A stretch of 63,750 nt of DNA, filler included, from Craspedostauros australis (lineage: Eukaryota): the NCBI GenBank assembly GCA_030167865.1. It is 8 parts of 8 records of this genome, joined end to end, with 100 filler letters (N's around TTAATTAATTAA, not from the genome) between each part and the next. Parts side by side here need not be neighbours in the genome. Positions count along the whole stretch, not along the records: positions 24,729 to 38,088 come from JALAGF010005274.1; positions 38,189 to 40,840 come from JALAGF010005275.1; positions 40,941 to 44,228 come from JALAGF010005276.1; positions 44,329 to 53,331 come from JALAGF010005278.1; positions 53,432 to 56,496 come from JALAGF010005280.1; 3 more parts are not named here. One strand, given 5' to 3'. The notes under the pieces were generated by a model. It searched no databases. It was not told the origin of the DNA and saw only the letters and a list, made by a program, of their open reading frames with translations. The position numbers and the translations under genes are program-made. Below, one piece after another: positions 1 to 63,750 of the stretch (positions are counted from its first letter, which is position 1; each line of letters starts with the position of its first letter).

Positions 1-85
1 CAAGGACAAGGAAGAAGAGAAGAAACAGAGGCACGAAGCAGTTTGTTTGCAATCATGATTGTGTTGTTGACAAACACATGGGGGG

Positions 86-1389
86 ACAAGAAGAAGCTGC
101 TTGTACAACATAAGAACAACAACTATGCAAATAGCCTGGTAGTTTTGGACTCCTGCATCCAACAAATCCGGCACATCATGCAACCATCAAGGTCCACGGA
201 GATGGGGGCAGAGGCCGTTGTTACAGCTCTCAGCATCCTGAAGTAAGGCAGCACTCCATCAGAAGGAAGCAACTACATGTCAATCAACATCATCAAGGAA
301 GCTCGGCAAGGAGCAGGCTGAGACGGCCTGATATGGACTGCACAGTTCGACCGTGGAGAAAGCACGGTCGAAACCCTGCCAGGTCATCAGAGCGCCGCAA
401 ACCCTTCCACTGGCAAACCAAAGTGACTCACGAGCTGTGACACGTGACATTACAACAATGGTCAGGCCTAAATCACCTCCTCCTTGAAGAATACCAGTGC
501 GTCATCATGTTTCAGTGCATGGACACCGATTGCCAAGCCTTTGCAGAGCTGCCTCGAAGATCTATGCTTACCCACCATGTGTAAGCTGGCTTTGCACCTA
601 GCAGGAGCCAGGACGACTCTAGCAGAGGAGCTTCTTGCCATGACACATGGCAAGCCGTATATGGAGGCCACAGTTGGTCCAGAGCATGGAGCATGGCTGC
701 ACCGTTCACCATNNNNNNNNNNNNNNNNNNNNNNNNNNNNNNNNNNNNNNNNNNNNNNNNNNACAAGAAGAAGCTGCTTGTACAACATAAGAACAACAAC
801 TATGCAAATAGCCTGGTAGTTTTGGACTCCTGCATCCAACAAATCCGGCACATCATGCAACCATCAAGGTCCACGGAGATGGGGGCAGAGGCCGTTGTTA
901 CAGCTCTCAGCATCCTGAAGTAAGGCAGCACTCCATCAGAAGGAAGCAACTACATGTCAATCAACATCATCAAGGAAGCTCGGCAAGGAGCAGGCTGAGA
1001 CGGCCTGATATGGACTGCACAGTTCGACCGTGGAGAAAGCACGGTCGAAACCCTGCCAGGTCATCAGAGCGCCGCAAACCCTTCCACTGGCAAACCAAAG
1101 TGACTCACGAGCTGTGACACGTGACATTACAACAATGGTCAGGCCTAAATCACCTCCTCCTTGAAGAATACCAGTGCGTCATCATGTTTCAGTGCATGGA
1201 TACCGATTGCCAAGCCTTTGCAGAGCTGCCTCGAAGATCAATGCTTACCCACCATGTGTAAGCTGGCTTTGCACCTAGCAGGAGCCAGGACGACTCTAGC
1301 AGAGCAGCTTCTTGCCATGACACATGGCAAGCCGTATATGGAGGCCACAGTTGGTCCAGAGCATGGAGCATGGCTGCACCGTTCACCAT
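86..1389. repeat. ~627-bp near-identical duplication across an N gap (86-712 vs 763-1389) in CpG-poor, probably decayed repeat DNA
   Basis: Offset 677 with only a few SNPs (e.g. GGACACC/GGATACC, TCTATG/TCAATG, GAGGAG/GAGCAG). All frames are broken by stops and the sequence is rich in TGCA/CATG. Confidence 0.8.
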
Positions 1390-2470
1390 CTGCATCCAAC
1401 ATCCTCCAGCGTGACCACACGCCCGGCATGCCTCACACGAGTCACTGCAATGGCAGCTGGCACTGCCACGTGCGTCTCCCGCATGTATGTAATATATGTA
1501 CAGGCATATGTAATTGTATGCAACCACACGGCAAGGCAAGACCTGCCAACATGATCCATTCCCACTGAATGGTTCATGTGGAATGAATGCAGCAGTACGA
1601 ANNNNNNNNNNNNNNNNNNNNNNNNNNNNNNNNNNNNNNNNNNNNNNNNNNNNNNNNNNNNNNNNNNNNNNNNNNNNNNNNNNNNNNNNNNNNNNNNNNN
1701 NNNNNNNNGAAGAGAGAAGCAACTTGCATTGTTCGTATGGTAGGCTGGACCACTATTAGTTGTTACAGGGTGGTGGTAAAGTGTGGATGCAATTTATGGA
1801 CGAAGTTGCAATGGAGGATGGGCTTGTTCTCCCAAACCCAAAGCAAGTCACAAATACACGAGGAAAGCAACAGCAGAACCTGTGAAATGGCTGATTCCAA
1901 CGAAGACCAAGAAAATATGGAAAATAGCAACAATGGACCCACTTTCTATTCTTTCTGAGTCGCATTTACAAAAAAACGCCGTTTTCCCTTCCCCCCCATG
2001 GGACGTGCAACACCGATGTTGTTCTTTGGCTTTGGCTGAAAAAAGTGGAGCGCTGCGCACCATTTATGTCTCACTTGAATGTCGCAAGGGAAGAAAAGGT
2101 CATTTGGACAACAACCCAGCCCCGAATGAAGGAGGGCCAGATGCGTGGTGCTGCCTAAACCGAAATCTCTCTTCGTGCGTTTGGGCGTTTCGGCGCCCCA
2201 GGGGAGGAACTGGAATGCCGATTTGCCAGTCATGGACCATGATTGTCCGTTCTCTTTGGTGGCAAGATCAACAAAAAGGAACCGTTACTACGGGTATGAA
2301 TACCAGCGACGTTCGATGCGCCCCACGCGTTTCGTTTGCTGATGATGTGCCTGGACAGCATGGCTCTCGCTTCCACGCAAGCCAACAGTACAGAACACAC
2401 ATAGACATACACAAACACACATCTTCTCACAAAAACCAAATCAGACCAAATCAGACCCATAACATCCAAC

Positions 2471-3112
2471 ATGAAGTTTTCCGCTCTCATCCTTGCCTCG
2501 CTCTTCGCCGCGCCTGCCGCAGTCGCGGCCACCTGCTCTGACGACCAGAAGCGCATCGTCTCCATCAACAACGTCCGTCTCAGTGGCAGCGAGAGCACCT
2601 CGCAGCTGGAGGCCAGCCTCCCGTTGACCGTCGTCGGTTCCGACGGCGCCAGCGTGACCTTCGAGGTGTGCCACGACCAGACCGACAGCGGCCGCGTCTG
2701 GACCGAGTTCAGCCAGGACTTCTACGATTCCAAGTGCATCGAGCAGGACGCAGTCGGCCCCAGCGGAAGCTGCCAGACGTACATCGCGGCCTGCCAGGTG
2801 GATAAGAAGATCGCCGTGGTCGACCTTTGGTCCGAGAGCTACCAGGCCGAGCAGGGCACCAGCTCCGCCATCTCCAAGTGCTGCGAGTCCGAAGCCACGG
2901 CCGCCAAGATCACGTACGAGCTCCAGTGCGAGTGCCCGGACGCAACAAACCTTCGCGGAACTGGAGGAACCCGCGGCACTGGCATCCCAGTCGACGGCAC
3001 CACCACCACCACGGCCGCCACAACGACCGCGCGGAGCAACATAATTCCCACTCGCGGCGAGATCATGACCACCAGCGGCGGCGGCGGTCGCAGACGTCGT
3101 CCTACAAGATAG
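2471..3112 (+). CDS. Secreted Cys-rich domain protein with Thr/Gly-rich tail (family member 1)
   Basis: Signal peptide MKFSALILASLFAAPAAVAA. ~135-aa domain with C...C...C...C...C...CC...CxC followed by NLRG. Strong C/G third-position bias. Aligns by eye with 8236-9009. Confidence 0.9.
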   Translation: MKFSALILASLFAAPAAVAATCSDDQKRIVSINNVRLSGSESTSQLEASLPLTVVGSDGASVTFEVCHDQTDSGRVWTEFSQDFYDSKCIEQDAVGPSGSCQTYIAACQVDKKIAVVDLWSESYQAEQGTSSAISKCCESEATAAKITYELQCECPDATNLRGTGGTRGTGIPVDGTTTTTAATTTARSNIIPTRGEIMTTSGGGGRRRRPTR

Positions 3113-3986
3113 GGAAGTAAACGAGCTCGGCAAGGCGACAGCACCCTGTGATCCATGCTCGAACAATCTAAGTCCGACCACTGCGCGCAGAACACGCATG
3201 AGCTACAAGCACGACGCGACTGTCACCTGCGGAAATCAAGGAGAAAGGATGAAGCAGGTAGCAGCAACCAGCAGTTAAGAATAGATCTCGCAGCCGCAAC
3301 CAAGCCACGAAACATCATACAATATAAATAGCGCAATAGACACCACTGACACACACCCACACAAGCCCTCCTCAATGAACGAAGCAACGTTCGTCATGTC
3401 CACTCTTTGCCTGTTGCGAACATCAGGGTGGCTGCATATGTGGTCATGGCGGTAGTCGTAGAGAGAGAGGACTAAGAGATGTACCCAGATGGGATCAATT
3501 GGGTGCTATGTGCGACCTCCACTCACGTATGGTAGCATGGCTCGCACGGCGGTAGATGGGGGACGGTGTTGTTGATCTACTCTTACTCACGTAGGCTATC
3601 CCAACCAACAAACACATCCAAATCGCAAACACAAACCCACAAAGGCACCAAAACAGGAACACAAGGGAGAGGCAAGGCAAAGAGGAAGCCAGATCTCGAG
3701 CTACCATTACTATTATTATTTATTATACAACTCACTTCCACACTCGCACGCCCACGCCCACTCGCATTCGCACTCAACAGATGCCATTCATGCAGATCAT
3801 GCATAGATCCACGTGAACGCATGGCTGACACTGTCGGGGATGAAGTCATCGTTTTTGTCATTGTATTGCTCCAATGCTACTACTACTACTACAAGAGTAT
3901 CATACTACTACACCATTAGTCGTATAGCACAGAGTCCTCTCTGCAGGTCCAAGAGCGCAGTCCAAGCAAGCCATCAAGCAGCCACC

Positions 3987-5795
3987 ATGGGAGAAGGGTC
4001 TGCCGATTCATCCACGGAAGCGGCGATCCCATCTAGAACGAACAACATGGCGCGAAAAACGAGCTCTGCGGGGATCAAAGCGGCCTCCCTGCTAGTTGCT
4101 GCATCAGCAACGTGGCTTCTGCTCTTCCAAGGACCGTGCGTGGTGTCAAGTCTTGCCCACCATTGGCCATCGCATGGTCGGTTGCTGTTGAAAACGAAGG
4201 AAACGTTCAAGCTATCGGACTTGCAACACTTGCAGGTTCACTTGGAGGTTGATGGCTCCACAACTATTGCCGACGCCGACTCTGCCAAAGATGCTGCTGC
4301 GGATGATGGTATTATCCACGCCGCGATCGATGGCAGCGTTGGAAGCAGGCGAGCGAACGGTTCGACGTTAGCCAACCGACTCATCGTGGATGATGCCACA
4401 GGATCCAGCCTCTTTCAGATTGATGCAGCGGCGCGCAACGAAGGGACGTCGCAATCGTCATCGCCGACGGCGAAGGAGATCATTTATCCAAACGATGATG
4501 TAGATGAGCGGACGTCTCAATCCAAGAGTTATCCGAGCGTGCCCTCCTTGTGGACAAGCTTCCATCAACACTGTGACTGGATAGGTCAGGTGCTCTTCAA
4601 TTCAGAAACGGCGGAAGGTCTCATCGATCAATTGCTGGAGTGTGGTGCGAAGGCAGAGGCCCCCATGCCACATGGTTGGGTGTTGGATTACGTGCAGTTC
4701 CAAAACACCACAGCGATCAAGCACCAAAAGCAGCTGCAGCGAGAGGCGCAGCGAGAAACGCAGCCACCTGATCAAGTCTCCTCGCACAATCGAAAGACGC
4801 TTATTTGCGCCATAGCAAACGCCATTCCTACAAGACCGTCGCTTTACGGATGCACCGGAACAACCTCACGCAACGCGCGCCAACTATTGTTGGTGGATGT
4901 CAATGGAATAACAGACGGCAGGGCGGAGGCAGGTCCATCCATGCCGCAATGCAGCCGGCATTTCTTCCTCGTGAAGATTGTGCCTCCACCTGACGAAACG
5001 TTGACGCTGCAGACAAAGCACGAAGAGTTCATGCGGCGTTGGGCCGAGCGCCCGTTTCCCTACAGCTCCGCCATCAACATCCAAATCGCTGAAACAACGA
5101 TCAGCATCCTGCGATCGCTATGTTCACAGACGCATCGCGATGGGCCGCTACGGTTGCTGGATGCCACGTGCGGCAGCGGGACCTTTCTGAGCTGGGCGCT
5201 GCTACACGGCATGTCCGCGGAGGGCAACGATATCAACCACAAATGTATCGAGGGGACTGAGCTGAACCTGAAGCATGCCTTTGGCCAAGGCGAACTTGGT
5301 GGACGGGTGTACCTTGCCGTGCGGGACAGCAGTCGAGACGAGGGATGTCCATCGCCTCAGCCTCAAAGCTCCGTGTCCAAAGACGCCAACCACGCAGATG
5401 GTGCATTTGACTGTGTCGTGGCGAATCTACCATGGGGAATCAACAGCAACATCGGTCAGTGCATGAACAGCGGCGGCAGCAATTGCGACAACAACATCAA
5501 CAGTGACAACAAGGACGCTGCCACTGATGACGATGTCATATTCAACATCTTGTGGAGCGTGCGCCAGCGCATCGATGCTGGTGTCCCCTGCGCGTTCATT
5601 TCAAAAACACCCTTCACTTCATCAGCCTCATTTGCCCTGGAGACTGCAGGATATCAAAAGCTAGGAGAGGCGCATGTTCCATCAACAAGCTTCGTGCTGC
5701 CGGCAAGCAAGAAGAAGAAACCGAATTCCATCCAACGCAACAATCGTAATGCTTGCGTGGTGACGGTGGCAAAGAGCATCCCAATCATGCGGTAG
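3987..5795 (+). CDS. Putative class I SAM-dependent RNA methyltransferase (Trm11/UPF0020-like amino-methyltransferase)
   Basis: Motif I LLDATCGSGTFL, acidic motif II GNDIN, motif IV DCVVANLPWG (NPPY-like). The start is uncertain: ATG 3987 or ATG 4047, the latter followed by a hydrophobic signal-like stretch. Confidence 0.75.
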   Translation: MGEGSADSSTEAAIPSRTNNMARKTSSAGIKAASLLVAASATWLLLFQGPCVVSSLAHHWPSHGRLLLKTKETFKLSDLQHLQVHLEVDGSTTIADADSAKDAAADDGIIHAAIDGSVGSRRANGSTLANRLIVDDATGSSLFQIDAAARNEGTSQSSSPTAKEIIYPNDDVDERTSQSKSYPSVPSLWTSFHQHCDWIGQVLFNSETAEGLIDQLLECGAKAEAPMPHGWVLDYVQFQNTTAIKHQKQLQREAQRETQPPDQVSSHNRKTLICAIANAIPTRPSLYGCTGTTSRNARQLLLVDVNGITDGRAEAGPSMPQCSRHFFLVKIVPPPDETLTLQTKHEEFMRRWAERPFPYSSAINIQIAETTISILRSLCSQTHRDGPLRLLDATCGSGTFLSWALLHGMSAEGNDINHKCIEGTELNLKHAFGQGELGGRVYLAVRDSSRDEGCPSPQPQSSVSKDANHADGAFDCVVANLPWGINSNIGQCMNSGGSNCDNNINSDNKDAATDDDVIFNILWSVRQRIDAGVPCAFISKTPFTSSASFALETAGYQKLGEAHVPSTSFVLPASKKKKPNSIQRNNRNACVVTVAKSIPIMR

Positions 5796-6691
5796 CAGCA
5801 CTCGCCGGCAGAGATGCCGTGTATGATGGATGACAAGAAAGGCAACGCACGAAAAAGCGACGCAAGGCGAGTGGGCACCATCGTACATACACGTACATTC
5901 GTATTATACATTGCAGCAGTGGTTCCCAAATGTCCACTCCGGAACAGACGGTGTCCTGCATCGCGCAGGACGGTGAAGCGCGATCTCAACATACCGTTCG
6001 AACCTTCATGTCGAATCCATCGCTCATCTCCATGTACGGGTAAGCAAGTGTCAGTGACATTCCAGCTTCGTTCCATCGGTGTCTGCGAGCTACGTCTGGT
6101 TTATCCAACAACTTGGTGCTAGGCGCATGTATGCACCTACGTGAGGGAGTTCGTCTCACCTCGTTGACTCTGCGATGATTCCGTGATAATTTTTCTCCGG
6201 CCTTCGTGGAAAAAGAGGAACGCTGTGAGAGAGGGGATGGCCACAAGTACGAGTACCACTCGTGCGTACAAGTAGTATCGTTGCTCGATGAAAATGAGCA
6301 CGCGCAAATGTCGCCACGACAATTTTGAGTGATCGGCCCTTGCGTGCCAACGTCTGCCACCATCCAATGGGGACTCGACGATCGAGGCAGAGACTCGCAA
6401 AACTGCGCCCTTGCGTACTCGTACTGGTATCGTGGATGCAGAATCGGTGCCGGAGCAGACGGGCAGCCTCGCATGGCGCAAAGACTGTGCGGGATCAATC
6501 AGAGATACTCACAAGTCTCGCACGTCCAAACACAGCTTCTCTGGCGGATCCATCGAGCTAACTCCAGGAGCAACCGGCAATTGCTCTCGTTCTGGCCACA
6601 ATCTGCGTCTCTCTCCACATAAAATCTCAATTCGCAAGCTACACAGCCAAAAAAGAAACCCAAAGCAAACGATGGCGATCATGCCAGCAAC

Positions 6692-7212
6692 ATGGAGCTT
6701 GCCGCCCTCATCGTCTCCTCTCTCCTCGTCCACTATTCTGCGCTCGGTAGCCTTGGTCCACCCACTTGCCGCGATGACCGCCGCACCATCGTCTCCGTCA
6801 ACAACTTACGCCTTAGCGAGAGCGAGAGCACTTCATATCTCGAAGCAACGCTTCTTCTGAACGCCATCAGCACGGATTTTGACACGGTCGCCTTTTGAGG
6901 TGTGCACGGACCCCTTCACCCTCCGACGGATCTGGACCGAGTTCAAACTGGACCTTTTCGATTCCGAGTGAATGGAGAAGAATTCCGCAGCGTCGCCATG
7001 TGAGGCCTACACAGCGGCCTGCCAGGAGGGCAGAGAGTTTCCCCATCGCAATCGTCGATCTCTGGTCCGACGGCTACCAAACAGACGTGGCAACCGATGT
7101 CCCTGTGTCCCAGTACTGCGAAATCGAGGCCACTGCTGTGAAGATCACATACGAGCTTCTGTGCGAGACTCTTCCTTTGGCTCGGCGCAAGCTCCACGGT
7201 ACTGCAGCATAG
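6692..7212 (+). pseudogene. Pseudogenised paralogue of the secreted Cys-rich family (member 2)
   Basis: Homologous motifs TCRDDRRTIVSVNNLRLSESESTS, IWTEF, IAIVDLWS and KITYELLCE lie in three frames. Frameshift in TTTT at ~6893-6896, TGA in place of the conserved Cys at 6969-6971, second frameshift at ~7038-7044, and CC changed to YC. Confidence 0.9.
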
Positions 7213-8235
7213 ACAGCCACCGCGAAGAATCCTGGCGGCAGTTCGGCATCACCGGATGGAAACATATGAGAGCTTTCATCGAAGTGATGGGGTGCGATTA
7301 CATGGCTTGTGCTTGCCGAGCGCATCTCCGAATGCCGCGATACTAAAACATATCACGTGAGCATAGTATTCAATACTATTATATTATACATATGCAACGC
7401 TCTTCTTCGGTCTCCTTCATTCTTTTTCTTATGTACAATATGATTCTTTCCTCTATGTTTGTTCATGAATTCGTGATGTCTGATCGTCTATCTTCCACAG
7501 CGAAGCGTCATGCAATTGTGAACCGATGAGACACTGACAACCTCAGGGACAGGCTAGTTTCGGCACTCTCCCGTGGCCCGACGGACCGAACTGATGATAT
7601 CGATTGTGCATCACAGTTTTGATTGATTGGTAGCTGAGGTCTTTGTCCCTTTTCTCAAGAATTTGTGGGCTGAGCAGCATTGACGATGAACAACAATCCA
7701 AGATGTGAGACACCGGTGAACCCACAACGCCGCGGAGCACGTGACTTGAAATGCCCTCTTCTCGCTCACAGGTTACCGTCGCGGCACTAGGTTTCTTTGG
7801 TCGTAAAGGATGTAGGGGTAGTGCTGTTCGTGATGTTGTGCGTTGGGGGTGGCTGGTGTTGGCATTTATGGGTCGGTCAACATGTGGGTAATAAATCGTC
7901 TGTGTTGTGGGCAAACAAGGACAAACCTGTCGCAGTTATGCCAGCGATGCACAGCCCAAGCATCGGCAGCCATCAATCGGACCATTTGCGGGAAATTGTT
8001 TGATCATTTTCTGCACCTCCAAAACTGCAGCAGGGGTATGGCATGCACACCTATGAGGCCATTCATCGTCTCTGCCAACAAACAACGCGACAGAACCCAA
8101 TGGCAACTCAACCACATCGCGCAGCGACGAACCAGAGAGTTTGTTGTGGGTGCAACATGTCGATCTTCTGTCATAAATCTCATTCTCGAGACATCCAGCA
8201 CAGAACCAAAGCAATAAAACACCAACAACGACAGT

Positions 8236-9009
8236 ATGAAGCTCTCTGCTGTGGTCCTCTCTTCCTTCATCGTCGGCTCGTCCGCCTTCATTGATGCGAA
8301 TGGCAACTATGTGCTCCCGTGCCAGGATGATCGCCGCACGATCTTCTCCATCAACAACGTCCATCTAACCGAGAGCGAGAGCACTACCCAGCTCGAATCG
8401 AGCCTTCCCCTGACCGTGATCAGCGGAGATGGTGCCACGGTCACCTTCCAGGTGTGCCAAGGCCCCAACAGCGGCGGTGCTTTCTGGACCGAGTTCACAA
8501 CTGACCTCTTTGACTCCAAGTGCGTCCAAACCGATATCGCGACGTCCACCACATGCGAGACCTACACAGCATCATGCCGTCCGGACAGTAACATCGCCAT
8601 CGTTGACCTTTGGTCCGAAGGCTTCCAGACGGACCTCGGCTCGAACGCCCCCGTTTCGAGGTGCTGTGAGGCCGATGCCACGGCTGCCAAGATCACGTAC
8701 GAGCTTCTGTGCGAGTGTCCGGCTGTGACGACCACCAACCTGCGCGGAACTACCACTCAGGCCACTACTCAGGCCACTACAACGGTGATTCCAACAACAA
8801 ACCCAGGTCCTCCGATCACCACCACCACTCAGGCTACTACAACGGTGATTCCAACAACAAACCCAGGTCCTCCGATCACCACCACCACTCAGGCCACTAC
8901 CACTCAGGCTACTACATCGGTGATTCCAACAACACACCCGGGTCCTCCGATCACCACCACCACTCAGGCCACTACCACAGATGTTCCAACAGTCCAGTTT
9001 CCGTTTTAA
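8236..9009 (+). CDS. Secreted Cys-rich domain protein with mucin-like Thr/Pro tandem repeats (family member 3)
   Basis: Signal peptide MKLSAVVLSSFIVGSSA and the same Cys spacing as 2471-3112, then NLRG and repeats of TTQATTTVIPTTNPGPPITTT. Confidence 0.9.
   Translation: MKLSAVVLSSFIVGSSAFIDANGNYVLPCQDDRRTIFSINNVHLTESESTTQLESSLPLTVISGDGATVTFQVCQGPNSGGAFWTEFTTDLFDSKCVQTDIATSTTCETYTASCRPDSNIAIVDLWSEGFQTDLGSNAPVSRCCEADATAAKITYELLCECPAVTTTNLRGTTTQATTQATTTVIPTTNPGPPITTTTQATTTVIPTTNPGPPITTTTQATTTQATTSVIPTTHPGPPITTTTQATTTDVPTVQFPF
8750..8979 (+). repeat. Coding minisatellite (~60-nt unit x3, plus 12-15-nt TTQA subunits)
   Basis: ACTCAGGC(C/T)ACTACAACGGTGATTCCAACAACAAACCCAGGTCCTCCGATCACCACCACC is repeated in frame. 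Confidence 0.9.
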
Positions 9010-10236
9010 CTGCGAGAGAGGTGCTGGTATTGGCAGCGAGGAATAGTCTACCATTCGGAAATCAATAGAACTGATTCGTGAACAAGATGTGGGCCTGAAC
9101 GCTCGCAAGTGGTCAGAACAACATTGTTCTGTGGCACTTGCTCGTCGTTGTGCGGTACAGTGCGGTTACACCTCCACTCATTGCACGGCGCGGTAAAACG
9201 AGGCAAGGCAAGCTCCCACGACGCAAACAAACAACGAAGCCATGCACAGTCGTGGAGCTGTGGCAGATTACTTTCCCCTCGTACTCGTAGAGCAACGCAA
9301 AGTAATCCCATGAACATGAAACGTGACCTCTACTGTGTCCGAGCGTGTTGAGCTGAGCAGGTTAGAGTGCGCTTTGAGTTCGCGGTTCGTGTTCGAAATG
9401 CGGACACTTGTCCCAGCCAAGGAACAGGAACGATGGACAATAGTAGCTAGTCGTCAGCGGATAGAAGACTGCCTGAAATAACCGTTGTTAACCACGATGT
9501 GTCTTAGTCCCTTCCATTCACGTCCGAAACAACTCCCCACGCAATCCAAAGATCGGATCTTGTGGGACAAAGATACCAACACGAACTTTCGGCTGCGCAA
9601 GCGCCCACGCCAGAGACACACAACGGATGATGGCAGAAAGAACACCCTGAGACCACAACCTACTCCACGCTGGGGGGAGAGAGAGAGCATGAGGTTGCTT
9701 GTGAGAATCAACGGTCGGCCGGAGAGGCCACGGCACAGCGCAAGACGAACACAATCATCAACCCCAGGACCAGCATGGATCGATGGAGATGTTGCGGCAA
9801 AACCTGAGAAGGAGGCAGACACGGAACCAACGCCTCAGCCCCCTTGAGGTGGTTGCAAGTACTATGCCACTGCGTACTAATACGAGTAGTAACACGAGCG
9901 TGGATGCAGATGCGGAAAGCGTGGGCATTTCCATGCGCGTGCACCCGCTGCACCATCACGAGCGCAGCAGCTCCTGCATGCTCGCGAGATCATCACACGC
10001 ACGGCAAAAAGTGAAGTTGACATAAACAATCCCTCATCTCATATATTATAATTGGGATCAGCCTTGCCACCTCGGACCATACGCACACTACTGTACGTAC
10101 TCTACTATACGAGCACCCAGAGAAAGGAAGAGCAGAGCACCACCTTCCACACTGTGCCATCCTATCACACGACTACGACTACTACACGTTCGTATTCGTA
10201 TCAGTACACAGATCTATCGACTCCGTAACACATCCC

Positions 10237-12183
10237 ATGTCACCACGTAAGCCTCCCTTGCACAGCGCGTGCAAATCGGGCCGGCTGGATCAGGTACGCT
10301 CCATCCTCGATGCGTCGGAGGCTGTCGTCGATGCCAAGGCTGTAGACGAATCGGGCGACACGCCGCTTCACGTGGCCTGCCGTCACGGTCGCCATCACAT
10401 GGTGGAATATCTGCTGGGAGAGGGCGCAAGTCGAGTCAGCACCGACGTGACGATCCAAAACAAATGTGGATGCACGATTCTGCATGAAGCGTGTAAATCG
10501 AAGAGCGTGGCCTTGGTGGCGTTCTTGATGACGTTGGATGAGGTCAACCACGGCAACGTTGTCAGCATTGAAAACAACTTCCGCAACACCCCGCTGCATG
10601 ATGTTTGCCGACTTGGCCAAAGACAGATGCTCGAGTGCCTGATCGAGAACACCAATTCAAGCATCGATGTCAACGCGCAGAACCAGCATGGGTTGACTGC
10701 CTTCCACTTCGCTTGCGGAAGCAACCACATCGAGGTGGTGAAGTACCTGGTGGAATCGCAGCATACCGCGGTCGACGCCAACCTTCGCAAGCTTCGTGGG
10801 AAAACGGCGTTCCATGATGCATGCGAGCGTGGCTTCATGGAGATTGTGGCGTACCTGCTCCAATCCAACAACATCACCATCGATGTCAACGCGAAAGATA
10901 ACCAAGGAAACACACCTTTCCATCTGGCGTGTCTTCGCCTGCATCGAGACATCATCACGCACCTGGCAGAATCAGACCACCATCTTGTCGACGTGAACCT
11001 CGCGAACGTCAACGGGAAGACACCGTTGCATACTCTGTGCGAGATTGCCAATACTGACATCATCAAGGCCTTCATCGCATCTGCCCGCGTTGCCGTCAAT
11101 GTCAACGCCCAAGATTGTGACGGAAACAGTCCGTTGCACGTTGCGTGCCTCTACGCGAAGGAATCCACGATCCAATACTTGGCGGATTCCAACCAGGCGA
11201 ATGCCGATGTCAATGCGCAGAACAGCGACGGAGAGACACCATTGCACATCATTTGCAAGAAGGAGCAACTGAACCTGATCAAGTACCTCATCGAATCCAG
11301 CCACGCCCATGTCGACGTCAACCTCCAAGACAAAGCTGGCAACACGCCGGTGCACGTAGCGTGCTCGTCCGGCCGCACCACAATCATCCACTACTTGGTC
11401 ATTTCCAGCACAGCAAACGCCAACATCAACATCAAGAACAACGAAGGCAAAACACCACTCCACCTTGTTTGCCAGTCGGGGCAACTGAAGTTGATCAAAC
11501 AATTCATTGAGTCCGATCACGTCCGGGTCGATTTCAACGTCCAGGATAACGAGGGCAACACTCCACTGCACTGTGCTTGTGTGGCTGGCAAAAAAGACAC
11601 GGTGATAGACTTGGTGATCACGGCCAACGCAGACGTGGACATGTGCCTCCAAAACAACAATGGCAACACGGTGCTCCACATGACATGCGAACGAGAATAC
11701 CTGGTCGGAGTCTATGGAGCGGCCAAGCTCGATCAGCTCTTCGATTACATCCAGAAGAAGGTCGTACCCACCAGCAACTTGCAGGAATCGTTCCACGTCC
11801 ACGATGGAAGCACCATCGATCGATTGAGGAGCATGGCAGCCTCCGCCATCCACATCCAAAACAAGAATGGCGACACACCGATTCACTACGCAAGCGGCTG
11901 CAAGTACGACAAAATCTTGAGCGTGTTCGTTGAATCGGAGGCATTCGATGCGACCTTGCCAAACAACGACGGCGACACGGCCCTGCACAATGTGTGCGAA
12001 AGAGGCCACCTGAACATGCTCAAGTCGATGATCGAATCCGACCAGATAAAGGTCAACATCCATGTCACCAACAACAGCGGCGAGACGCTCCGAGACCGCG
12101 CAAAACGCAGGGCGGGGAGCAAATTCGTCAAGTACTTGGAGGGTCTGTACACCGCTGATGTCTCTTGCAGCATGAAGGGTTGA
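10237..12183 (+). CDS. Ankyrin-repeat protein (648 aa, ~16-17 repeats)
   Basis: Recurrent DVNAQ..G.TPLH.AC...... motifs along the whole intronless ORF. Confidence 0.97.
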   Translation: MSPRKPPLHSACKSGRLDQVRSILDASEAVVDAKAVDESGDTPLHVACRHGRHHMVEYLLGEGASRVSTDVTIQNKCGCTILHEACKSKSVALVAFLMTLDEVNHGNVVSIENNFRNTPLHDVCRLGQRQMLECLIENTNSSIDVNAQNQHGLTAFHFACGSNHIEVVKYLVESQHTAVDANLRKLRGKTAFHDACERGFMEIVAYLLQSNNITIDVNAKDNQGNTPFHLACLRLHRDIITHLAESDHHLVDVNLANVNGKTPLHTLCEIANTDIIKAFIASARVAVNVNAQDCDGNSPLHVACLYAKESTIQYLADSNQANADVNAQNSDGETPLHIICKKEQLNLIKYLIESSHAHVDVNLQDKAGNTPVHVACSSGRTTIIHYLVISSTANANINIKNNEGKTPLHLVCQSGQLKLIKQFIESDHVRVDFNVQDNEGNTPLHCACVAGKKDTVIDLVITANADVDMCLQNNNGNTVLHMTCEREYLVGVYGAAKLDQLFDYIQKKVVPTSNLQESFHVHDGSTIDRLRSMAASAIHIQNKNGDTPIHYASGCKYDKILSVFVESEAFDATLPNNDGDTALHNVCERGHLNMLKSMIESDQIKVNIHVTNNSGETLRDRAKRRAGSKFVKYLEGLYTADVSCSMKG

Positions 12184-12910
12184 TCCCGTCCTTGGCCGAC
12201 TTCTTCGTTGCGGATAATATCTCCTCTGTCGCCGCTCTTCTTTGATGACACCAGCAGCACAGACATGAAAGCACGAGCTATGCATCGTACTTATGCACGT
12301 ACACGTACCGACTCACATCAATAGAGTAGTACGGTTGGGAGCGAAGGCCAACCTTCTGGGAGTGTTCATTTCCATACCAGCATCACTTTCATAATTATAA
12401 CCTCGGTGGCCTAGAGAGTGATCACGTTTGTGCAGCGCACGAGTACGTACATGCGCGTGGCGGCCTGTTGGTTTTGTGATGCATTTGGACAGCAGCAACC
12501 AAGTATGTATGGTGCAACGGCGACTGATTCAGTACACAACGCTGTCCTTGCTATTGTTGATGATGTAACATATTATATCATATTGTATTATTGCAATGCA
12601 TGTGTGCAAGAGCATGTTCCCAGTGTTCTTGCATAGTAAATCACCGAATTATGGTTATCTGCCATCTCTGAATCCGTGATGGGAGCATCACCCTCATCTT
12701 TTTGTGGAGCGCTGTGTTGTGTTGTATTTCGTTGCGTCGGTTGATTCTGTTGACATTGGGTTGCTCCTCCAAAGCGTCGTCATGATGATGTGACACCACA
12801 CCACACCACATTGGAACATACTCATACCCATACTCGTGCTCATCCTCATCTTCATATTCGTATCAGTAGAGTGCTGCAGTGTTATGCCATTGCGTCGCAG
12901 GATGATCGCA

Positions 12911-14086
12911 TCACGGCTTCAATTCGTACTTGGCATTCAACCACGGCGAGAGCGGACGCAGGTCCATGTAGGCGAACTGGTTGTAATTCATGAGCTGCAT
13001 GTAGCTGTGATGATCCTCGAGGGTCGGGTTGATTTCCAACCGCTTGCAGACGTCGTCGTAGATCTTGCGATCCTCGGCGTCGAGGTCGGGTCGGAAGATC
13101 GGGGCGACGATGTCCGTGTTCTTGTCGCTGGCCACCATGAAGCCGCCTGCCTTCTTGCGCGGTTGGATGCTGGCCTTGGCCATGATGGGTGGGAAGAGCG
13201 GCGGGAACTCGGCGTAGGACACGAGCTGCGAGAATAGAAAGTTTGAGTCGGCGTCGTCGCGCGAGAACATCTGCTTCATGGTCCACCCCTGCTTATCGTG
13301 GTTGGTGGCACCTTCGCGCGCTTTGTAGTTGTCCTCCAGGACGACGTGTCGGAACCCGTGCTTCATGAGCATGGCGTAGCGGTCGTAGACGCGCCTGTGG
13401 TCGTCCAGGAACACGAGCGTTCTGGCTGGATCAATCTCCCCCTTCTTGATGCGGCTCGCCCAGTCGAACGCCTCGATATCCTGGAAGTTGGTGCCCGTGA
13501 GGTACTCCGCGTTGACCTCGTCTATCCATCGCTTCTCCTGGTTGCAAATTGGCTTGGACTCCGGGTCGATGGGGAAGATCTTGGTGTCGGCCGTGGGTGC
13601 TGCGCTGCGGATGATGTAGGTGGAGAGGCCCGCGTTGACTCCGGACTCCAGCACCGTCGTCGGCTGCAGCACCTTGACCGTCAGGTAGAGAGCGTAGGCA
13701 TGGTTGATGCGGATGCCGCAGAGGTTGATCTTGTCCGGGCGATTCTCAAAGACGGTCATGAATTCATCGTAGTGCTTGAGGAAGAGCTCCCTGGAGTCGG
13801 CCACGAAGTTGGTGCCCTTCTGCACCAGCGGGTTCCCCACTTCCTCCACTGGGATGCCAGGCCAGGGATACCTTGGCTGTGCTATGCTTGTGCTGCTGCT
13901 GGTGGTTCTGGCTGCCAAGTCGAACGTCTCCTCAGGACCCCACAGCAGCAGCTGCGAATAGCAGACGAAGAAGCCGCACAGAAAGCCGGCAACCCCAATT
14001 GTCCATGCTCCTCTGCGCTGCCTCTGCGCTTGCGAGGACAACGACGAGAGCACCGTCCTGCTTCCGCGCTTCTGAAGCCCAGCCAT
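12911..14086 (-). CDS. Type II membrane protein with a putative SAM-dependent methyltransferase-like fold; resembles a conserved plant/algal uncharacterised family
   Basis: N-terminal TM (WTIGVAGFLCGFFVCYSQLLLW); motifs VLESGVNAGLST, VFLDDH and HVVLEDNY; strong codon bias. Confidence 0.8.
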   Translation of the reverse strand: MAGLQKRGSRTVLSSLSSQAQRQRRGAWTIGVAGFLCGFFVCYSQLLLWGPEETFDLAARTTSSSTSIAQPRYPWPGIPVEEVGNPLVQKGTNFVADSRELFLKHYDEFMTVFENRPDKINLCGIRINHAYALYLTVKVLQPTTVLESGVNAGLSTYIIRSAAPTADTKIFPIDPESKPICNQEKRWIDEVNAEYLTGTNFQDIEAFDWASRIKKGEIDPARTLVFLDDHRRVYDRYAMLMKHGFRHVVLEDNYKAREGATNHDKQGWTMKQMFSRDDADSNFLFSQLVSYAEFPPLFPPIMAKASIQPRKKAGGFMVASDKNTDIVAPIFRPDLDAEDRKIYDDVCKRLEINPTLEDHHSYMQLMNYNQFAYMDLRPLSPWLNAKYELKP

Positions 14087-15284
14087 CGTTCACTCGATTG
14101 GTCGTTCAGTCGTTGCTCGAGTCTCCTTCGTGTTGCTGTCGTTGGCGTTGGCTTTGGCTTTGGCGTTGTCGTTGGTATGGGTATGGGTATGGGTATCGTA
14201 CTCTATCAGCGCCGGATGCCTTTGCATCAGCGTCAGGAGCAATGGCAGATGCTCCTCAACTTGTGTCACGTTCTCGCGTTTTGGTGACCGTTGAAGTTGC
14301 GTCATTCGGTCTTTTTCACAGCATTGGGTTTTTTCTCTTTTCGTCGTACAAACACGATTCGATCAGTTCTCAGTCATGCGCGTGAACGGACTCAGTTCTC
14401 ATGTTCGACTCGTTAGAGCAAAACACTGGATTGATCGCTCCCATTGGCCGCAGCACGTCACTTTGCACGCATTCACAAGAGAATTTCAGACGTGGTGGAT
14501 CGGGTTTGTTCACATCCATCAAAGGTGTCAGTGACGCTGAGGCCATCAGCAACAGATCCAAACAAGGAGGGAGGCGTTCCGTTACGGACATCCACCATGT
14601 CGTCGATGTGATTGTCTGAGGCGACGAGAGGAGGGAGGTGTGATCGCACCGGATAACGGAGACAACGAACGAGACGACAAGGGCAAACACGCCATCGATT
14701 GTGTTTCCAGACGCGGATACGCGGATACAGCGACGCTGGAGTGCGAAGGAGAAGGAAGGAACAGAGCCAAAGCGCTCGAGACAGTGCCAGTGCCAGTGCC
14801 AGGGGGTGGTGATCCCGCCGAGGGCATCAACTTGTGGCTCACAGCCGGGTGAACATCAATCAATCAATCGATCCAAGAACAGAACTCGAGAATTCTCCTC
14901 TCTGCGACCCTCATCCCTTCGCTGCAGTGGCTCCTTGCCAGAGTCTGCGCGTGCCGTGGCTGCGTCCAAGTGTCACATGCGAACGCGTGCCTGCCTTTGC
15001 GTGTATGCAAACCGATGAGAAAGCTTGGAACAGCATCGCAACTTCTAACGACTCGGGAACATCCCACAATTCGAAAAGATGGCCCATCTTTATCACCATC
15101 ACGCACACCTCAGACAACGCAAGCAACTCCTCTGCCAACTTTTCTGACACGACGCGGGGCAACGCGTCAGAGCGACGCAACAACAGAACAACACAGCAAG
15201 CAACAAGACGAGGGAGGCAAGCGAGATAGCAAGGGACACGGGAGAGCCATTCACAGGAAGAGCCACGGCACGCATCGACGCGCG

Positions 15285-16344
15285 ATGTCGACGTTGACGC
15301 CGATGTGTGACGACGATCAAGATGGAGAGGACGATGATGAGTACGGCGACCTAATGTGCGATCTCTCTCTCGAAGTCGTCGATATGCTGCAGCAGGTTTT
15401 ACGGAATGATGATGATGCCAACGAAGTGGACGTGGTACAAGGGACCTCTCAAGGTCGGCCTCCAATGCAGGGGCAGGCGCAGCCACAGGTTCGGTTTCAT
15501 GCCCCGACGACGTTTGGTAAGTGTCATTTTGCCCGACGAAATGCACATTTCAGCCACAATGCTGTTCGCGATCTTCTGGAGGTGCCACTCCCTTACTTGT
15601 GTGCTCGCAATGCCATGCCATGCCCATCCTCACAGAGTATCTCCCCCGCCATGTGCCGCCACAGCCACCTCGCCCGGCTTCTTGGTGCGAATTCCCTCGC
15701 CAACACACGTCCACTTGGTTGCACCATCCCGCCATGGGTTCCCCGATCAGGATCAGGTGGATGAAACCGATCGTGACATCTGGAATGAATTCAGCCAAGA
15801 CGATCCTGGGACATCATTCCTTGATCCTGTCGTGCCAGCAGCGGCCTGGCCCACTTCTCCTCCTGCTGTCGCTCCTGCTGCTGCTGCTCCTGCTGCCCTT
15901 CCGGCCTCCCCCTGGATGAGCGTTGGCAACGACGGATACTCGTCCATGCAGCGACCAGCACAGTCAGTGCAAATACTGCAACTACCGCAACCAGAGCAAC
16001 AGACCATGAAGCAACTCTTGGCAGGACAAGAACGCCACATACCCAGCGGTACCGGGCGATACCACACGCCCTCCCATGAACACTACACAAAAAAGCTGTC
16101 CGTGCGACTGGGGGCCTATCTCAACGCCCGCCTGCGGAAGGATCTGGCGGAGAAGCATCGCATCGCGGACGAGATCATCGAGGAGTTGAATACGGAGGGA
16201 TTCACGATGATTGCGAAGAATGGCACGGAACTCACGACCCTGAAGCAGAAAAGGGCGAAGATCTTCGTCAAATTCCGTGGCATGGTTCGATCTCGTCAAA
16301 ATCAGGAGCGCAGAAGCCCATTCCATCGTCAAAATTGCGGATGA
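15285..16344 (+). CDS. Two-exon gene with a C-terminal divergent DUF6824-like (putative DNA-binding) domain; predicted intron 15517-15664
   Basis: Acidic exon 1 from ATG 15285 to a phase-1 GTAAGT donor at 15517. A phase-compatible CAG acceptor at 15664 joins the 15406..16344 frame. The C-terminus GTGRYH...Y...EKHRIADEIIEEL...G...RAKIFVKFR follows the DUF6824 pattern. Confidence 0.6.
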
Positions 16345-18145
16345 ACAAAGGAAGTCAAAGGCTGCATGAGGCCTTGTCCACGCAGAGATGCCAATTTTTC
16401 AGATGGCCGCCGAGAGGACGGATAGTTGAGATCCGCCTGTTTCCGGAGGCGTGCAGCATTTCTTGCCGCATATTCAAGGCTTGTGTGGTGCAGTCGAGTA
16501 GCTACTCTCTACAGTAAAAGAGACTATGGAGAGTGTACATTTTTCGATCACTGCTTCGTCGCTCGAGAGGAGGCCCGTCGTGGCAACTCAATTGGATGTT
16601 GTACCATGCGACCTAGGCATCACACTCGTATGGTGCGAACATGATCCTGTTTGTTCCATCGCCCACCGATGCCCGTGAGCACGCTGCCCAGTACACTCTG
16701 TTCCTAGTCCGTCATTGCAAGTACTTGTTCCTGTACTCATGTAGTGCTGTCATTGCTGCCTCCGCTGTTGATCGCAGCAGTTCTTGTTCCGTGCTTGCTG
16801 GGTCATACAACGTTCGATCTTCCACACGGCACAAAGAAGGAAGAAGCAGGCCCGATGAGAGAAAGATCGAAAGGTGCGAACAAGCTTAGAAGTGAGAATA
16901 GTCAATGCCTGATGTTACATGATACTTGTAGTCGTATCATCGCAGAGCAACAGTGTTCTTGTATGCATTCTTCTCGATATACTAGGTTGGAGTTGTAGGA
17001 GTAAACATACGTGATAATGTAATACGAGGGATAGTCGTACAGTGATGCCAATACGATGAGCCGTAGAGTAACGCAGAGCATGGGAGGGCTTGTGGTCTCG
17101 TTTGCATTCTCTCTGGACTAAACTCCATAGTAGAATGACTCCATTTGCTTCTCCTTGTTTCCTTGTCCGAACATTGAGATTCTTTGTTCGGTGCAGACAC
17201 GCGCCGTTTGTGACGAAGAATCTTGTTCTTTGGATGAGATTCTGCAAACGTCCGCGTCATGTTTGGGTGTGGTGGTGGATTGTGTTGATCATGTCACAAA
17301 GAACACATGTGATGCGTGTTTGTGTCTGACGTGACCTTTGGGTTCCCTTGTTGTCGGTCACCCTTGATGCGTCGCCTCTCTGGCGAAGGAAGAGGAAGAG
17401 GAGAGGAGGAACAACGCACTCTTTGCTCGCATGAATGCTCGTGTCGTGGACGCAGATCCGAACACATTCGCAGCTCGTCCTCGAAGGTCGCACCATACTA
17501 TTATCGAATATTATAATTCTGTGGAGAGCCACAAGAACGAAGGAGCCACTGGAATAGTCGTATAGTAGCAGAACCATCACCCCAGACCAATCATAGTCGT
17601 AACTCAGGACAGCATCCAACACCACCATCGAGGCCATCATCCCGTGCCACTCCTGATCCCTCTTGGACAGTTGGGAACTCCATCTGCAGCATCAAAGAGT
17701 CAAATCATACGCACGGATCGAAGAAAACCAGAACCCCCATTCTGTTCGTGTCATTCCTCCTCAGTTCGCATCCCTCGGTCGCCACCGGCGCCCTACAAGC
17801 TAACACTGCAAGAGGGCATCGACAGATCATCAAGAGAGCAGATCTACACACACAGACACACACAGAGATCAAGAAGGGGAAGCCATTGTCAAGCATTCGC
17901 GACAAACGCAGACACAACACACAATCAACAACAACTCAACCTGACAAACGCAACGCATTCCTCCCATAACACCATCAAGTGAAGTCTAGTGAAGTCCATT
18001 CTAGTGAAGTCCATTCCAGTCAAAGAAGACAGCAGAGAACCATCCTTGAAGACTCAAGCAACTGCCCACGCCCTCCCATCGTTCATCTCTCACCGCTCAT
18101 CTTGCGCCCCTCCACATCCATCAACACCAGCCAACATCAATCATC

Positions 18146-19468
18146 ATGCATCACAGATCAGCAGCCGTCGCCTTTCTGGTTGGTTCATGCCTTAGCAGTG
18201 TCAGCGGCTCCACCAGTGTCAATGTGGACGCTGCCTTTGTTGCCAACCCAGGGTCTTCCACCCGAACCCACTCACGGTCTCAGAATTCGAAATCAACATC
18301 GACGTCGACGGACACCATGTTGAACTTGTCTTCGGACGCATCATCATCGTCGTCGAAGTCAGAGTCGGCACGATTTCAGGGCAGGGGCGCTGCTGATCGT
18401 TCCGCAAGCGCTCCGTCGCTGTTGGAACAGCCAAATGGCCAGATCAATCGCGAACTGGCAGAGCGTCTGTACAAATGGGAACACAACAAGGCATCGTCCG
18501 CTGCTGTCAATTCCGCGTCGGCTTCCGCTGCGTCTTCACCATCCACAGGCAGCAGCGATGGTGGGGCTGCGAACATCGAGGATCTCCTCTTCACTCCCAA
18601 CAGAGCCACACGGGCCAGAACCACCAGAGGCGCTTCAACGACCTTCTCCACACGCCAAGGACTGCGGTTGGTGCAGGAGCTGGTGGCGGAGTGCACGTCC
18701 CCGTCCGCCTCGGAAGAGGACCTCATCCAGGAGGGCATCATCGCCCTCATGCAGGCCAAGGCAGAATACAACGCCGGCTTCGAGGCCTTCGCGCGTCACT
18801 ACATCCGCTCGGCTCTGTCCAAGGGCGGAATGGCCGGGATGTCGCCGCGCACGTCCAACACGCGTTCTTCCGCCTCCATGCTGGATGGTGCAACTTCCTC
18901 GGCTGCGTCCAAGGAACCCATCGTGCGACCGCTCTCGGTAGAGTCCACCATGGTGGAAATGCCGCAGGTCGGTTCCACCTTGGAGGAGACGTCGTCCGCC
19001 GAGAAGTTCTATCGCCCCGTCGCGGATGACGACGACAATACCCGCGGCGGCGCATCCCGAGGCGGCTCCGCATCCAGGAACAAGCAGACGTCGTCCTCCG
19101 CCGCCTCCAACTCGGATTCGCTGGAGTACATCGATCCCATGTTGCAGTACGAGGGCGAGGACACCATGTGGATTCACCAGCAGCGCGTCACGGGCATGCT
19201 GGGGGAGATGATCCCCGATCCTTCCTCGGACGAAAACGACGTCGACGAGCGTCTGCAGGCGCTGCTGTCCTCCACGACGACGTTGACGTCGCAGGAGAAG
19301 GGCATCATCTCCATGGTCTACGGCATCCAGGTCGGTGCGTCCTCGATGGCATTCGCGCCCATGTCCGCAGCGGAGATCGCCACCATGCTCGATATGCCCA
19401 AGCAGCAGGTGCGGACGTTGCAGTCGTCGGCTTTGCATAAGCTGCGGGAGCAGGCAGCGCAAGAGTGA
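18146..19468 (+). CDS. Nucleus-encoded, probably plastid-targeted sigma-70 family factor (degenerate region 2)
   Basis: Signal peptide plus 'DAA|FVANP' (ASAFAP-like) and a Ser/Thr-rich transit peptide. Region 2: GLRLVQELV...EDLIQEGIIALMQA...FEAFARHYIRSAL. Region 4 HTH: LTSQEKGIISMVYGI...SAAEIATMLDMPKQQVRTLQSSALHKLR. Confidence 0.88.
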   Translation: MHHRSAAVAFLVGSCLSSVSGSTSVNVDAAFVANPGSSTRTHSRSQNSKSTSTSTDTMLNLSSDASSSSSKSESARFQGRGAADRSASAPSLLEQPNGQINRELAERLYKWEHNKASSAAVNSASASAASSPSTGSSDGGAANIEDLLFTPNRATRARTTRGASTTFSTRQGLRLVQELVAECTSPSASEEDLIQEGIIALMQAKAEYNAGFEAFARHYIRSALSKGGMAGMSPRTSNTRSSASMLDGATSSAASKEPIVRPLSVESTMVEMPQVGSTLEETSSAEKFYRPVADDDDNTRGGASRGGSASRNKQTSSSAASNSDSLEYIDPMLQYEGEDTMWIHQQRVTGMLGEMIPDPSSDENDVDERLQALLSSTTTLTSQEKGIISMVYGIQVGASSMAFAPMSAAEIATMLDMPKQQVRTLQSSALHKLREQAAQE

Positions 19469-20732
19469 GTGAGGCAGTCAGTGAGTCAATTGGTGTTGTG
19501 TGGTGTGTTGGTGTGGTTTTGTTGCTCACGGTACATGCGACGATAGCTTCCACTGGTACACAACCAAACGCAACACAACAGGATACAGCACGATGCATGG
19601 TAGGATACTCCATACTTCTCTCTCGGTATATAGCACTTCATTATACTCTAGAGCATACGTGTCACGTTGTGTCATATTGCGCAGAATGGATATTAGAATA
19701 TGATTTGCACGAGCGCTTGGTAGAACACGACCGAGTACGAACTGGATGGCGCTTCACGCATGTCTCCTCCTCGCCAAAACGTACTCGATCTTTCGTTCGC
19801 CCGTTGACTCACTTGCCGTCAACTCATGGATGATGCGTTCGGTGCCGTTCCTATCGTCCATCCGTCCTGTACGCGTACCTCCAGGAATCTCATCCGCTGT
19901 TGCAGGTTTGTCTTCGGTGGCCATCCATGTCCATGGCCTCTTGGACGCTGCTTGCAGGATGGTGTTGATGACTTCATCGAGCCCGGACGGAAGATACGTT
20001 GTGGATGCATCGATCTTAACGTGGGCCATTGCCGATGTGGCGACGCCACCTTCGATCCACGATGCGGGACACTTCGCCGCAATGCTGGGTTCTTCCGGCG
20101 ACTCTCACGCGCTGTCGCATGGATCTTCATCTTCGGACGGAAGCTGTGTCCGTCATGCTTCCTCGTCCTCTTCAATACATCGCCCCCATTCTCATGTCCA
20201 TGCCCATGTTTGTGCTGCGAGTCCTCGTATCATGAAACAGTGCACCTGCGAGTAGATGTGGATTGGAGGCATCAGGATGCCGTCCTTTTCCCAATCCTCA
20301 TAGATCGTATCGAACCATACCCTTTCACTGATTGGCCTTCCCACAAAAGAAATGAGGAGAGAGATGGAAATGAGAATTCGGTTTCTAAAAGCGCTTGTCA
20401 AAATACTCAACGCTAATTAACATCACGTGTTTCAGATATCCGTGGATTATACAAAACGCTAACACCATTCGCCTGTCGCAGCGCTTTGAGAACCATCCGC
20501 AAATCCCCAGAAACACGATTGTGCACAAAACGGAGGCAGAGATCTCATGCGCACTTGCCAATTGTGCGAGTGGGCAGAGATAACTCACATGGTCGTAGAG
20601 TGCTGTACCATAGTCGTACGGATACAAGCGGCATGCACATGCTCATTGCATCGCAGTTAGCCACACAACGACGACGACGATAGAAACAAGAGAAGCAACT
20701 CGACTGTCGGGATAACGACAAAGAACAGATCG

Positions 20733-22274
20733 ATGCACACTTTACGAGACTACGGATCATCTCCATGCGATGTGGGCGTCGACGTTGGCGTTCAGGCCGA
20801 GGACCAGCTGGGCTGCAATCCTGCGGACGCCGTCCCTCCGCACCGATGGGCGGCAATGAATCCGCGGCGCGAACGCATCGGATTCTTCCGCGGTGATGCC
20901 CAAAGGGCGTTGGATGCCAGGATGGCTGGCAGCGCCAGTTCGCAGGGGTTCCACAAGGATGCTGCGGGATGGATCGACGGTGACGAGGATTTCACGGCAA
21001 TGGGAGAAGCAGCTCTGGCGGGACCGTCAGGCATGCCATCGTCCGCACTTGCGGACATCGCATCCGCTGCTGGGATCGATGGTTATGCGCACGACAATGC
21101 GCAGATGCCACGCCAAGCTGCTGGATCCTCGTCAACGACGGGTCCCACGACTGTGTCAGAGATGATAGACCAGGCTCCCGGCATCGCGGCAATGTTGGCG
21201 CAGAATGCGCTCGTTGGCACACCAGCCACGCCACAAGGCGCTAGTTCCGATCCTACCGAGGCGCAGTCCTTCCAGATGGCCGCAGCGCTGAGTCTGCTCC
21301 TCGATCCCGCAGTATCGTCGACTCCACAAGACCTGCGCGCCCGTCGATGTGCAGAACTTGCAATGGAAGGCCTCGTCAAGTCGCAAAACGAACGAGCCCT
21401 CGCTCTCGTCAGAGCCGAGGGCGCCACCTTCCCCAACATCAAAGCGCCCCGTACCACCAACGGCGGAAGCGCCATGGCATCAGACAATCAATTCGCGACG
21501 ACCACAGGGGAGGCGCAACAGCAGGAAGGCAAGCAGGGACGAAGGAAGCAACACAGCCGGCAGCAGAAAGACCAACGGTCCCAACATTCATTGTCGTCGT
21601 CAGCATCTGATTCATCGAAGAATGCAACCGCAGGATCGTCCCCCGTGTCAGCACCCATTCTACCGATCGTACCAGGCAAGCTCGGTGCACACGACTTCTC
21701 CAAACGCGTCGAACTCCCTGCCGCCTTCTCGCCAAAGCCCACCACGGTACTCATCGGCCGCGGCAAGCATATCGCCAAAGCCGAAGGCAACATTAATCTG
21801 GAGCGCATCGTCGATGATCACCTCGGCCTCTACAGCACGTCAGAATCGCGCATCGCCAAATCCGCCATCGTCACGAACATCATCCATCTCGTGCGTCACG
21901 CCAACGACTACGAAGGCTGCTTCGTGCGCCGCATCCCCAAGGGGGATAGCCTCTGCTACTGCGAGGTCGTAGACACTGAGGCACGCGAGAAGATCGGCAG
22001 CATCTTTCGCAACAAGATGAGCGAGAGATACCGGTCCAGCACCAAGTCGAGGGTGGCGCGGCGACGTCTCAATCGCAATATGACGTTAAGCGCCAGGCAG
22101 TATCAGAATGCTCCCGAACCGGAGAGGACTGCGGGCGATGGGTATCCTGACAAGGCGCGTCGGTCGGGTCATGCGGCGGACACGTATGCGTATGCGTATG
22201 CGCATGCGAATGTGAAATCGGATGATAGTGAGGAAGATGCGAAGGAGGTCGGTGGCCGTGCTGGTGGCAACTGA
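20733..22274 (+). CDS. DUF6824-like domain protein (diatom-expanded putative transcription regulator)
   Basis: VLIGRGK....EGNINLERIV....Y.....KSAIVTNIIHLVR.....FVRR.....EVVDTEAREKIGSIFRN...Y.SS.K matches the family pattern. The N-terminus is low-complexity and the true start is uncertain. Confidence 0.85.
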   Translation: MHTLRDYGSSPCDVGVDVGVQAEDQLGCNPADAVPPHRWAAMNPRRERIGFFRGDAQRALDARMAGSASSQGFHKDAAGWIDGDEDFTAMGEAALAGPSGMPSSALADIASAAGIDGYAHDNAQMPRQAAGSSSTTGPTTVSEMIDQAPGIAAMLAQNALVGTPATPQGASSDPTEAQSFQMAAALSLLLDPAVSSTPQDLRARRCAELAMEGLVKSQNERALALVRAEGATFPNIKAPRTTNGGSAMASDNQFATTTGEAQQQEGKQGRRKQHSRQQKDQRSQHSLSSSASDSSKNATAGSSPVSAPILPIVPGKLGAHDFSKRVELPAAFSPKPTTVLIGRGKHIAKAEGNINLERIVDDHLGLYSTSESRIAKSAIVTNIIHLVRHANDYEGCFVRRIPKGDSLCYCEVVDTEAREKIGSIFRNKMSERYRSSTKSRVARRRLNRNMTLSARQYQNAPEPERTAGDGYPDKARRSGHAADTYAYAYAHANVKSDDSEEDAKEVGGRAGGN

Positions 22275-22931
22275 GCTGAGATGGATAAAACGGAAAACGG
22301 AACGAAAGAGGACATCGAGATGCAGGACGCGAACAGCAACCATCTCATCAGCATCGGCGCTAACACCAACGCCAACGCCGACACGGATACTCAAGTCCAG
22401 GCGAGGGATGAGGGACGCCACGTCTTCCGAAACAACGCAAACCAAGTGAACTTGAGGATGATGCATAAGAAGGCGATGTCATAGAATCCGACTTGAGATC
22501 AACCTCTCACACTGTGCAGCATGGATGGCACAATCACAAACATGAACAGTATGGGCGTCATGAACAGAATGGACACAAATACGAACAGGGCACAGTGGCG
22601 GCAAGAGCCGCCGCGGAGGTAGCAGCAAAAACTGCGACAATGACAACGACAACGACAAAGGTATTGTAGACAAGAATGTGTTCAGTTTCTTCGATCATCG
22701 CCAATGCACAAGCTGCGTTGTTGCTACTCCTGACCATCATCGCATGCGAACGCTCAGCGTCTTCGGTCTGCGCATTCCAAGCCCAAGCAGGTGCTGCCAA
22801 GCCAGGCTCCATCAGACGACGACAGTCGGTGCTACCACCACTAGTATTGGAAATATCGATGATGACCAAACGCGAAAGAAATCACAGAGAACACTGCAAT
22901 ATTGACATCATCGTCACCGTCGGATGCCGTT

Positions 22932-23387
22932 ATGGATGCGAATGTGGATTTTATGCCTCAGGTCGATGCGACTGTCGAGGAGACAGATATGCGCGATACG
23001 GTCACCCTGCAAATGATGGAAATGGAGGCACGGTTCTTCAAGGTCCTCGGGTCGTTCCTTCAGAAGGTGTCTATCTTCGTCCCTGTCTTGGCCAACCTCA
23101 CGTACGATCTACTGACCAAGGAATTTGCCCATGGCATCGAGCTCATCACCGAAAGTCAGCCAATCGTCGTGGCATCGAGAGGCCGCACCGACAACGAGCT
23201 CAACGGCGTCGAAAAGGAACTCAACCAGTTCGCGCTCAGCGGGCGCGTCCCTGACACCATCATCGGCCAATGCAACTCCTTGCGTTGCAAACCAGTTGAG
23301 GAGCGCGCCAAATGCATATCGGTATCGCGATCGAGAGTTCTGTCGTTGAGTGGCGCTATCGTCATTGATATGGTCCAGTCCGTCTGA
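22932..23387 (+). CDS. Hypothetical protein (~150 aa; may have an upstream exon)
   Basis: Protein-like helical composition and C/G-ending codon bias; no recognised motif. Confidence 0.4.
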   Translation: MDANVDFMPQVDATVEETDMRDTVTLQMMEMEARFFKVLGSFLQKVSIFVPVLANLTYDLLTKEFAHGIELITESQPIVVASRGRTDNELNGVEKELNQFALSGRVPDTIIGQCNSLRCKPVEERAKCISVSRSRVLSLSGAIVIDMVQSV

Positions 23388-24672
23388 ATTGGCATTTGTT
23401 CTCGAGACCGATCAGCAGCTCCTGGTCTTTCTTAATGCCATCCAGTTGCGGATACTTTGGACGTGAGTTCTTGCTGAAATGGACGGGAGAGGAGATGCGA
23501 TGTGTGGCTGCATGCTTGTTGTTGAGTGGATGTTGTTGGGTGATGGAAGATGCCTTCCTTTTTCGCTTCCTGTACAAACTCGTGAGCAGATGAAAATTGA
23601 ATGTGATGGGATGAGTCTCGTCTCGAATCCAAACTCACCACTCATGTCCTGACGCTCTCTGTCTCTCTCCATCTGTCTATCTATCTATCTTCCTCTCATT
23701 CCTTCATCATGGACACTATCATATCCGTACGTACGTATGTACGTGAATACGTCAACAACAGTATGCTGGCCGACGCGTTCTCCGCACTCGCCATCGTCGT
23801 TCACGATCTCATCGAACCATTCCGTGGATGCTATTCTATGTTTTGCAATGTGTCAACCAACACTCAACACTGCGCCTCACACTGGATGCGCGGATTGAGG
23901 ATGATGAGCATGATGTCCGCAAACGATGCAAGACAGCGTTGTCCTCCAATGCCAAAACGAGGACGAGGGTGAGGCTGAGTACGATCGTGGGTAGTGAGAT
24001 GAGGGTGCGTGACCAGCGAGGTTTCATGTACGAGTCTGTGGATGTCATGGGACAAACCACCAATCAATCAGTTCATGAATCAATCAGTGAAGCAGAGTAT
24101 CTTGAGAGTATATATCATATAATACAATGCATACGAAGCAGCTCGATGATCCAACTTAGTATTGGCAGTGCAAAAGACGTTGGCGGATCTATTGAGAGCA
24201 GCGGACGGATGCACGAGACTCTAGAGACTGCGCAATATCCATAAAGAAATTCGTCCACGATAAAAGTCCAAAATTGTCTCAGGAGACCAAGCGGATTCGA
24301 GGGGTGCCAAAATTGGTCTCCTCAGACCAAAATCAAGCAACGCGACGTTTTATCGCGATGGCATTTTCTTCGACCACCTCGACTAAAACTATTTGTTCGC
24401 GCTCACTTTTTCCCCCCCTCACATCGTTTTTTTCGATTTCTCACAATGTCCTGGCATGCCCTCCTGTTTACTATGGCTCAATGCTTCTCCTGGATGCATT
24501 GAGCCACTTGCATCTCATCACAGTTCTTCGTATACATATGTTCGTTGCATGCTTATCCATGTCCTCCACGCTCTTCACAGGACATGATCGTTCCGCAGCG
24601 TTCTTCCTCTTGCATCACAATGATTTGTNNNNNNNNNNNNNNNNNNNNNNNNNNNNNNNNNNNNNNNNNNNN

Positions 24673-24684
24673 TTAATTAATTAA
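24673..24684. other. Artificial contig linker TTAATTAATTAA in N runs (also 38133-38144, 40885-40896, 44273-44284, 53376-53387, 56541-56552, 59707-59718)
   Basis: An identical six-frame-stop 12-mer is centred in N spacers seven times. Confidence 0.99.
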
Positions 24685-24729
24685 NNNNNNNNNNNNNNNN
24701 NNNNNNNNNNNNNNNNNNNNNNNNNNNNA

Positions 24730-27700
24730 GCGTGTGGGGCAAGCCGTCGTCATGTGTGCAAAAGGCATGCTCGAAAGCGGGCCAGATGCTGCTGGTCATG
24801 TGGAGACCGAAGTTCAGTGTTGCGTAGCGCAATGAACAGGTAGAGGACGTGGGGAGTTGTTTCGTGGATAATGCAACGATATCTGCTAAGTTAGAGCTTA
24901 GTAGTATGTCGCTCGGGCCGTCTGGATTGTTGATGTGTGTGTGTGTGTGGTGTCTGGGATGGTCGGTAGTATCGGTGTTTGTTGGTTGGCGTTGAGGTGG
25001 GCACGAGTTGTGGGCAGCACAGAGAGGAGAGAGACAAAGCAAACACAGGGTTAGGCATCATCCTCTTCTCCGCCTCCGCGCTTCGTAATTGCTTCCTGCA
25101 GGATGCGCGTGATAACGTCGGCGGCCTTTTCGCCTTGGTTCACACATTTCGCGACCTGTTTGGCTTTTGCCATCGCCACCTTCTTCTTGAAGAGATACCC
25201 GAACGGGCATCCGCTATCGCGGATCTCGTGAACCTTGCCGGACCCTCCGCAGTGCTTGCACTTCTTCCGCCCTGTTTCGGCAGGAGTGGTGTCAGTGTCA
25301 TCCTTCGGTGTCGAAGACGGGCCAGGGGTGCCGATTGTGCGCTGCTGGAATTTCTCCAGGACCTTCAGGTTGCACCAACCGCCTCGTGCTCCTTCGCGTA
25401 CGATGATGTACGTGCGAAAGATCATGAGATTGCGGGAGGACGCGAAGTTGCGTGCGTCAAAGAGAGCCTTGGCGTAGTGCTCGAGGTATACCTCGGCGGA
25501 GTCCTCCCATCCGTTGGCTGTCTTGAAGGCTTCCTCTTGGAGTTTGAGGAGGAGTTCGTGATAGTACGTCAAGAACAGCTTGAGGACGGCGACCCATCCT
25601 CCGCCTTGCTGGTAGAGAGTGATTTGCTCATCAGTGTAGCAGCCGTGGCGGAGAATGTGACCCACATCGTTGAGGTAGCGGGTCATCACGTCGTCGCGGA
25701 TGCTGTTGAAGTCACCCGCGAGTTCGCTGAGGTCTTCGGAGGTCTTGATGCGGCCGAGAGCGTGNNNNGTCTTGGTGCGCCAGTTGGAGTCGGTGGCGAT
25801 GAGACCGGCAGATCGAGCGGTTTGGTTGCGGATGTCTCCGAAGGCGGAGGCGAGTTCTTCGATGGATGTACGTTCATCGGTGACCTTACCTGGTTGGCTG
25901 GTGACGTCGATGGCGGCTTTGGCGAGTTCGGTCTGGATCTCTTGGCTGGCGTGTGGCGGGGCGAGGTGTTTGAGCATGCGTCGTTCGTTGTCGATGGCTT
26001 CGCCGAAGATCTGTTTCTTGTCGCCCTTGGACGAGTCTTCGCCCAGGAACTGTTCGATACCCATGCTGGTGGAGCCAGATGGAGCCCGCTCTGGGAGAGG
26101 GGCCGTCGCTGTTTGGGACTCGGCGGAGGTGTTTCCTGGGTACGTCGCTCCTGCCGGGTGTGGGCGGTCGTGTGACATCGGCTGGCTGTAGATGGGTGCG
26201 GTTGTCGTTGAGGCACGGAGGTAGGCATCGGCTTCGGCGAAGGAAGCACACCGAACAACTCGGGCGGTGCTTCCGGTGCCTGCTTGAGCGATGGCCTCAG
26301 CCGCCGAGGTGTATACCCCGGGGCGTCGTCCGTCGATCGCCACATACCATTCGGTGTCCGTGGTTGGGGCAGGCGCGGGAGCCAGACTCGAGGAGGGATG
26401 GCCATGTTGGAGCAGTTGCGTGATTTGCGCCTGCTGATTCGCTAGTGCCCGCAACATTGCTTGCGTGGTCTCCTCTGACTTGCGTTGGTGGAGCTCCATC
26501 GCTTCACGGTTGAGGGATGTTTGATGGCGCACCACATGCATGAGTTCGTCGGCTGCGGTGGTGGCCAGAGCAGGAGGAGAGTAGTGTGTTCCGTGCTGGG
26601 AAGAGAGGACTGGACGGGGGACGACCGGGACGGGGCGCATCAGTGGGACCGGGGGTGTGCGGCCAGATGCTCCTGGTTGGGTGGTCGGTGGCGGACCAGC
26701 GGGGTTGGTCTTGATGCGGACGGGTGGCGTCGGCTGTACGTCGATGCCGGGTCGTCCTGCCGGCTTGGTGTCGAGGTCGAATCCGACCACTCCGACGCTT
26801 TTGGCGTCGCTGTCGTTGCGTGCAGCGGCATCCGTGATGTCCATCTTGCCGACAGCTTCGAGATCGCGGAGCGCGGCGGCCCGAGTAGAGTCATAGGCGG
26901 CGCGACTCTGGTGGCTGCTCTCGATGAGATCGCGTCGGGGTGCTCCGCCAAGCGTGGTTGTGTCGAGGCATTGGTACACTCCCGGGAGTCCGCGGCGGTC
27001 AGAGTCGCGACGAAGGGTATGGTGGTTGCTGCGGCGGCACTCGCTGGCCAAGTTAGCGCAGAGTAGAGTGTGGCCATCCTCCGACTTGGAGGAGAGGCGA
27101 ACCAGGCAGATGCGGTCGTCAGCCACGACGTGTCCGATGGCCATCCCGATCCCGACTTGGTCAAGGAGAGTGTCGCTGCCCATGTCACCAGAGCGGGCGG
27201 ATCCGCTGGCCACCGAGGACACAGTCTCGACTGCGATCCCGGGCACGGACGCCGCCGGAGGCATACTGGCGAAAGCGGAGGCCTCAGACGCAAGAAGCGA
27301 GGAGAGATTGGGTGGGTCGGTCATGGTGAGGACTCAAGAAGACGGTGAAAGGCGTGAAGTGGTGTAGAAGGCGTTGTTTTGTTGCTAGGTTACCCCTGAG
27401 CAAGCGTTGCGGGAAGCGTTATCCGAAGCGAGGAGTGTGACAATTCTGTCGTCTTTTCCAAATTGTGCGCATTTCGGGTGTTGCTTGTTGCATCGCTTCT
27501 CTGCTTGTTGTTTCTCTTCTCTCTTTCTCCTTTCTCTTGCAGGTTCCTCAATCTCCTCGTGTTCGACCTCCTTCGTTTCTCATTTGCTCGAAGCGGGTCT
27601 TGGTCCGGCTTCACTATCCGATTGCATCTTCTCTGATGGGTTTGCAATTGGTGTCATCGATAGCGCATTCCGTGTTTTTGAGTTTTTGTTTGTGTGTCGA

Positions 27701-29016
27701 TTTTGTCGCCGCGGGCGATCATTTTGTGAGCTCCGCATTGCCATCAAATGGCCGTTGTCGCACATGGTTCGAATTGTCCTTACTTAGGATAATGGTCCAT
27801 GTGTGGCCGTTATAACCGTTAAGTTTGGGTCTCCATTGCGGGGTGATGCACATGGCTTGCATTCCCGTTGTGTGTCCCGTCTTCTTCCTGCGGATGATGC
27901 TCTGGAGTCGTATGGGTCGGCTGTATCAACCAGTCAATTATGTCTAGAAGTGACCCGCCTATGAAAGTACCCATGTGTACCAAATGAGAAGCACAAAGAC
28001 CGAATCATGGACGCAACGAAAATGCCGCATTTTCGATCTGCGCGAACTTTGTCTGTGGCGAAGAGAATGCTTCGCGAAACAGCCACAGCCAACGCGGCGA
28101 TGAACGGCACGCATCTGCTTTTGCCGACGTTGGCAACAAAACGGAAGATCGCGTTGGATACGACTACTTGGGTGGCAAGAGACACCTTCTCCTGACCTCT
28201 CTTGTGTGTTGTCCTGTTGGCAAGTTCCGCTCACGGTAACCTACGATCGTGGAAGATGGTGTTGGTTGATAGTCGTCTGTTTGCTATTTCATTACTTGGC
28301 TACTCCGATCCTCTCGGTGTACGCCCGTTCTCTTGCCCGATGCTCTTGGTGCTTCAATCTGTTTCGTAGATTCGGTCTCCGACTATGAGTCGGTACGTGA
28401 GATGCTCTCTCGTTCCTCTCTGTATTCTCTCTCTCTCTCTCTCTCAACATCGTGTGCTCGCGCTACACGATACTCCGTGTTCGATGTGTACTCCGTATTC
28501 GACACTCCGTTCATTCAGTACTGGCTCCTACTCCATGAGTACTTGCCATTTGAAGTTCACCTTCTGTATCCATGATGCTGATGCCCTTCGGTCATCGGAT
28601 CTTCGCCTCCTGCTCTGACTTGGAGACAGATGTCGACGTGGTGACATGATGACATCCTGTTGACGTCAGTAGGCATCCTTCTGCTCTCCAGATGTCATGT
28701 TCCATTGGTGATGCAGTAGTCTGTCAGATGATATCGTCATCTGAGGTTTAGTTGGGAAGTACCTTGAGATTCTCTTGGTACCATTGATGGATGGACGGAC
28801 GATGTTTCCGATTCTCTCAGAAATCGTCGATTGCAAATTTCCTCCAGAAATTCTGCTCATTTTCGTGTGTTCCATTTCCCCTGTAATTCTGACGAATCAC
28901 AGTATACTATCGACACGAATGTAGTTATACCGTCCAAGTGCGTATGAGAGAATAGCGGGTGAACGATGCACATATACTTGTACATCTCGACATATACTCA
29001 CATGTACATCTCGACA
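24730..29016 (-). mobile_element. Unclassified retroelement-like TE (candidate tyrosine-recombinase/DIRS-order); 5' part only, cut by the contig end
   Basis: Begins on the minus strand at 29016 with TGTCGAGATGTAC, a terminus shared with 38005 and 56416. It has a ~1.7-kb leader, a Gag-like ORF and a second open frame running into the gap. It interrupts the copia integrase exactly at 29016/29017. Confidence 0.7.
25051..27324 (-). CDS. Gag-like ORF1 (757 aa) with an RNase H1 N-terminal/caulimovirus viroplasmin domain and a C-terminal Cys/His knuckle
   Basis: WYVAIDGRRPGVYTSAAEAIAQ...FAEADAYL (26218-26349) fits the hybrid-binding domain pattern. N-terminal C-x-C-x-C-x-H cluster; C-terminal CKHCGGSGKVH...CP. 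Confidence 0.8.
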   Translation of the reverse strand: MTDPPNLSSLLASEASAFASMPPAASVPGIAVETVSSVASGSARSGDMGSDTLLDQVGIGMAIGHVVADDRICLVRLSSKSEDGHTLLCANLASECRRSNHHTLRRDSDRRGLPGVYQCLDTTTLGGAPRRDLIESSHQSRAAYDSTRAAALRDLEAVGKMDITDAAARNDSDAKSVGVVGFDLDTKPAGRPGIDVQPTPPVRIKTNPAGPPPTTQPGASGRTPPVPLMRPVPVVPRPVLSSQHGTHYSPPALATTAADELMHVVRHQTSLNREAMELHQRKSEETTQAMLRALANQQAQITQLLQHGHPSSSLAPAPAPTTDTEWYVAIDGRRPGVYTSAAEAIAQAGTGSTARVVRCASFAEADAYLRASTTTAPIYSQPMSHDRPHPAGATYPGNTSAESQTATAPLPERAPSGSTSMGIEQFLGEDSSKGDKKQIFGEAIDNERRMLKHLAPPHASQEIQTELAKAAIDVTSQPGKVTDERTSIEELASAFGDIRNQTARSAGLIATDSNWRTKXXHALGRIKTSEDLSELAGDFNSIRDDVMTRYLNDVGHILRHGCYTDEQITLYQQGGGWVAVLKLFLTYYHELLLKLQEEAFKTANGWEDSAEVYLEHYAKALFDARNFASSRNLMIFRTYIIVREGARGGWCNLKVLEKFQQRTIGTPGPSSTPKDDTDTTPAETGRKKCKHCGGSGKVHEIRDSGCPFGYLFKKKVAMAKAKQVAKCVNQGEKAADVITRILQEAITKRGGGEEDDA

Positions 29017-31470
29017 TACGTAGATGGACTGCGTACGTTCGGTGAAATAGGCATGGTCCACATCGGAGGACGAACAATCAAGGCGAAGCTGGATAACAGA
29101 TCCAAGCCAGCTATGTTCGTCGGATACGGACAATCGCATGCTAGTGGTGTATACCGAATGATGAATCTAGCTACAACAAGAATCCTGATCACAAGAGACG
29201 TGACATGGATGAACCAGTCATATGGGCAATTCAAGGGTATTACGAATGCCAACAGGTCAGTACTAGTAGACCTGGAAGATGACGACTCTACATCGGGGAT
29301 GCCTTCTCCGAATACTAGAGTAACTTAGGAGCGACGTGAGGACACCATCAAGGGAATGGAGACCGACGACGCAGATCAGAGCAGAGGAGCCGGAATTGAT
29401 ATAGATACAGAAGACGCTGCTCAAGGGCAAGATGACTTGCTCCCCACCCAAGGGGACAATGAATCGTACGATGACAATGACGATGAATCCGGAAGGGACG
29501 ACAAGAAAGGACAATACGAGTCGGCCGAGGACGAGCCAGACGAGGTCCCAGTCGCAACACCTGTTGGGCACATGCCAAGGATGCCGAAGGCTCTCGCAGG
29601 GTTCAATAATTCACCCATTCCTATGGAGGAACGAGACCAAGGATCCAGTGGGGAGTCAGAATCAGAAGAAGGAGAGAATGAGATCACTCCAACTACGACT
29701 ACCACACCATTGGCAACAGGAGGACAGAATTTCCACACGAATTGGTCAACATTCAACAGAGACGTCGCAGGCATGATGATAGACACCACTCATGGTAAGA
29801 TGAGACTCGATGACTTCATCACTGCGAGCCAAGGATTGGATCAACAATCACTCGAAGAGGGGTACGAGCATGCTAATGTCGCAATGATGCTAGACCCTAC
29901 GACATTCGAGGAGTGCTGGGATCATGCAGATCCTGAGAAGAGAAAGAAATGGCGGGAGGCCATCAATAAGGAGTTCGATGATATGACCAGAAGAGGAGTA
30001 TGGGAGAAGATCAAGATGAACCAGATGCCGAAGGATCGGCGGTGCGTGAAGACCAAATGGGTGTTCAAGGAGAAGAGGAACAGTGTGTTTCGTGCCAGAC
30101 TCGTGGCATGCGGATACTCGCAAATCGCAGGAGTCGACTTCTCAGCACACCACGCACCAGTGATACATGACGCAACCTACCGTGTTATGCTCACAATGAA
30201 GATGTTGTTACACCTGGACAGCATCATTATCGACTTTGAGACAGCATTCCTACATGGAGAACTCGAAGAAGAGATCTACATGCGATGCCCGAAGGGCATG
30301 AAGCACGAAGCCGACGAATGCCTGCTACTCAAGAAAACCATCTACGGACTCGTGCAGAGTGCCAGACAATGGAACAAAGAGCTGGTCGACATCCTACTCA
30401 AACTGGGGTTTAGACAGAGCACTGTAGATCCATGCCTCCTGATTCGGGATCAGGAAGGGAGACTGCTGCTGATCGGAACCTACGTTGACGACTGCCTATG
30501 CATCGGAGATGAACAGGAGTTGAAGAGGCTAGTAAGGGATATCAAGGCAGAGCGGTTCGGAGTCAAGGTGGAAGAGGATCTTGAAGACTATCTCAGTTGC
30601 AGGATCATGTTCAACCACGACCACACGAACTGCTGGGTGAACCAACCGCACATCATCAAGAACATCACCGAGACGTTCAAGGACGATGTGATGAAGCTAC
30701 AACGGTACGGTACACTAGGAACACCAGGGCAAGGCATCCAGAGGGAAAGCGACTCGCCCAAGGTGGACAAGGAATGGCACAGCAGATACCAAAGCGGAGT
30801 AGGTATGCTGCTATACTTGGTGAAGCACTCTCAACCCAACATCGCCAACGCAGTACGAGAACTGAACAAGGTGTTGGACAGACCAACAGCTGTAGCATAC
30901 AAGGAAATGCTAAGGGTCATGAAGTTCGTGTCGGACACGAGAGAGTATGGACTGAAGATGAAGCCCAGTCCATTGGAGAACGATGCATGGAAGATTGTCA
31001 TATACACCGACAGCGAGTTCGCTGGCGACAAGGACAATCGCATCAGCGTAGGAGGACACGTCGTCTTACTACAAGGAGTGCCAATCATCTGGAGATCGAA
31101 GGCACAACGCAGCGTGACACTGAGTTCAACGGAAGCAGAGTACGTTGCACTATCGGAGGCCGGAAAGGAGATCCGCTTCCTCACCCAACTGATGAGAGAC
31201 ATCGGGTTGGAGATGCACAGACCAGCAGACGTGATGGTTGACAACGTGGGAGCAATCTTCATCGCTTCCAACCCATCCACATCCGCCAGAACCAGACACA
31301 TCGACATACGACATCACTTCATTCGAGAACTGATTGCGAACAGAGAGGCTAGAGCCTGGTTCGTACGTTCAGAGGACAACATCGCAGACGGATTCACCAA
31401 GAACACGAAGAAGGAGATCTACGACAGACACAAGGGCGATATCATCCAGCCAAGGTCAGAATTGGACTAA
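29017..31470 (+). pseudogene. Copia pol remnant with an in-frame nonsense codon at 29326-29328
   Basis: ORFs 28966..29328 and 29356..31470 share a frame. The TAG aligns with TGG (Trp) in the second copy (GTG ACT TGG at ~38574-38582). Confidence 0.9.
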
Positions 31471-31555
31471 TGGAACAGAAAGAAGGATGGTGGTGATGAA
31501 GGGCAAGGGAGCGTGGAGTCAAGAATGATATATTGTCGATGCGACAATGGAAGGG

Positions 31556-32311
31556 TGTCAGGAATCGGGGGTACGCTTTTACTAAGATACCCATGATTGC
31601 CGCACCTCCCAATAATATCTTCACAACTTGACGAGATCAACTTTGTTGATAACACTCGGACCACCTTGCAGCCTGTCCCCCATCACCCCTCTGTCCATGA
31701 ATGGCATCAACATCAATCATGTCCCGCCATGGAGCCTATCCATGCACCACCGCTGAAATGAGGGCGAACCTATGGTTCGACCACAAGGGATGTAGTCGCA
31801 CATGAACCAAGACTATGGGCGACATCGTCAATATATATTAGACATGTTGATGCGCATCGACGGACAAGGGATCGCTTCTCTGAGAAAGAGAAATGGAGGC
31901 GATGCCCCTATCCGCTCAAGAGCACGAATGACAACGCGACATGGTTTGAACATGACCGGTGAGTATGTGATGATAGCGCAGGAGGAATACTGAGGAACCG
32001 AGGGCCATGTGGGATCGATCAGGCTGAGACCCATGCTGAAGGTACCTGTGCGTCTATGAGAGATGCTGCTCGAATGTAGAAGATGCAAATCACCACGATG
32101 ATGCATGATGAATCTGCAGAAGAGAGCATGAGAGCAAGATGATGAAGCAGATGAAAGCAACCATGAACAAGTGCATGATCATGGTGAACTGCTACGGATT
32201 ACGCTTGTTGTTGAATTGGAATTGAAGAGTCAAGGAGTTTGTTCTCACAGTTCTAAATTGGTACAGATTGATAACAGATTAATCTACTACCTTAACCCCG
32301 GATTTCCAACA
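31556..32311 (+). repeat. Putative 3' LTR (756 bp)
   Basis: Purine tract GGAAGGG directly before TGTCAGGAATCGGGG. The candidate end CCCCGGATTTCCAACA is an imperfect inverted repeat of the start (TG...CA). No second LTR is available to confirm it. Confidence 0.6.
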
Positions 32312-33615
32312 GATGTGTTTTGTGTCATGTGTTTTGTGACGAGCAGAATGTGGAATCAGGTGCCACATGCCAACGTGTAATTAACGCGTACCAAACGACT
32401 GACACCTTCGGAAGCAAGTCCGTGACTGATCACCTCATGATAAATACATGAGAACATGATAGAACCTTCTGCCAACAACAACGGGTTTTGTGCTGTTGGA
32501 CCAACGTGACTGCTATACATACATAGATCACTCCATAAAACTTAAAATAAGGATCTAACAAAAATGTAACGGTTAATTATGTATAATCAGATTGTAGGGA
32601 TTACGTATATGTGCTTGGTTTGGATATCGCAGATGAAAAGTTAGAATGTCCATTTCAAAGTGTTGGTCGACTCACTCGAGGGGCTCCTATGGAAGAAGGC
32701 GAGCTTGCGGAAAGTTAAGACATCGTCACCGCACGTTGTTGTGTCTGGCAGGTGTCTCTGTACCTCGTCACTGGAACCTCTCTGTGCTCACTTTTTGCTT
32801 TGGTTTCTTTGTTGGTCTTTTCGAGGATCGTCGCCACAAATACTACTATCATGCGAGGAGTACCAGTTCTCCACTCTTGTAACAGCCCCCTCTTTGTGGT
32901 CCTTGTGTCGCACCGTGCGTCCAACCAATTTCCGTTGGCTCCCTTTCGCCATCTTCTGACTTGTGGGACGCGAAACCAACTCTTCGCGAGTCGTCGCCGC
33001 AAGGAGGGCGAACTTCCGTTGCCTCGACCCCTGTGTTGCAACCCCACTCGCGCTCACCCAACGCGGTCCGAGAGCGACAGTTGTGTGCTGTCCTGCTGAC
33101 CCTGCATTGACACCAGTGGTACTTGTGGACGAGTAAATGCAGAGCCAATCTCGACACTGGAACTCTTGAATCAATGATGGGAGCAAAAGAGGCACAGGAT
33201 CACATCCCGGTAACGAAAATACTATCACCAGAGCACTTCCAGTTCGCTCATGCCAGAAAGACCGAGTTCACTTGACGAGCTTTCGCTGCATTCCGCTTCA
33301 TGATACAACTGCAACGCGAGAGGCGCTCCGAAAGTTGCCAGCAAGAGATTGTGTTTCCGATCTTTCGCCGTACGATACATGGGGCTCGTCCTCTCCATGC
33401 ACGCATGCACACACAACACAAACCTACGGCCACAGATGCTCTTCTCGCGCTTCTTCGTGGATGAAGTTTGGTCGTCGCAACTCCTCGTCCTCACAAAAAG
33501 CATTCGCTGACAACCAAAACAACGAGCAACATACAACGGACAGCAACCAGCAACCAGCAGCACTCACAAACCAATACTCTATTCTACTCTGACCCAAGCA
33601 TCCGATCTCTTCATC

Positions 33616-34976
33616 ATGGTTTCCTTCGGCAAAGCAACTCTGTTCCTCTCCATCATGAGCTCCGTCATGGGCTTCACCTTGGGCGAAGGTACGCAAAGCA
33701 ATAAGAGATGCTCCAGGCCTGCCGAAGATTGCAGGTGCCCAACAACTGCGTGGATGACCATCCAACTCACATCTCCGTTTGCACCTACATACGTCTACAT
33801 CGTCCATCATCGCTCAATGCATATCCTCCTCCCGCTTCCGCCATCACAATAGAAACTCAAGTGATGATGCAGAAGACCCGCAACCTCAAGGGTGCCGGCG
33901 GCGGCTCCCAATCCAAGAACTCCAAGCAAGTAGGATTCTCGTCAGATGAAGCGGAAGTTGACGCGGAGGCATGGAGGCGCAGCGAAGCTGCTTGGTTCTA
34001 CGGGCATCTTACTCAAATCCAAAACAAGCAGCTCCTCCGGCAGCTTGAGCAGTTTAGTATCATTAATTTGGCGGCAGGAGGCACCATTGCTAACACGCTC
34101 GCAAGTGCCACAGGCTTAGATGCCTGCGTGGCGGGCAATCCAGGGATCGGACGAAACGGACAGTTCACTGAGGTTTGTTGTGACACTCTGAAGAAGCTCA
34201 TCAAGTTTTGGTCGTTGGATCCTGCCATCGACAACACACAACTGGCGAAAATCCAATTGATAGGCATTAAGGGGCAAGTCTTGACAGAAACAGCCTTGCT
34301 GAAGGCAATCTTCGGCCAGTCTCCACTCGTAACCGACGAAGTGATCCAACGTCTGCAAGGGGGGATCCAACAAGGCCTCCCTGGTGGCTTTGACAACCCT
34401 CTGCTCACGACTGGTACGATTGCGACTGGGACACTGACCGACACAGGGACGATTGGCGGCGTGATCAACGATCCGACTGGGCAACGTTTCTTCTTGCCAT
34501 ATGATGCCTCTGCTATCAATATCGGGGATGGATTTACCGACTTCGTGCAAGGCCAAGTTCCTGTGCGACCATTCTTTCTCGAGACGACTGTGATCAACCT
34601 ATTCGCTGGATACTTGAGGAGCGTTGTTGAACGACCTTCCATTGCAGAACTGCTCGGACCAGCCGGGGAAACACCAATCAGTCAAAATCTCCGTCTTACC
34701 GAACGCGAAGTCGTCTTCCTCGTAATGGCGGGGTACTTCATCGCGCACGACAAGGGCACGCTCTTTTTTGATACCTTCTGTGACTTCTTGGAGTATTCAC
34801 GTGCATCGCCAGCGCTCAGCAACTGCGCGATAATCGTCGGCGCAAACCTTGCCGCGATGGACGGTGAGGATGTGAATACGACGAAGCTCATTGAGTACGC
34901 CAAAGCTAACTTCATTGGCATTGCAGGCTCTGATCCATCCATCTGTCCAACTCCACCGGGCTGCTTCGATGATTGA
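33616..34976 (+). CDS. Secreted protein of unknown function, two exons (intron 33689-33852), with an RNL propeptide motif
   Basis: Signal-peptide exon MVSFGKATLFLSIMSSVMG ends at a phase-1 GTACGC donor. A TAG acceptor at 33852 restores the 33708..34976 frame (ETQVMMQKTRNLKG...). Confidence 0.8.
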
Positions 34977-35327
34977 GCTGTCGATCATTGCGCGTCACAT
35001 GGCGATACCAAGGTCATGCTTTCGAATGGCCATGTCGGCAACAAACTTCGCTTGTGGAGTATCCGTAATCTGTTTCCACCGAAATGGACACTGGTAGTTC
35101 TTATCTAGTATTCTATTCTATATCAGGTTGCCTTCGTAGTCTCTCAGTTTCATGGAGCTTGTGTTGCATAACATCATGTAATAGGTGTGATGACTGCTGA
35201 TTGTGGTTTGAATGACATGCCGTGAGCCTGTTGCGTGATCTTCGGACAGATCTGTGGTCAGATCGAGGCCAATCGTCGCTCGCTCTCGTCTCTAACCTGC
35301 TCCCTCTCTAGTGCCTTCAAGCGCCGC

Positions 35328-35361
35328 CTGTAGCCAACGTTTTTGGCTACAGTTGGCTACA
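35328..35361. repeat. 10-bp perfect inverted repeat plus a direct copy (candidate piggyBac subterminal repeats)
   Basis: CTGTAGCCAA (35328-35337) and TTGGCTACAG (35343-35352), then TTGGCTACA again; ~470 bp downstream of the transposase stop. Confidence 0.55.
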
Positions 35362-35826
35362 ATTGGATCACAAAAAACTGCTCTGTAGAATGTAGTACAT
35401 TTTATACGTAAGTCCCGAACAAAAACAGGCCAGAAACAGCATCAACCGCGGTCAAACTCTCCGCACTCAGCTCGTGTGCGTGTTCCTGTGCTCGTACTAC
35501 CATTGTAGCATAGTATATTGTTTATATATACTATCCTGAAGTTTGGTGACTGTCGCTCTCTTTCTCGGCGAGCAATGACACGATACGTCAAGCACCCCCA
35601 TCATTCACGAATGCAATTGGGTATTCGAGACGTGTTTGGGCACCCCAGACACGTTTGGACTCATCAAAAACATCACCTCCACATCCCCTCCTCACAATTT
35701 CGTTCACGATGAATCGCCAACACCTTGGCAACAGATGACAGCACAGTCCAATCAATCAATCAATCAATCATTTGATGCCCTCTTCAGATGCATACGGATC
35801 ATATTGTATAACAGTGTATTTATGGA

Positions 35827-38004
35827 TTAGTTTGCATTTCCCTCGTTGTTTGTGGCGTGTGTGTGGAAGCATGTGCTGGTGTTCCCTTTCTTCAAAACTG
35901 TTGGGCAGCACCATACGAGCGTTTCAGGTGCAGATGATGGGCAATGTTCGCAGATGAAGCCCACAAGTTTCTTGCAGGTGATGCATCTTCCTCTTGCTGA
36001 TCTCTGTCCACGTCTCAAGCGCCCTTTGCTGTCCTTGTAGACATTTGACAGCTGTTTCTGTGCTTTTACAAGGTGATGATCGCCAATTCGGTATGGTGAT
36101 TGCTTCTGTTCCTGTTGTGTTTGGCTGTTGTTGGTACCGCTGTCACTGTTGCTGGTGTTGTTGTTGGTTGCGCTGTTGGTTGGCTCGTTGGATCTCTTCG
36201 TCCCACCGTCCACGTCATCGCTGGCGTGCCCTTGTGCCAGAATAGATGTGGTTTCCAGACACCGTGGCGTGGCATGTTCGTCGTTGAAGATCATGTCCTC
36301 CGCAAGCATGTTGATGAAGGTTCGCAGGCTTAGTTGTTTATGCCTGTGACGAGCCCCAAGATGATACGTATAAGCCTTCATTGCATCCACGACAGTGAGG
36401 GCGAACAAAGTCGTAACCAGGCGGAAATATCCGTCCCTCGTCACCCAGATCCTCTCAAGGCCCAACACATCTTGGCGGACATGGTTGTGGGTGTCCACAG
36501 CGTTGGAAGCGCCGAAATACTTACTTGCCACCTCGGGTCTTGGAACCTCCTTCATTCGATGCCTGCGTTCGTCATCGATCCATTTTGCGATGTAGGGCGT
36601 GGATGGCCCCAAATGACCTGATCCAGAGGAGAACACAAATGGAATCACAGACACGCGCGAGTATTTGTATCCCATGGCATATATCTTGGTTGGGGAGTCA
36701 TTGCCATTGACATCCCCATCATCATGGTTGCGTTGCAATAGTAGCTGTGTTCCAGAGGGCCAATCGCTCATCTTTTCTTGTAGAAACTTGAGGGGGAAGC
36801 CGGCAGACGAAGTCTTGATGATGCCAATGAATCCTGATTTGGTCTTTGTCGCGATTTCCAAGCACGTCTGCACAGAGGCGAACCATGAATCCCCTAAGAA
36901 GATGCTGTTGGGGAGGGCGAAGTCTGATGTGTCGATGTGGATGTTGTTGCGCCCGATGTCATGTGTTGCCAGAGCCATGCGCAGAGAACAGGCAACAGTT
37001 GCCTTTCCGCAATCTCTGACGTGATCAGCCTGGTCCATCTCTCGCTTTCCGCGTTGAATCTCTAAATGAAGCATGATACCGGTTTCACTATCGGCAACGG
37101 TTTTGAACTCCACCCCAAGCGGTGCCGGCTTGCGCGGAATGTGTGTCAGATGGGGAAGGTTTCCGGTGGGCGACAGACGGGGCTTATATGCAGTCATGCT
37201 TTCGTCCATGACTTTGACCTGTCCTGGAATGATGGTGTCGCGCCGACGCTTGTTGAACAGTTCGACCCCAGGTTGGATTTGCCACCACTTATCGTCATGT
37301 TGCCTGGCCGGGTCTGAGAACAAGTATGGGATGAAGTGCTCACGGATGTGTCGGAAGCAATGGAAAGGCATGTGTGTCGTGACATTTCTTACCTTGCAAA
37401 AGCCTTCGTTGATCCTGTCGCCCCAGAGCTTCGTGGTCGAATCCAGCTTCCCCACAAGCATGATTCCAAAGAACACCCACAGTTCGCGCTCAGACACAGG
37501 GATATTGTTTCGCCTGCTTCCGACATCAATTGCGCCTGCGATGATGTGCCTGTTGAGAGCGCCAACTTGCAGTTTCCAATCACCAGGCCATAGATGTTGC
37601 ACCAGTCCCAGGAGGTTGATGCGGTCACGATTGGTGTCGTCTTCCAAGCGTTTCTCGCTGAAGTTGAAACCCGCAACGCCCAGCTTGGTTTGAGGCTCTT
37701 CGTCGCACTGCTTAATTGATTTGTCATCCACCACTGTCCATGACCGTGCATTCCTCAGCTTGCCGACCGTGACTGTTGTACCCATCAATTGATTCTTCTC
37801 CTCCATGTGCGTGTATCCTGGGGACTCTTCTTCACGTCGCATGACGTAGTCGAATTCGTCCCCAGTGAGCAAATCGCCTGTACTCAGGTCGTAGGCTGCA
37901 TGAGGGTTATCTGTTGAGTCATCCTTGTTGTTCATGGGGATTCCTGCCTCGGACTCATCTGCATTTGGGTTGGGGATGTCCATGTCTGCACCATGCCTGG
38001 TCAT
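35827..38004 (-). mobile_element. piggyBac-like transposase (DDE_Tnp_1_7 type) with C-terminal Cys-rich domain; 5' end interrupted by an insertion at 38005
   Basis: Catalytic motifs VMDESM, IPRKP..LG, FLGDSWFAS and NAVDTHNHVR; CRD RGRCITC....CEHC...CC...CFHTH. The first 17 aa of the track ORF come from the inserted terminus. Confidence 0.92.
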
Positions 38005-38088
38005 TGTCGAGATGTACATGTGAGTATATGTCGAGATGTACGAGTATATGTGCATCGTTCACCCGCTATTCTCTCATACACACTTGGA
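38005..38088 (+). mobile_element. Second copy of the TGTCGAGATGTAC terminus, running into the contig end
   Basis: 84 bp that are the reverse complement of 28933-29016, with two mismatches and a different flank. Confidence 0.92.
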
Positions 38089-38188
38089 NNNNNNNNNNNN
38101 NNNNNNNNNNNNNNNNNNNNNNNNNNNNNNNNTTAATTAATTAANNNNNNNNNNNNNNNNNNNNNNNNNNNNNNNNNNNNNNNNNNNN

Positions 38189-40840
38189 TCACACGGCGAC
38201 GCAGCTGGAGAACATCATTGGCACGAAGTCAAGGGAGCCAGCGTGTATACTGTTAAACGGAAAAATCCCGAAATATGCAAATGACCTGCGTGTGTTCGGT
38301 GAGATGGGGATGGTACACATCGGTGGACAGGCTATCAAGGCCAAGCTAGACGACCGTTCCAAACCTGCCATGTTCGTGGGATACGGAGAGTCGCACGCGA
38401 AAGGAGTGTACCGCATGATGAACCTTGCTACCTCGAGAATCCTGATGACTCGAGACGTAACATGGTTGAATAAGTCGTATGGAGAGTTCAAGGGTATCAA
38501 GGATGCCAACGTATCCAGAGTGATGAACGCAGACGACGACTCCTCATCAAGAGACTCGTCTCCAGAGAGAGGAGTGACTTGGCTTCGTCAATCGGACAGT
38601 ATGAGTAATATAGAGACCGATGACGATGAACAGCACAGCAGAACCGGAGAACAAGGAGATTCAGAAGATGCTGCGCTAGAGCAGGACGACCTGCTACCCG
38701 TCCAGGAGGATCAGGAACCAGACGATGACGTCGGCGATGAATCCAAAAGGGACGAGGATGGAAGGAGTGAGGAAAGAACGGTAGAAAAAGCACCGCCCTC
38801 GACTCCAGTCGCAACACCTGTTGCGTACGTACCGAGAATGGTCAGAGATCTCGCAGGGTATAACAACTCGCCCGTTCCTAAGGAGGACAGAGACTACGGA
38901 TCCAGCGAGGCGTCGGAATCTGACGATGAGAAGCAAGGGACTGCCCAAGAGACAGAAGCCGAAACAGCGGCGACAGGGGGGCCGAGCTTCCATACAGACG
39001 GGTCGATGTTCAACAGAGACGTCGCAGGGATGCTGATAGACACCACTCACGGAAAGATGAGATTGGATGATTTCATCGCTGCGAGCCAAGTAACGAATGA
39101 CCGAGTCAGACCCGAGCAAGCAAGCGTAGCTATGATGCTAGACCCTACCACCTTCGAAGAATGCTGGGACCATGCAGATCCCGAAAAGAGAAAGAAGTGG
39201 AGAGAGGCCATCAATAAGGAGTTCAACGATATGACCAGAAGAGAAGTATGGGAGAAGATCAAGAGGAACCGAATGCCGAGAGATCGGCGATGCGTGAAGA
39301 CCAAGTGGGTATTCAAGGAGAAGAGGAANNNNNNNNNNNNNNNNNNNNNNNNNNNNNNNNNNNNNNNNNNNNNNNNNNCGTAGCTATGATGCTAGACCCT
39401 ACCACCTTCGAAGAATGCTGGGACCATGCAGATCCCGAAAAGAGAAAGAAGTGGAGAGAGGCCATCAATAAGGAGTTCAACGATATGACCAGAAGAGAAG
39501 TATGGGAGAAGATCAAGAGGAACCGAATGCCGAGNNNNNNNNNNNNNNNNNNNNNNNNNNNNNNNNNNNNNNNNNNNNNNNNNNNNNNNNNNNNNNNNNN
39601 NNNNNNNNNNNNNNNNNNNNNNNNNNNNNNNNNNNNNNNNNNNNNNNNNNNNNNNNNNNNNNNNNNNNNNNNNGCAACCTACCGCATCATGCTCACTATG
39701 AAGATGCTACTGCACATGGATAGTATGATCATCGACTTCGAGACAGCATTCTTGCATGGAGAACTCGATGAAGAGATCTACATGCAATGCCCAAAGGGCA
39801 TGAGGCATGAAGCCGATGAATGCTTGCTGCTCAAGAAGACCATCTATGGATTAGTGCAGAGCGCCAGACAATGGAACAAAAAGCTGGTCGACATTCTACT
39901 CAAGTTAGGATTTCGGCAGAGCAAAGTGGATCCATGCCTTCTGATTCGGAATCAGGAAGGGAGACTACTGCTGATAGGCACCTACGTCGACGACTGCCTA
40001 TGCATTGGAGAAAAGGAGGAGTTGAAGCAACTGACGATCGACATTAAGGCTGAGCAATTCGGAATCAAGGTGGAGAACGACCTCGAAGACTACCTCAGCT
40101 GCAAAATCATCTTCAACAACGACCAGTCGAACTGCTGGGTGAACCAGCCACACATCATCAAGAACATCATCGATACATTCAAGGATGACGTGTTGACTCT
40201 ACAACGATACGGAACTCCAGGAACACCAGGACAGGGTATACAGAGAAACAGCGACCTACCCAAAGTGGACAGTGACCGACACAGCAGATACCGAAGCGGA
40301 GTAGGTATGCTGCTATACTTGGTGAAGCACTCGCGACCAGACATTGCGAATGCGGTGCGCGAACTTACCAAGGTGCTAGACGGACCATCAGCTGCAGCAT
40401 ACAAGGAGATGCTGCGAGTAATGAAGTTCGTATCGGACACGAGGGACTACGGACTACGGATGCAACCAACCCCGCTGGAGAACGACGCATGGAAGATCGA
40501 GATCTACGCAGACAGCGAGTTTGCGGGAGACAAGGATAACCGGATCAGTGTCGGGGGACATCTCGTCCTACTGCAAGGGGTGCCCATCGTATGGAGATCG
40601 AANNNNNNNNNNNNNGTAACTCTCAGCTCAACAGAGGCGGAATACGTCGCCCTGTCAGAAGCAGGAAAGGAGATTCGCTTCCTCACGCAGCTAATGGAGG
40701 ACATCGGCTTGACGATGACCAAACCAGTGGATGTGTATGTGGACAATGTGGGGGCCATCTTCATTGCCTCCAATCCGTCGACATCAGCGCGAACGAGACA
40801 CATCGATATACGACATCATTTCACTCGGGAGCTGATAGAC
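38189..40840 (+). mobile_element. Second, diverged Ty1/copia copy (IN C-terminus, RT, RNase H), gapped
   Basis: Collinear with 29017-31470 (AMMLDPTTFEECWDHADPEKRKKWREAI, YVDD, ADSEFAGD) with many synonymous differences. Confidence 0.95.
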
Positions 40841-40940
40841 NNNNNNNNNNNNNNNNNNNNNNNNNNNNNNNNNNNNNNNNNNNNTTAATTAATTAANNNN
40901 NNNNNNNNNNNNNNNNNNNNNNNNNNNNNNNNNNNNNNNN

Positions 40941-41595
40941 GCAGAATCGGAAATGGCTTGAGCAAGAGTGTCATGTTGAGATCCGCGACGGTGGAAATCA
41001 ACCACGATGGTTGTCCCTGTAGTGCTCCTCCGCTTGCCCCGTTAGCTTGGTTCACATTCACCACCGAGGATGGATGTGTGACAACGGTGCTGCATTTAGA
41101 TTTCTGCAACGAGGGATGCATGATGACGAAGAAATCTGCGGCGTACTTGGACCGTGGAAACGAGTGCAACTCGATCCCATGCTTCCATACGGCCACGGCA
41201 TCGTAGAGGGCCGCTGTAAATTTTGGCGCGCAATTCGTGACGCTGAGCATGTAGGCCACGCGAGCGACAGGTTCGTCCCATGTCTGCGCTGTTGTGCCAG
41301 ACAGGGATGGCAATGGCGTGTCTTCTTGAGAAGCGGGCGGGGTCATTTGAGCTGGCTCATTTTCCGCGGCCACGAGATTCATGTCAAATGGCTGCTGAGA
41401 GGCCTCCTGTGAAGGCCCGAGCTGATTTTGCCCAACCAGGAACGATGAGATGATGCTACCAAGGAGCAGCAGCGAGATAGCGGCCTTCTTTGCGCCGCTG
41501 AGAGTGACCTTCTTTGCGTCATCGACGACAGCTTTCTTCTTTTTGGATCTTTTCCGCCCCTGTCTGGTGTGGGCTTTCGGCTCTCGCTTGCTCAT
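40941..41595 (-). CDS. Type II membrane protein, probable GT8-like glycosyltransferase N-terminal part; truncated by the contig end
   Basis: Basic cytosolic tail, TM (AAISLLLLGSIISSFLVG), stem, then VAYMLSVTNC...DAVAVWKHGI...SKY...VIMHP, which resembles the start of GT8-type folds. The DxD motif is not reached. Confidence 0.6.
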
Positions 41596-43821
41596 TCTGT
41601 TACTTTGTTGACAGCGTTGTGGTGTGGCGTGCCTGTATCAGTGTGTGTGGTATTATATGCATTCGTATGTTTTACACAGCACTATTATGGTAGACTCAAG
41701 AACTGCAACGCAATGTAATGGGATACGAGCGATGGCATGCAGTAGGCGACGTTCGAGGCGCTGTTGTGGTGTGAGAACTGTTGATACAAAGCCCGCCACT
41801 CGGTTCCCTACCCAGGCGCGAGCCGAGGGGCGGAACCAAAGCTCGTGCTGTGCGAGTTCAGATACTGCCAATTTGAATTCACGACTGGTTGCCGCTGTCT
41901 TGCTCTGGTCGCATGCGGGTGACTGTTTCTCGCGTCCGTTGGATTTCTTGGTTTGTGCTTGAGCAATTCTGGTCGTGAGAGAGTTATCGCTTGTAACTTT
42001 GTGCAGTTACAGGCGAGTGAGCCGACCAGCACTACGTAATCAAGCACGTCAACCTTTCCTTGATCCTTGGAAAACCGACCACATATTCAGAACCCTTACC
42101 ATCACATGACAAAGGAGACACAAAGTCTACGTTGAGGCAATCTATATTTTTAGTTTTACGGAACTGTCAATGTGTTCATTTTTTACCTCTCCTGCATTTC
42201 AGCGAGAGAGATCCGACAAGATGGATTAAAACGCATTCATGCTGTTTGTTCCAGCGATTCCATTTCGATTTTGAATTGCTTGGTTTCTTTCCGTGGTGTT
42301 CTGATTGTGCCCCGCTCATTTCCAACACGATTTCGTTGGGTGACTGGTCAAAGCGGCGACAGCTTCGTGGACTTTTGGAAGGCGATGAAAGCGTGCACCG
42401 CCGAAGTAGAGCGTGTTATTCTTCCGTGATTCTGTCGATGGTTGGTTTTGTTGCTGCACACTTATGACCCGCCTGAGCGAAAATAGTACACCTTTCTCGG
42501 GAAGTCCTCTCAGATTTCCCTATAAATTTAATATGATGTTCCTCTCTATGAGAAAGTGACGGATTGACTTTCCTAGAATTGCTAAACTTTATATTTTATA
42601 AGTTATGAGGGCTTGAGTTGAGAAATTCCCCACAGTAGCCCGTGCTTTAGGTTTTTAGCTTTCGATCGGNNNNNNNNNNNNNNNNNNNNNNNNNNNNNNN
42701 NNNNNNNNNNNNNNNNNNNTTTTTAGCTTTCGATCGGACATGGATGCGACTCGTCATTGTCTTCAAGTTGGACGTCGGCGAGCGGCGAAAATGTTCTTTT
42801 TTCCTCTCTCAGACGGACTCACAGCAAGGCNNNNNNNNNNNNNNNNNNNNNNNNNNNNNNNNNNNNNNNNNNNNNNNNNNNNNNNNNNNNNNNNNNNNNN
42901 NNNNNNNNNNNNNNNNNNNNNNNNNNNNNNNNNNNNNNNNNNNNGAGGAGCAAAACTGCACCAGCATGCGATGGTACGTACGTGCACTGCGCTGTGCCAT
43001 ACGACATCAGGATGGGATGAAGGTGCAGAGCTATCAGTATATTCCACCAGGTATAGTGGGATGTTACTTTTGCTTTTGCTGATGCTGCTTGCACTTCGCG
43101 AGCGCGGGAACTGTGATCACTGCCGGGTTCGTCGCACCATGATCTCGCGCGTTCCACGTGTGGTCTCTCATTGCATACAAGGGGCACGAGACTCTGTGAC
43201 AAGAGAGGTACAGGAGGNNNNNNNNNNNNNNNNNNNNNNNNNNNNNNNNNNNNNNNNNNNNNNNNNNCAGCTGGCGACTACGGCACATTCCTGATGTACG
43301 CTGCTGTGCTCTGCTGTGCTCTTCTCGAGTTGCTGAGTTGCCGAGTCGCCGCGCGTTGCGCCTCTCAGACAGGATTTCGGTGTCTCGTTGTTGTTGTGGA
43401 AGTTTGTGAGTTCATTTTGCTCTTTTCTTGATCACGTTTCATTCCTTTTCCTGGTTCTTTTTCATGTCGCACCCAAAGAATCGCTGTGTACTTTTTCAGA
43501 TGTCGGTGGACAGACAGACGTGAGATGTGGTGTTTTGGTAGAAACATGCATGGAACAAAACCAAATCAGGGACACCCGGCAAAATGGGTCGAATTAGTCA
43601 ATCTGCGATGTGACTGACCCAGCCAATCAGAGCTTTCTGTATTGGCGATGACAACTGTTTTCCCGAGAAGACAGTTCTCGATCCAAACTGGTGTTCGCGG
43701 GAACTCTTTGTGGGTCACAGACGCCAATTTCATTTATGGGGCACATGGGCAGAAACTCCGAGAATGACCCACGCTAAGTTTGCCTTGGTTAAATCCCGAG
43801 CAATCGTGCCAACACCAAACC

Positions 43822-44030
43822 CTTGATTTATTTAGACGTCATTCGAATTAAATAGACGTCATTTGATTTATTTAGACGTCATTTGATTTATTTAGACGTC
43901 ATTTGATTTATTTAGACGTCATTTGATTTATTTAGACGTCATTAGAAATAAATAGTCGTCATTAGAAATAAATAGTCGTCATTAGATATATTTAGACGTC
44001 ATTCGATTTATTTAGAAGTCATTCGATTTG
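43822..44030. repeat. AT-rich 20-bp minisatellite, ~10 units (ATTTGATTTATTTAGACGTC)
   Basis: Direct tandem periodicity of 20 nt with variant units. Confidence 0.95.
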
Positions 44031-44363
44031 TTTCACGGGACACGCCACTTGGCTCAACTGACTAGATCGACTAATCAAGGTTCTCGCCACATCGGGATCG
44101 ACGAAGCGGGAACAGACCAACAGGCCACGAATGCAAAGGCGGGCCGATGAGAGCAACACATGGCGCTCGCGCGTTCGTTTGGAATGGCCAAGCCATGCAA
44201 ACCACTTCACAACATCAAGTATCAACGTNNNNNNNNNNNNNNNNNNNNNNNNNNNNNNNNNNNNNNNNNNNNTTAATTAATTAANNNNNNNNNNNNNNNN
44301 NNNNNNNNNNNNNNNNNNNNNNNNNNNNATGCCACACAACTTGGCGAGACCCTGCACTGATGC

Positions 44364-47300
44364 ACTTGATTCAGTGTAACAGAATAGACAATCAATACAG
44401 TGCTTTGCTCTCCGCACATGTAGTTATACTGCAGTGTAGGTCATGACAATTAGTGATGACGTTCATGAAGCAGTGGCTGTGGCTGAAGCTGACCCTCGGA
44501 TTCCATTGCTTGAGTTGAAGCAAGTTGGATACACATGTTGAGACCACGGTGGTAGTGTGGTGGTCATCAGCATAAAGGAATCGAGGTATGTTGTAGTAAG
44601 GAGGATCTGAAGAGCATATAGTTCCCAAGTGGGATGTGAGTCAGGTCGGTCAGGTTTGAGTCATGATGGATTCGTGAATGGAGGAGAGAAAGGAGGAGAA
44701 AAGATTTGGTGGTCGATCAAGTTGGAAGATTTCGCGCCAAAACAAGAATTTCTCCCATCGGGTTGATACCGTGTTCGGTAATAGTCTGTCCCTCATTGAA
44801 TCTCAACTCTCCCTCTCAGTGTTGGGTCGTGATTGGAGTTGTAGTATCGATGAAAACTTCATCCTTCGTTGTTGTTTGTTGTTGTTGGTTGTTACCAACC
44901 CATGATCTTGAAACGTAGGTATTCGAAGACCACAATGGACAACCCCTTCGTGAAGATGTCTGCGAGTTGTTCCGGCGTGGAGATGTGTTGAATGCAAATG
45001 AAGCCTGCCTTGACCCAGTACCAAAAGAAATGCCACTTGGTTAAGAAGTGTTTGGTTCGCGCGGTCGGCTGATGATTGGTGGCGAGGGAAATGCAGGCTT
45101 GGTTGTCCTCGAAGACAGTGCACTGGAGGTTGGTGTGCAGTGGCATGTCGGTGCCGGCGTTGTTGATCACTTGGCGTATGAGCTGTTGGATGGGAATCAA
45201 TGTTCGCATTGCCAGGGAGAGAGCAGAGTACTCGGACTCCATCGTGGATAATGCGATTTCAGTTTGGAGTTTCGACTTCCAAATGAGAGGGCATCCACCC
45301 AATGTGATGAGGTATCCCGTGCGTGACTTGACCGACACCGGGTCTTTGCTGTCCTCACATTGGTAGAGGCCTGCGAAGTCAGTGTCCACGTAGCACTTGA
45401 GATCGAGTTGCCCTGTAGGGCGAACAATTGTGCCCATGGTTTCCGTGTGCTTGAGATAGCGCATGATGCGCTTGACAGCTTTGGCATGTGAGCGGCGGAG
45501 ATCGTGTCCGAAGCGAGCGACTTGGGAGACTGCGAAGGCGAGGTCGGGGCGAGTGTTCGTTGTGAGGTAGAGCAGCATGCCGACAACAGAGCGGTAGTTC
45601 CATTTCTCGTTCATGGCTGGTTCATCCTTGCACTGTCCGAGTGCGAGTTGGGTAGTTGGTACCGGACATGGACTGCAGTTCGACATCTTTGTTGTCTCAA
45701 GCACCTTTTTGATCAACCCTGGTTGTCGAAGATGGACAGTGTCCGCCTTTGGGTCACGGCAGAGCTCAATCCCCAGGAATTCAGTGAAGCTGCCTTCCCG
45801 GGTAAGCTCGAACCCGAGTTCACGCATTGATGCAATGAAGTCGTCAGCATCCTTCTTGGTCTTGGAGGCGATTCCTGCATCGTCAACGTAGAGAACNNNN
45901 NNNNNNNNNNNNNNNNNNNNNNNNNNNNNNNNNNNNNCGCAGGCTGTGAAGCCGACTGTGATTAGAGCTCGGATGAGGTGCTCGTACCACAGGCGCGGGG
46001 CGATCGTCAATCCGTAGAGACTTTTGCGAAGTCGGAGACAGGTGTTGGGCCCCTTGCTTGACTTGAAGCCGCAAGGAAGGTGAAGATGCACAGGCTTGTG
46101 GATGGAGGCCTGCACGAAGGCATTTGTGAAGTCAATGGATGTAGTTGTCCAACCCATGACAATGGAGGTGCTGAGGAAGATGCGGACGGATGACCAAGCG
46201 ACGACTGGTGCGTAAGTGGAGGCGTCCTCATTCATGAGGTCTCCACGACAACACCAGCGTCCCTTGTGTTTCTTGATGGTTCCGTCGGGAAGGCGCTTAC
46301 GGCGAAAGACCCAGGTTCCTGGGAAGATTCGATCGTTGACGACGTCGGCCTTTTGAATCTCTTCCCATGTTCCCTTTTCCGTGAGTGCCTTGATTTCTTT
46401 TTTGGCTGCTTGCATCCACTCATCCTTGTTGTCGTCGCGAATCGCTTCGTCGAAAGAAAGGGTGTCAGGGTCATTGCTGGATGCTTTGTACGTTGATGAG
46501 CGTTCGGCGATATCCAAATCACCACCCGTTGCGAAGTAGCTCATCATGTGTCCATCAACATATGTTGGGAAGTTTGTTGAGTCCCGTTGTGGCTCGATGA
46601 TCGAGACAGCATAGGCATGTTGTTCGATGTTCGCCCACGCGTGCTCTAGAATGCATGTTGCTGTGTCCAGGATGGACGATGGGTCAACTTCAAGTGTCGA
46701 TCCGATTTTGTCGGAGACACGCGTTGCTGGAGCCACCTTGAGAGGCGCCGTGTTGGTCTCGATCATCCCTTGGACAAACTTCTCGACTTCGAATTCACTT
46801 GGCTGTGGCCATGGCCCTGGACGGATGGTCGTGACTTGGCGACGGAGTAGCTCGAATGCGAGACGATAGCGATGATTCTCAGAGATGGCATTCCACACGG
46901 AGCGAGTTCTTTTGAAGAAGGTGTTACCACTGATTCTGCTTTTGGGAGGAAGAAAGCCTTTCATCATCAAGTATTCCGGATCCTGGTACGACCATGGCTC
47001 TGGTTTGGCCGATGACATGTAGTCGAAGGCATCGAAGCTGGGGTTCATGGTGCCGGTACGAATGAAAGTGCTCAATCTGTTGACGAATTGGCCAACAGCG
47101 TAGTCAGTCGCTTGTCTCCTGAGGTCGTCGCAACGAATCTCGCAGTGAAGATTGACTTCGAAGTGTCTCTCCATGTCCGAGTAGAAGTCCTCGTAGACGT
47201 CTTGGAATGGCGTTGATCCCTCTTCGACCATGTCGTCTGGATCCGGTTGCCACCAATCGGCCATGTTGATGTTGTCTTCTCTTGCTTCAGTCGCCTTTGG

Positions 47301-50300
47301 CGCGAATGTTGGAAGGACGACGATGGTTGGTTGTGGATTCAAAGTGTTGAATCGGAGTCGAAGTCTGCGCAGTAGGTAGTTGGCATCCACCTTGAATTGG
47401 TGTAAGTCAATGGAGAGAGAGTCGCTGCCTTCACGTTGGAGGGGTTCAATTGTGTGCAAGCAATCGACGACAGCTTGTGAGAATGTGATGATTGATGCAG
47501 AATCAGGGTGTAGTTCCCTGGTTGTTGCCTCCTGTTCAATTTCTTCCATGCTAGCCACTGCGGGACAGAAGTAGTAGTCATCGGTATCTTCGTCGTCTAA
47601 CCATGCGGCTTTGCCTCCCATGCGCGCATACGTGAATCGCTTTGGTTGTTTGCGACTTCTCGTGCTTCGAGGTCTTACTGGCGTTGATTCAAGCTTAGGC
47701 GTGGTTGGTGTCGTGGAGCCGGTTTCAGTTGGTGTCGGATCTGAAGGTGGTAATGGAGTTGCCGGTCCCGAGATTGGTGTCTCTCGGAGAGGTGAATCCA
47801 ATTGCGGTTGAAGTGTTCGCTGGTCCGGTGACTCTATAATAGGATCAGGTTCCGGTTGCTCATTAGCAGCTCCCTCTGTCAAAGACATTTGCCTGTTGGC
47901 TCCCTCTGAGACTGGCATTGGAGGGGCGAGAGTATCACTCATGAGACCCGGGATCTGTTGTGTCAGTGGTTGCGACTCTTTCGCCAATACCTGTGGCGCT
48001 CTTTCACGAACGGTTTGTTGGTTTCGCGTCTCGATTGCCGGTGGTGGAATATGGTCGTCGTTGCGTTGTAACCGGTTGTGGTCTCGCGTGTCTGACGCGA
48101 AGATGTCGTCCTGCTCCATTGACTCCACATCGTCGTCGTCGAATGGTTATTGAAAGGTAGTGTCACCAAACATGCGAGTCCATTCTTCTGATTGATAGCT
48201 TGGAAGTTGCTTCAAGTCGGTAGCAATCGTTGCGAACCAGTCATCGAACACAACATGGAACTGAGGTGTGATTGAACCTGTCCGTGGTGATAGGACCAGA
48301 GGTACGGTTGAAGCATGCTTCGTGGAGAGACCCATGTTCACGTATCTTTCTCCTCTTGGTTCCCATCGAGGTATCTTTCATCCGTCGGCCAGTGCTTTGT
48401 TAAGGACATAGACTGGGCTGCCCCATACGTGCAGGTTGTGAAGTTGCTTGAGGGGGAGACGAATGCGTGACAGAACATCGTAAGGTGTGAGACCTGTTGC
48501 GGGGTTAGGTACACGATTGTAGATATACGCGGCATGCACTACGGCCATTGGCCACAGTTGAGCGTCGAACATTGTTGGCCAATGAATGCTTTGATGCATC
48601 ATCATGGTTCGGGCCATTGATACAATTGTTCGAATGCTTCGCTCGGCGATTCCATTGTGATGATGTGCGCCGACACCTGCGAATCGATGGACTTGATGGA
48701 ATATCTCAAGGTGTTTGGAGTATTCGGGTGAGGTGAAGGCAGTTGCGTTATCCGATAGATAGGATCGCACAGGGACTCCCACATCTCGACACATCAGTTC
48801 GAACCGTTCCTTGGCTTCGAGGGTNNNNNNNNNNNNNNNNNNNNNNNNNNNNNNNNNNNNNNNNNNNNNNNNNNTTCGAACCGTTCCTTGGCTTCGAGGG
48901 TAGCGTGCGTGGTTAGCGCTGCTACTGGCTCCACATGAATGTATCCGGAGGCGTGATCAACAAAAATGGCTCCACCTTTGTACATTTCGTTTGGATCGCC
49001 TTTGCCTCGTCCTGAGAAGAGGCGTCCTGGCGTTCGGCCGACGAAGTGGTCCACTGATACTTGTTGTCCTGGGAACAAGTGATCGGTGCGCAAAACTCCT
49101 TGTTTGTCACGAATGACATGTTGAGTTATTCCTGGTGAGGGGCGACGGTGCAACTTTCCGAATTGGCATGCGGCGCAGAGCGGAAGGCTTGTGACCTTTG
49201 CCGCAGCTGTGTGCATCTTTCTAGACGATTCTGACCCAGTGAGTGCACCCGAACGCAGCAGGAACTTCACTCGACTGAAAGATAAATGTCCGAGACGATA
49301 GTGCCACCGAAGAAGTTCCTTTTGCGGTTGGGTGAGGTTTACGTTGTGGTCCGATACGGTAGAGACGATGGACGTTAGTGCAGCTGGCACATCATGGATG
49401 TTGTCGGCGCTGTAGCCGACGGATGTTGGCAGCCTCGTGGATTTCTTGTAGTTCGCTACGATTGCATTGCGATCGTCGCTTCCCAGGATTCCGCTGAGTT
49501 GGCAGGAGGACTTGTCGAACACGATCGTTTCTCCCTGATACTCTTCGAGAAGACTGGAAGTGCTGATTAGCTTGACCTTCGATTCGGGAACATGGAAAGC
49601 AGGCAGTCGCAGTTTGCGAGGGCTTCCAGTTACATCAAGGACGTACCACTCGACAGTTCCCAACGCATTCACTTGGATTTTCTTGAGGAATCCATTGAGA
49701 AAGGTCGGTCTTGGTGGAGGACTTGGAGTAGAGCAGAAATCGTTGAGGTCATTAGTCACAGAAATTGATGCTCCGCTGTCCCATACAAGTTCGAATGGAG
49801 CATCGGGCGAGAGATAACTCTCAGCTTTAGCTGGCGATGCGAATGCATTGCGATTGGAGAAGTAGGAGGCTAGGCCTTGCAAAGTGAGTAGTGCTGGCAT
49901 GTCATTGTCACATTGTTGCTTTTGTTTTCGATCATACATCAAGTCGATTCCGCGAGTTGGGTACAGGCTCCAGAGATTTCGTGAGATGGATGAGGTGCGA
50001 CCTTCCTGGCGGGGCAATTTTGCTGTCGTGAGTGTTTGGTTTTTACCATAAGTGGAATTTTTCGATTGATTCCAGTGACGACATTTTGATCTGTGATTGC
50101 GAGTTTTGGTCCGAGCTTGGGGACGCCACACACGTTTTGTTCGTGGGGAGTTCACCTTCGACGCGTTCACTGGTTTGGGTCCAGTTGGGTCAAGGCTTTC
50201 CATCACGAGGTCGTAGAGACTGCGTTTCACAGCCCCATTGAAGAGTGTAGGACGTTTGTGGACTTGCTTGAACCGTTCTTTGACTCGTGCCTTGTTATAG

Positions 50301-52210
50301 ACTAGGTCAGTAGAGTTGATTGCGTCGGGCCTTCGTGGAACGTTCGCGTGGAGGAGTAGTAGAGTTACGGCGATTAGCATCCAGGCGTTGACTGCCACGA
50401 TGTGCCACCCATACTCTACTCCGATGGTGATGACTTGGAGTGAAGCGAAGAGGAGAACCATCCCAACGATGCTACCGAAGTAGTTGAAGGAGGTGAAGAG
50501 GTTCCAGATGAGGGACCACCAGGTGTCTTCATCTTGGCTGGAGGCGGCTGTGAAGCACGTCCACGCAGCCATGTCGATGGAGAGATTGTCCTGCTTGGGA
50601 ACGTTCTTGCCCTTTGCCTTCGCCTTGAACTTGAAGTTGTCCTGGTGACTCTCGGTATTGTGCGAGAGACGCCAGCGACGGCACTTGGCGCACCACATGA
50701 ACGTTTTGTCGTTGACAAGCTTGCGCTGTGGTTCACTGGGTTTGGGAGCTTTGGACGACCAGCCCTGGCCGACGTTGCGTTTGGCGTCGCGTTCCTTGGG
50801 CTTCTTGGAGTTGTTCCTCTTTCCGTCGTTCTTGGAGAAACCCTTGTGTTGCTCGAGGACGTTGGCGCTTGGATTTTGAATGGCGTTGTTGGCGTACGAG
50901 TACCTGGGCACGTTGCTATCTTTGGTACGCCTGATGGCGTGCCAGCGATTTCCGCGCACTTCGTTTTCGTACGACGACTCGGCCTTGTTACAGATAGCCA
51001 TCCATGTGAGGTCTTTTGCGGCAAGCTGGGGGCGAGCGTGCTCGTATGTGAAGACAGGGAGACGCATGAGGATTTCCTCAAGGTCATCCTTCATCACATA
51101 GAGAGGACGTCGGTACTGTTCACCAGACCGGATCTGTCCTCCCGCCTGGAGGAAGGCATCGAGGATCGTTCGAAGGAGACGGAGGTCGAAGCGACCAGCA
51201 TCGTCGAGGCGCTTGCAGAGGGCACGAAGGTGGACCGCCATGAGACCAACGTTCTCGTTTGGAAAACGTCTGCAGTTGACTTCGCGGATCTTGGCTGCGA
51301 GAGCGTCTTGCTCGTCCAAGGAGTTGGCGGAGTTGCTGTTCATGAACTCAACGAAGAGGGTGATGAAGTTATCGTGGAACTTCGGCTCGATTCGGTTCAT
51401 GAGCTGGTCTTCTAGACTTGGATCAAGGCTGTCGCGGAAGAATACTGCGGCCGTCCAGTTGTTCTGGACGTCGTAGTGATCCCACTTCAGATGGTACTCA
51501 TTGAAGTGCTTGGTAGCGTCTTCGAGAGTGAAAGCGGCTGGAGAGTCAAGCACACAAGTCATCTCTGACTCTGCGTTGCTGTCAGCGATGTACGCCATGG
51601 TGAGGAGTCCAGTTTTGGCCATGTGGTTACGCACCAAGCGNATGAACTGCTGGATGTTGCCTCCCTTCTTGAACTTGTNGGCGAGTCCTTGCTCTNGCTT
51701 GGACTGGTTGGTGGAGTCAGCACCGTTGTGGAGGATTCTCTGTTGTTGAGAGTTGGTCCACCTGGTCTGTGACTCGTCTTGGAGGCCAGTCCACTGCGCG
51801 TTTGGTGCGCCTGCGGTCCAGGGTACCCAGTTGCGTCCTTGCTTGAGGAGACCTCCCATGATGGGAACGGTTGGTTTCCCAGAGAGGTCATCGTCGTCGT
51901 CACTGTCCTCGCCTGACTTTCTGCTCTTCTTGGGCATGGGCGTTTCCATGTCGAAGAGGCTGTCATCGAGGAAGGACTGGTCCGTCCGGGTTCGTGTGGC
52001 GCCGACTGATCGGCTGCGCCCGAGACCGGAGCGGCTTGGTGTCGCAGTGGCTGTTGCTGCTGCTTGGGCAGTGGCTATAGCCGCGTTCGCTGCTTCTGCA
52101 GCGGCTTCGGCCGCCAACGTCGCCTGTGTGAGGCGGGTGTTTTCGACTGTGATCGCTTCGAGCTGTGCTTGCAGCTCTTCCAGCGTGGCAAGGGTTGTCT
52201 CTTCCGCCAT
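44364..52210 (-). mobile_element. CoDi-type (diatom) Ty1/copia retrotransposon: gag-PR-IN-RT-RH, PPT and putative 3' LTR; 5' LTR not in view
   Basis: CCHH knuckle WCAKCRRWRLSHNTESH; protease WDSGAS; WHYRLGH...CAACQFGK; IN SVDHF/SDN/NGIAER; RT YVDD; RNase H TEIALSTMESEY, ADIFTKGL. PPT GAGAGGGAG at 44817-44809. Confidence 0.95.
44892..52210 (-). pseudogene. CoDi gag-pol polyprotein with two in-frame stops (48378-48380 TGA, 48147-48149 TAA)
   Basis: Reading through gives LADG*KIPRWEPRGERYVNMGLS and FQ*PFDDDVES in one frame. The gap at 48825-48874 is an overlap, with the same sequence on both sides. Confidence 0.9.
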
Positions 52211-53807
52211 GATGGATAGCGGGGACTTCTCGAGTAGTCTTCGGACTTCGAGGGGATCGATCTGTTTGCCTTCTCTTGCTCTTGCTCGGCTTCACTTCGT
52301 TAAGAAGGTGCGCACTGAAGTTCGATGCAGGCTTTGAGAGGCTCGTACTCGGTCAGCGAGTGTGGTTATAGCTTGCTTTAGCAGAGGCTACTGAAGTTCG
52401 ACCTTGAGTCGCTTACCTTCAGCTGGGACTTTTGTCCTCTTGAGTGGCTCGGTTTTCGAGCGTTGGGGGTCTAATTTCAAATCAGATGCATGCGATGAGG
52501 ACTTAGTCCTTTGTTGGAAGCTCGGTCTGCGAGCTGTGCCTTTTGGCTTGGTCTCAGAGAGACTCTTGCAATCGGTTGGCAGAGGAAGATGCTCGGTGGA
52601 GTTGATTTGATTAGAGAGTATTTGGCAACCACTCGCAGCTACCAGTTAGGATTCAGGCGTAGTCAGCGCGAATCGGTGGAAGATGTCTCTTGGATCTGCC
52701 AGCTTCGGGATAGCCGTGTGATGCAGTTCAATGTCGAAATTCCCCGTAGTCCCAAAAGTAACGTGCTCCTGTAACGCTCAGGAGTGATCGATCATGCGCT
52801 TGCCACGTTGACGATTGGGGGGTATTTGTTGTTTCTGTACTCTATTTTGGTTCAGTCCCGTACAATCGGGAATTACTGATGTCACACATTTCGACACCCT
52901 CCCTAATTCGCGATTTGTACCCGATGATTGGTTGGTTGGTTGTTGTGCTTGTCCGCCTCTGTGTGTTCTTCTGGGGTCGTTGGGCCTTCAGCTTCTCTCT
53001 TGCACTCTGCTTGAAACCGTTGTCACGTTCCTTTTTTGTATACCGCTGATGCAAGCGGTCGCCCTCCCAGGTCTCGATGTTCCACCTGCGGGTTGCTCTG
53101 CACTTTTTGCTCTCGTTGTATCGTCGTTCATCTTTTTNNNNNNNNNNNNNNNNNNNNNNNNNNNNNNNNNNNNNNNNNNNNNNNNCGGTCTGATTCTTCC
53201 TCAGTCAACTATTTCGCTCTCCCGGGCGTAAGCCACAGGTTTACGTTACCATGTCGAAATTCCCCGTAGTCCCAAAAGTAACGTGCTCCTGTAACGCTCA
53301 GGAGTGATCGATCATGCGCTTGCCACGTTGANNNNNNNNNNNNNNNNNNNNNNNNNNNNNNNNNNNNNNNNNNNNTTAATTAATTAANNNNNNNNNNNNN
53401 NNNNNNNNNNNNNNNNNNNNNNNNNNNNNNNCATGCACTTGTATTCTTGCAGACAGATGCCTTCACATATGTAGTCTCTTTTGGAGGTAGAGTGCCTGTC
53501 CATTTGTTGCTCAATCGTGTGTACTGGTGGTAGTACAGACAATTCGGTCACCGGTCAATGGGGACATGAAGGGAAAATACCAATTTTCAGCAATTTTTCA
53601 GTGACATCATGGTATATTGCAACTGGAGGCATGTCTTAGCCTTGTCCTAACCATGTCCGTAGTATGTCTTGGGAAATCTGCGGATGGGAAAATGCTGACA
53701 TGCAAATCCGCGGAGGGAAAATTGCTGACACGAAAATGTGAACATGTGTCGACGCGCAAAAGCTGGGAAGCGTCGGTGCAAGGAAGCCGATGTGCTGACA
53801 CTGAGAT

Positions 53808-53901
53808 GCACATGTGGAGGTGCAACTGATGAAGTGCGCATGTGGAAGTGCAACTGAAGAAGTGCGCATGTGGAGGTGCAACTGATGAAGCGCGCATGTG
53901 A
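53808..53901. repeat. 28-bp tandem repeat (GCATGTGGAGGTGCAACTGATGAAGTGC) inside a block duplicated at 54316-55012
   Basis: Three units plus a partial here; two units plus a partial in the second copy (~54582-54647). Confidence 0.85.
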
Positions 53902-55863
53902 AGAACAGCTGATGTGAAAAGGATGACATGCGTATGTGCAATTCTGACGTGCAGATGATGACATGCATGCGTTGATCTGTCCGAGCGCTGATGCAGTTGT
54001 GCACTTGCTGACGCGCACATTATGACACNNNNNNNNNNNNNNNNNNNNNNNNNNNNNNNNNNNNNNNNNNNNNNNNNNNNNNNNNNCCGACAAGGCAACC
54101 ACCGAACAACAAGAAGATGTCATCCAGGATGACAAGGCACGAACATCAACGAGAAATTGCGCGCATGAAGCACCAAAATGCGATCCCACCACAAATTGTG
54201 CATGTTTCGTAATTTCGTAGTCGCGGCACCGACAGCACACGAATAATGCATGCGGTCTGCAGTGGNNNNNNNNNNNNNNNNNNNNNNNNNNNNNNNNNNN
54301 NNNNNNNNNNNNNNNATTCGGTCACCGGTCAATGGGGACATGAAGGGAAAATACCAATTTTCAGCAATTTTTCAGTGACATCATGGTATATTGCAACTGG
54401 AGGCATGTCTTAGCCTTGTCCTAACCATGTCCGTAGTATGTCTTGGGAAATCTGCGGATGGGAAAATGCTGACATGCAAATCCGCGGAGGGAAAATTGCT
54501 GACACGAAAATGTGAACATGTGTCGACGCGCAAAAGCTGGGAAGCGTCGGTGCAAGGAAGCCGATGTGCTGACACTGAGATGCACATGTGGAGGTGCAAC
54601 TGATGAAGTGCGCATGTGGAGGTGCAACTGATGAAGTGCGCATGTGAAGAACAGCTGATGTGCAAAAGATGACATGCGTATGTGCAATTCTGACGTGCAG
54701 ATGATGACATGCATGCGTTGATCTGTCCGAGCGCTGATGCAGTTGTGCACTTGCTGACGCGCACATTATGACACACAGGGAAGTGACATGACGACGCTCA
54801 TGTGCACATGCCGAGATGTTCATACCGGTACGCCGACAAGGCAACCACCGAACAACAAGAAGATGTCATCCAGGATGACAAGGCACGAACATCAACGAGA
54901 AATTGCGCGCATGAAGCACCAAAATGCGATCCCACCACAAATTGTGCATGTTTCGTAATTTCGTAGTCGCGGCACCGACAGCACACGAATAATGCATGCG
55001 GTCTGCAGTGGCAGGCAGTGGTCGCACAAGCCGTCCATCAACACGTGCACGCCTCTGTGACGGTCAACAACCTGATGCCTGATGTGGGAATGTGTTTCCC
55101 CGACTACCGGACCTCGCCTCCCTCCGCCTGCGACAAGCCACGAAGAACTTGTTGTTGTGTCATAGATGTATTCGTTGTTCACCCATGCATGTTGTAGAGA
55201 ACGAGTGTGTAGAAAGGCCATGAGTCCGATTTCCCAACCGCGTAGAGTATGTACTGTTGCCACGCCCACGATTGCGTGTCACACCTGCATTTGCGTTGAT
55301 GCGCACACGTCATACAATAGCAGCTTTCTCACACAGGAAGAACGGAAATGACGTTGTCTGCCAAACCACCCCAAAGGATATGAATGACTTGCCGTATGCT
55401 TGTTGCACAACTGACATGGGATACTCTAGACAGCGTTTTACGTGCAGCACCGCCAACACCAACCAGTGTCGTTGCATGACATGATGTCAACGAACGTCAT
55501 ACGAGAGCAACCATCAAAGTGACGAGAGCTGACATCATTTGTGATAGCGACACTGATTGTTCTGCAGAATAGTAGACGTCACCAACCAGCACCCACTTGA
55601 ACCGACATGCATGCAACGATCTTTGAACGGCAATGTTGTCATCCCTGTTCCGTACGCAGCCGAAGATCAGAGCGCCAGAAGGCATTTGTGTAGAATCCTA
55701 CAGCCACATTCGTTCATTCATACTGTGCGATGCTTTCACCATGTCTGCCGCATGCAATTTCCCACAGTAATCTGGTAGGCCACCAAGCTGTTGCGTTGCC
55801 GTAGTGAATGCACAAAGTCTGACGCAGGTATGTTCTCACAAAATAGCAAGGTGTCTACAAATT

Positions 55864-55890
55864 AACAACAACAACAACAACAACAACAAC
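55864..55890 (+). repeat. (AAC)9 microsatellite abutting an ATG
   Basis: Read directly from the sequence. Confidence 0.95.
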
Positions 55891-56410
55891 ATGGCCAGAC
55901 CGTGGAAGCGCACGGCACCCGAGGTTGTGGAGCTAAAACGCATGATTGCCGCAGGTGACATTCCAAAAAAATGGTCTCCTGCCTTCGTCTATGACAAGTT
56001 CGAACAACTTCACGTTTTCAACCGCAATAACTTTTCCCGGAACTACAAAAACTTGTGGGTGTCGCACATGGAGGAGGTGAAGGAAGCAGGTACGTGTTTG
56101 TGTCGACATTGGCTGGTGGCATTGATGTGCTGTGTATGCCCTTTCATCTTTTCGCTCACACAGTTGCACAGAAGACACGAAGGCAAAGAACACACCAGGT
56201 GTAAAAGAGTACATAAAACACAAAGAGTACCTTAAATCCGAAGTCGGCTGGGCTGTCTCTGTTCCCCCGTCCCACTTTCTCAAAACTGCTTCTCAATCCA
56301 ACATTGCGTCTCCCTCCACCAATCCAACAGCAACTCTCCAATCAACAGAACACCCAATGACTCCACCACGTCCGAATCAAGCAAGGATGCGTGCGACAAG
56401 AACCAACGAG
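55891..56410 (+). CDS. Spliced gene with a small helical (Myb/HTH-like) N-terminal domain, possibly a transposon accessory protein; intron 56090-56171, second donor at 56411 interrupted by an insertion
   Basis: MARPWKRTAPEVVELKRMIAAGDIP...PAFVY...F.RNNFSRNYKNL. A phase-1 GTACGT...CACAG intron joins the 56132 frame, which ends at GAG|GTAAG. Confidence 0.55.
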
Positions 56411-56415
56411 GTAAG

Positions 56416-56496
56416 TGTCGAGATGTACATGTGAGTATATGTCGAGATGTACGTGTATATGTGCATCGTTCACCCGTTATTCTCTCATACGCACTT
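56416..56496 (+). mobile_element. Third copy of the TGTCGAGATGTAC terminus, running into the contig end
   Basis: 81 bp matching 38005-38085 with three mismatches and a third distinct flank (GAGGTAAG|TGTCGA). Confidence 0.92.
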
Positions 56497-57610
56497 NNNN
56501 NNNNNNNNNNNNNNNNNNNNNNNNNNNNNNNNNNNNNNNNTTAATTAATTAANNNNNNNNNNNNNNNNNNNNNNNNNNNNNNNNNNNNNNNNNNNNTTCC
56601 CAAAGAAATAAATTGTAATTCCACCCGGAATTATAATTTAAATTATTTTGGAATTCCGAGCGTATTCTTCATGTGACCACGACGGCAGTGTGAGATCTTT
56701 CCCTTTTTGGGTGGAATTGCTGGGGAGAGAGGGCCGGAATTATAATTTAATTTACATTACAATTCCGTTCGACCTCGTAGTATTTCCATGTTGGATGGGA
56801 ATCTTTCCACATCCCCACGTAGAACTGATGTAACTTCCCTACCTGATGAAGGTCACGAACTGCGCTGCATGCCTAAAAAGCTCCACTACGAGAAGGCACC
56901 TCCTCCGTTTCTCTTAGCGTTCCCGCGTCCCACTCAAGTCACGCACCCCCCTGCAGCGCGCGCCCGCAACCAAAATGCGCGGTCGTTTGATCGTCACGTG
57001 TTGATCGAACGCGACAGCCAAGCCGACAGCATGGACTGCTGCAACGACGTTGAGTGGAGCAGTCTACCTTTCATACTGTGTAAGTCCTGCATTGCATTGG
57101 AGGACAACAGATCCCTAATGACAACCGCAACCTCACTATGTAGGCACGTTTGTATAGGTCGCACCATGCCACAATCATTCCTCTATTGGCATGCGTACAG
57201 CAGACAGTCCAATGCATCGCGCGTTGCTCTATTATGTATACTACCGTGGCTGTTGCAAATTACATTGTTGTAGCCACATGTAAGCCACACAGTAGAGACG
57301 GATTGCATCAAGTGGGACATGAAACACCATCCGATGCAATCGAAGTCATGGGAGGCTGAAGCACTACTTGTACAGAGCATGCCACACCGACATGCTACTA
57401 GTTGGCATGAACTGGAGGAGCTACTTTGTAGACTATGTTGTAGTCGACAGCGTACAACGCTGGCGACAACGAGATGGAGCCCAGGCACTTCCTTCACGAC
57501 CAGTGGACTCGCCGTTCTCGCTGTCATCACACAAAACGCTGTCTTGCAACAATCCCGCACCAACTTGTACTCCACGTAGTCGAAGCAGCGCCAACACAAA
57601 ACTCACAGAC

Positions 57611-58754
57611 ATGGATGTCGTGTCACAGGGCAGCTGCGCAGGTGAATTCGCAGTGGAAGGCTTTTTGTTGATGGGACGCGACATGGACCGTCATGATGCC
57701 AACAAGCTGAACGACTCACAGCTGCGAGAGTTTCGTGGAATGTTCGGCACGGATCCATCGATCACTCACCTGCTCTGGGAAGACCTGATTGGCACAGGTC
57801 TTCTCCCCTTCGATGCGAAGCCGAAACACCTCCTTTGGATGTGCGCGTTCCTCCGAATGTATTTGGCGGAGACAGTGGTTGCGCGGATGATGGACGTCAG
57901 CGCGAAAACTTTCCGCAAGTGGGCGTGGGTCATGGCCCGAGCGGTTGCCGAGTTGCGTCATGACATCGTAAGTACAGCACATGAGAACCCCCCCAAAAAT
58001 TGCGAACCCTCTTTTTTACCTACCACGACTCACTCACAATTTCCATTCGTGACTGATTGTATCCATCTTGCTTGCCTACAGATCGACCTAGACAATCGCT
58101 TNNNNNNNNNNNNNNNNNNNNNNNNNNNNNNNNNNNNNNNNNNNNNNNNNNACGACTCACTCACAATTTCCATTCGTGACTGATTGTATCCATCTTGCTT
58201 GCCTACAGATCGACCTAGACAATCGCTTTATTGATGCAGACAGAGATGGCAGCGCTTTCTTAACTGTGGACGGCACTGACTTTCGCACTAACGACCCCAA
58301 ACCGTTCAACAGGGTGTGGTTCTCGCACAAGTTCAAAGCTGCTGGTGTTAGGTATGAAGTGGCTGTTTCCATCAGTAGAGGAGACATTGTTTGGGTGAAT
58401 GGCCCCTTTCCATGTGGATACATGAATGACCTGTCCATCTTCCGGTCTGCCCTCAAGCAAGCAATTCGCGCAGACGAGGTCGTGATTGCTGATAACGGCT
58501 ACAGAGGAGATGACAAAGTATTTCCTCCGACATACAGAGCGGATGGCATTCTTCGTGCTCGTCATGAAACAATTAACGGCAGGTTGAAGCAGTGGGGCTG
58601 TTTGGGGCAGAAGTGGCGTCACCACGTGGACAAGCATCACACAGCCTTTCATGCAGTGGTGGTCATCACCCAAATCGAGCTCTCTAACGGCTACCCAGCG
58701 TTCGACGCCGACAAGGCGCTGGCCACAGCTCGGCAGCGAATGGGTCACGACTAG
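57611..58754 (+). mobile_element. PIF/Harbinger (IS5-like, DDE_Tnp_4 type) transposase, two exons
   Basis: Exon 1 HTH region (PKHLLWMCAFLRMY...KTFRKW) runs to the GTAAGT donor at 57968. The acceptor is at 58081 and is duplicated at 58208 across a gap. Exon 2 has TVDGTDF, FSHKF...RYE, IADNGYRG and RARHETINGRLKQW. Confidence 0.9.
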
Positions 58755-60656
58755 ACTGCATGTTTCATTTAAAGTAGACACACGTTTCGTATTGAAGGCG
58801 TTGCTCTAACAATTAAACGTCTCTGCCATCGTGTCCGCGATTGATACGCCGCAGGGCCAAACGAATGTGACCGACGAGTGTACTACTATTAGCCTGATCG
58901 ATGAAGTTGCATCTCGACCACCAGTGTTGTGTGATGGTAACAGGCAAAACTTCATTAACACACAACCAGTACACGTAAGTGGGTTGTTTGCGCGTGTTGG
59001 CATCAAATTTGGGGCGTAACAACAATTTCCCGGAGGCACGATCAACGGAGGAAACAACAGGTGCTGAGAAGGCACGAACATTGTTGGACTGTTGCGTTGG
59101 CTGTGTCTCTGTTGCGCTTTCGTGTAATGGAAGCGATGGAGCGCGAAGGAAGATCGGCCACGCAGACTCCGTCAATGGGAGGACGGCAACAACAGAAACA
59201 CGGACGAATCGCTGTGCGATCGTGCAGAGTGGAAAGGCCAAGGTCGATGAACGGGAGCACAGACGAAACAGCTGCAGGAATGACGACGAAAAACCACGGC
59301 ACACCAGCCCCCGTCTTGTGCTTCCGCGCAGTCCAGCACACCAGCGCACGTCTTGTGCCTCCGCACAGGCGACAACGAGGCGACAACGAGGCGAAGTCCA
59401 ACAGCAACAACAACTGTACTGTGGAGGAGTGGTGGTGTGTTGCTTTATCACCAAGCCACAATGGTGATGTGTCAGTGTTAGTACAGACCGGAGAGGCCAA
59501 AGGCAGCAGATGCCGCAGACGACCATTCCAACGTCAATGGCGGAGAGACAAGGAACGACGCAGGCAGAAGCGCACCCTGTGATGTCGTGGGCAAAACACA
59601 AAAAATTGTGAGCGAGACAATCACCGAAGCGTCGGCACATCAGCGACGATCGCATCGCAAAANNNNNNNNNNNNNNNNNNNNNNNNNNNNNNNNNNNNNN
59701 NNNNNNTTAATTAATTAANNNNNNNNNNNNNNNNNNNNNNNNNNNNNNNNNNNNNNNNNNNNACAGTACCATAATATGGACGGAATGTATGATGTATTGG
59801 AATGTTGAGCATTGGTGATGGCTCCAGGATGAAGCAAGATGACCACTGCATAGTTGCACTGAAATTCTCCACGATGCATCGTGGTGATTGGCATTCGTGA
59901 ATGTCAATATCGAGTGGTGGCCCCAGAGAAACGAGCAGATCTCGACACCTACCCAACCAATCGCCACCAAACTTGGAGAGGGTGATTAAAAGCCACACAT
60001 GAGAATGCTCACAAAAGGAGAGCTCAAACAAATGGAGCGGCATGGACTTGCCGAAGAGGTTTGTGTCAAAAATGGTGGTTTTTGGGCCGGTTCGCGTGGG
60101 ACTGACGTACAAAATGTACCAGCGTCTACGTCAAAATCGACTCATACGACTAGATACCAATTGTTCCCAATGGTTACCAAAAAATTGGCCTCCATCCAAG
60201 CCAAAAGCCACTAGTATTCTCTATCCACCCATCAGTACCTATCAGCATCATGCCTGACCTAGACTGATAACTAGCTAGAATATCCTAGTCTCCCAATTGA
60301 GTCCAGTCATGTATCTATTGTTGCCAGTACTGGATCGAGTCCGGTAACGTCCGTGACTGAGACCAGTCAGTCGAGTCCAACCATGCGAGACTCGACTCAG
60401 TTGTATCTGCGGTGTCAACATATGGAAACGTGCGACCACCAAAACTTGACGCCAAAACATGGAAGCAAAGTAAATGGGCGACCAGGTGGCGCAGGTTTGG
60501 AATTCAGGCGTGGTTCTTGGAACAGGCACGGAGTAAGCAGAGACGGCATGGCAGAGTGCGCTACTTGTGGAGTAACGCAAAGTAGAGCAGGTGGAGGCAA
60601 GAAGGAAGGCAATCATAATCTACAATTATCCCTCAATCATCTGCTGGCATAAGGCA

Positions 60657-63600
60657 ATGCCCGTCTCTACCATGGAAGCTGCGTCGAAGGACGCCAATCC
60701 TTCTCCCTCCAAGAAGCAACGCTTGCCATCCTCTCCATCTGTGCGCCCGTTTCCATCGGATCCGATCAATTGCAAGGAACTGTTTGCGCCATCTACTGGT
60801 GAGAAGCTTCTGCCTCCATTGGGTATGGGTGGTAAGCAACACATTCCACCACCTACAACAAACAAACTGTTGCCTCCTGCACTCAAAGGCGCGACCTTCG
60901 ACAACAAGTGTGATGTTGAGATCCTCACCAACAACGAACAGGTTCGCACACTCAATGCAACCAATGAGAAGCTCTTTGCTCGCGTGCACATCACCACTGA
61001 CAATGGCATGATTCTTGATACCTCCAAGGTCACTGTGCAGGCCTTTGGACATGGTGTCGATGCGAATACAAAAGTGCATGTCAAAGTCTGGGTCCCGACT
61101 CCTCCAGCTTTCCCTGCACCCCTTCCCGCACTGACTATCCAACCAGCAAAGAAAGGCAAGCGCATCCAATGTGGCGACGCTGGCGACAAAGAAGCCTTCC
61201 GTCCCAAGGGACGCAACAAAATCAAGAGCAGGAAATCAAATGCGGGAAGATTCCAAAACAAGCACAACACGAACAAGAGAGATGCGNNNNNNNNNNNNNN
61301 NNNNNNNNNNNNNNNNNNNNNNNNNNNNNNNNNNNNTAAGCAACACATTCCACCACCTACAACAAACAAGCTGTTGCCTCCTGCACTCAAAGGCGCGACC
61401 TTCGACAACGAGTGTGATGTTGAGATCCTCACCAACAACGAACAGGTTCGCACACTCAATGCAACCAACGAGAAGCTCTTCGTTCGCGTGCACATCACCA
61501 CTGACAATGGCATGATTCTTGATACCTCCAAGGTCACTGTGCAGGCCTTTGGACATGGTGTCAATGCGAATACAAAAGTGCATGTCAAAGTCTGGGTCCC
61601 GACTCCTCCAGCTTTCCCTGCACCCCTTCCCGCACTGACTATCCAACCAGCAAAGAAAGGCAAGCGCATCCAATGTGGCGACGCTGGCGACAACGAAGCC
61701 TTCCGTCCCAAGGGACGCAACAAAATCAAGAGCAGGAAATCAAATGCGGGAAGATTCCAAGACAAGCACAACACGAACAAGAGAGATGCGTTTGAAACCA
61801 TCCACGAGGTTTTGCAAGAGCTCGGAGTGAAGAACCTTGCGACTGNNNNNNNNNNNNNNNNNNNNNNNNNNNNNNNNNNNNNNNNNNNNNNNNNNNNNNN
61901 NNNNNNNNNNNNNNNNNNNNNNNNNNNNNNNNNNNNNNNNNNNNNNNNNNNNNNNNNNNNNNNNNNNNNNNNNNNNNNNNNNNNNNNNNNNNNNNGATGG
62001 AGCAAGTGGTTGCGTTCGTGCGCGCGGGAGTGGACTTGCCACCAGTCAAGCTGGCTCCCAACCTATACACGATTTGCCTTGTCGGCGAGAAGAACATCGC
62101 ACGAACAGCAAGGTGCATTCTTGCCATGTCTGCTTCGCCACGCCAGTGCACGAACCTCCTCACCCGATCCAAGGGCGAACTTCCTGACGTTCAGCGTCTC
62201 GGCCTCTTGCCACATCAATACACCGTCACGCGGGGCCAGCTCCTCACTCTGCGCAACTACTACGAGCTGTTGCGCGAGGGCAACGTGGCTAGTGCTGCTG
62301 TCTACAACTATCGCGTCAGCGCTTACAGCTTGGCTGGTGTGGTGTCCTTCATCAGCAACACAACCACATACAAGGCGGGCCTTTGTCACAATATCAAATG
62401 GGGTGGGGTGATATTTGAAAATGTGCCAGTATTCGAACGTGGCGGAACGAGCGTGGGCGAACTCTTCCAAATGTACAAAACTACGACGAACAACCCAGTT
62501 GGCGAGCAAGCATTCCGATCAATGACAGGACTGCTCACGCGCAGAGGAAAAGTGGTTACTGGTCTCTCCTCTTTTGAAAACTACTTCTGGATGGCAATGA
62601 AGACGTTGAAGGAGATGCTCGTGCGCTTGAGTGCTCTCCTGGAAGATTCATTCAACGGTGATGACGCACGCGACGATGCAGCAATTGAATATATTCAAAC
62701 CTGTGAGACATTGGTGCGCGATCTGGACCTAATGATCACATTCCTCAAGTGGGAGTATACTGCTTCGCACATGCAGATCAAGTGCAAAGAAGATCCCATG
62801 CACTGCGCTCATTTCGCGCTTCGCCGCGATTCAAAAACGCGACAGGCTAAATCTACACTCAGCACCACCACCACAACAGCACCTGCCAGCACCGATACGA
62901 CATGCGTGGTCATTCATCCTCCCACAGCAACAACAGAGTGTGACACCAATGCCCTTTCTCCCATCGCTCATGATCAACAAGGCAAAGTATGCGACAGATG
63001 TGGAGAAGCGATGCGATTCATGGATGATCGCGTCGTACCATTCATCGAGACGCTCAAGGCCAATCATCTTGGCGACCACGAGGATGAACTTCGCACAATG
63101 CTGGAGGCGGTACCGGGCTTGAACAACGAGATCACTGCATACATGGCACACCAAGTTCGAGCAAAGGTCCAATTTGATCAGATGAACAAGTACAAGGCCA
63201 AGCTCAACAACAATGACAAGTGCGCCTATGTTGTCATCGACCATAAGCAGAAGATTCTGCCGACAGCGCAAGGAGAATCACAGACAGAGTACTGGGGCAA
63301 GAAGGGCATGTCGCTCCTTGGTGTTATGATTGTCACCTGCAAAGATGACGAATTCACGTATCGCTTTGTTGATATAATTGTTCATGGCCGGCCAACCCAA
63401 GACACGCTTCAAGTTGGTGGGCTTCTCAAAGTCATCCAGAAGAAGGTACACGATCTCCTACCATCGGTGACAGAAATCATCCTGCAGTCAGACAACGCGG
63501 GCTGCTTCGCCAGCCACGAGCACATCGCGCTCGTCTCATCGCGGATCAACAAGAACGCGTCACGCAACGGACTTCCCCAATTTGTCATCTGGATCTACAC

Positions 63601-63750
63601 AGAAGCCCAAACGGGCAAAGGGCGAATCGACACTCATTTCGCTTACATCACTATCGTACTACGATCTTACGTGCAAAGTGGTGGCAAGATTCAAACCGAA
63701 CACGAAATTTTCGACGCGATGCGAATGGGAAATATCAGAGGTACTACCAC
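60657..63750 (+). mobile_element. Sola3-like DDD transposase, gapped and running off the window end (catalytic part absent from the ORF track)
   Basis: Manual translation of frame +2 from 61997 gives SH..HCAHFAL...CDRC, YMAHQVRAKVQ, VIDHKQKILP..GESQTEYWGKKGMS, LQSDNAGCF and TEAQTGKGRIDTHF. 60833-61286 is duplicated at 61337-61790 across a gap. Confidence 0.75.

Follow-up and report, generated by a model that had tools for sequence, protein, structure and literature searches.

Retrotransposons of the DIRS order have been described with gag, YR, and RT/RH/MT coding regions (PMC3266345), and that text makes no mention of diatoms or stramenopiles by name. For diatom LTR retrotransposons, Maumus et al. 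(2009, PMC2806351) report CCHC fingers in Gag and, in some elements, a separate ORF1 upstream of the polyprotein. For PF01693 (Cauli_VI) in connection with transposable elements, a literature search led to a paper on Helitrons.

The locus described here lies in a 63,750-nucleotide stretch of DNA from Craspedostauros australis (the window), which consists of eight contigs joined by N/TTAATTAATTAA linkers. Positions 24729–29016 on the minus strand probably represent the initial 4.3 kb of a multi-copy retroelement, inserted in a copia integrase gene and truncated by the contig end. The apparent gap at 24629–24728 is an N44-TTAATTAATTAA-N44 linker between contigs, so that 24729 is a contig end, and this copy of the element (copy A) sits at the left end of contig 24729–38088. 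The features are as follows.

29017–31470, plus strand: copia element broken in the C-terminal (SH3-like) part of its integrase, with RVT_2 after it; flank of copy A
28933–29016, minus strand: terminal 84 nt of copy A, beginning with TGTCGAGATGTAC at 29016
38005–38088, plus strand: terminus copy B, inverted relative to A, reaching its contig end; the flank is a piggyBac-like ORF
56416–56496, plus strand: terminus copy C, reaching its contig end; the flank is unrelated
27325–28932, minus strand: rest of the leader, from the terminus to ORF1; no long ORF, GC 42–53%, no Rfam match
25051–27324, minus strand: ORF1, 757 amino acids plus stop
26905–27147, minus strand: β-rich domain with a conserved C..C..C..H cluster, residues 60–140
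26407–26574, minus strand: single long helix, coiled-coil-like, residues 251–306
26200–26361, minus strand: predicted RNase H1-type hybrid-binding domain (Cauli_VI), diverged in the window copy, residues 322–375
25330–26052, minus strand: conserved all-helical domain, residues 425–665
25207–25260, minus strand: zinc-knuckle-like motif, CX2CX6HX6C, residues 689–706
24729–25050, minus strand: 322 nt from the ORF1 stop to the contig end

The initial annotation had noted a sharp terminus at 29016 that is repeated 24 nt later. Indeed, TGTCGAGATGTAC occupies 29016–29004 of the minus strand and occurs again at 28992–28980, and the terminus also recurs elsewhere in the window. The 84 nt at 28933–29016 match 38005–38088 at 97.6% (E 1.5e-35) and 56416–56496 at 96.3% (E 2.7e-32), a recurrence far beyond chance. 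All three copies begin at the identical base, and the sequences that flank them are unrelated. Copy B comprises 84 nt and copy C 81 nt of the repeat before a contig end is reached, and the terminus is joined to ORF1 in copy A only. No further copy of the terminus was found inside 24729–28932, and no second terminal repeat was found in the window. On the other side of the junction, the copia integrase gene is broken exactly at 29016, and a copia paralogue in contig 38189–40840 extends further upstream. These observations support a repeated unit that has a defined boundary and disrupts another transposon; the window is rich in copia elements.

The leader spans 1,692 nt from 29016 to the ORF1 ATG at 27324, and the longest sense stretch without a stop has 98 codons, in agreement with the ∼1.7 kb of non-coding sequence originally proposed. 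Rfam returned no family at E ≤ 1 on contig 24729–38088, and there are no tRNA genes in the window. An initiator-tRNA-type motif gave one off-target match in the window, fewer than the 2.9 expected by chance. The remaining ORFs of the flanking and neighboring contigs had no informative Pfam match.

ORF1 is interrupted only by a 4-N gap at 25765–25768. Because homologues align across this gap without an indel, the 757-residue frame is most likely intact, as the initial annotation had assumed. The N-terminal Cys/His cluster that it had pointed out is formed by C73, C89, C96, and H101/H102 and is conserved in the family. When the N-terminal model was used for a structure search, coiled-coil matches filled the list, none of them informative on the Cys/His β domain.

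The same annotation proposed a domain like the N terminus of RNase H1. The whole protein has no Pfam match at E ≤ 0.01, and the window fragment reaches only 16.5 bits against PF01693 (gathering cut-off 21; E 0.011; model positions 2–44 of 44). However, a profile built from 40 family members matches the RNase H1 chains 6vrd (3.2e-13), 3bsu (1.6e-10), and 1qhk (8.8e-10), and Cauli_VI is present in 27 of the 86 homologues scanned. Residues 322–375 of the window protein are modeled with a pLDDT of 88–97, and the five top Foldseek matches are all chains of 3bsu (target-normalized TM 0.82–0.85, rmsd 1.3–1.5 Å, E 0.017–0.19). Superposition of the model on 3bsu gives a target-normalized TM of 0.84 and an rmsd of 1.3 Å over 46 columns. 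Family profile and predicted fold thus support the assignment of residues 322–375 as an RNase H1-type hybrid-binding domain, whereas the window protein by itself stays below the Pfam threshold.

The C-terminal half of ORF1 (residues 420–757) is modeled with a pLDDT of 88.9, and Foldseek against PDB and BFVD found nothing at E ≤ 1e-3. In a representative-wide structural alignment of the C-terminal domain, the best Z was 5.9 and all matches were generic helical bundles. Structure searches with this domain returned no capsid, recombinase, or other clear match, and the term “Gag-like” originally given to ORF1 is left without fold support. Since the helical domain is confidently modeled and has no structural match, it is a candidate for a new fold of a retroelement structural protein. 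The C-terminal knuckle, also recognized at the outset, reads C689-X2-C692-X6-H699-X6-C706, with four ligand residues that are nearly invariant in the family. Its spacing differs from the CX2CX4HX4C of retroviral-type zf-CCHC, and among Pfam families it comes closest to zf-CCHC_6 (E 0.41).

ORF1 belongs to a large, uncharacterized protein family from marine microbial eukaryotes. Environmental data contain 274 relatives at E ≤ 1e-3, of which 109 reach E ≤ 1e-10. Proteins of 700–800 residues are frequent among them and have the same domain order: Cys/His β domain, long helix, RNase H1 hybrid-binding domain, all-helical domain, and CX2CX6HX6C knuckle. Public records (JGI/IMG, ENA, Logan) label the family only as “hypothetical protein” or “Caulimovirus viroplasmin,” and we found no paper that ties this domain set to a diatom element. 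For 13 of 30 homologue clusters looked up, the longest contig measures 7.6 to 9.6 kb, a hint at the size of the element. Other searches yielded little: word-indexed homologue searches with the whole ORF1, alignment A2, or residues 420–757 gave no relatives; a metagenome scan with family alignment A3 gave one locus only; and neither viral-contig scans with alignments A3, A7, and A8 nor a first genome-contig scan with A3 gave a family locus. An Atlas search with residues 526–757 returned low scores only, with one cluster at 0.80 that has zf-CCHC in 32% of its members and Bacillariophyta as commonest taxon, which we regard as a lead only.

A contaminated bacterial genome bin (G001) carries the family on six small contigs that fall into at least three divergent groups. 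Two copies of the family are 96.6% identical and differ by 24 synonymous and 10 non-synonymous changes (dN/dS 0.12), with a TAG in one copy where the other has AAG. A further contig (L001) carries a truncated copy with an in-frame stop. The ORF1 family is thus supported as multi-copy, with decayed copies. The family HMM found no second ORF1 copy in six frames of the window.

What follows ORF1 can be seen in a distant relative. On L002, one of the six contigs of the bin, of low coverage and from another organism, the ORF1 homologue belongs to a subgroup about 20–22% identical to the window protein, and ORF2 lies behind it on the same strand after a spacer of 370 nt. This ORF2 is 59% identical to the ORF on contig L005, which overlaps contig L006 at 82%; in L006, a single open frame continues into RT motifs. 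The RVT_1 profile matched all four contigs that cover this part of ORF2 (E 4.8e-5 to 0.075, all below the Pfam gathering score), and hmmscan of the relatives' ORF2 gave RVT_1 at E 5.3e-4 and 9.6e-4. The relatives' RT contains “LPMG..NSP” and FVDD motifs, which we take to be of the LTR/DIRS type. PF17917 had no match on the relatives' pol contigs, and phmmer of the relatives' pol against PDB sequences found nothing. An RNase H-like region of ORF2 was recognized by its motifs, by eye only. The stretch after these motifs in contigs L008 and L010 looks similar to “..PP....L.K........L..P.W....W”, a conserved region in the pols of DIRS/Ngaro elements; the 379-residue pol tail of L008 had no Pfam match at E ≤ 0.1. 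ORF2 stops in L010 with no integrase match, and this contig ends about 100 nt past the pol stop. A C5 DNA methyltransferase in the N-terminal region of ORF2 was considered but not supported: PF00145 found nothing on these contigs at E ≤ 1, and Pfam and NCBIfam were blank for this region. L026 (C39) is an unrelated LINE-like RT. Among the small G001 contigs, the recombinase profile PF00589 matched only L019 (E 0.045–0.076), in a different element.

The window itself showed neither an RT nor an RNase H nor a recombinase of this element's kind, just as the initial annotation had stated for RT, integrase, and recombinase, and tblastn with the G001 pol pieces found nothing at E ≤ 0.01. A second open frame claimed after ORF1 exists insofar as 109 stop-free codons run to the contig end; however, this frame contains a (CA)n run, lacks coding support, and has no family match even at E 10. 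A LINE endonuclease start in the same frame was considered and rejected on the same grounds. As the L002 spacer of 370 nt exceeds the 322 nt available, the missing ORF2 start is uninformative. The proposal that the locus is the 5′ half of a retroelement therefore keeps the repeated terminus, the multi-copy ORF1 family, and the RT-like ORF after ORF1 in one distant relative on its side, against a window without RT; the retroelement reading is partly supported, and only through relatives.

The same facts have to be weighed against other origins of the locus. ORF1 could be a regular host gene that belongs to a lineage-specific family, with the 84-nt terminus as an unrelated repeat (a solo terminal repeat or small element) lying 1.7 kb upstream by chance. 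Compatible with a host gene are the dN/dS value, the GC content of ORF1 (58–64%, close to that of neighboring host genes), the lack of a fused enzymatic domain in all 86 homologues scanned, and the fact that only the 84 nt are repeated in the window, where ORF1 occurs once. Yet ORF1 lies in transposon-rich DNA, with a transposon junction on one side and a contig end on the other; its family has multiple copies, among them truncated and stop-bearing ones, in two other sources; and on L002 a family member precedes an RT-like ORF. An untranslated leader of 1.7 kb would also be unusual if the genome is that of a compact protist, and we consider a host gene unlikely. It is likewise improbable that the element is a short unit of about 4.4–5 kb that carries ORF1 only, is mobilized in trans by a pol-bearing relative, and has its real 3′ end near 24729. 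Many homologue contigs do measure only 2.7–4.5 kb, which corresponds to leader plus ORF1, the 322 nt past ORF1 show no sign of coding sequence, and no G001-type pol is present in the window; but short metagenome and transcript contigs are expected as fragments, the spacer on L002 is longer than the sequence available here, and the last 322 nt before 24729 contain no repeat of the 5′ terminus.

The inverted orientation of copies A and B would suit a DNA transposon or other non-retro element, in which the 84 nt are part of a terminal inverted repeat and ORF1 is an accessory nucleic-acid-binding protein. The decayed family member on L001 also adjoins an 843-residue Cys-rich ORF whose language-model features lie at 0.96 to DUF6729 clusters and at about 0.8 to Mutator/KDZ-like clusters. 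However, the bodies of A and B extend outward from the two termini, which are separated by a copia fragment and a piggyBac-like gene and so do not bound one element. In the window there is no relative of the L001 ORF, a transposase is linked to none of the 86 scanned homologues, and the L002 context points to reverse transcription. We therefore hold a DNA transposon to be quite unlikely and retain the interrupted retroelement as the preferred explanation.

If the locus is such a retroelement, the terminal region would drive a full-length transcript, and a second ORF would lie outside the contig, starting a few hundred nucleotides after ORF1, as suggested by the one distant relative. By the same comparison, its product may start with a ∼400-residue N-terminal region and continue into a reverse transcriptase and an RNase H-like part, with a DDE integrase lacking. 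The ORF1 protein may multimerize via its helix and could bind element RNA or RNA:DNA intermediates through its hybrid-binding domain and knuckle, resembling Gag or LINE ORF1p, while the pol product would copy the RNA. A tyrosine recombinase is the leading guess for the integration enzyme. As neither a tyrosine recombinase nor a terminal repeat pair was found for the family, “DIRS/Ngaro-like” is a guess.

It is possible, though on balance doubtful, that these sequences represent a widespread and so far undescribed lineage of retroelements that lack an integrase and occur in marine microbial eukaryotes. Such elements would combine an ORF1 with hybrid-binding domain, new helical fold, and non-canonical knuckle with a pol that has a ∼400-residue N-terminal domain before RT and RNase H. 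They could form a new recombinase-type superfamily or be pararetrovirus-like elements that share the hybrid-binding domain with caulimovirus P6. If the retroelement reading holds, the ORF1 family would mark a group of retroelements overlooked by standard domain searches. The presence of an RNase H1 hybrid-binding domain in a structural protein would point to direct recognition of the RNA:DNA intermediate of reverse transcription by the particle protein, and the integration enzyme would reveal whether recombinase-type retrotransposons are common in diatom-like plankton.

Compared with diatom LTR retrotransposons (copia-like CoDi and gypsy-like GyDi), the element shares the start of its end: LTRs start with TG, and so does the terminus in the window. 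In contrast to these elements, no second LTR, primer-binding site, or polypurine tract was shown for copy A, which ends at the contig end, the knuckle does not have the CX2CX4HX4C spacing, and hhalign of ORF1 with the copia Gag-PR-IN ORF of the window gave a probability of 0.2, i.e. no profile similarity. In the pol of the (distant) relatives, no integrase as in copia, gypsy, and BEL elements was seen. With RNase H1 and caulimovirus P6 (PF01693), ORF1 shares the same small ββαβα domain. However, this domain is not followed by an RNase H catalytic domain in ORF1, and P6 has nothing else in common with ORF1. The Trp and Lys-Lys of human RNase H1, which presumably have a role in hybrid binding, align to Ala and Val-Arg in the window copy.

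ORF1 resembles LINE ORF1p in its long helix, followed by a nucleic-acid-binding domain and a C-terminal zinc knuckle, and in the long 5′ leader; full-length copies with a common 5′ end are a further likeness to LINEs. The ORF1 helix aligned with the L1 ORF1p coiled coil 6fia at Z 5.9 and rmsd 36.8, as one among hundreds of generic helix matches. Unlike in LINEs, no endonuclease or LINE-type RT was seen, and the relatives' RT is accompanied by an RNase H-like part. Of the features of the DIRS order (DIRS1-like, Ngaro, PAT, VIPER), a tyrosine recombinase was not found for the family, the one candidate in G001 belonging to a different element (L019), and inverted terminal repeats, internal complementary regions, or split direct repeats were not seen with one element end on the contig. 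The ∼400-residue N-terminal region of the relatives' pol, which has no assignment, is a further difference. What the family shares with the DIRS order is a gag-like first ORF and, as far as its relatives show, a pol that appears to carry RT and RNase H-like regions and in which no DDE integrase was seen.

The window consists of eight contigs (63,750 bases in total) placed end to end and separated by linkers of the form N44-TTAATTAATTAA-N44, so features are not to be read across the joints. Position 24729, where the initial annotation had placed a gap, is therefore a contig end beside a linker and not a gap inside the element. Evidence on other copies was drawn from the window itself and from relatives elsewhere. 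The features are as follows.

24629–24728, 38089–38188, 40841–40940, 44229–44328, 53332–53431, 56497–56596, 59663–59762: linkers
24729–29016 (−): region under study (terminus, leader, ORF1)
35827–38055 (−): ORF of 742 amino acids whose transposase domain is of piggyBac type (DDE_Tnp_1_7, E 3e-14)
44329–53331 (−) and 38189–40840 (+): further copia-like elements (gag_pre-integrs, RVT_2)
52731–52811 and 53251–53331: perfect 81-nt direct repeat, the second unit at a contig end
18146–19468 (+), 20733–22274 (+), and 10237–12183 (+): host-like genes on the first contig (GC 53–60%), namely a sigma-70-like factor containing regions 2 and 4, a protein with DUF6824, and one with ankyrin repeats

The terminus TGTCGAGATGTAC and its nearby repeat, both described before, are present on the minus strand at 29016–29004 and again at 28992–28980. 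The 84 nt running inward from 29016 (copy A) recur at 38005–38088 (copy B, 97.6% identity) and at 56416–56496 (copy C, 96.3%). All three copies start at the identical first base and have unrelated flanks, and the repeat is visible for 84 nt in copy B and 81 nt in copy C, each up to its contig end. Copy A is flanked by a plus-strand copia element that begins inside the integrase SH3-like C-terminal domain and continues into RVT_2. Its paralogue in contig 38189–40840 (72–80% identical) has 75 nt more of upstream integrase coding sequence, which means that the copia copy is cut exactly at the start of the repeat. Copy B adjoins the piggyBac-like ORF, the listed ATG of which is probably not the true start, because the first 17 codons enter the terminus. 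Taken together, the shared terminus, unrelated flanks, and cut copia are consistent with a mobile unit and with its insertion into other transposons.

The leader spans 1,692 nt (GC 42–53%), contains no sense stretch without a stop longer than 98 codons, and gave no match in Rfam. ORF1 (25051–27324, 757 amino acids) is intact save for four Ns, over which its homologues align without an indel. The second open frame proposed downstream comprises 109 codons in the 322 nt past the ORF1 stop, includes a (CA)n run, and has no family match even at an E value of 10; it is not regarded as coding.

Neither a Pfam search with the whole ORF1 protein (nothing above threshold) nor word-indexed homologue searches (no match) placed it in a family. 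With HMMER, an exhaustive search across 1.84 billion representatives returned 274 relatives at E ≤ 1e-3, of which 109 reach E ≤ 1e-10 and 5 reach E ≤ 1e-30. These are ∼22–33% identical to ORF1, and many are 700–800 amino acids long. All 30 clusters examined derive from JGI/IMG, ENA, or Logan (none from NCBI or UniRef) and are named “hypothetical protein” or, in two cases, “Caulimovirus viroplasmin.” The family alignment shows a conserved order that starts with a C..C..C..H cluster at the N terminus, continues through a Cauli_VI-like domain and a C-terminal domain of ∼320 residues, and includes a nearly invariant C-X2-C ... H ... C knuckle; this bears out both Cys/His motifs of the initial annotation. 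In structural models built with family alignments, residues 60–140 form a β-rich Cys/His domain (pLDDT 84–97), followed by a proline-rich disordered stretch, a single long helix (residues 251–306), the hybrid-binding domain (residues 322–375), and an all-helical domain with the knuckle (residues 420–757, mean pLDDT 88.9). This architecture is unreported: a full-text literature search found no paper that ties the domain set to a diatom element.

The proposed RNase H1 N-terminal-like domain is borne out by profile and fold, whereas the window protein itself stays below threshold in Pfam (Cauli_VI, 16.5 bits against a cut-off of 21 bits). The family profile matches RNase H1 chains (E 3e-13 to 9e-10), and the window model superposes with the human RNase H1 hybrid-binding domain (PDB code 3bsu) with an rmsd of 1.3 Å and a target-normalized TM score of 0.84. 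Cauli_VI is present in 27 of 86 homologues, none of which carries an enzymatic Pfam domain. In a pairwise alignment, the window domain (26200–26361, minus strand) has alanine in place of a human tryptophan and Val-Arg in place of Lys-Lys, residues that we take to contact the hybrid and that the family consensus retains. The window copy may thus bind hybrids more weakly than the consensus. The designation “Gag-like” found no structural support in the helical domain: at E ≤ 1e-3, neither PDB nor BFVD yielded a match, and in a representative-wide structural search the top Z score is 5.9, against generic helical bundles. A profile comparison with the Gag-PR-IN ORF of one copia element in the window likewise showed no similarity. 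The analogy to Gag is accordingly confined to its placement, the long helix, and the pair of nucleic acid-binding modules.

Scanning prokaryotic genome contigs with an alignment of one ORF1 subgroup (A7) retrieved two small eukaryote-like contigs, L002 and L003, from a single bacterial genome bin (G001). In this bin, the ORF1 family occurs on six small contigs and falls into three or more groups that are ∼30% divergent in DNA sequence. L002 and L003 share 96.6% identity; of the changes between them, 24 are synonymous and 10 non-synonymous (dN/dS 0.12), and one position reads TAG in L002 and AAG in L003. A metagenome locus (L001) carries a truncated family copy with an in-frame stop. Adjoining this decayed copy is an 843-amino acid Cys-rich ORF (200–2731, minus strand), the language-model features of which resemble those of DUF6729 clusters (0.96) and, to a lesser degree, those of Mutator/KDZ-like clusters.

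In L002, the ORF1 homologue (110–1639) is followed after 370 nt by a same-strand ORF2 (2010–2858) that reaches the contig end without a stop. An ORF in L005 shares 59% identity with ORF2, and further overlaps (L005/L006, 82%; L006/L009, 99%; L009/L010, 82%) chain these paralogous contigs from L002 to L010, which ties ORF2 to reverse transcription. In L006, one open frame covers the N-terminal region together with the beginning of an RT; an FVDD box followed by RNase H-like motifs was recognized by eye in L007, L009, and L010, and we presume these motifs to mark an RNase H. The ORF2 stop lies in L010, ∼100 nt short of the contig end. RVT_1 matches all four contigs that cover the RT region (E 4.8e-5, 1.2e-3, 2.1e-3, and 0.075) and was also found by hmmscan (E 5.3e-4 and 9.6e-4), in every case below the gathering score. 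A PF17917 search and phmmer against PDB sequences gave no match for the relatives' pol, nor did its 379-residue tail against Pfam; by motifs recognized by eye, we take this tail to resemble DIRS/Ngaro pols. The conserved N-terminal region of ∼400 residues (L002, 2010–2858; L005, 43–1110; L006, 1–700) had no match in Pfam, NCBIfam, or PDB sequences, and its reading by eye as a C5 methyltransferase was dropped after PF00145 gave nothing there.

No integrase was seen in the relatives' pol, and no tyrosine recombinase was found linked to the ORF1 family. The sole tyrosine recombinase match among the small contigs (PF00589, E 0.045–0.076) belongs to another element with its own RNase H end: on contig C60 (L019, 25–1734, minus strand), an RNase H-like end precedes a same-strand recombinase-like gene split over two frames, a gene order that is Ngaro-like. 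A 793-amino acid open frame on contig C39 (L026, 135–2513, minus strand) has RVT_1 above threshold and looks LINE-like and unrelated to the relatives' pol. The bin thus contains several eukaryote-like retroelement contigs.

The region fairly likely represents the 5′ portion of a retroelement with its own pol; whatever its integration machinery, the element is probably a retroelement. In 13 of the 30 clusters examined, the longest contig reaches 7.6 to 9.6 kb, the size expected of ORF1, a pol like that of the relatives, and one further gene. Against this reading, the window has no homologue of the relatives' pol, and its sole RT is the copia RVT_2, in agreement with the initial annotation, which saw none in the element. 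The ORF1–ORF2 junction, moreover, is found on one low-coverage contig of another organism, and the L002-type subgroup, at only ∼20–22% identity to the window protein, no longer shows a detectable Cauli_VI (none in the six A7 members or in L002). An element of a non-retro kind is nevertheless quite improbable, given the RVT_1 matches in the relatives.

Many homologue contigs measure just 2.7–4.5 kb, which also counts against the retroelement reading and would suit a unit made of ORF1 only. We regard such a unit as unlikely. ORF1 could instead be a host gene that lies next to an unrelated repeat; this explanation, too, is unlikely.

Diatom LTR elements, as described in PMC2806351, have a separate ORF1 in some cases and CCHC fingers. 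Here, by contrast, no second LTR or integrase is visible in an element cut at the contig end, and the spacing of the ORF1 knuckle differs. The nearest organizational match to the retroelement proposed here is the DIRS order, which is defined by its recombinase and repeat architecture and which, in PMC3266345, combines a gag-like ORF with an RT/RH pol that lacks a DDE integrase.

Follow-up and report, generated by a model that had tools for sequence, protein, structure and literature searches.

We found the same terminal sequence at three places in a 63,750-nucleotide stretch of Craspedostauros australis DNA (filler included; hereafter the window), and we consider it probable that the shared 81–84 nt form the 5′ tip of a DIRS-order element, a young retrotransposon with a tyrosine recombinase and the gene order of Ngaro elements. 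Recombinase integration, which the initial annotation had proposed, is our best reading, and it draws its support from the gene content of relatives, in which ORF1 is followed by a reverse transcriptase (RT)-bearing Pol and, in one locus, an ORF3 with a predicted Cre fold, and not from the GTAAG/T join at one of the junctions.

One terminus in three copies

The window is a string of small unplaced scaffolds, separated by linkers of the form N44-TTAATTAATTAA-N44. Copy A of the terminus lies at 28933..29016 on the minus strand, with its TGTCGAG start at 29016, while copy B (38005..38088) and copy C (56416..56496) lie on the plus strand and are cut by the linkers at 38089 and 56497, respectively. 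All three begin with TGTCGAG, and the similarity among them is lost exactly before this motif, where the flanks, ending in CTACGTA (A), TGGTCAT (B) and AGGTAAG (C), are mutually unrelated. Among the 81 columns common to the copies 4 are variable, with one private base in A, one in B and two in C, and pairwise identity amounts to 97.6% for A and B (84 nt) and 96.3% for A and C (81 nt). These are three separate insertions sharing one precise boundary. Indeed, coordinates, junctions and private bases all bear out the earlier claim of a single terminus, bounded at TGTCGA, in three distinct copies, and the 96–98% identity agrees with its view of a young family.

The tip is itself repetitive. The 13-mer TGTCGAGATGTAC occurs exactly six times in the window, twice per copy at a spacing of 24 nt, and with up to two mismatches allowed it gives 10 matches against 1.55 expected, a count reached in none of 100 shuffles. 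In the tip of copy A, a 17-nt direct repeat is present twice, at a 24-nt spacing. The two TGTCGAGATGTACA repeats of the tip may serve the recombinase as binding or crossover sequences.

Copies B and C, of which 84 and 81 nt are seen, stop at linkers because their scaffolds end there. Two of the three copies thus adjoin linkers, in keeping with the proposal that the family breaks contigs, and the element explains why several small scaffolds stop where they do. The length of 81 nt probably reflects an assembler limit rather than a property of the element, because another scaffold end in the window also bears an exact 81-nt repeat (52731–52811, identical to 53251–53331). Copies B and C could, in principle, be assembly artefacts, in which repeat k-mers were wrongly joined to unrelated ends, since both lie at scaffold ends in an assembly that is rich in near-identical duplications beside gaps. 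We regard this as very unlikely, given that the junction of copy A is internal to its scaffold, flanked there by 4.3 kb and 9 kb of sequence, and that B and C carry private bases, unlike a copied consensus.

Coding content of copy A and its relatives

Inward from its tip, copy A consists of a 5′ non-coding region of 1,692 nt (27325..29016, minus strand, terminus included), which has no long ORF and contains a (GA)n run near 28430–28450, followed by ORF1 (25054..27324, minus strand; stop at 25051–25053, NNNN at 25765–25768), a Gag-like reading frame of 757 aa. ORF1 matches no Pfam family; HMMER finds 274 relatives for it in the representative library at E ≤ 1e-3, 109 of them at E ≤ 1e-10, with a best value of 2.4e-48. 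In this protein an RNase H1-type hybrid-binding domain is joined by a helical domain of ~320 aa and a CCHC knuckle. The hybrid-binding domain, of the RNase H1 N-terminal type (residues ~326–374; 26203..26349, minus strand), was assigned from a fold model with a pLDDT of 84.1, which Foldseek aligns to 3bsu_A (TMt 0.84, rmsd 1.3 Å over 46 columns, prob 1.00, E 0.13); in the ORF1 of the window it goes uncalled by Pfam, and Cauli_VI is found in 9 of 20 scanned ORF1 relatives. The role of this domain would be to bind RNA/DNA hybrids within the replication complex. The helical domain and the C-terminal CxxC..H..C knuckle (residues ~426–745; 25090..26049, minus strand) are conserved in alignments, and this region gave no specific fold match.

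An open frame of 109 codons (24729..25057, minus strand) overlaps the ORF1 stop and enters the linker. It scores 7.4 bits against the N-terminal positions 30–106 of the ORF2 profile, a score that none of 203 controls reaches (best 0.9) and that appears solely when filters are disabled and Z = 1, for a frame chosen after a weak tblastn match; against Pol, the default profile search returned nothing and tblastn gave E 1.2. The match is weak but collinear, and the Pol ORF2 probably begins with this frame; about 80 N-terminal residues resembling Pol are present in the window. Six-frame profile searches of the whole window found ORF1 only, no RT and no recombinase, and no tRNA genes are present in the window. 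We infer that this copy would also encode Pol and a recombinase past the scaffold end.

Could some or all of the copies be non-autonomous, either as Gag-only derivatives or as solo terminal repeats mobilised or left by full elements? ORF1 is the sole gene of the element seen in the window, and B and C show just 81–84 nt. Precedents exist in the solo AB repeats that one account reports for Ngaro elements of Cafeteria (PMC8547959) and in LTR elements of Ectocarpus whose sole ORF is described as Gag-like, with a zinc finger and ~400 aa (PMC3145265). The frame after ORF1, by its weak resemblance to a Pol start, speaks against this, and we give the idea a low probability; it would alter which copy is autonomous, not the kind of element or its mode of integration. 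Under the DIRS-order reading, B and C could each represent either a full element or a solo terminal repeat.

Metagenome relatives extend the picture beyond ORF1. Six metagenome loci carry an ORF1 relative, and the same Pol family comes next in all four that have enough downstream DNA (L002, L004, L005 and L006), the other two ending at or very shortly after ORF1. Together with the locus L007, this gives an RT-bearing Pol after ORF1 in 5 of the 5 loci that extend past it. RVT_1 is found in ORF2 of L002 at E 1.3e-7, and likewise in ORF2 of L007 and in all 6 long Pol relatives; inspection by eye showed RNase H motifs in Pol relatives. Upstream of RT and RNase H, the related Pol has an N-terminal, methyltransferase-like part of the cytosine (C5) type: the Pol profile matches residues 108–318 of M.HhaI (E 7.5e-5), and it also matches foamy-virus and Ty3 RTs. 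Pfam is silent on the methyltransferase-like part, and by eye its consensus has no conserved Pro-Cys, so that the catalytic residues seem to be missing. This Pol linkage bears on a further alternative, a Crypton-like DNA transposon that has a tyrosine recombinase and moves as DNA, with no reverse transcription. Cryptons are reported from stramenopiles, including a diatom, and are described as having 5–6-bp terminal direct repeats and no TIRs (PMC3212892), but an RT-bearing Pol in every locus that reaches beyond ORF1 makes such an origin highly improbable.

The locus L007 (7,627 nt) carries on one strand ORF1 (3–2147), which the ORF1 of the window matches at E 2e-22, the Pol ORF2 (2351–5728) and ORF3 (5598–7130), and it is the one locus in which an ORF3 is seen after Pol. 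The model of ORF3 (pLDDT 88.3) has 32 Foldseek matches at E ≤ 1e-3, with Cre (4crx_A) as the best (E 7.5e-6, prob 1.00, 357 columns), and the matches listed are all tyrosine recombinases (Cre, Tre, XerH, lambda Int, Tn1549 Int and archaeal Xer). Its conserved residues fit the pattern R-E-K-HxxR-H/W-Y (R280, E283, K321, H410/R413, H445/W448 and Y461). Searches of Pfam, of the PDB by sequence and of the PDB by profile returned no recombinase for it; judged by predicted fold and motif pattern only, ORF3 folds like a Cre-like tyrosine recombinase. The Ngaro order of Gag-like, RT/RNase H and recombinase genes is present in L007. As for the traits of the DIRS order, an RT/RNase H Pol occurs in the relatives and a recombinase, instead of a DDE integrase, in L007 only, so that the recombinase link runs through relatives ~26% identical in ORF1.

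LTR retrotransposons carry an rve integrase and an aspartic protease in Pol, two identical LTRs and a tRNA primer-binding site, and they generate a 4–6-bp duplication. The terminus might be the 5′ LTR end of such an element (Ty3/gypsy-, copia- or Bel-like), inserted by a DDE integrase with that duplication: the tip starts with TG, the 1,692 nt of non-coding DNA ahead of ORF1 are what an LTR would also give, and the solved RTs nearest to the related Pol by sequence are those of Ty3 and foamy virus. We consider this unlikely, however, as no rve integrase or protease family was found at E ≤ 1 in any of the 7 Pol relatives scanned, and as the Cre-fold ORF3 directly follows Pol in L007. A second LTR copy was not found in the 4.3 kb seen, which says little, the element being cut at 24729.

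Within the word-index collection, 12 metagenome relatives of Pol and 67 of ORF3 were found, and these, like those of ORF1, are unnamed or labelled ‘hypothetical protein’. Through the terminus and ORF1, annotators gain a handle on a repeat family to which Pfam-based pipelines would give the label ‘unknown’, and a curated description of the ORF1, Pol and recombinase families would aid the annotation of transposable elements (TEs) in marine protists. Both the Gag-like protein with its hybrid-binding domain and the Pol with its cytosine-methyltransferase-like head are of interest for the handling of retroelement cDNA.

Insertion sites and proposed integration

The initial annotation had each copy breaking a gene, a claim that stands for copy A and is not supported for B and C. 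Copy A interrupts a copia pol remnant (29017..31470, plus strand; integrase SH3-like domain, then RVT_2; in-frame TAG at 29326–29328): the flank begins within the integrase SH3-like domain PF25597 (profile positions 7–69 of 73, E 3.2e-12), and a sister copia copy (38189..40840, plus strand; 73.6–80% identical), which we used as a proxy for the empty site, continues for ~25 further homologous codons upstream, beyond the copy A junction. The flank of copy B, in which a piggyBac ORF was thought to be cut, is a transposase frame of 725 aa (35827..38004, minus strand), open from the junction, with a nearly whole DDE_Tnp_1_7 domain (profile positions 30–348 of 349, residues 165–541). Its first codon, at the junction, is ATG; the insertion may lie at or upstream of the piggyBac start codon, and the ORF need not be cut. 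Copy C had been placed in the GTAAG intron donor of a gene, and we found no support for either the donor or the gene. The two short ORFs beside its junction (55891..56415, plus strand) have no Pfam family at E ≤ 1 and no Atlas match. The window also carries DUF6824 and sigma-70-like genes, and we take DUF6824 to be diatom-typical.

Does the element choose its targets? ORFs with TE domains cover at least 14,388 of the 33,290 non-N bases outside the element in the small scaffolds (24729–63750), i.e. 43%, and against a background of at least 43% the finding of at least two of three insertions in TEs has P = 0.40, with three copies only. Unplaced scaffolds are repeat-rich by selection. Landings in copia and piggyBac are expected of any element in repeat-rich DNA and are no evidence of targeting; the nested insertions themselves are ordinary repeat DNA.

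Elements of the DIRS order have either split direct repeats (A1...B1A2B2) or inverted repeats with an internal complementary region, and they make no target-site duplication. We propose that the element would be transcribed and then reverse-transcribed, that its cDNA would be closed into a circle, and that the recombinase would perform a crossover between the junction of the circle and a chromosomal site, leaving no target-site duplication. The window shows a single junction per insertion and no 3′ end, and none of the related loci reaches the ends of its element. At the copy A junction, the sister copia sequence ATCCCGAAA and the element tip ATCTCGACA are identical in 7 of 9 positions, for which P is about 0.0013 for one pre-chosen site, the likeness having been noticed post hoc. 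A broader and rather doubtful extension is that the copies belong to a widespread recombinase-retrotransposon lineage of marine protists, of which we found no description and whose three proteins escape standard family models, and that it may cross over in an unusually long core pre-existing in the target. If this were true, some TE sequences would be favoured targets because of such a core.

Comparison with known recombinase-based elements

Cryptons, among them the CryptonS elements of oomycetes and a diatom, have a tyrosine recombinase, short direct end repeats and, in that description, no TIRs (PMC3212892); the recombinase is common ground, whereas Cryptons have no reverse transcriptase and the family here has one in its relatives. 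DIRS-1 of Dictyostelium, described alongside DIRS1-like elements, is likewise a recombinase-based retrotransposon. It is portrayed as integrating via a short sequence common to circle junction and target, with no target duplication, as clustering in repeat-rich heterochromatin, and as having inverted terminal repeats with an internal complementary region and, behind RNase H, a domain resembling adenine methyltransferases (PMC3266345, PMC7192593); neither the repeats nor that domain were seen here. The methyltransferase-like part found here is of cytosine type and N-terminal, unlike the adenine-type domain of DIRS1 and PAT.

Ngaro retrotransposons of the DIRS order occur in the stramenopile Cafeteria burkhardae, where, according to the account in PMC8547959, some types have inserted mostly into other mobile elements (endogenous virophages in 91% of type 1), a preference in which ORF1 is suspected to play a guiding part. 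The likeness, seen in L007, consists of a Gag-like ORF1, an RT/RNase H ORF2 and a tyrosine-recombinase ORF3, with no DDE integrase. The differences are the RNase H1-type hybrid-binding domain in ORF1 and, in relatives, the C5-methyltransferase-like head of Pol. Moreover, the Cafeteria recombinase is reported to match PF00589 (PMC8547959), while ORF1 and the recombinase here have no Pfam match, and Ngaro elements are characterized in PMC3266345 as lacking a methyltransferase domain, whereas the Pol profile here matches M.HhaI.

A parallel for this Pol is SymbioDIRS-Dnmt3 of Symbiodinium, described in PMC5890265 with a cytosine-methyltransferase domain and a divergent RT, which Pfam fits poorly, in one Pol ORF, and with the recombinase in a separate ORF. 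Our element differs in that its host is apparently another alga and in that the methyltransferase-like part is weak, with a modest match to M.HhaI and none from Pfam. Both arrangements place a methyltransferase or methyltransferase-like part in the same Pol ORF as the RT and the recombinase in an ORF of its own.

Three copies of one terminus in unplaced scaffolds

We confirmed that the three copies of the repeated end lie where the initial annotation had placed them, copy A on the minus strand (28933-29016) and copies B (38005-38088) and C (56416-56496) on the plus strand. The terminus begins TGTCGAGATGTAC, and the aligned copies share a common boundary: similarity starts at TGTCGAG, and the sequences preceding it are unrelated. 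Among the 81 columns common to A, B and C, four are variable, with one private base in A, one in B and two in C, and the pairwise identity amounts to 97.6% for A and B and to 96.3% for A and C. The private bases, combined with this high identity, indicate separate and young copies. The tip contains two 17-nt direct repeats spaced 24 nt apart, whose exact 13-mer is confined to these six places in the window. Allowing up to two mismatches, we counted 10 matches against 1.55 expected, a number reached in none of 100 shuffles; four of these near matches lie elsewhere in the window, each with two mismatches, and the expectation of 1.55 refers to all matches.

The short extent of copies B (84 nt) and C (81 nt) is set by the ends of their scaffolds. 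Another scaffold end in the window carries an exact 81-nt repeat, and the length of 81 nt probably reflects the k-mer limit of the assembler; since this repeat points to such a limit, an 84-nt 'A' repeat ending at the breaks of B and C was dropped as a candidate. Linkers of N44-TTAATTAATTAA-N44 at seven places (24629-24728, 38089-38188, 40841-40940, 44229-44328, 53332-53431, 56497-56596 and 59663-59762) join eight scaffolds, with more N runs inside the scaffolds. The window is thus a chain of unplaced scaffolds and not one stretch of a chromosome, and adjacency across a linker is meaningless. Pairs of stretches that are 98-100% identical flank N gaps or sit at scaffold ends (86-712 and 763-1389, 60833-61286 and 61337-61790, 39125-39280 and 39379-39534, 54087-54265 and 54833-55011, 58025-58101 and 58152-58228, 52731-52811 and 53251-53331). 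They resemble assembly leftovers (overlaps that were not merged, or haplotype copies) rather than biological tandem repeats. The large first scaffold also holds ordinary host genes (10021-12183, 18050-19468 and 20661-22274), encoding an ankyrin-repeat protein, a sigma-70-like factor and a DUF6824 protein, the last being typical of diatoms; this set of genes suggests that the host is a photosynthetic protist.

Sequences flanking the insertions

Copy A cuts a copia pol gene, as had been proposed: the flank starts within the integrase SH3-like domain (PF25597, profile positions 7-69 of 73), with RVT_2 next. The sister copia at 38189-40840, which serves as a stand-in for the empty site, is 73.6-80% identical and extends about 25 codons further upstream than the flank of copy A. 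The copia struck by this insertion carries an in-frame TAG at 29326-29328, where the sister copy has TGG, and is therefore disrupted by a point change as well. Gaps at 45897 and 48825 divide a further copia-type element, the third and a more distant one (44892-52291, minus strand; gag_pre-integrs and RVT_2).

For copy B, the proposed interruption of a piggyBac ORF did not hold up as the single explanation. The copy adjoins a 725-aa piggyBac frame that is open, with DDE_Tnp_1_7 nearly whole (profile positions 30-348 of 349, residues 165-541), and the flank codon beside the junction is ATG, so that insertion at the start codon, or ahead of it, fits equally. No inverted repeat linked the DNA after the stop codon to the final 100 nt ahead of the junction, nor was a TIR pair found within 35000-38004. 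The latter result would weakly favour an insertion inside the piggyBac element, even if such an absence fits either reading. Between the copia remnant and this piggyBac copy lies a 423-aa open frame (33705-34976, plus strand) that belongs to no Pfam family. Copy C adjoins two short ORFs for which neither a Pfam family nor an Atlas match was found; the intron donor invoked for this copy is a guess.

Does the element prefer other transposable elements as targets, as was suggested from the same three sites? Two of the three insertions are in transposable elements. The ORFs of such elements account for 43% or more of the non-N sequence of the small scaffolds outside the element; against this background, finding at least two of three insertions in them has P = 0.40, and unplaced scaffolds are repeat-enriched by construction. 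The suggestion is thus unsupported, and three insertions in these scaffolds speak neither for a preference nor against one.

ORF1, with Pol and a Cre-like recombinase in relatives

Copy A alone extends beyond the terminus. On the minus strand, ORF1 (27324-25054), a Gag-like protein of 757 aa, comes after 1,692 nt that lack any long ORF. ORF1 matched nothing in Pfam at E ≤ 0.01, and its sole match at E ≤ 10, Chorismate_bind (0.028), is at noise level; a word-index search returned no relatives. With a cut-off of E ≤ 1e-3, a full HMMER scan recovered 274 proteins, the top match being at 2.4e-48. The ten relatives whose sources we followed all come from metagenome or assembly collections and are nameless or called 'hypothetical protein', bar one with a misleading label. 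Common to the family are a hybrid-binding domain, a conserved helical domain of about 320 aa and a CxxC..H..C knuckle. Pfam calls the hybrid-binding domain (Cauli_VI) in 9 of 20 relatives scanned, and in the window ORF1 it was detected by fold: in a model of residues 310-757 (pLDDT 84.1), the first domain superposes in Foldseek on the hybrid-binding domain of human RNase H1 (3bsu_A; TMt 0.84, rmsd 1.3 Å over 46 columns, prob 1.00, E 0.13). The helical domain had no Foldseek match at E ≤ 0.001, and a wide VIA-align search returned nothing specific, its best hits (Z up to 5.9) being generic helical bundles, a level that VIA-align itself classes as uninformative.

Using a 10-sequence ORF1 alignment, we found six metagenome loci with ORF1 relatives. 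In all four loci with enough DNA after ORF1 (L002, L004, L005 and L006), the next frame belongs to one family, Pol, which shows a weak RVT_1 match and has 12 long relatives, each about 1,200 aa in length. The N-terminal part of the Pol profile matches residues 108-318 of the cytosine methyltransferase M.HhaI (E 7.5e-5), the middle part matches foamy-virus and Ty3 reverse transcriptases, and RNase H-like motifs, read by eye, come after the latter part. No integrase or protease family was detected at E ≤ 1 in any of the seven Pols scanned, and the Pol alignment found no relative among viral contigs. In the Pols at L002:3036-5060 and L007:2351-5728 and in the Pol relatives P0156-P0167, the M.HhaI-matching head comprises about 350 aa and has no Pfam match. 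Given that no conserved Pro-Cys was seen by eye in its consensus, the head may be inactive or have another role. Upstream of the ORF1 relative in contig L001, on the opposite strand, an 858-aa ORF (L001:200-2776, minus strand) with many Cys/His clusters and without Pfam family may be another mobile element.

One relative also carries a recombinase. L007, a 7,627-nt contig from a bin labelled bacterial, contains ORF1, Pol and a third ORF (ORF3) in a row, and its ORF1 matches that of the window at E 2e-22. The contig begins inside ORF1, no terminal repeats were found in it, and its bin holds a single copy only. None of the 67 relatives of ORF3 has a Pfam domain on record, and ORF3 itself gave no Pfam match by sequence and no PDB match by sequence or profile. 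The structural match of its model (pLDDT 88.3) is to Cre recombinase and spans both domains (E 7.5e-6, prob 1.00, 357 columns), and all listed structural matches are tyrosine recombinases. The conserved residues R280, E283, K321, H410/R413, H445/W448 and Y461 agree with the catalytic pattern. L007 and L008 each present a eukaryote-type retrotransposon (RT, Cre-like recombinase) in bins labelled as bacteria and are likely mis-binned eukaryotic DNA.

Does copy A itself continue into Pol? Default profile searches of the window in all six frames found ORF1 alone. After ORF1, 109 codons stay free of stops until the linker is reached. When this frame was searched by itself and with the filters disabled, it scored 7.4 bits against Pol profile positions 30-106, the expected place, a weak match in a frame that had been picked on a tblastn hint (E 1.2); among 203 controls, made up of 200 shuffles, one reversal and two other frames, the top score was 0.9 bits. 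Such a Pol-like tail would argue, weakly, against a Gag-only element.

Integration and likeness to known elements

Our best reading is that the element is a DIRS-order retrotransposon with the gene order of Ngaro. It would be transcribed and then reverse-transcribed, the cDNA would be made circular, and a Cre-like recombinase would integrate the circle without target duplication; copies in this genome would then encode Pol and the recombinase as well. The initial annotation had already proposed integration by a recombinase, and this is probably right for other reasons, namely the linkage of ORF1 to Pol and the Cre fold of ORF3 in one relative. At the junction of copy A, the sister copia and the element tip agree in 7 of 9 bases, at a single site noticed post hoc and in a copy with just 74% identity. 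Such agreement is a hint that sequence already present in the target may be used in the crossover, with a TGTCGAGAT-like stretch as the candidate core. A report on DIRS1-like elements describes duplication-free integration via a short shared sequence (PMC3266345).

In the literature covered, we found no paper combining a hybrid-binding domain with tyrosine recombinase retrotransposons, and for DIRS or Ngaro elements in diatoms the main texts yielded RepeatMasker-level classes only. The gene order and the recombinase of L007-type relatives match those of Ngaro elements, some types of which are described in the stramenopile Cafeteria as inserting mainly into other mobile elements (PMC8547959). 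The methyltransferase-like head of the Pol relatives recalls SymbioDIRS-Dnmt3, described from dinoflagellates (PMC5890265). The element belongs to an established kind, and some of its protein domains are unusual.
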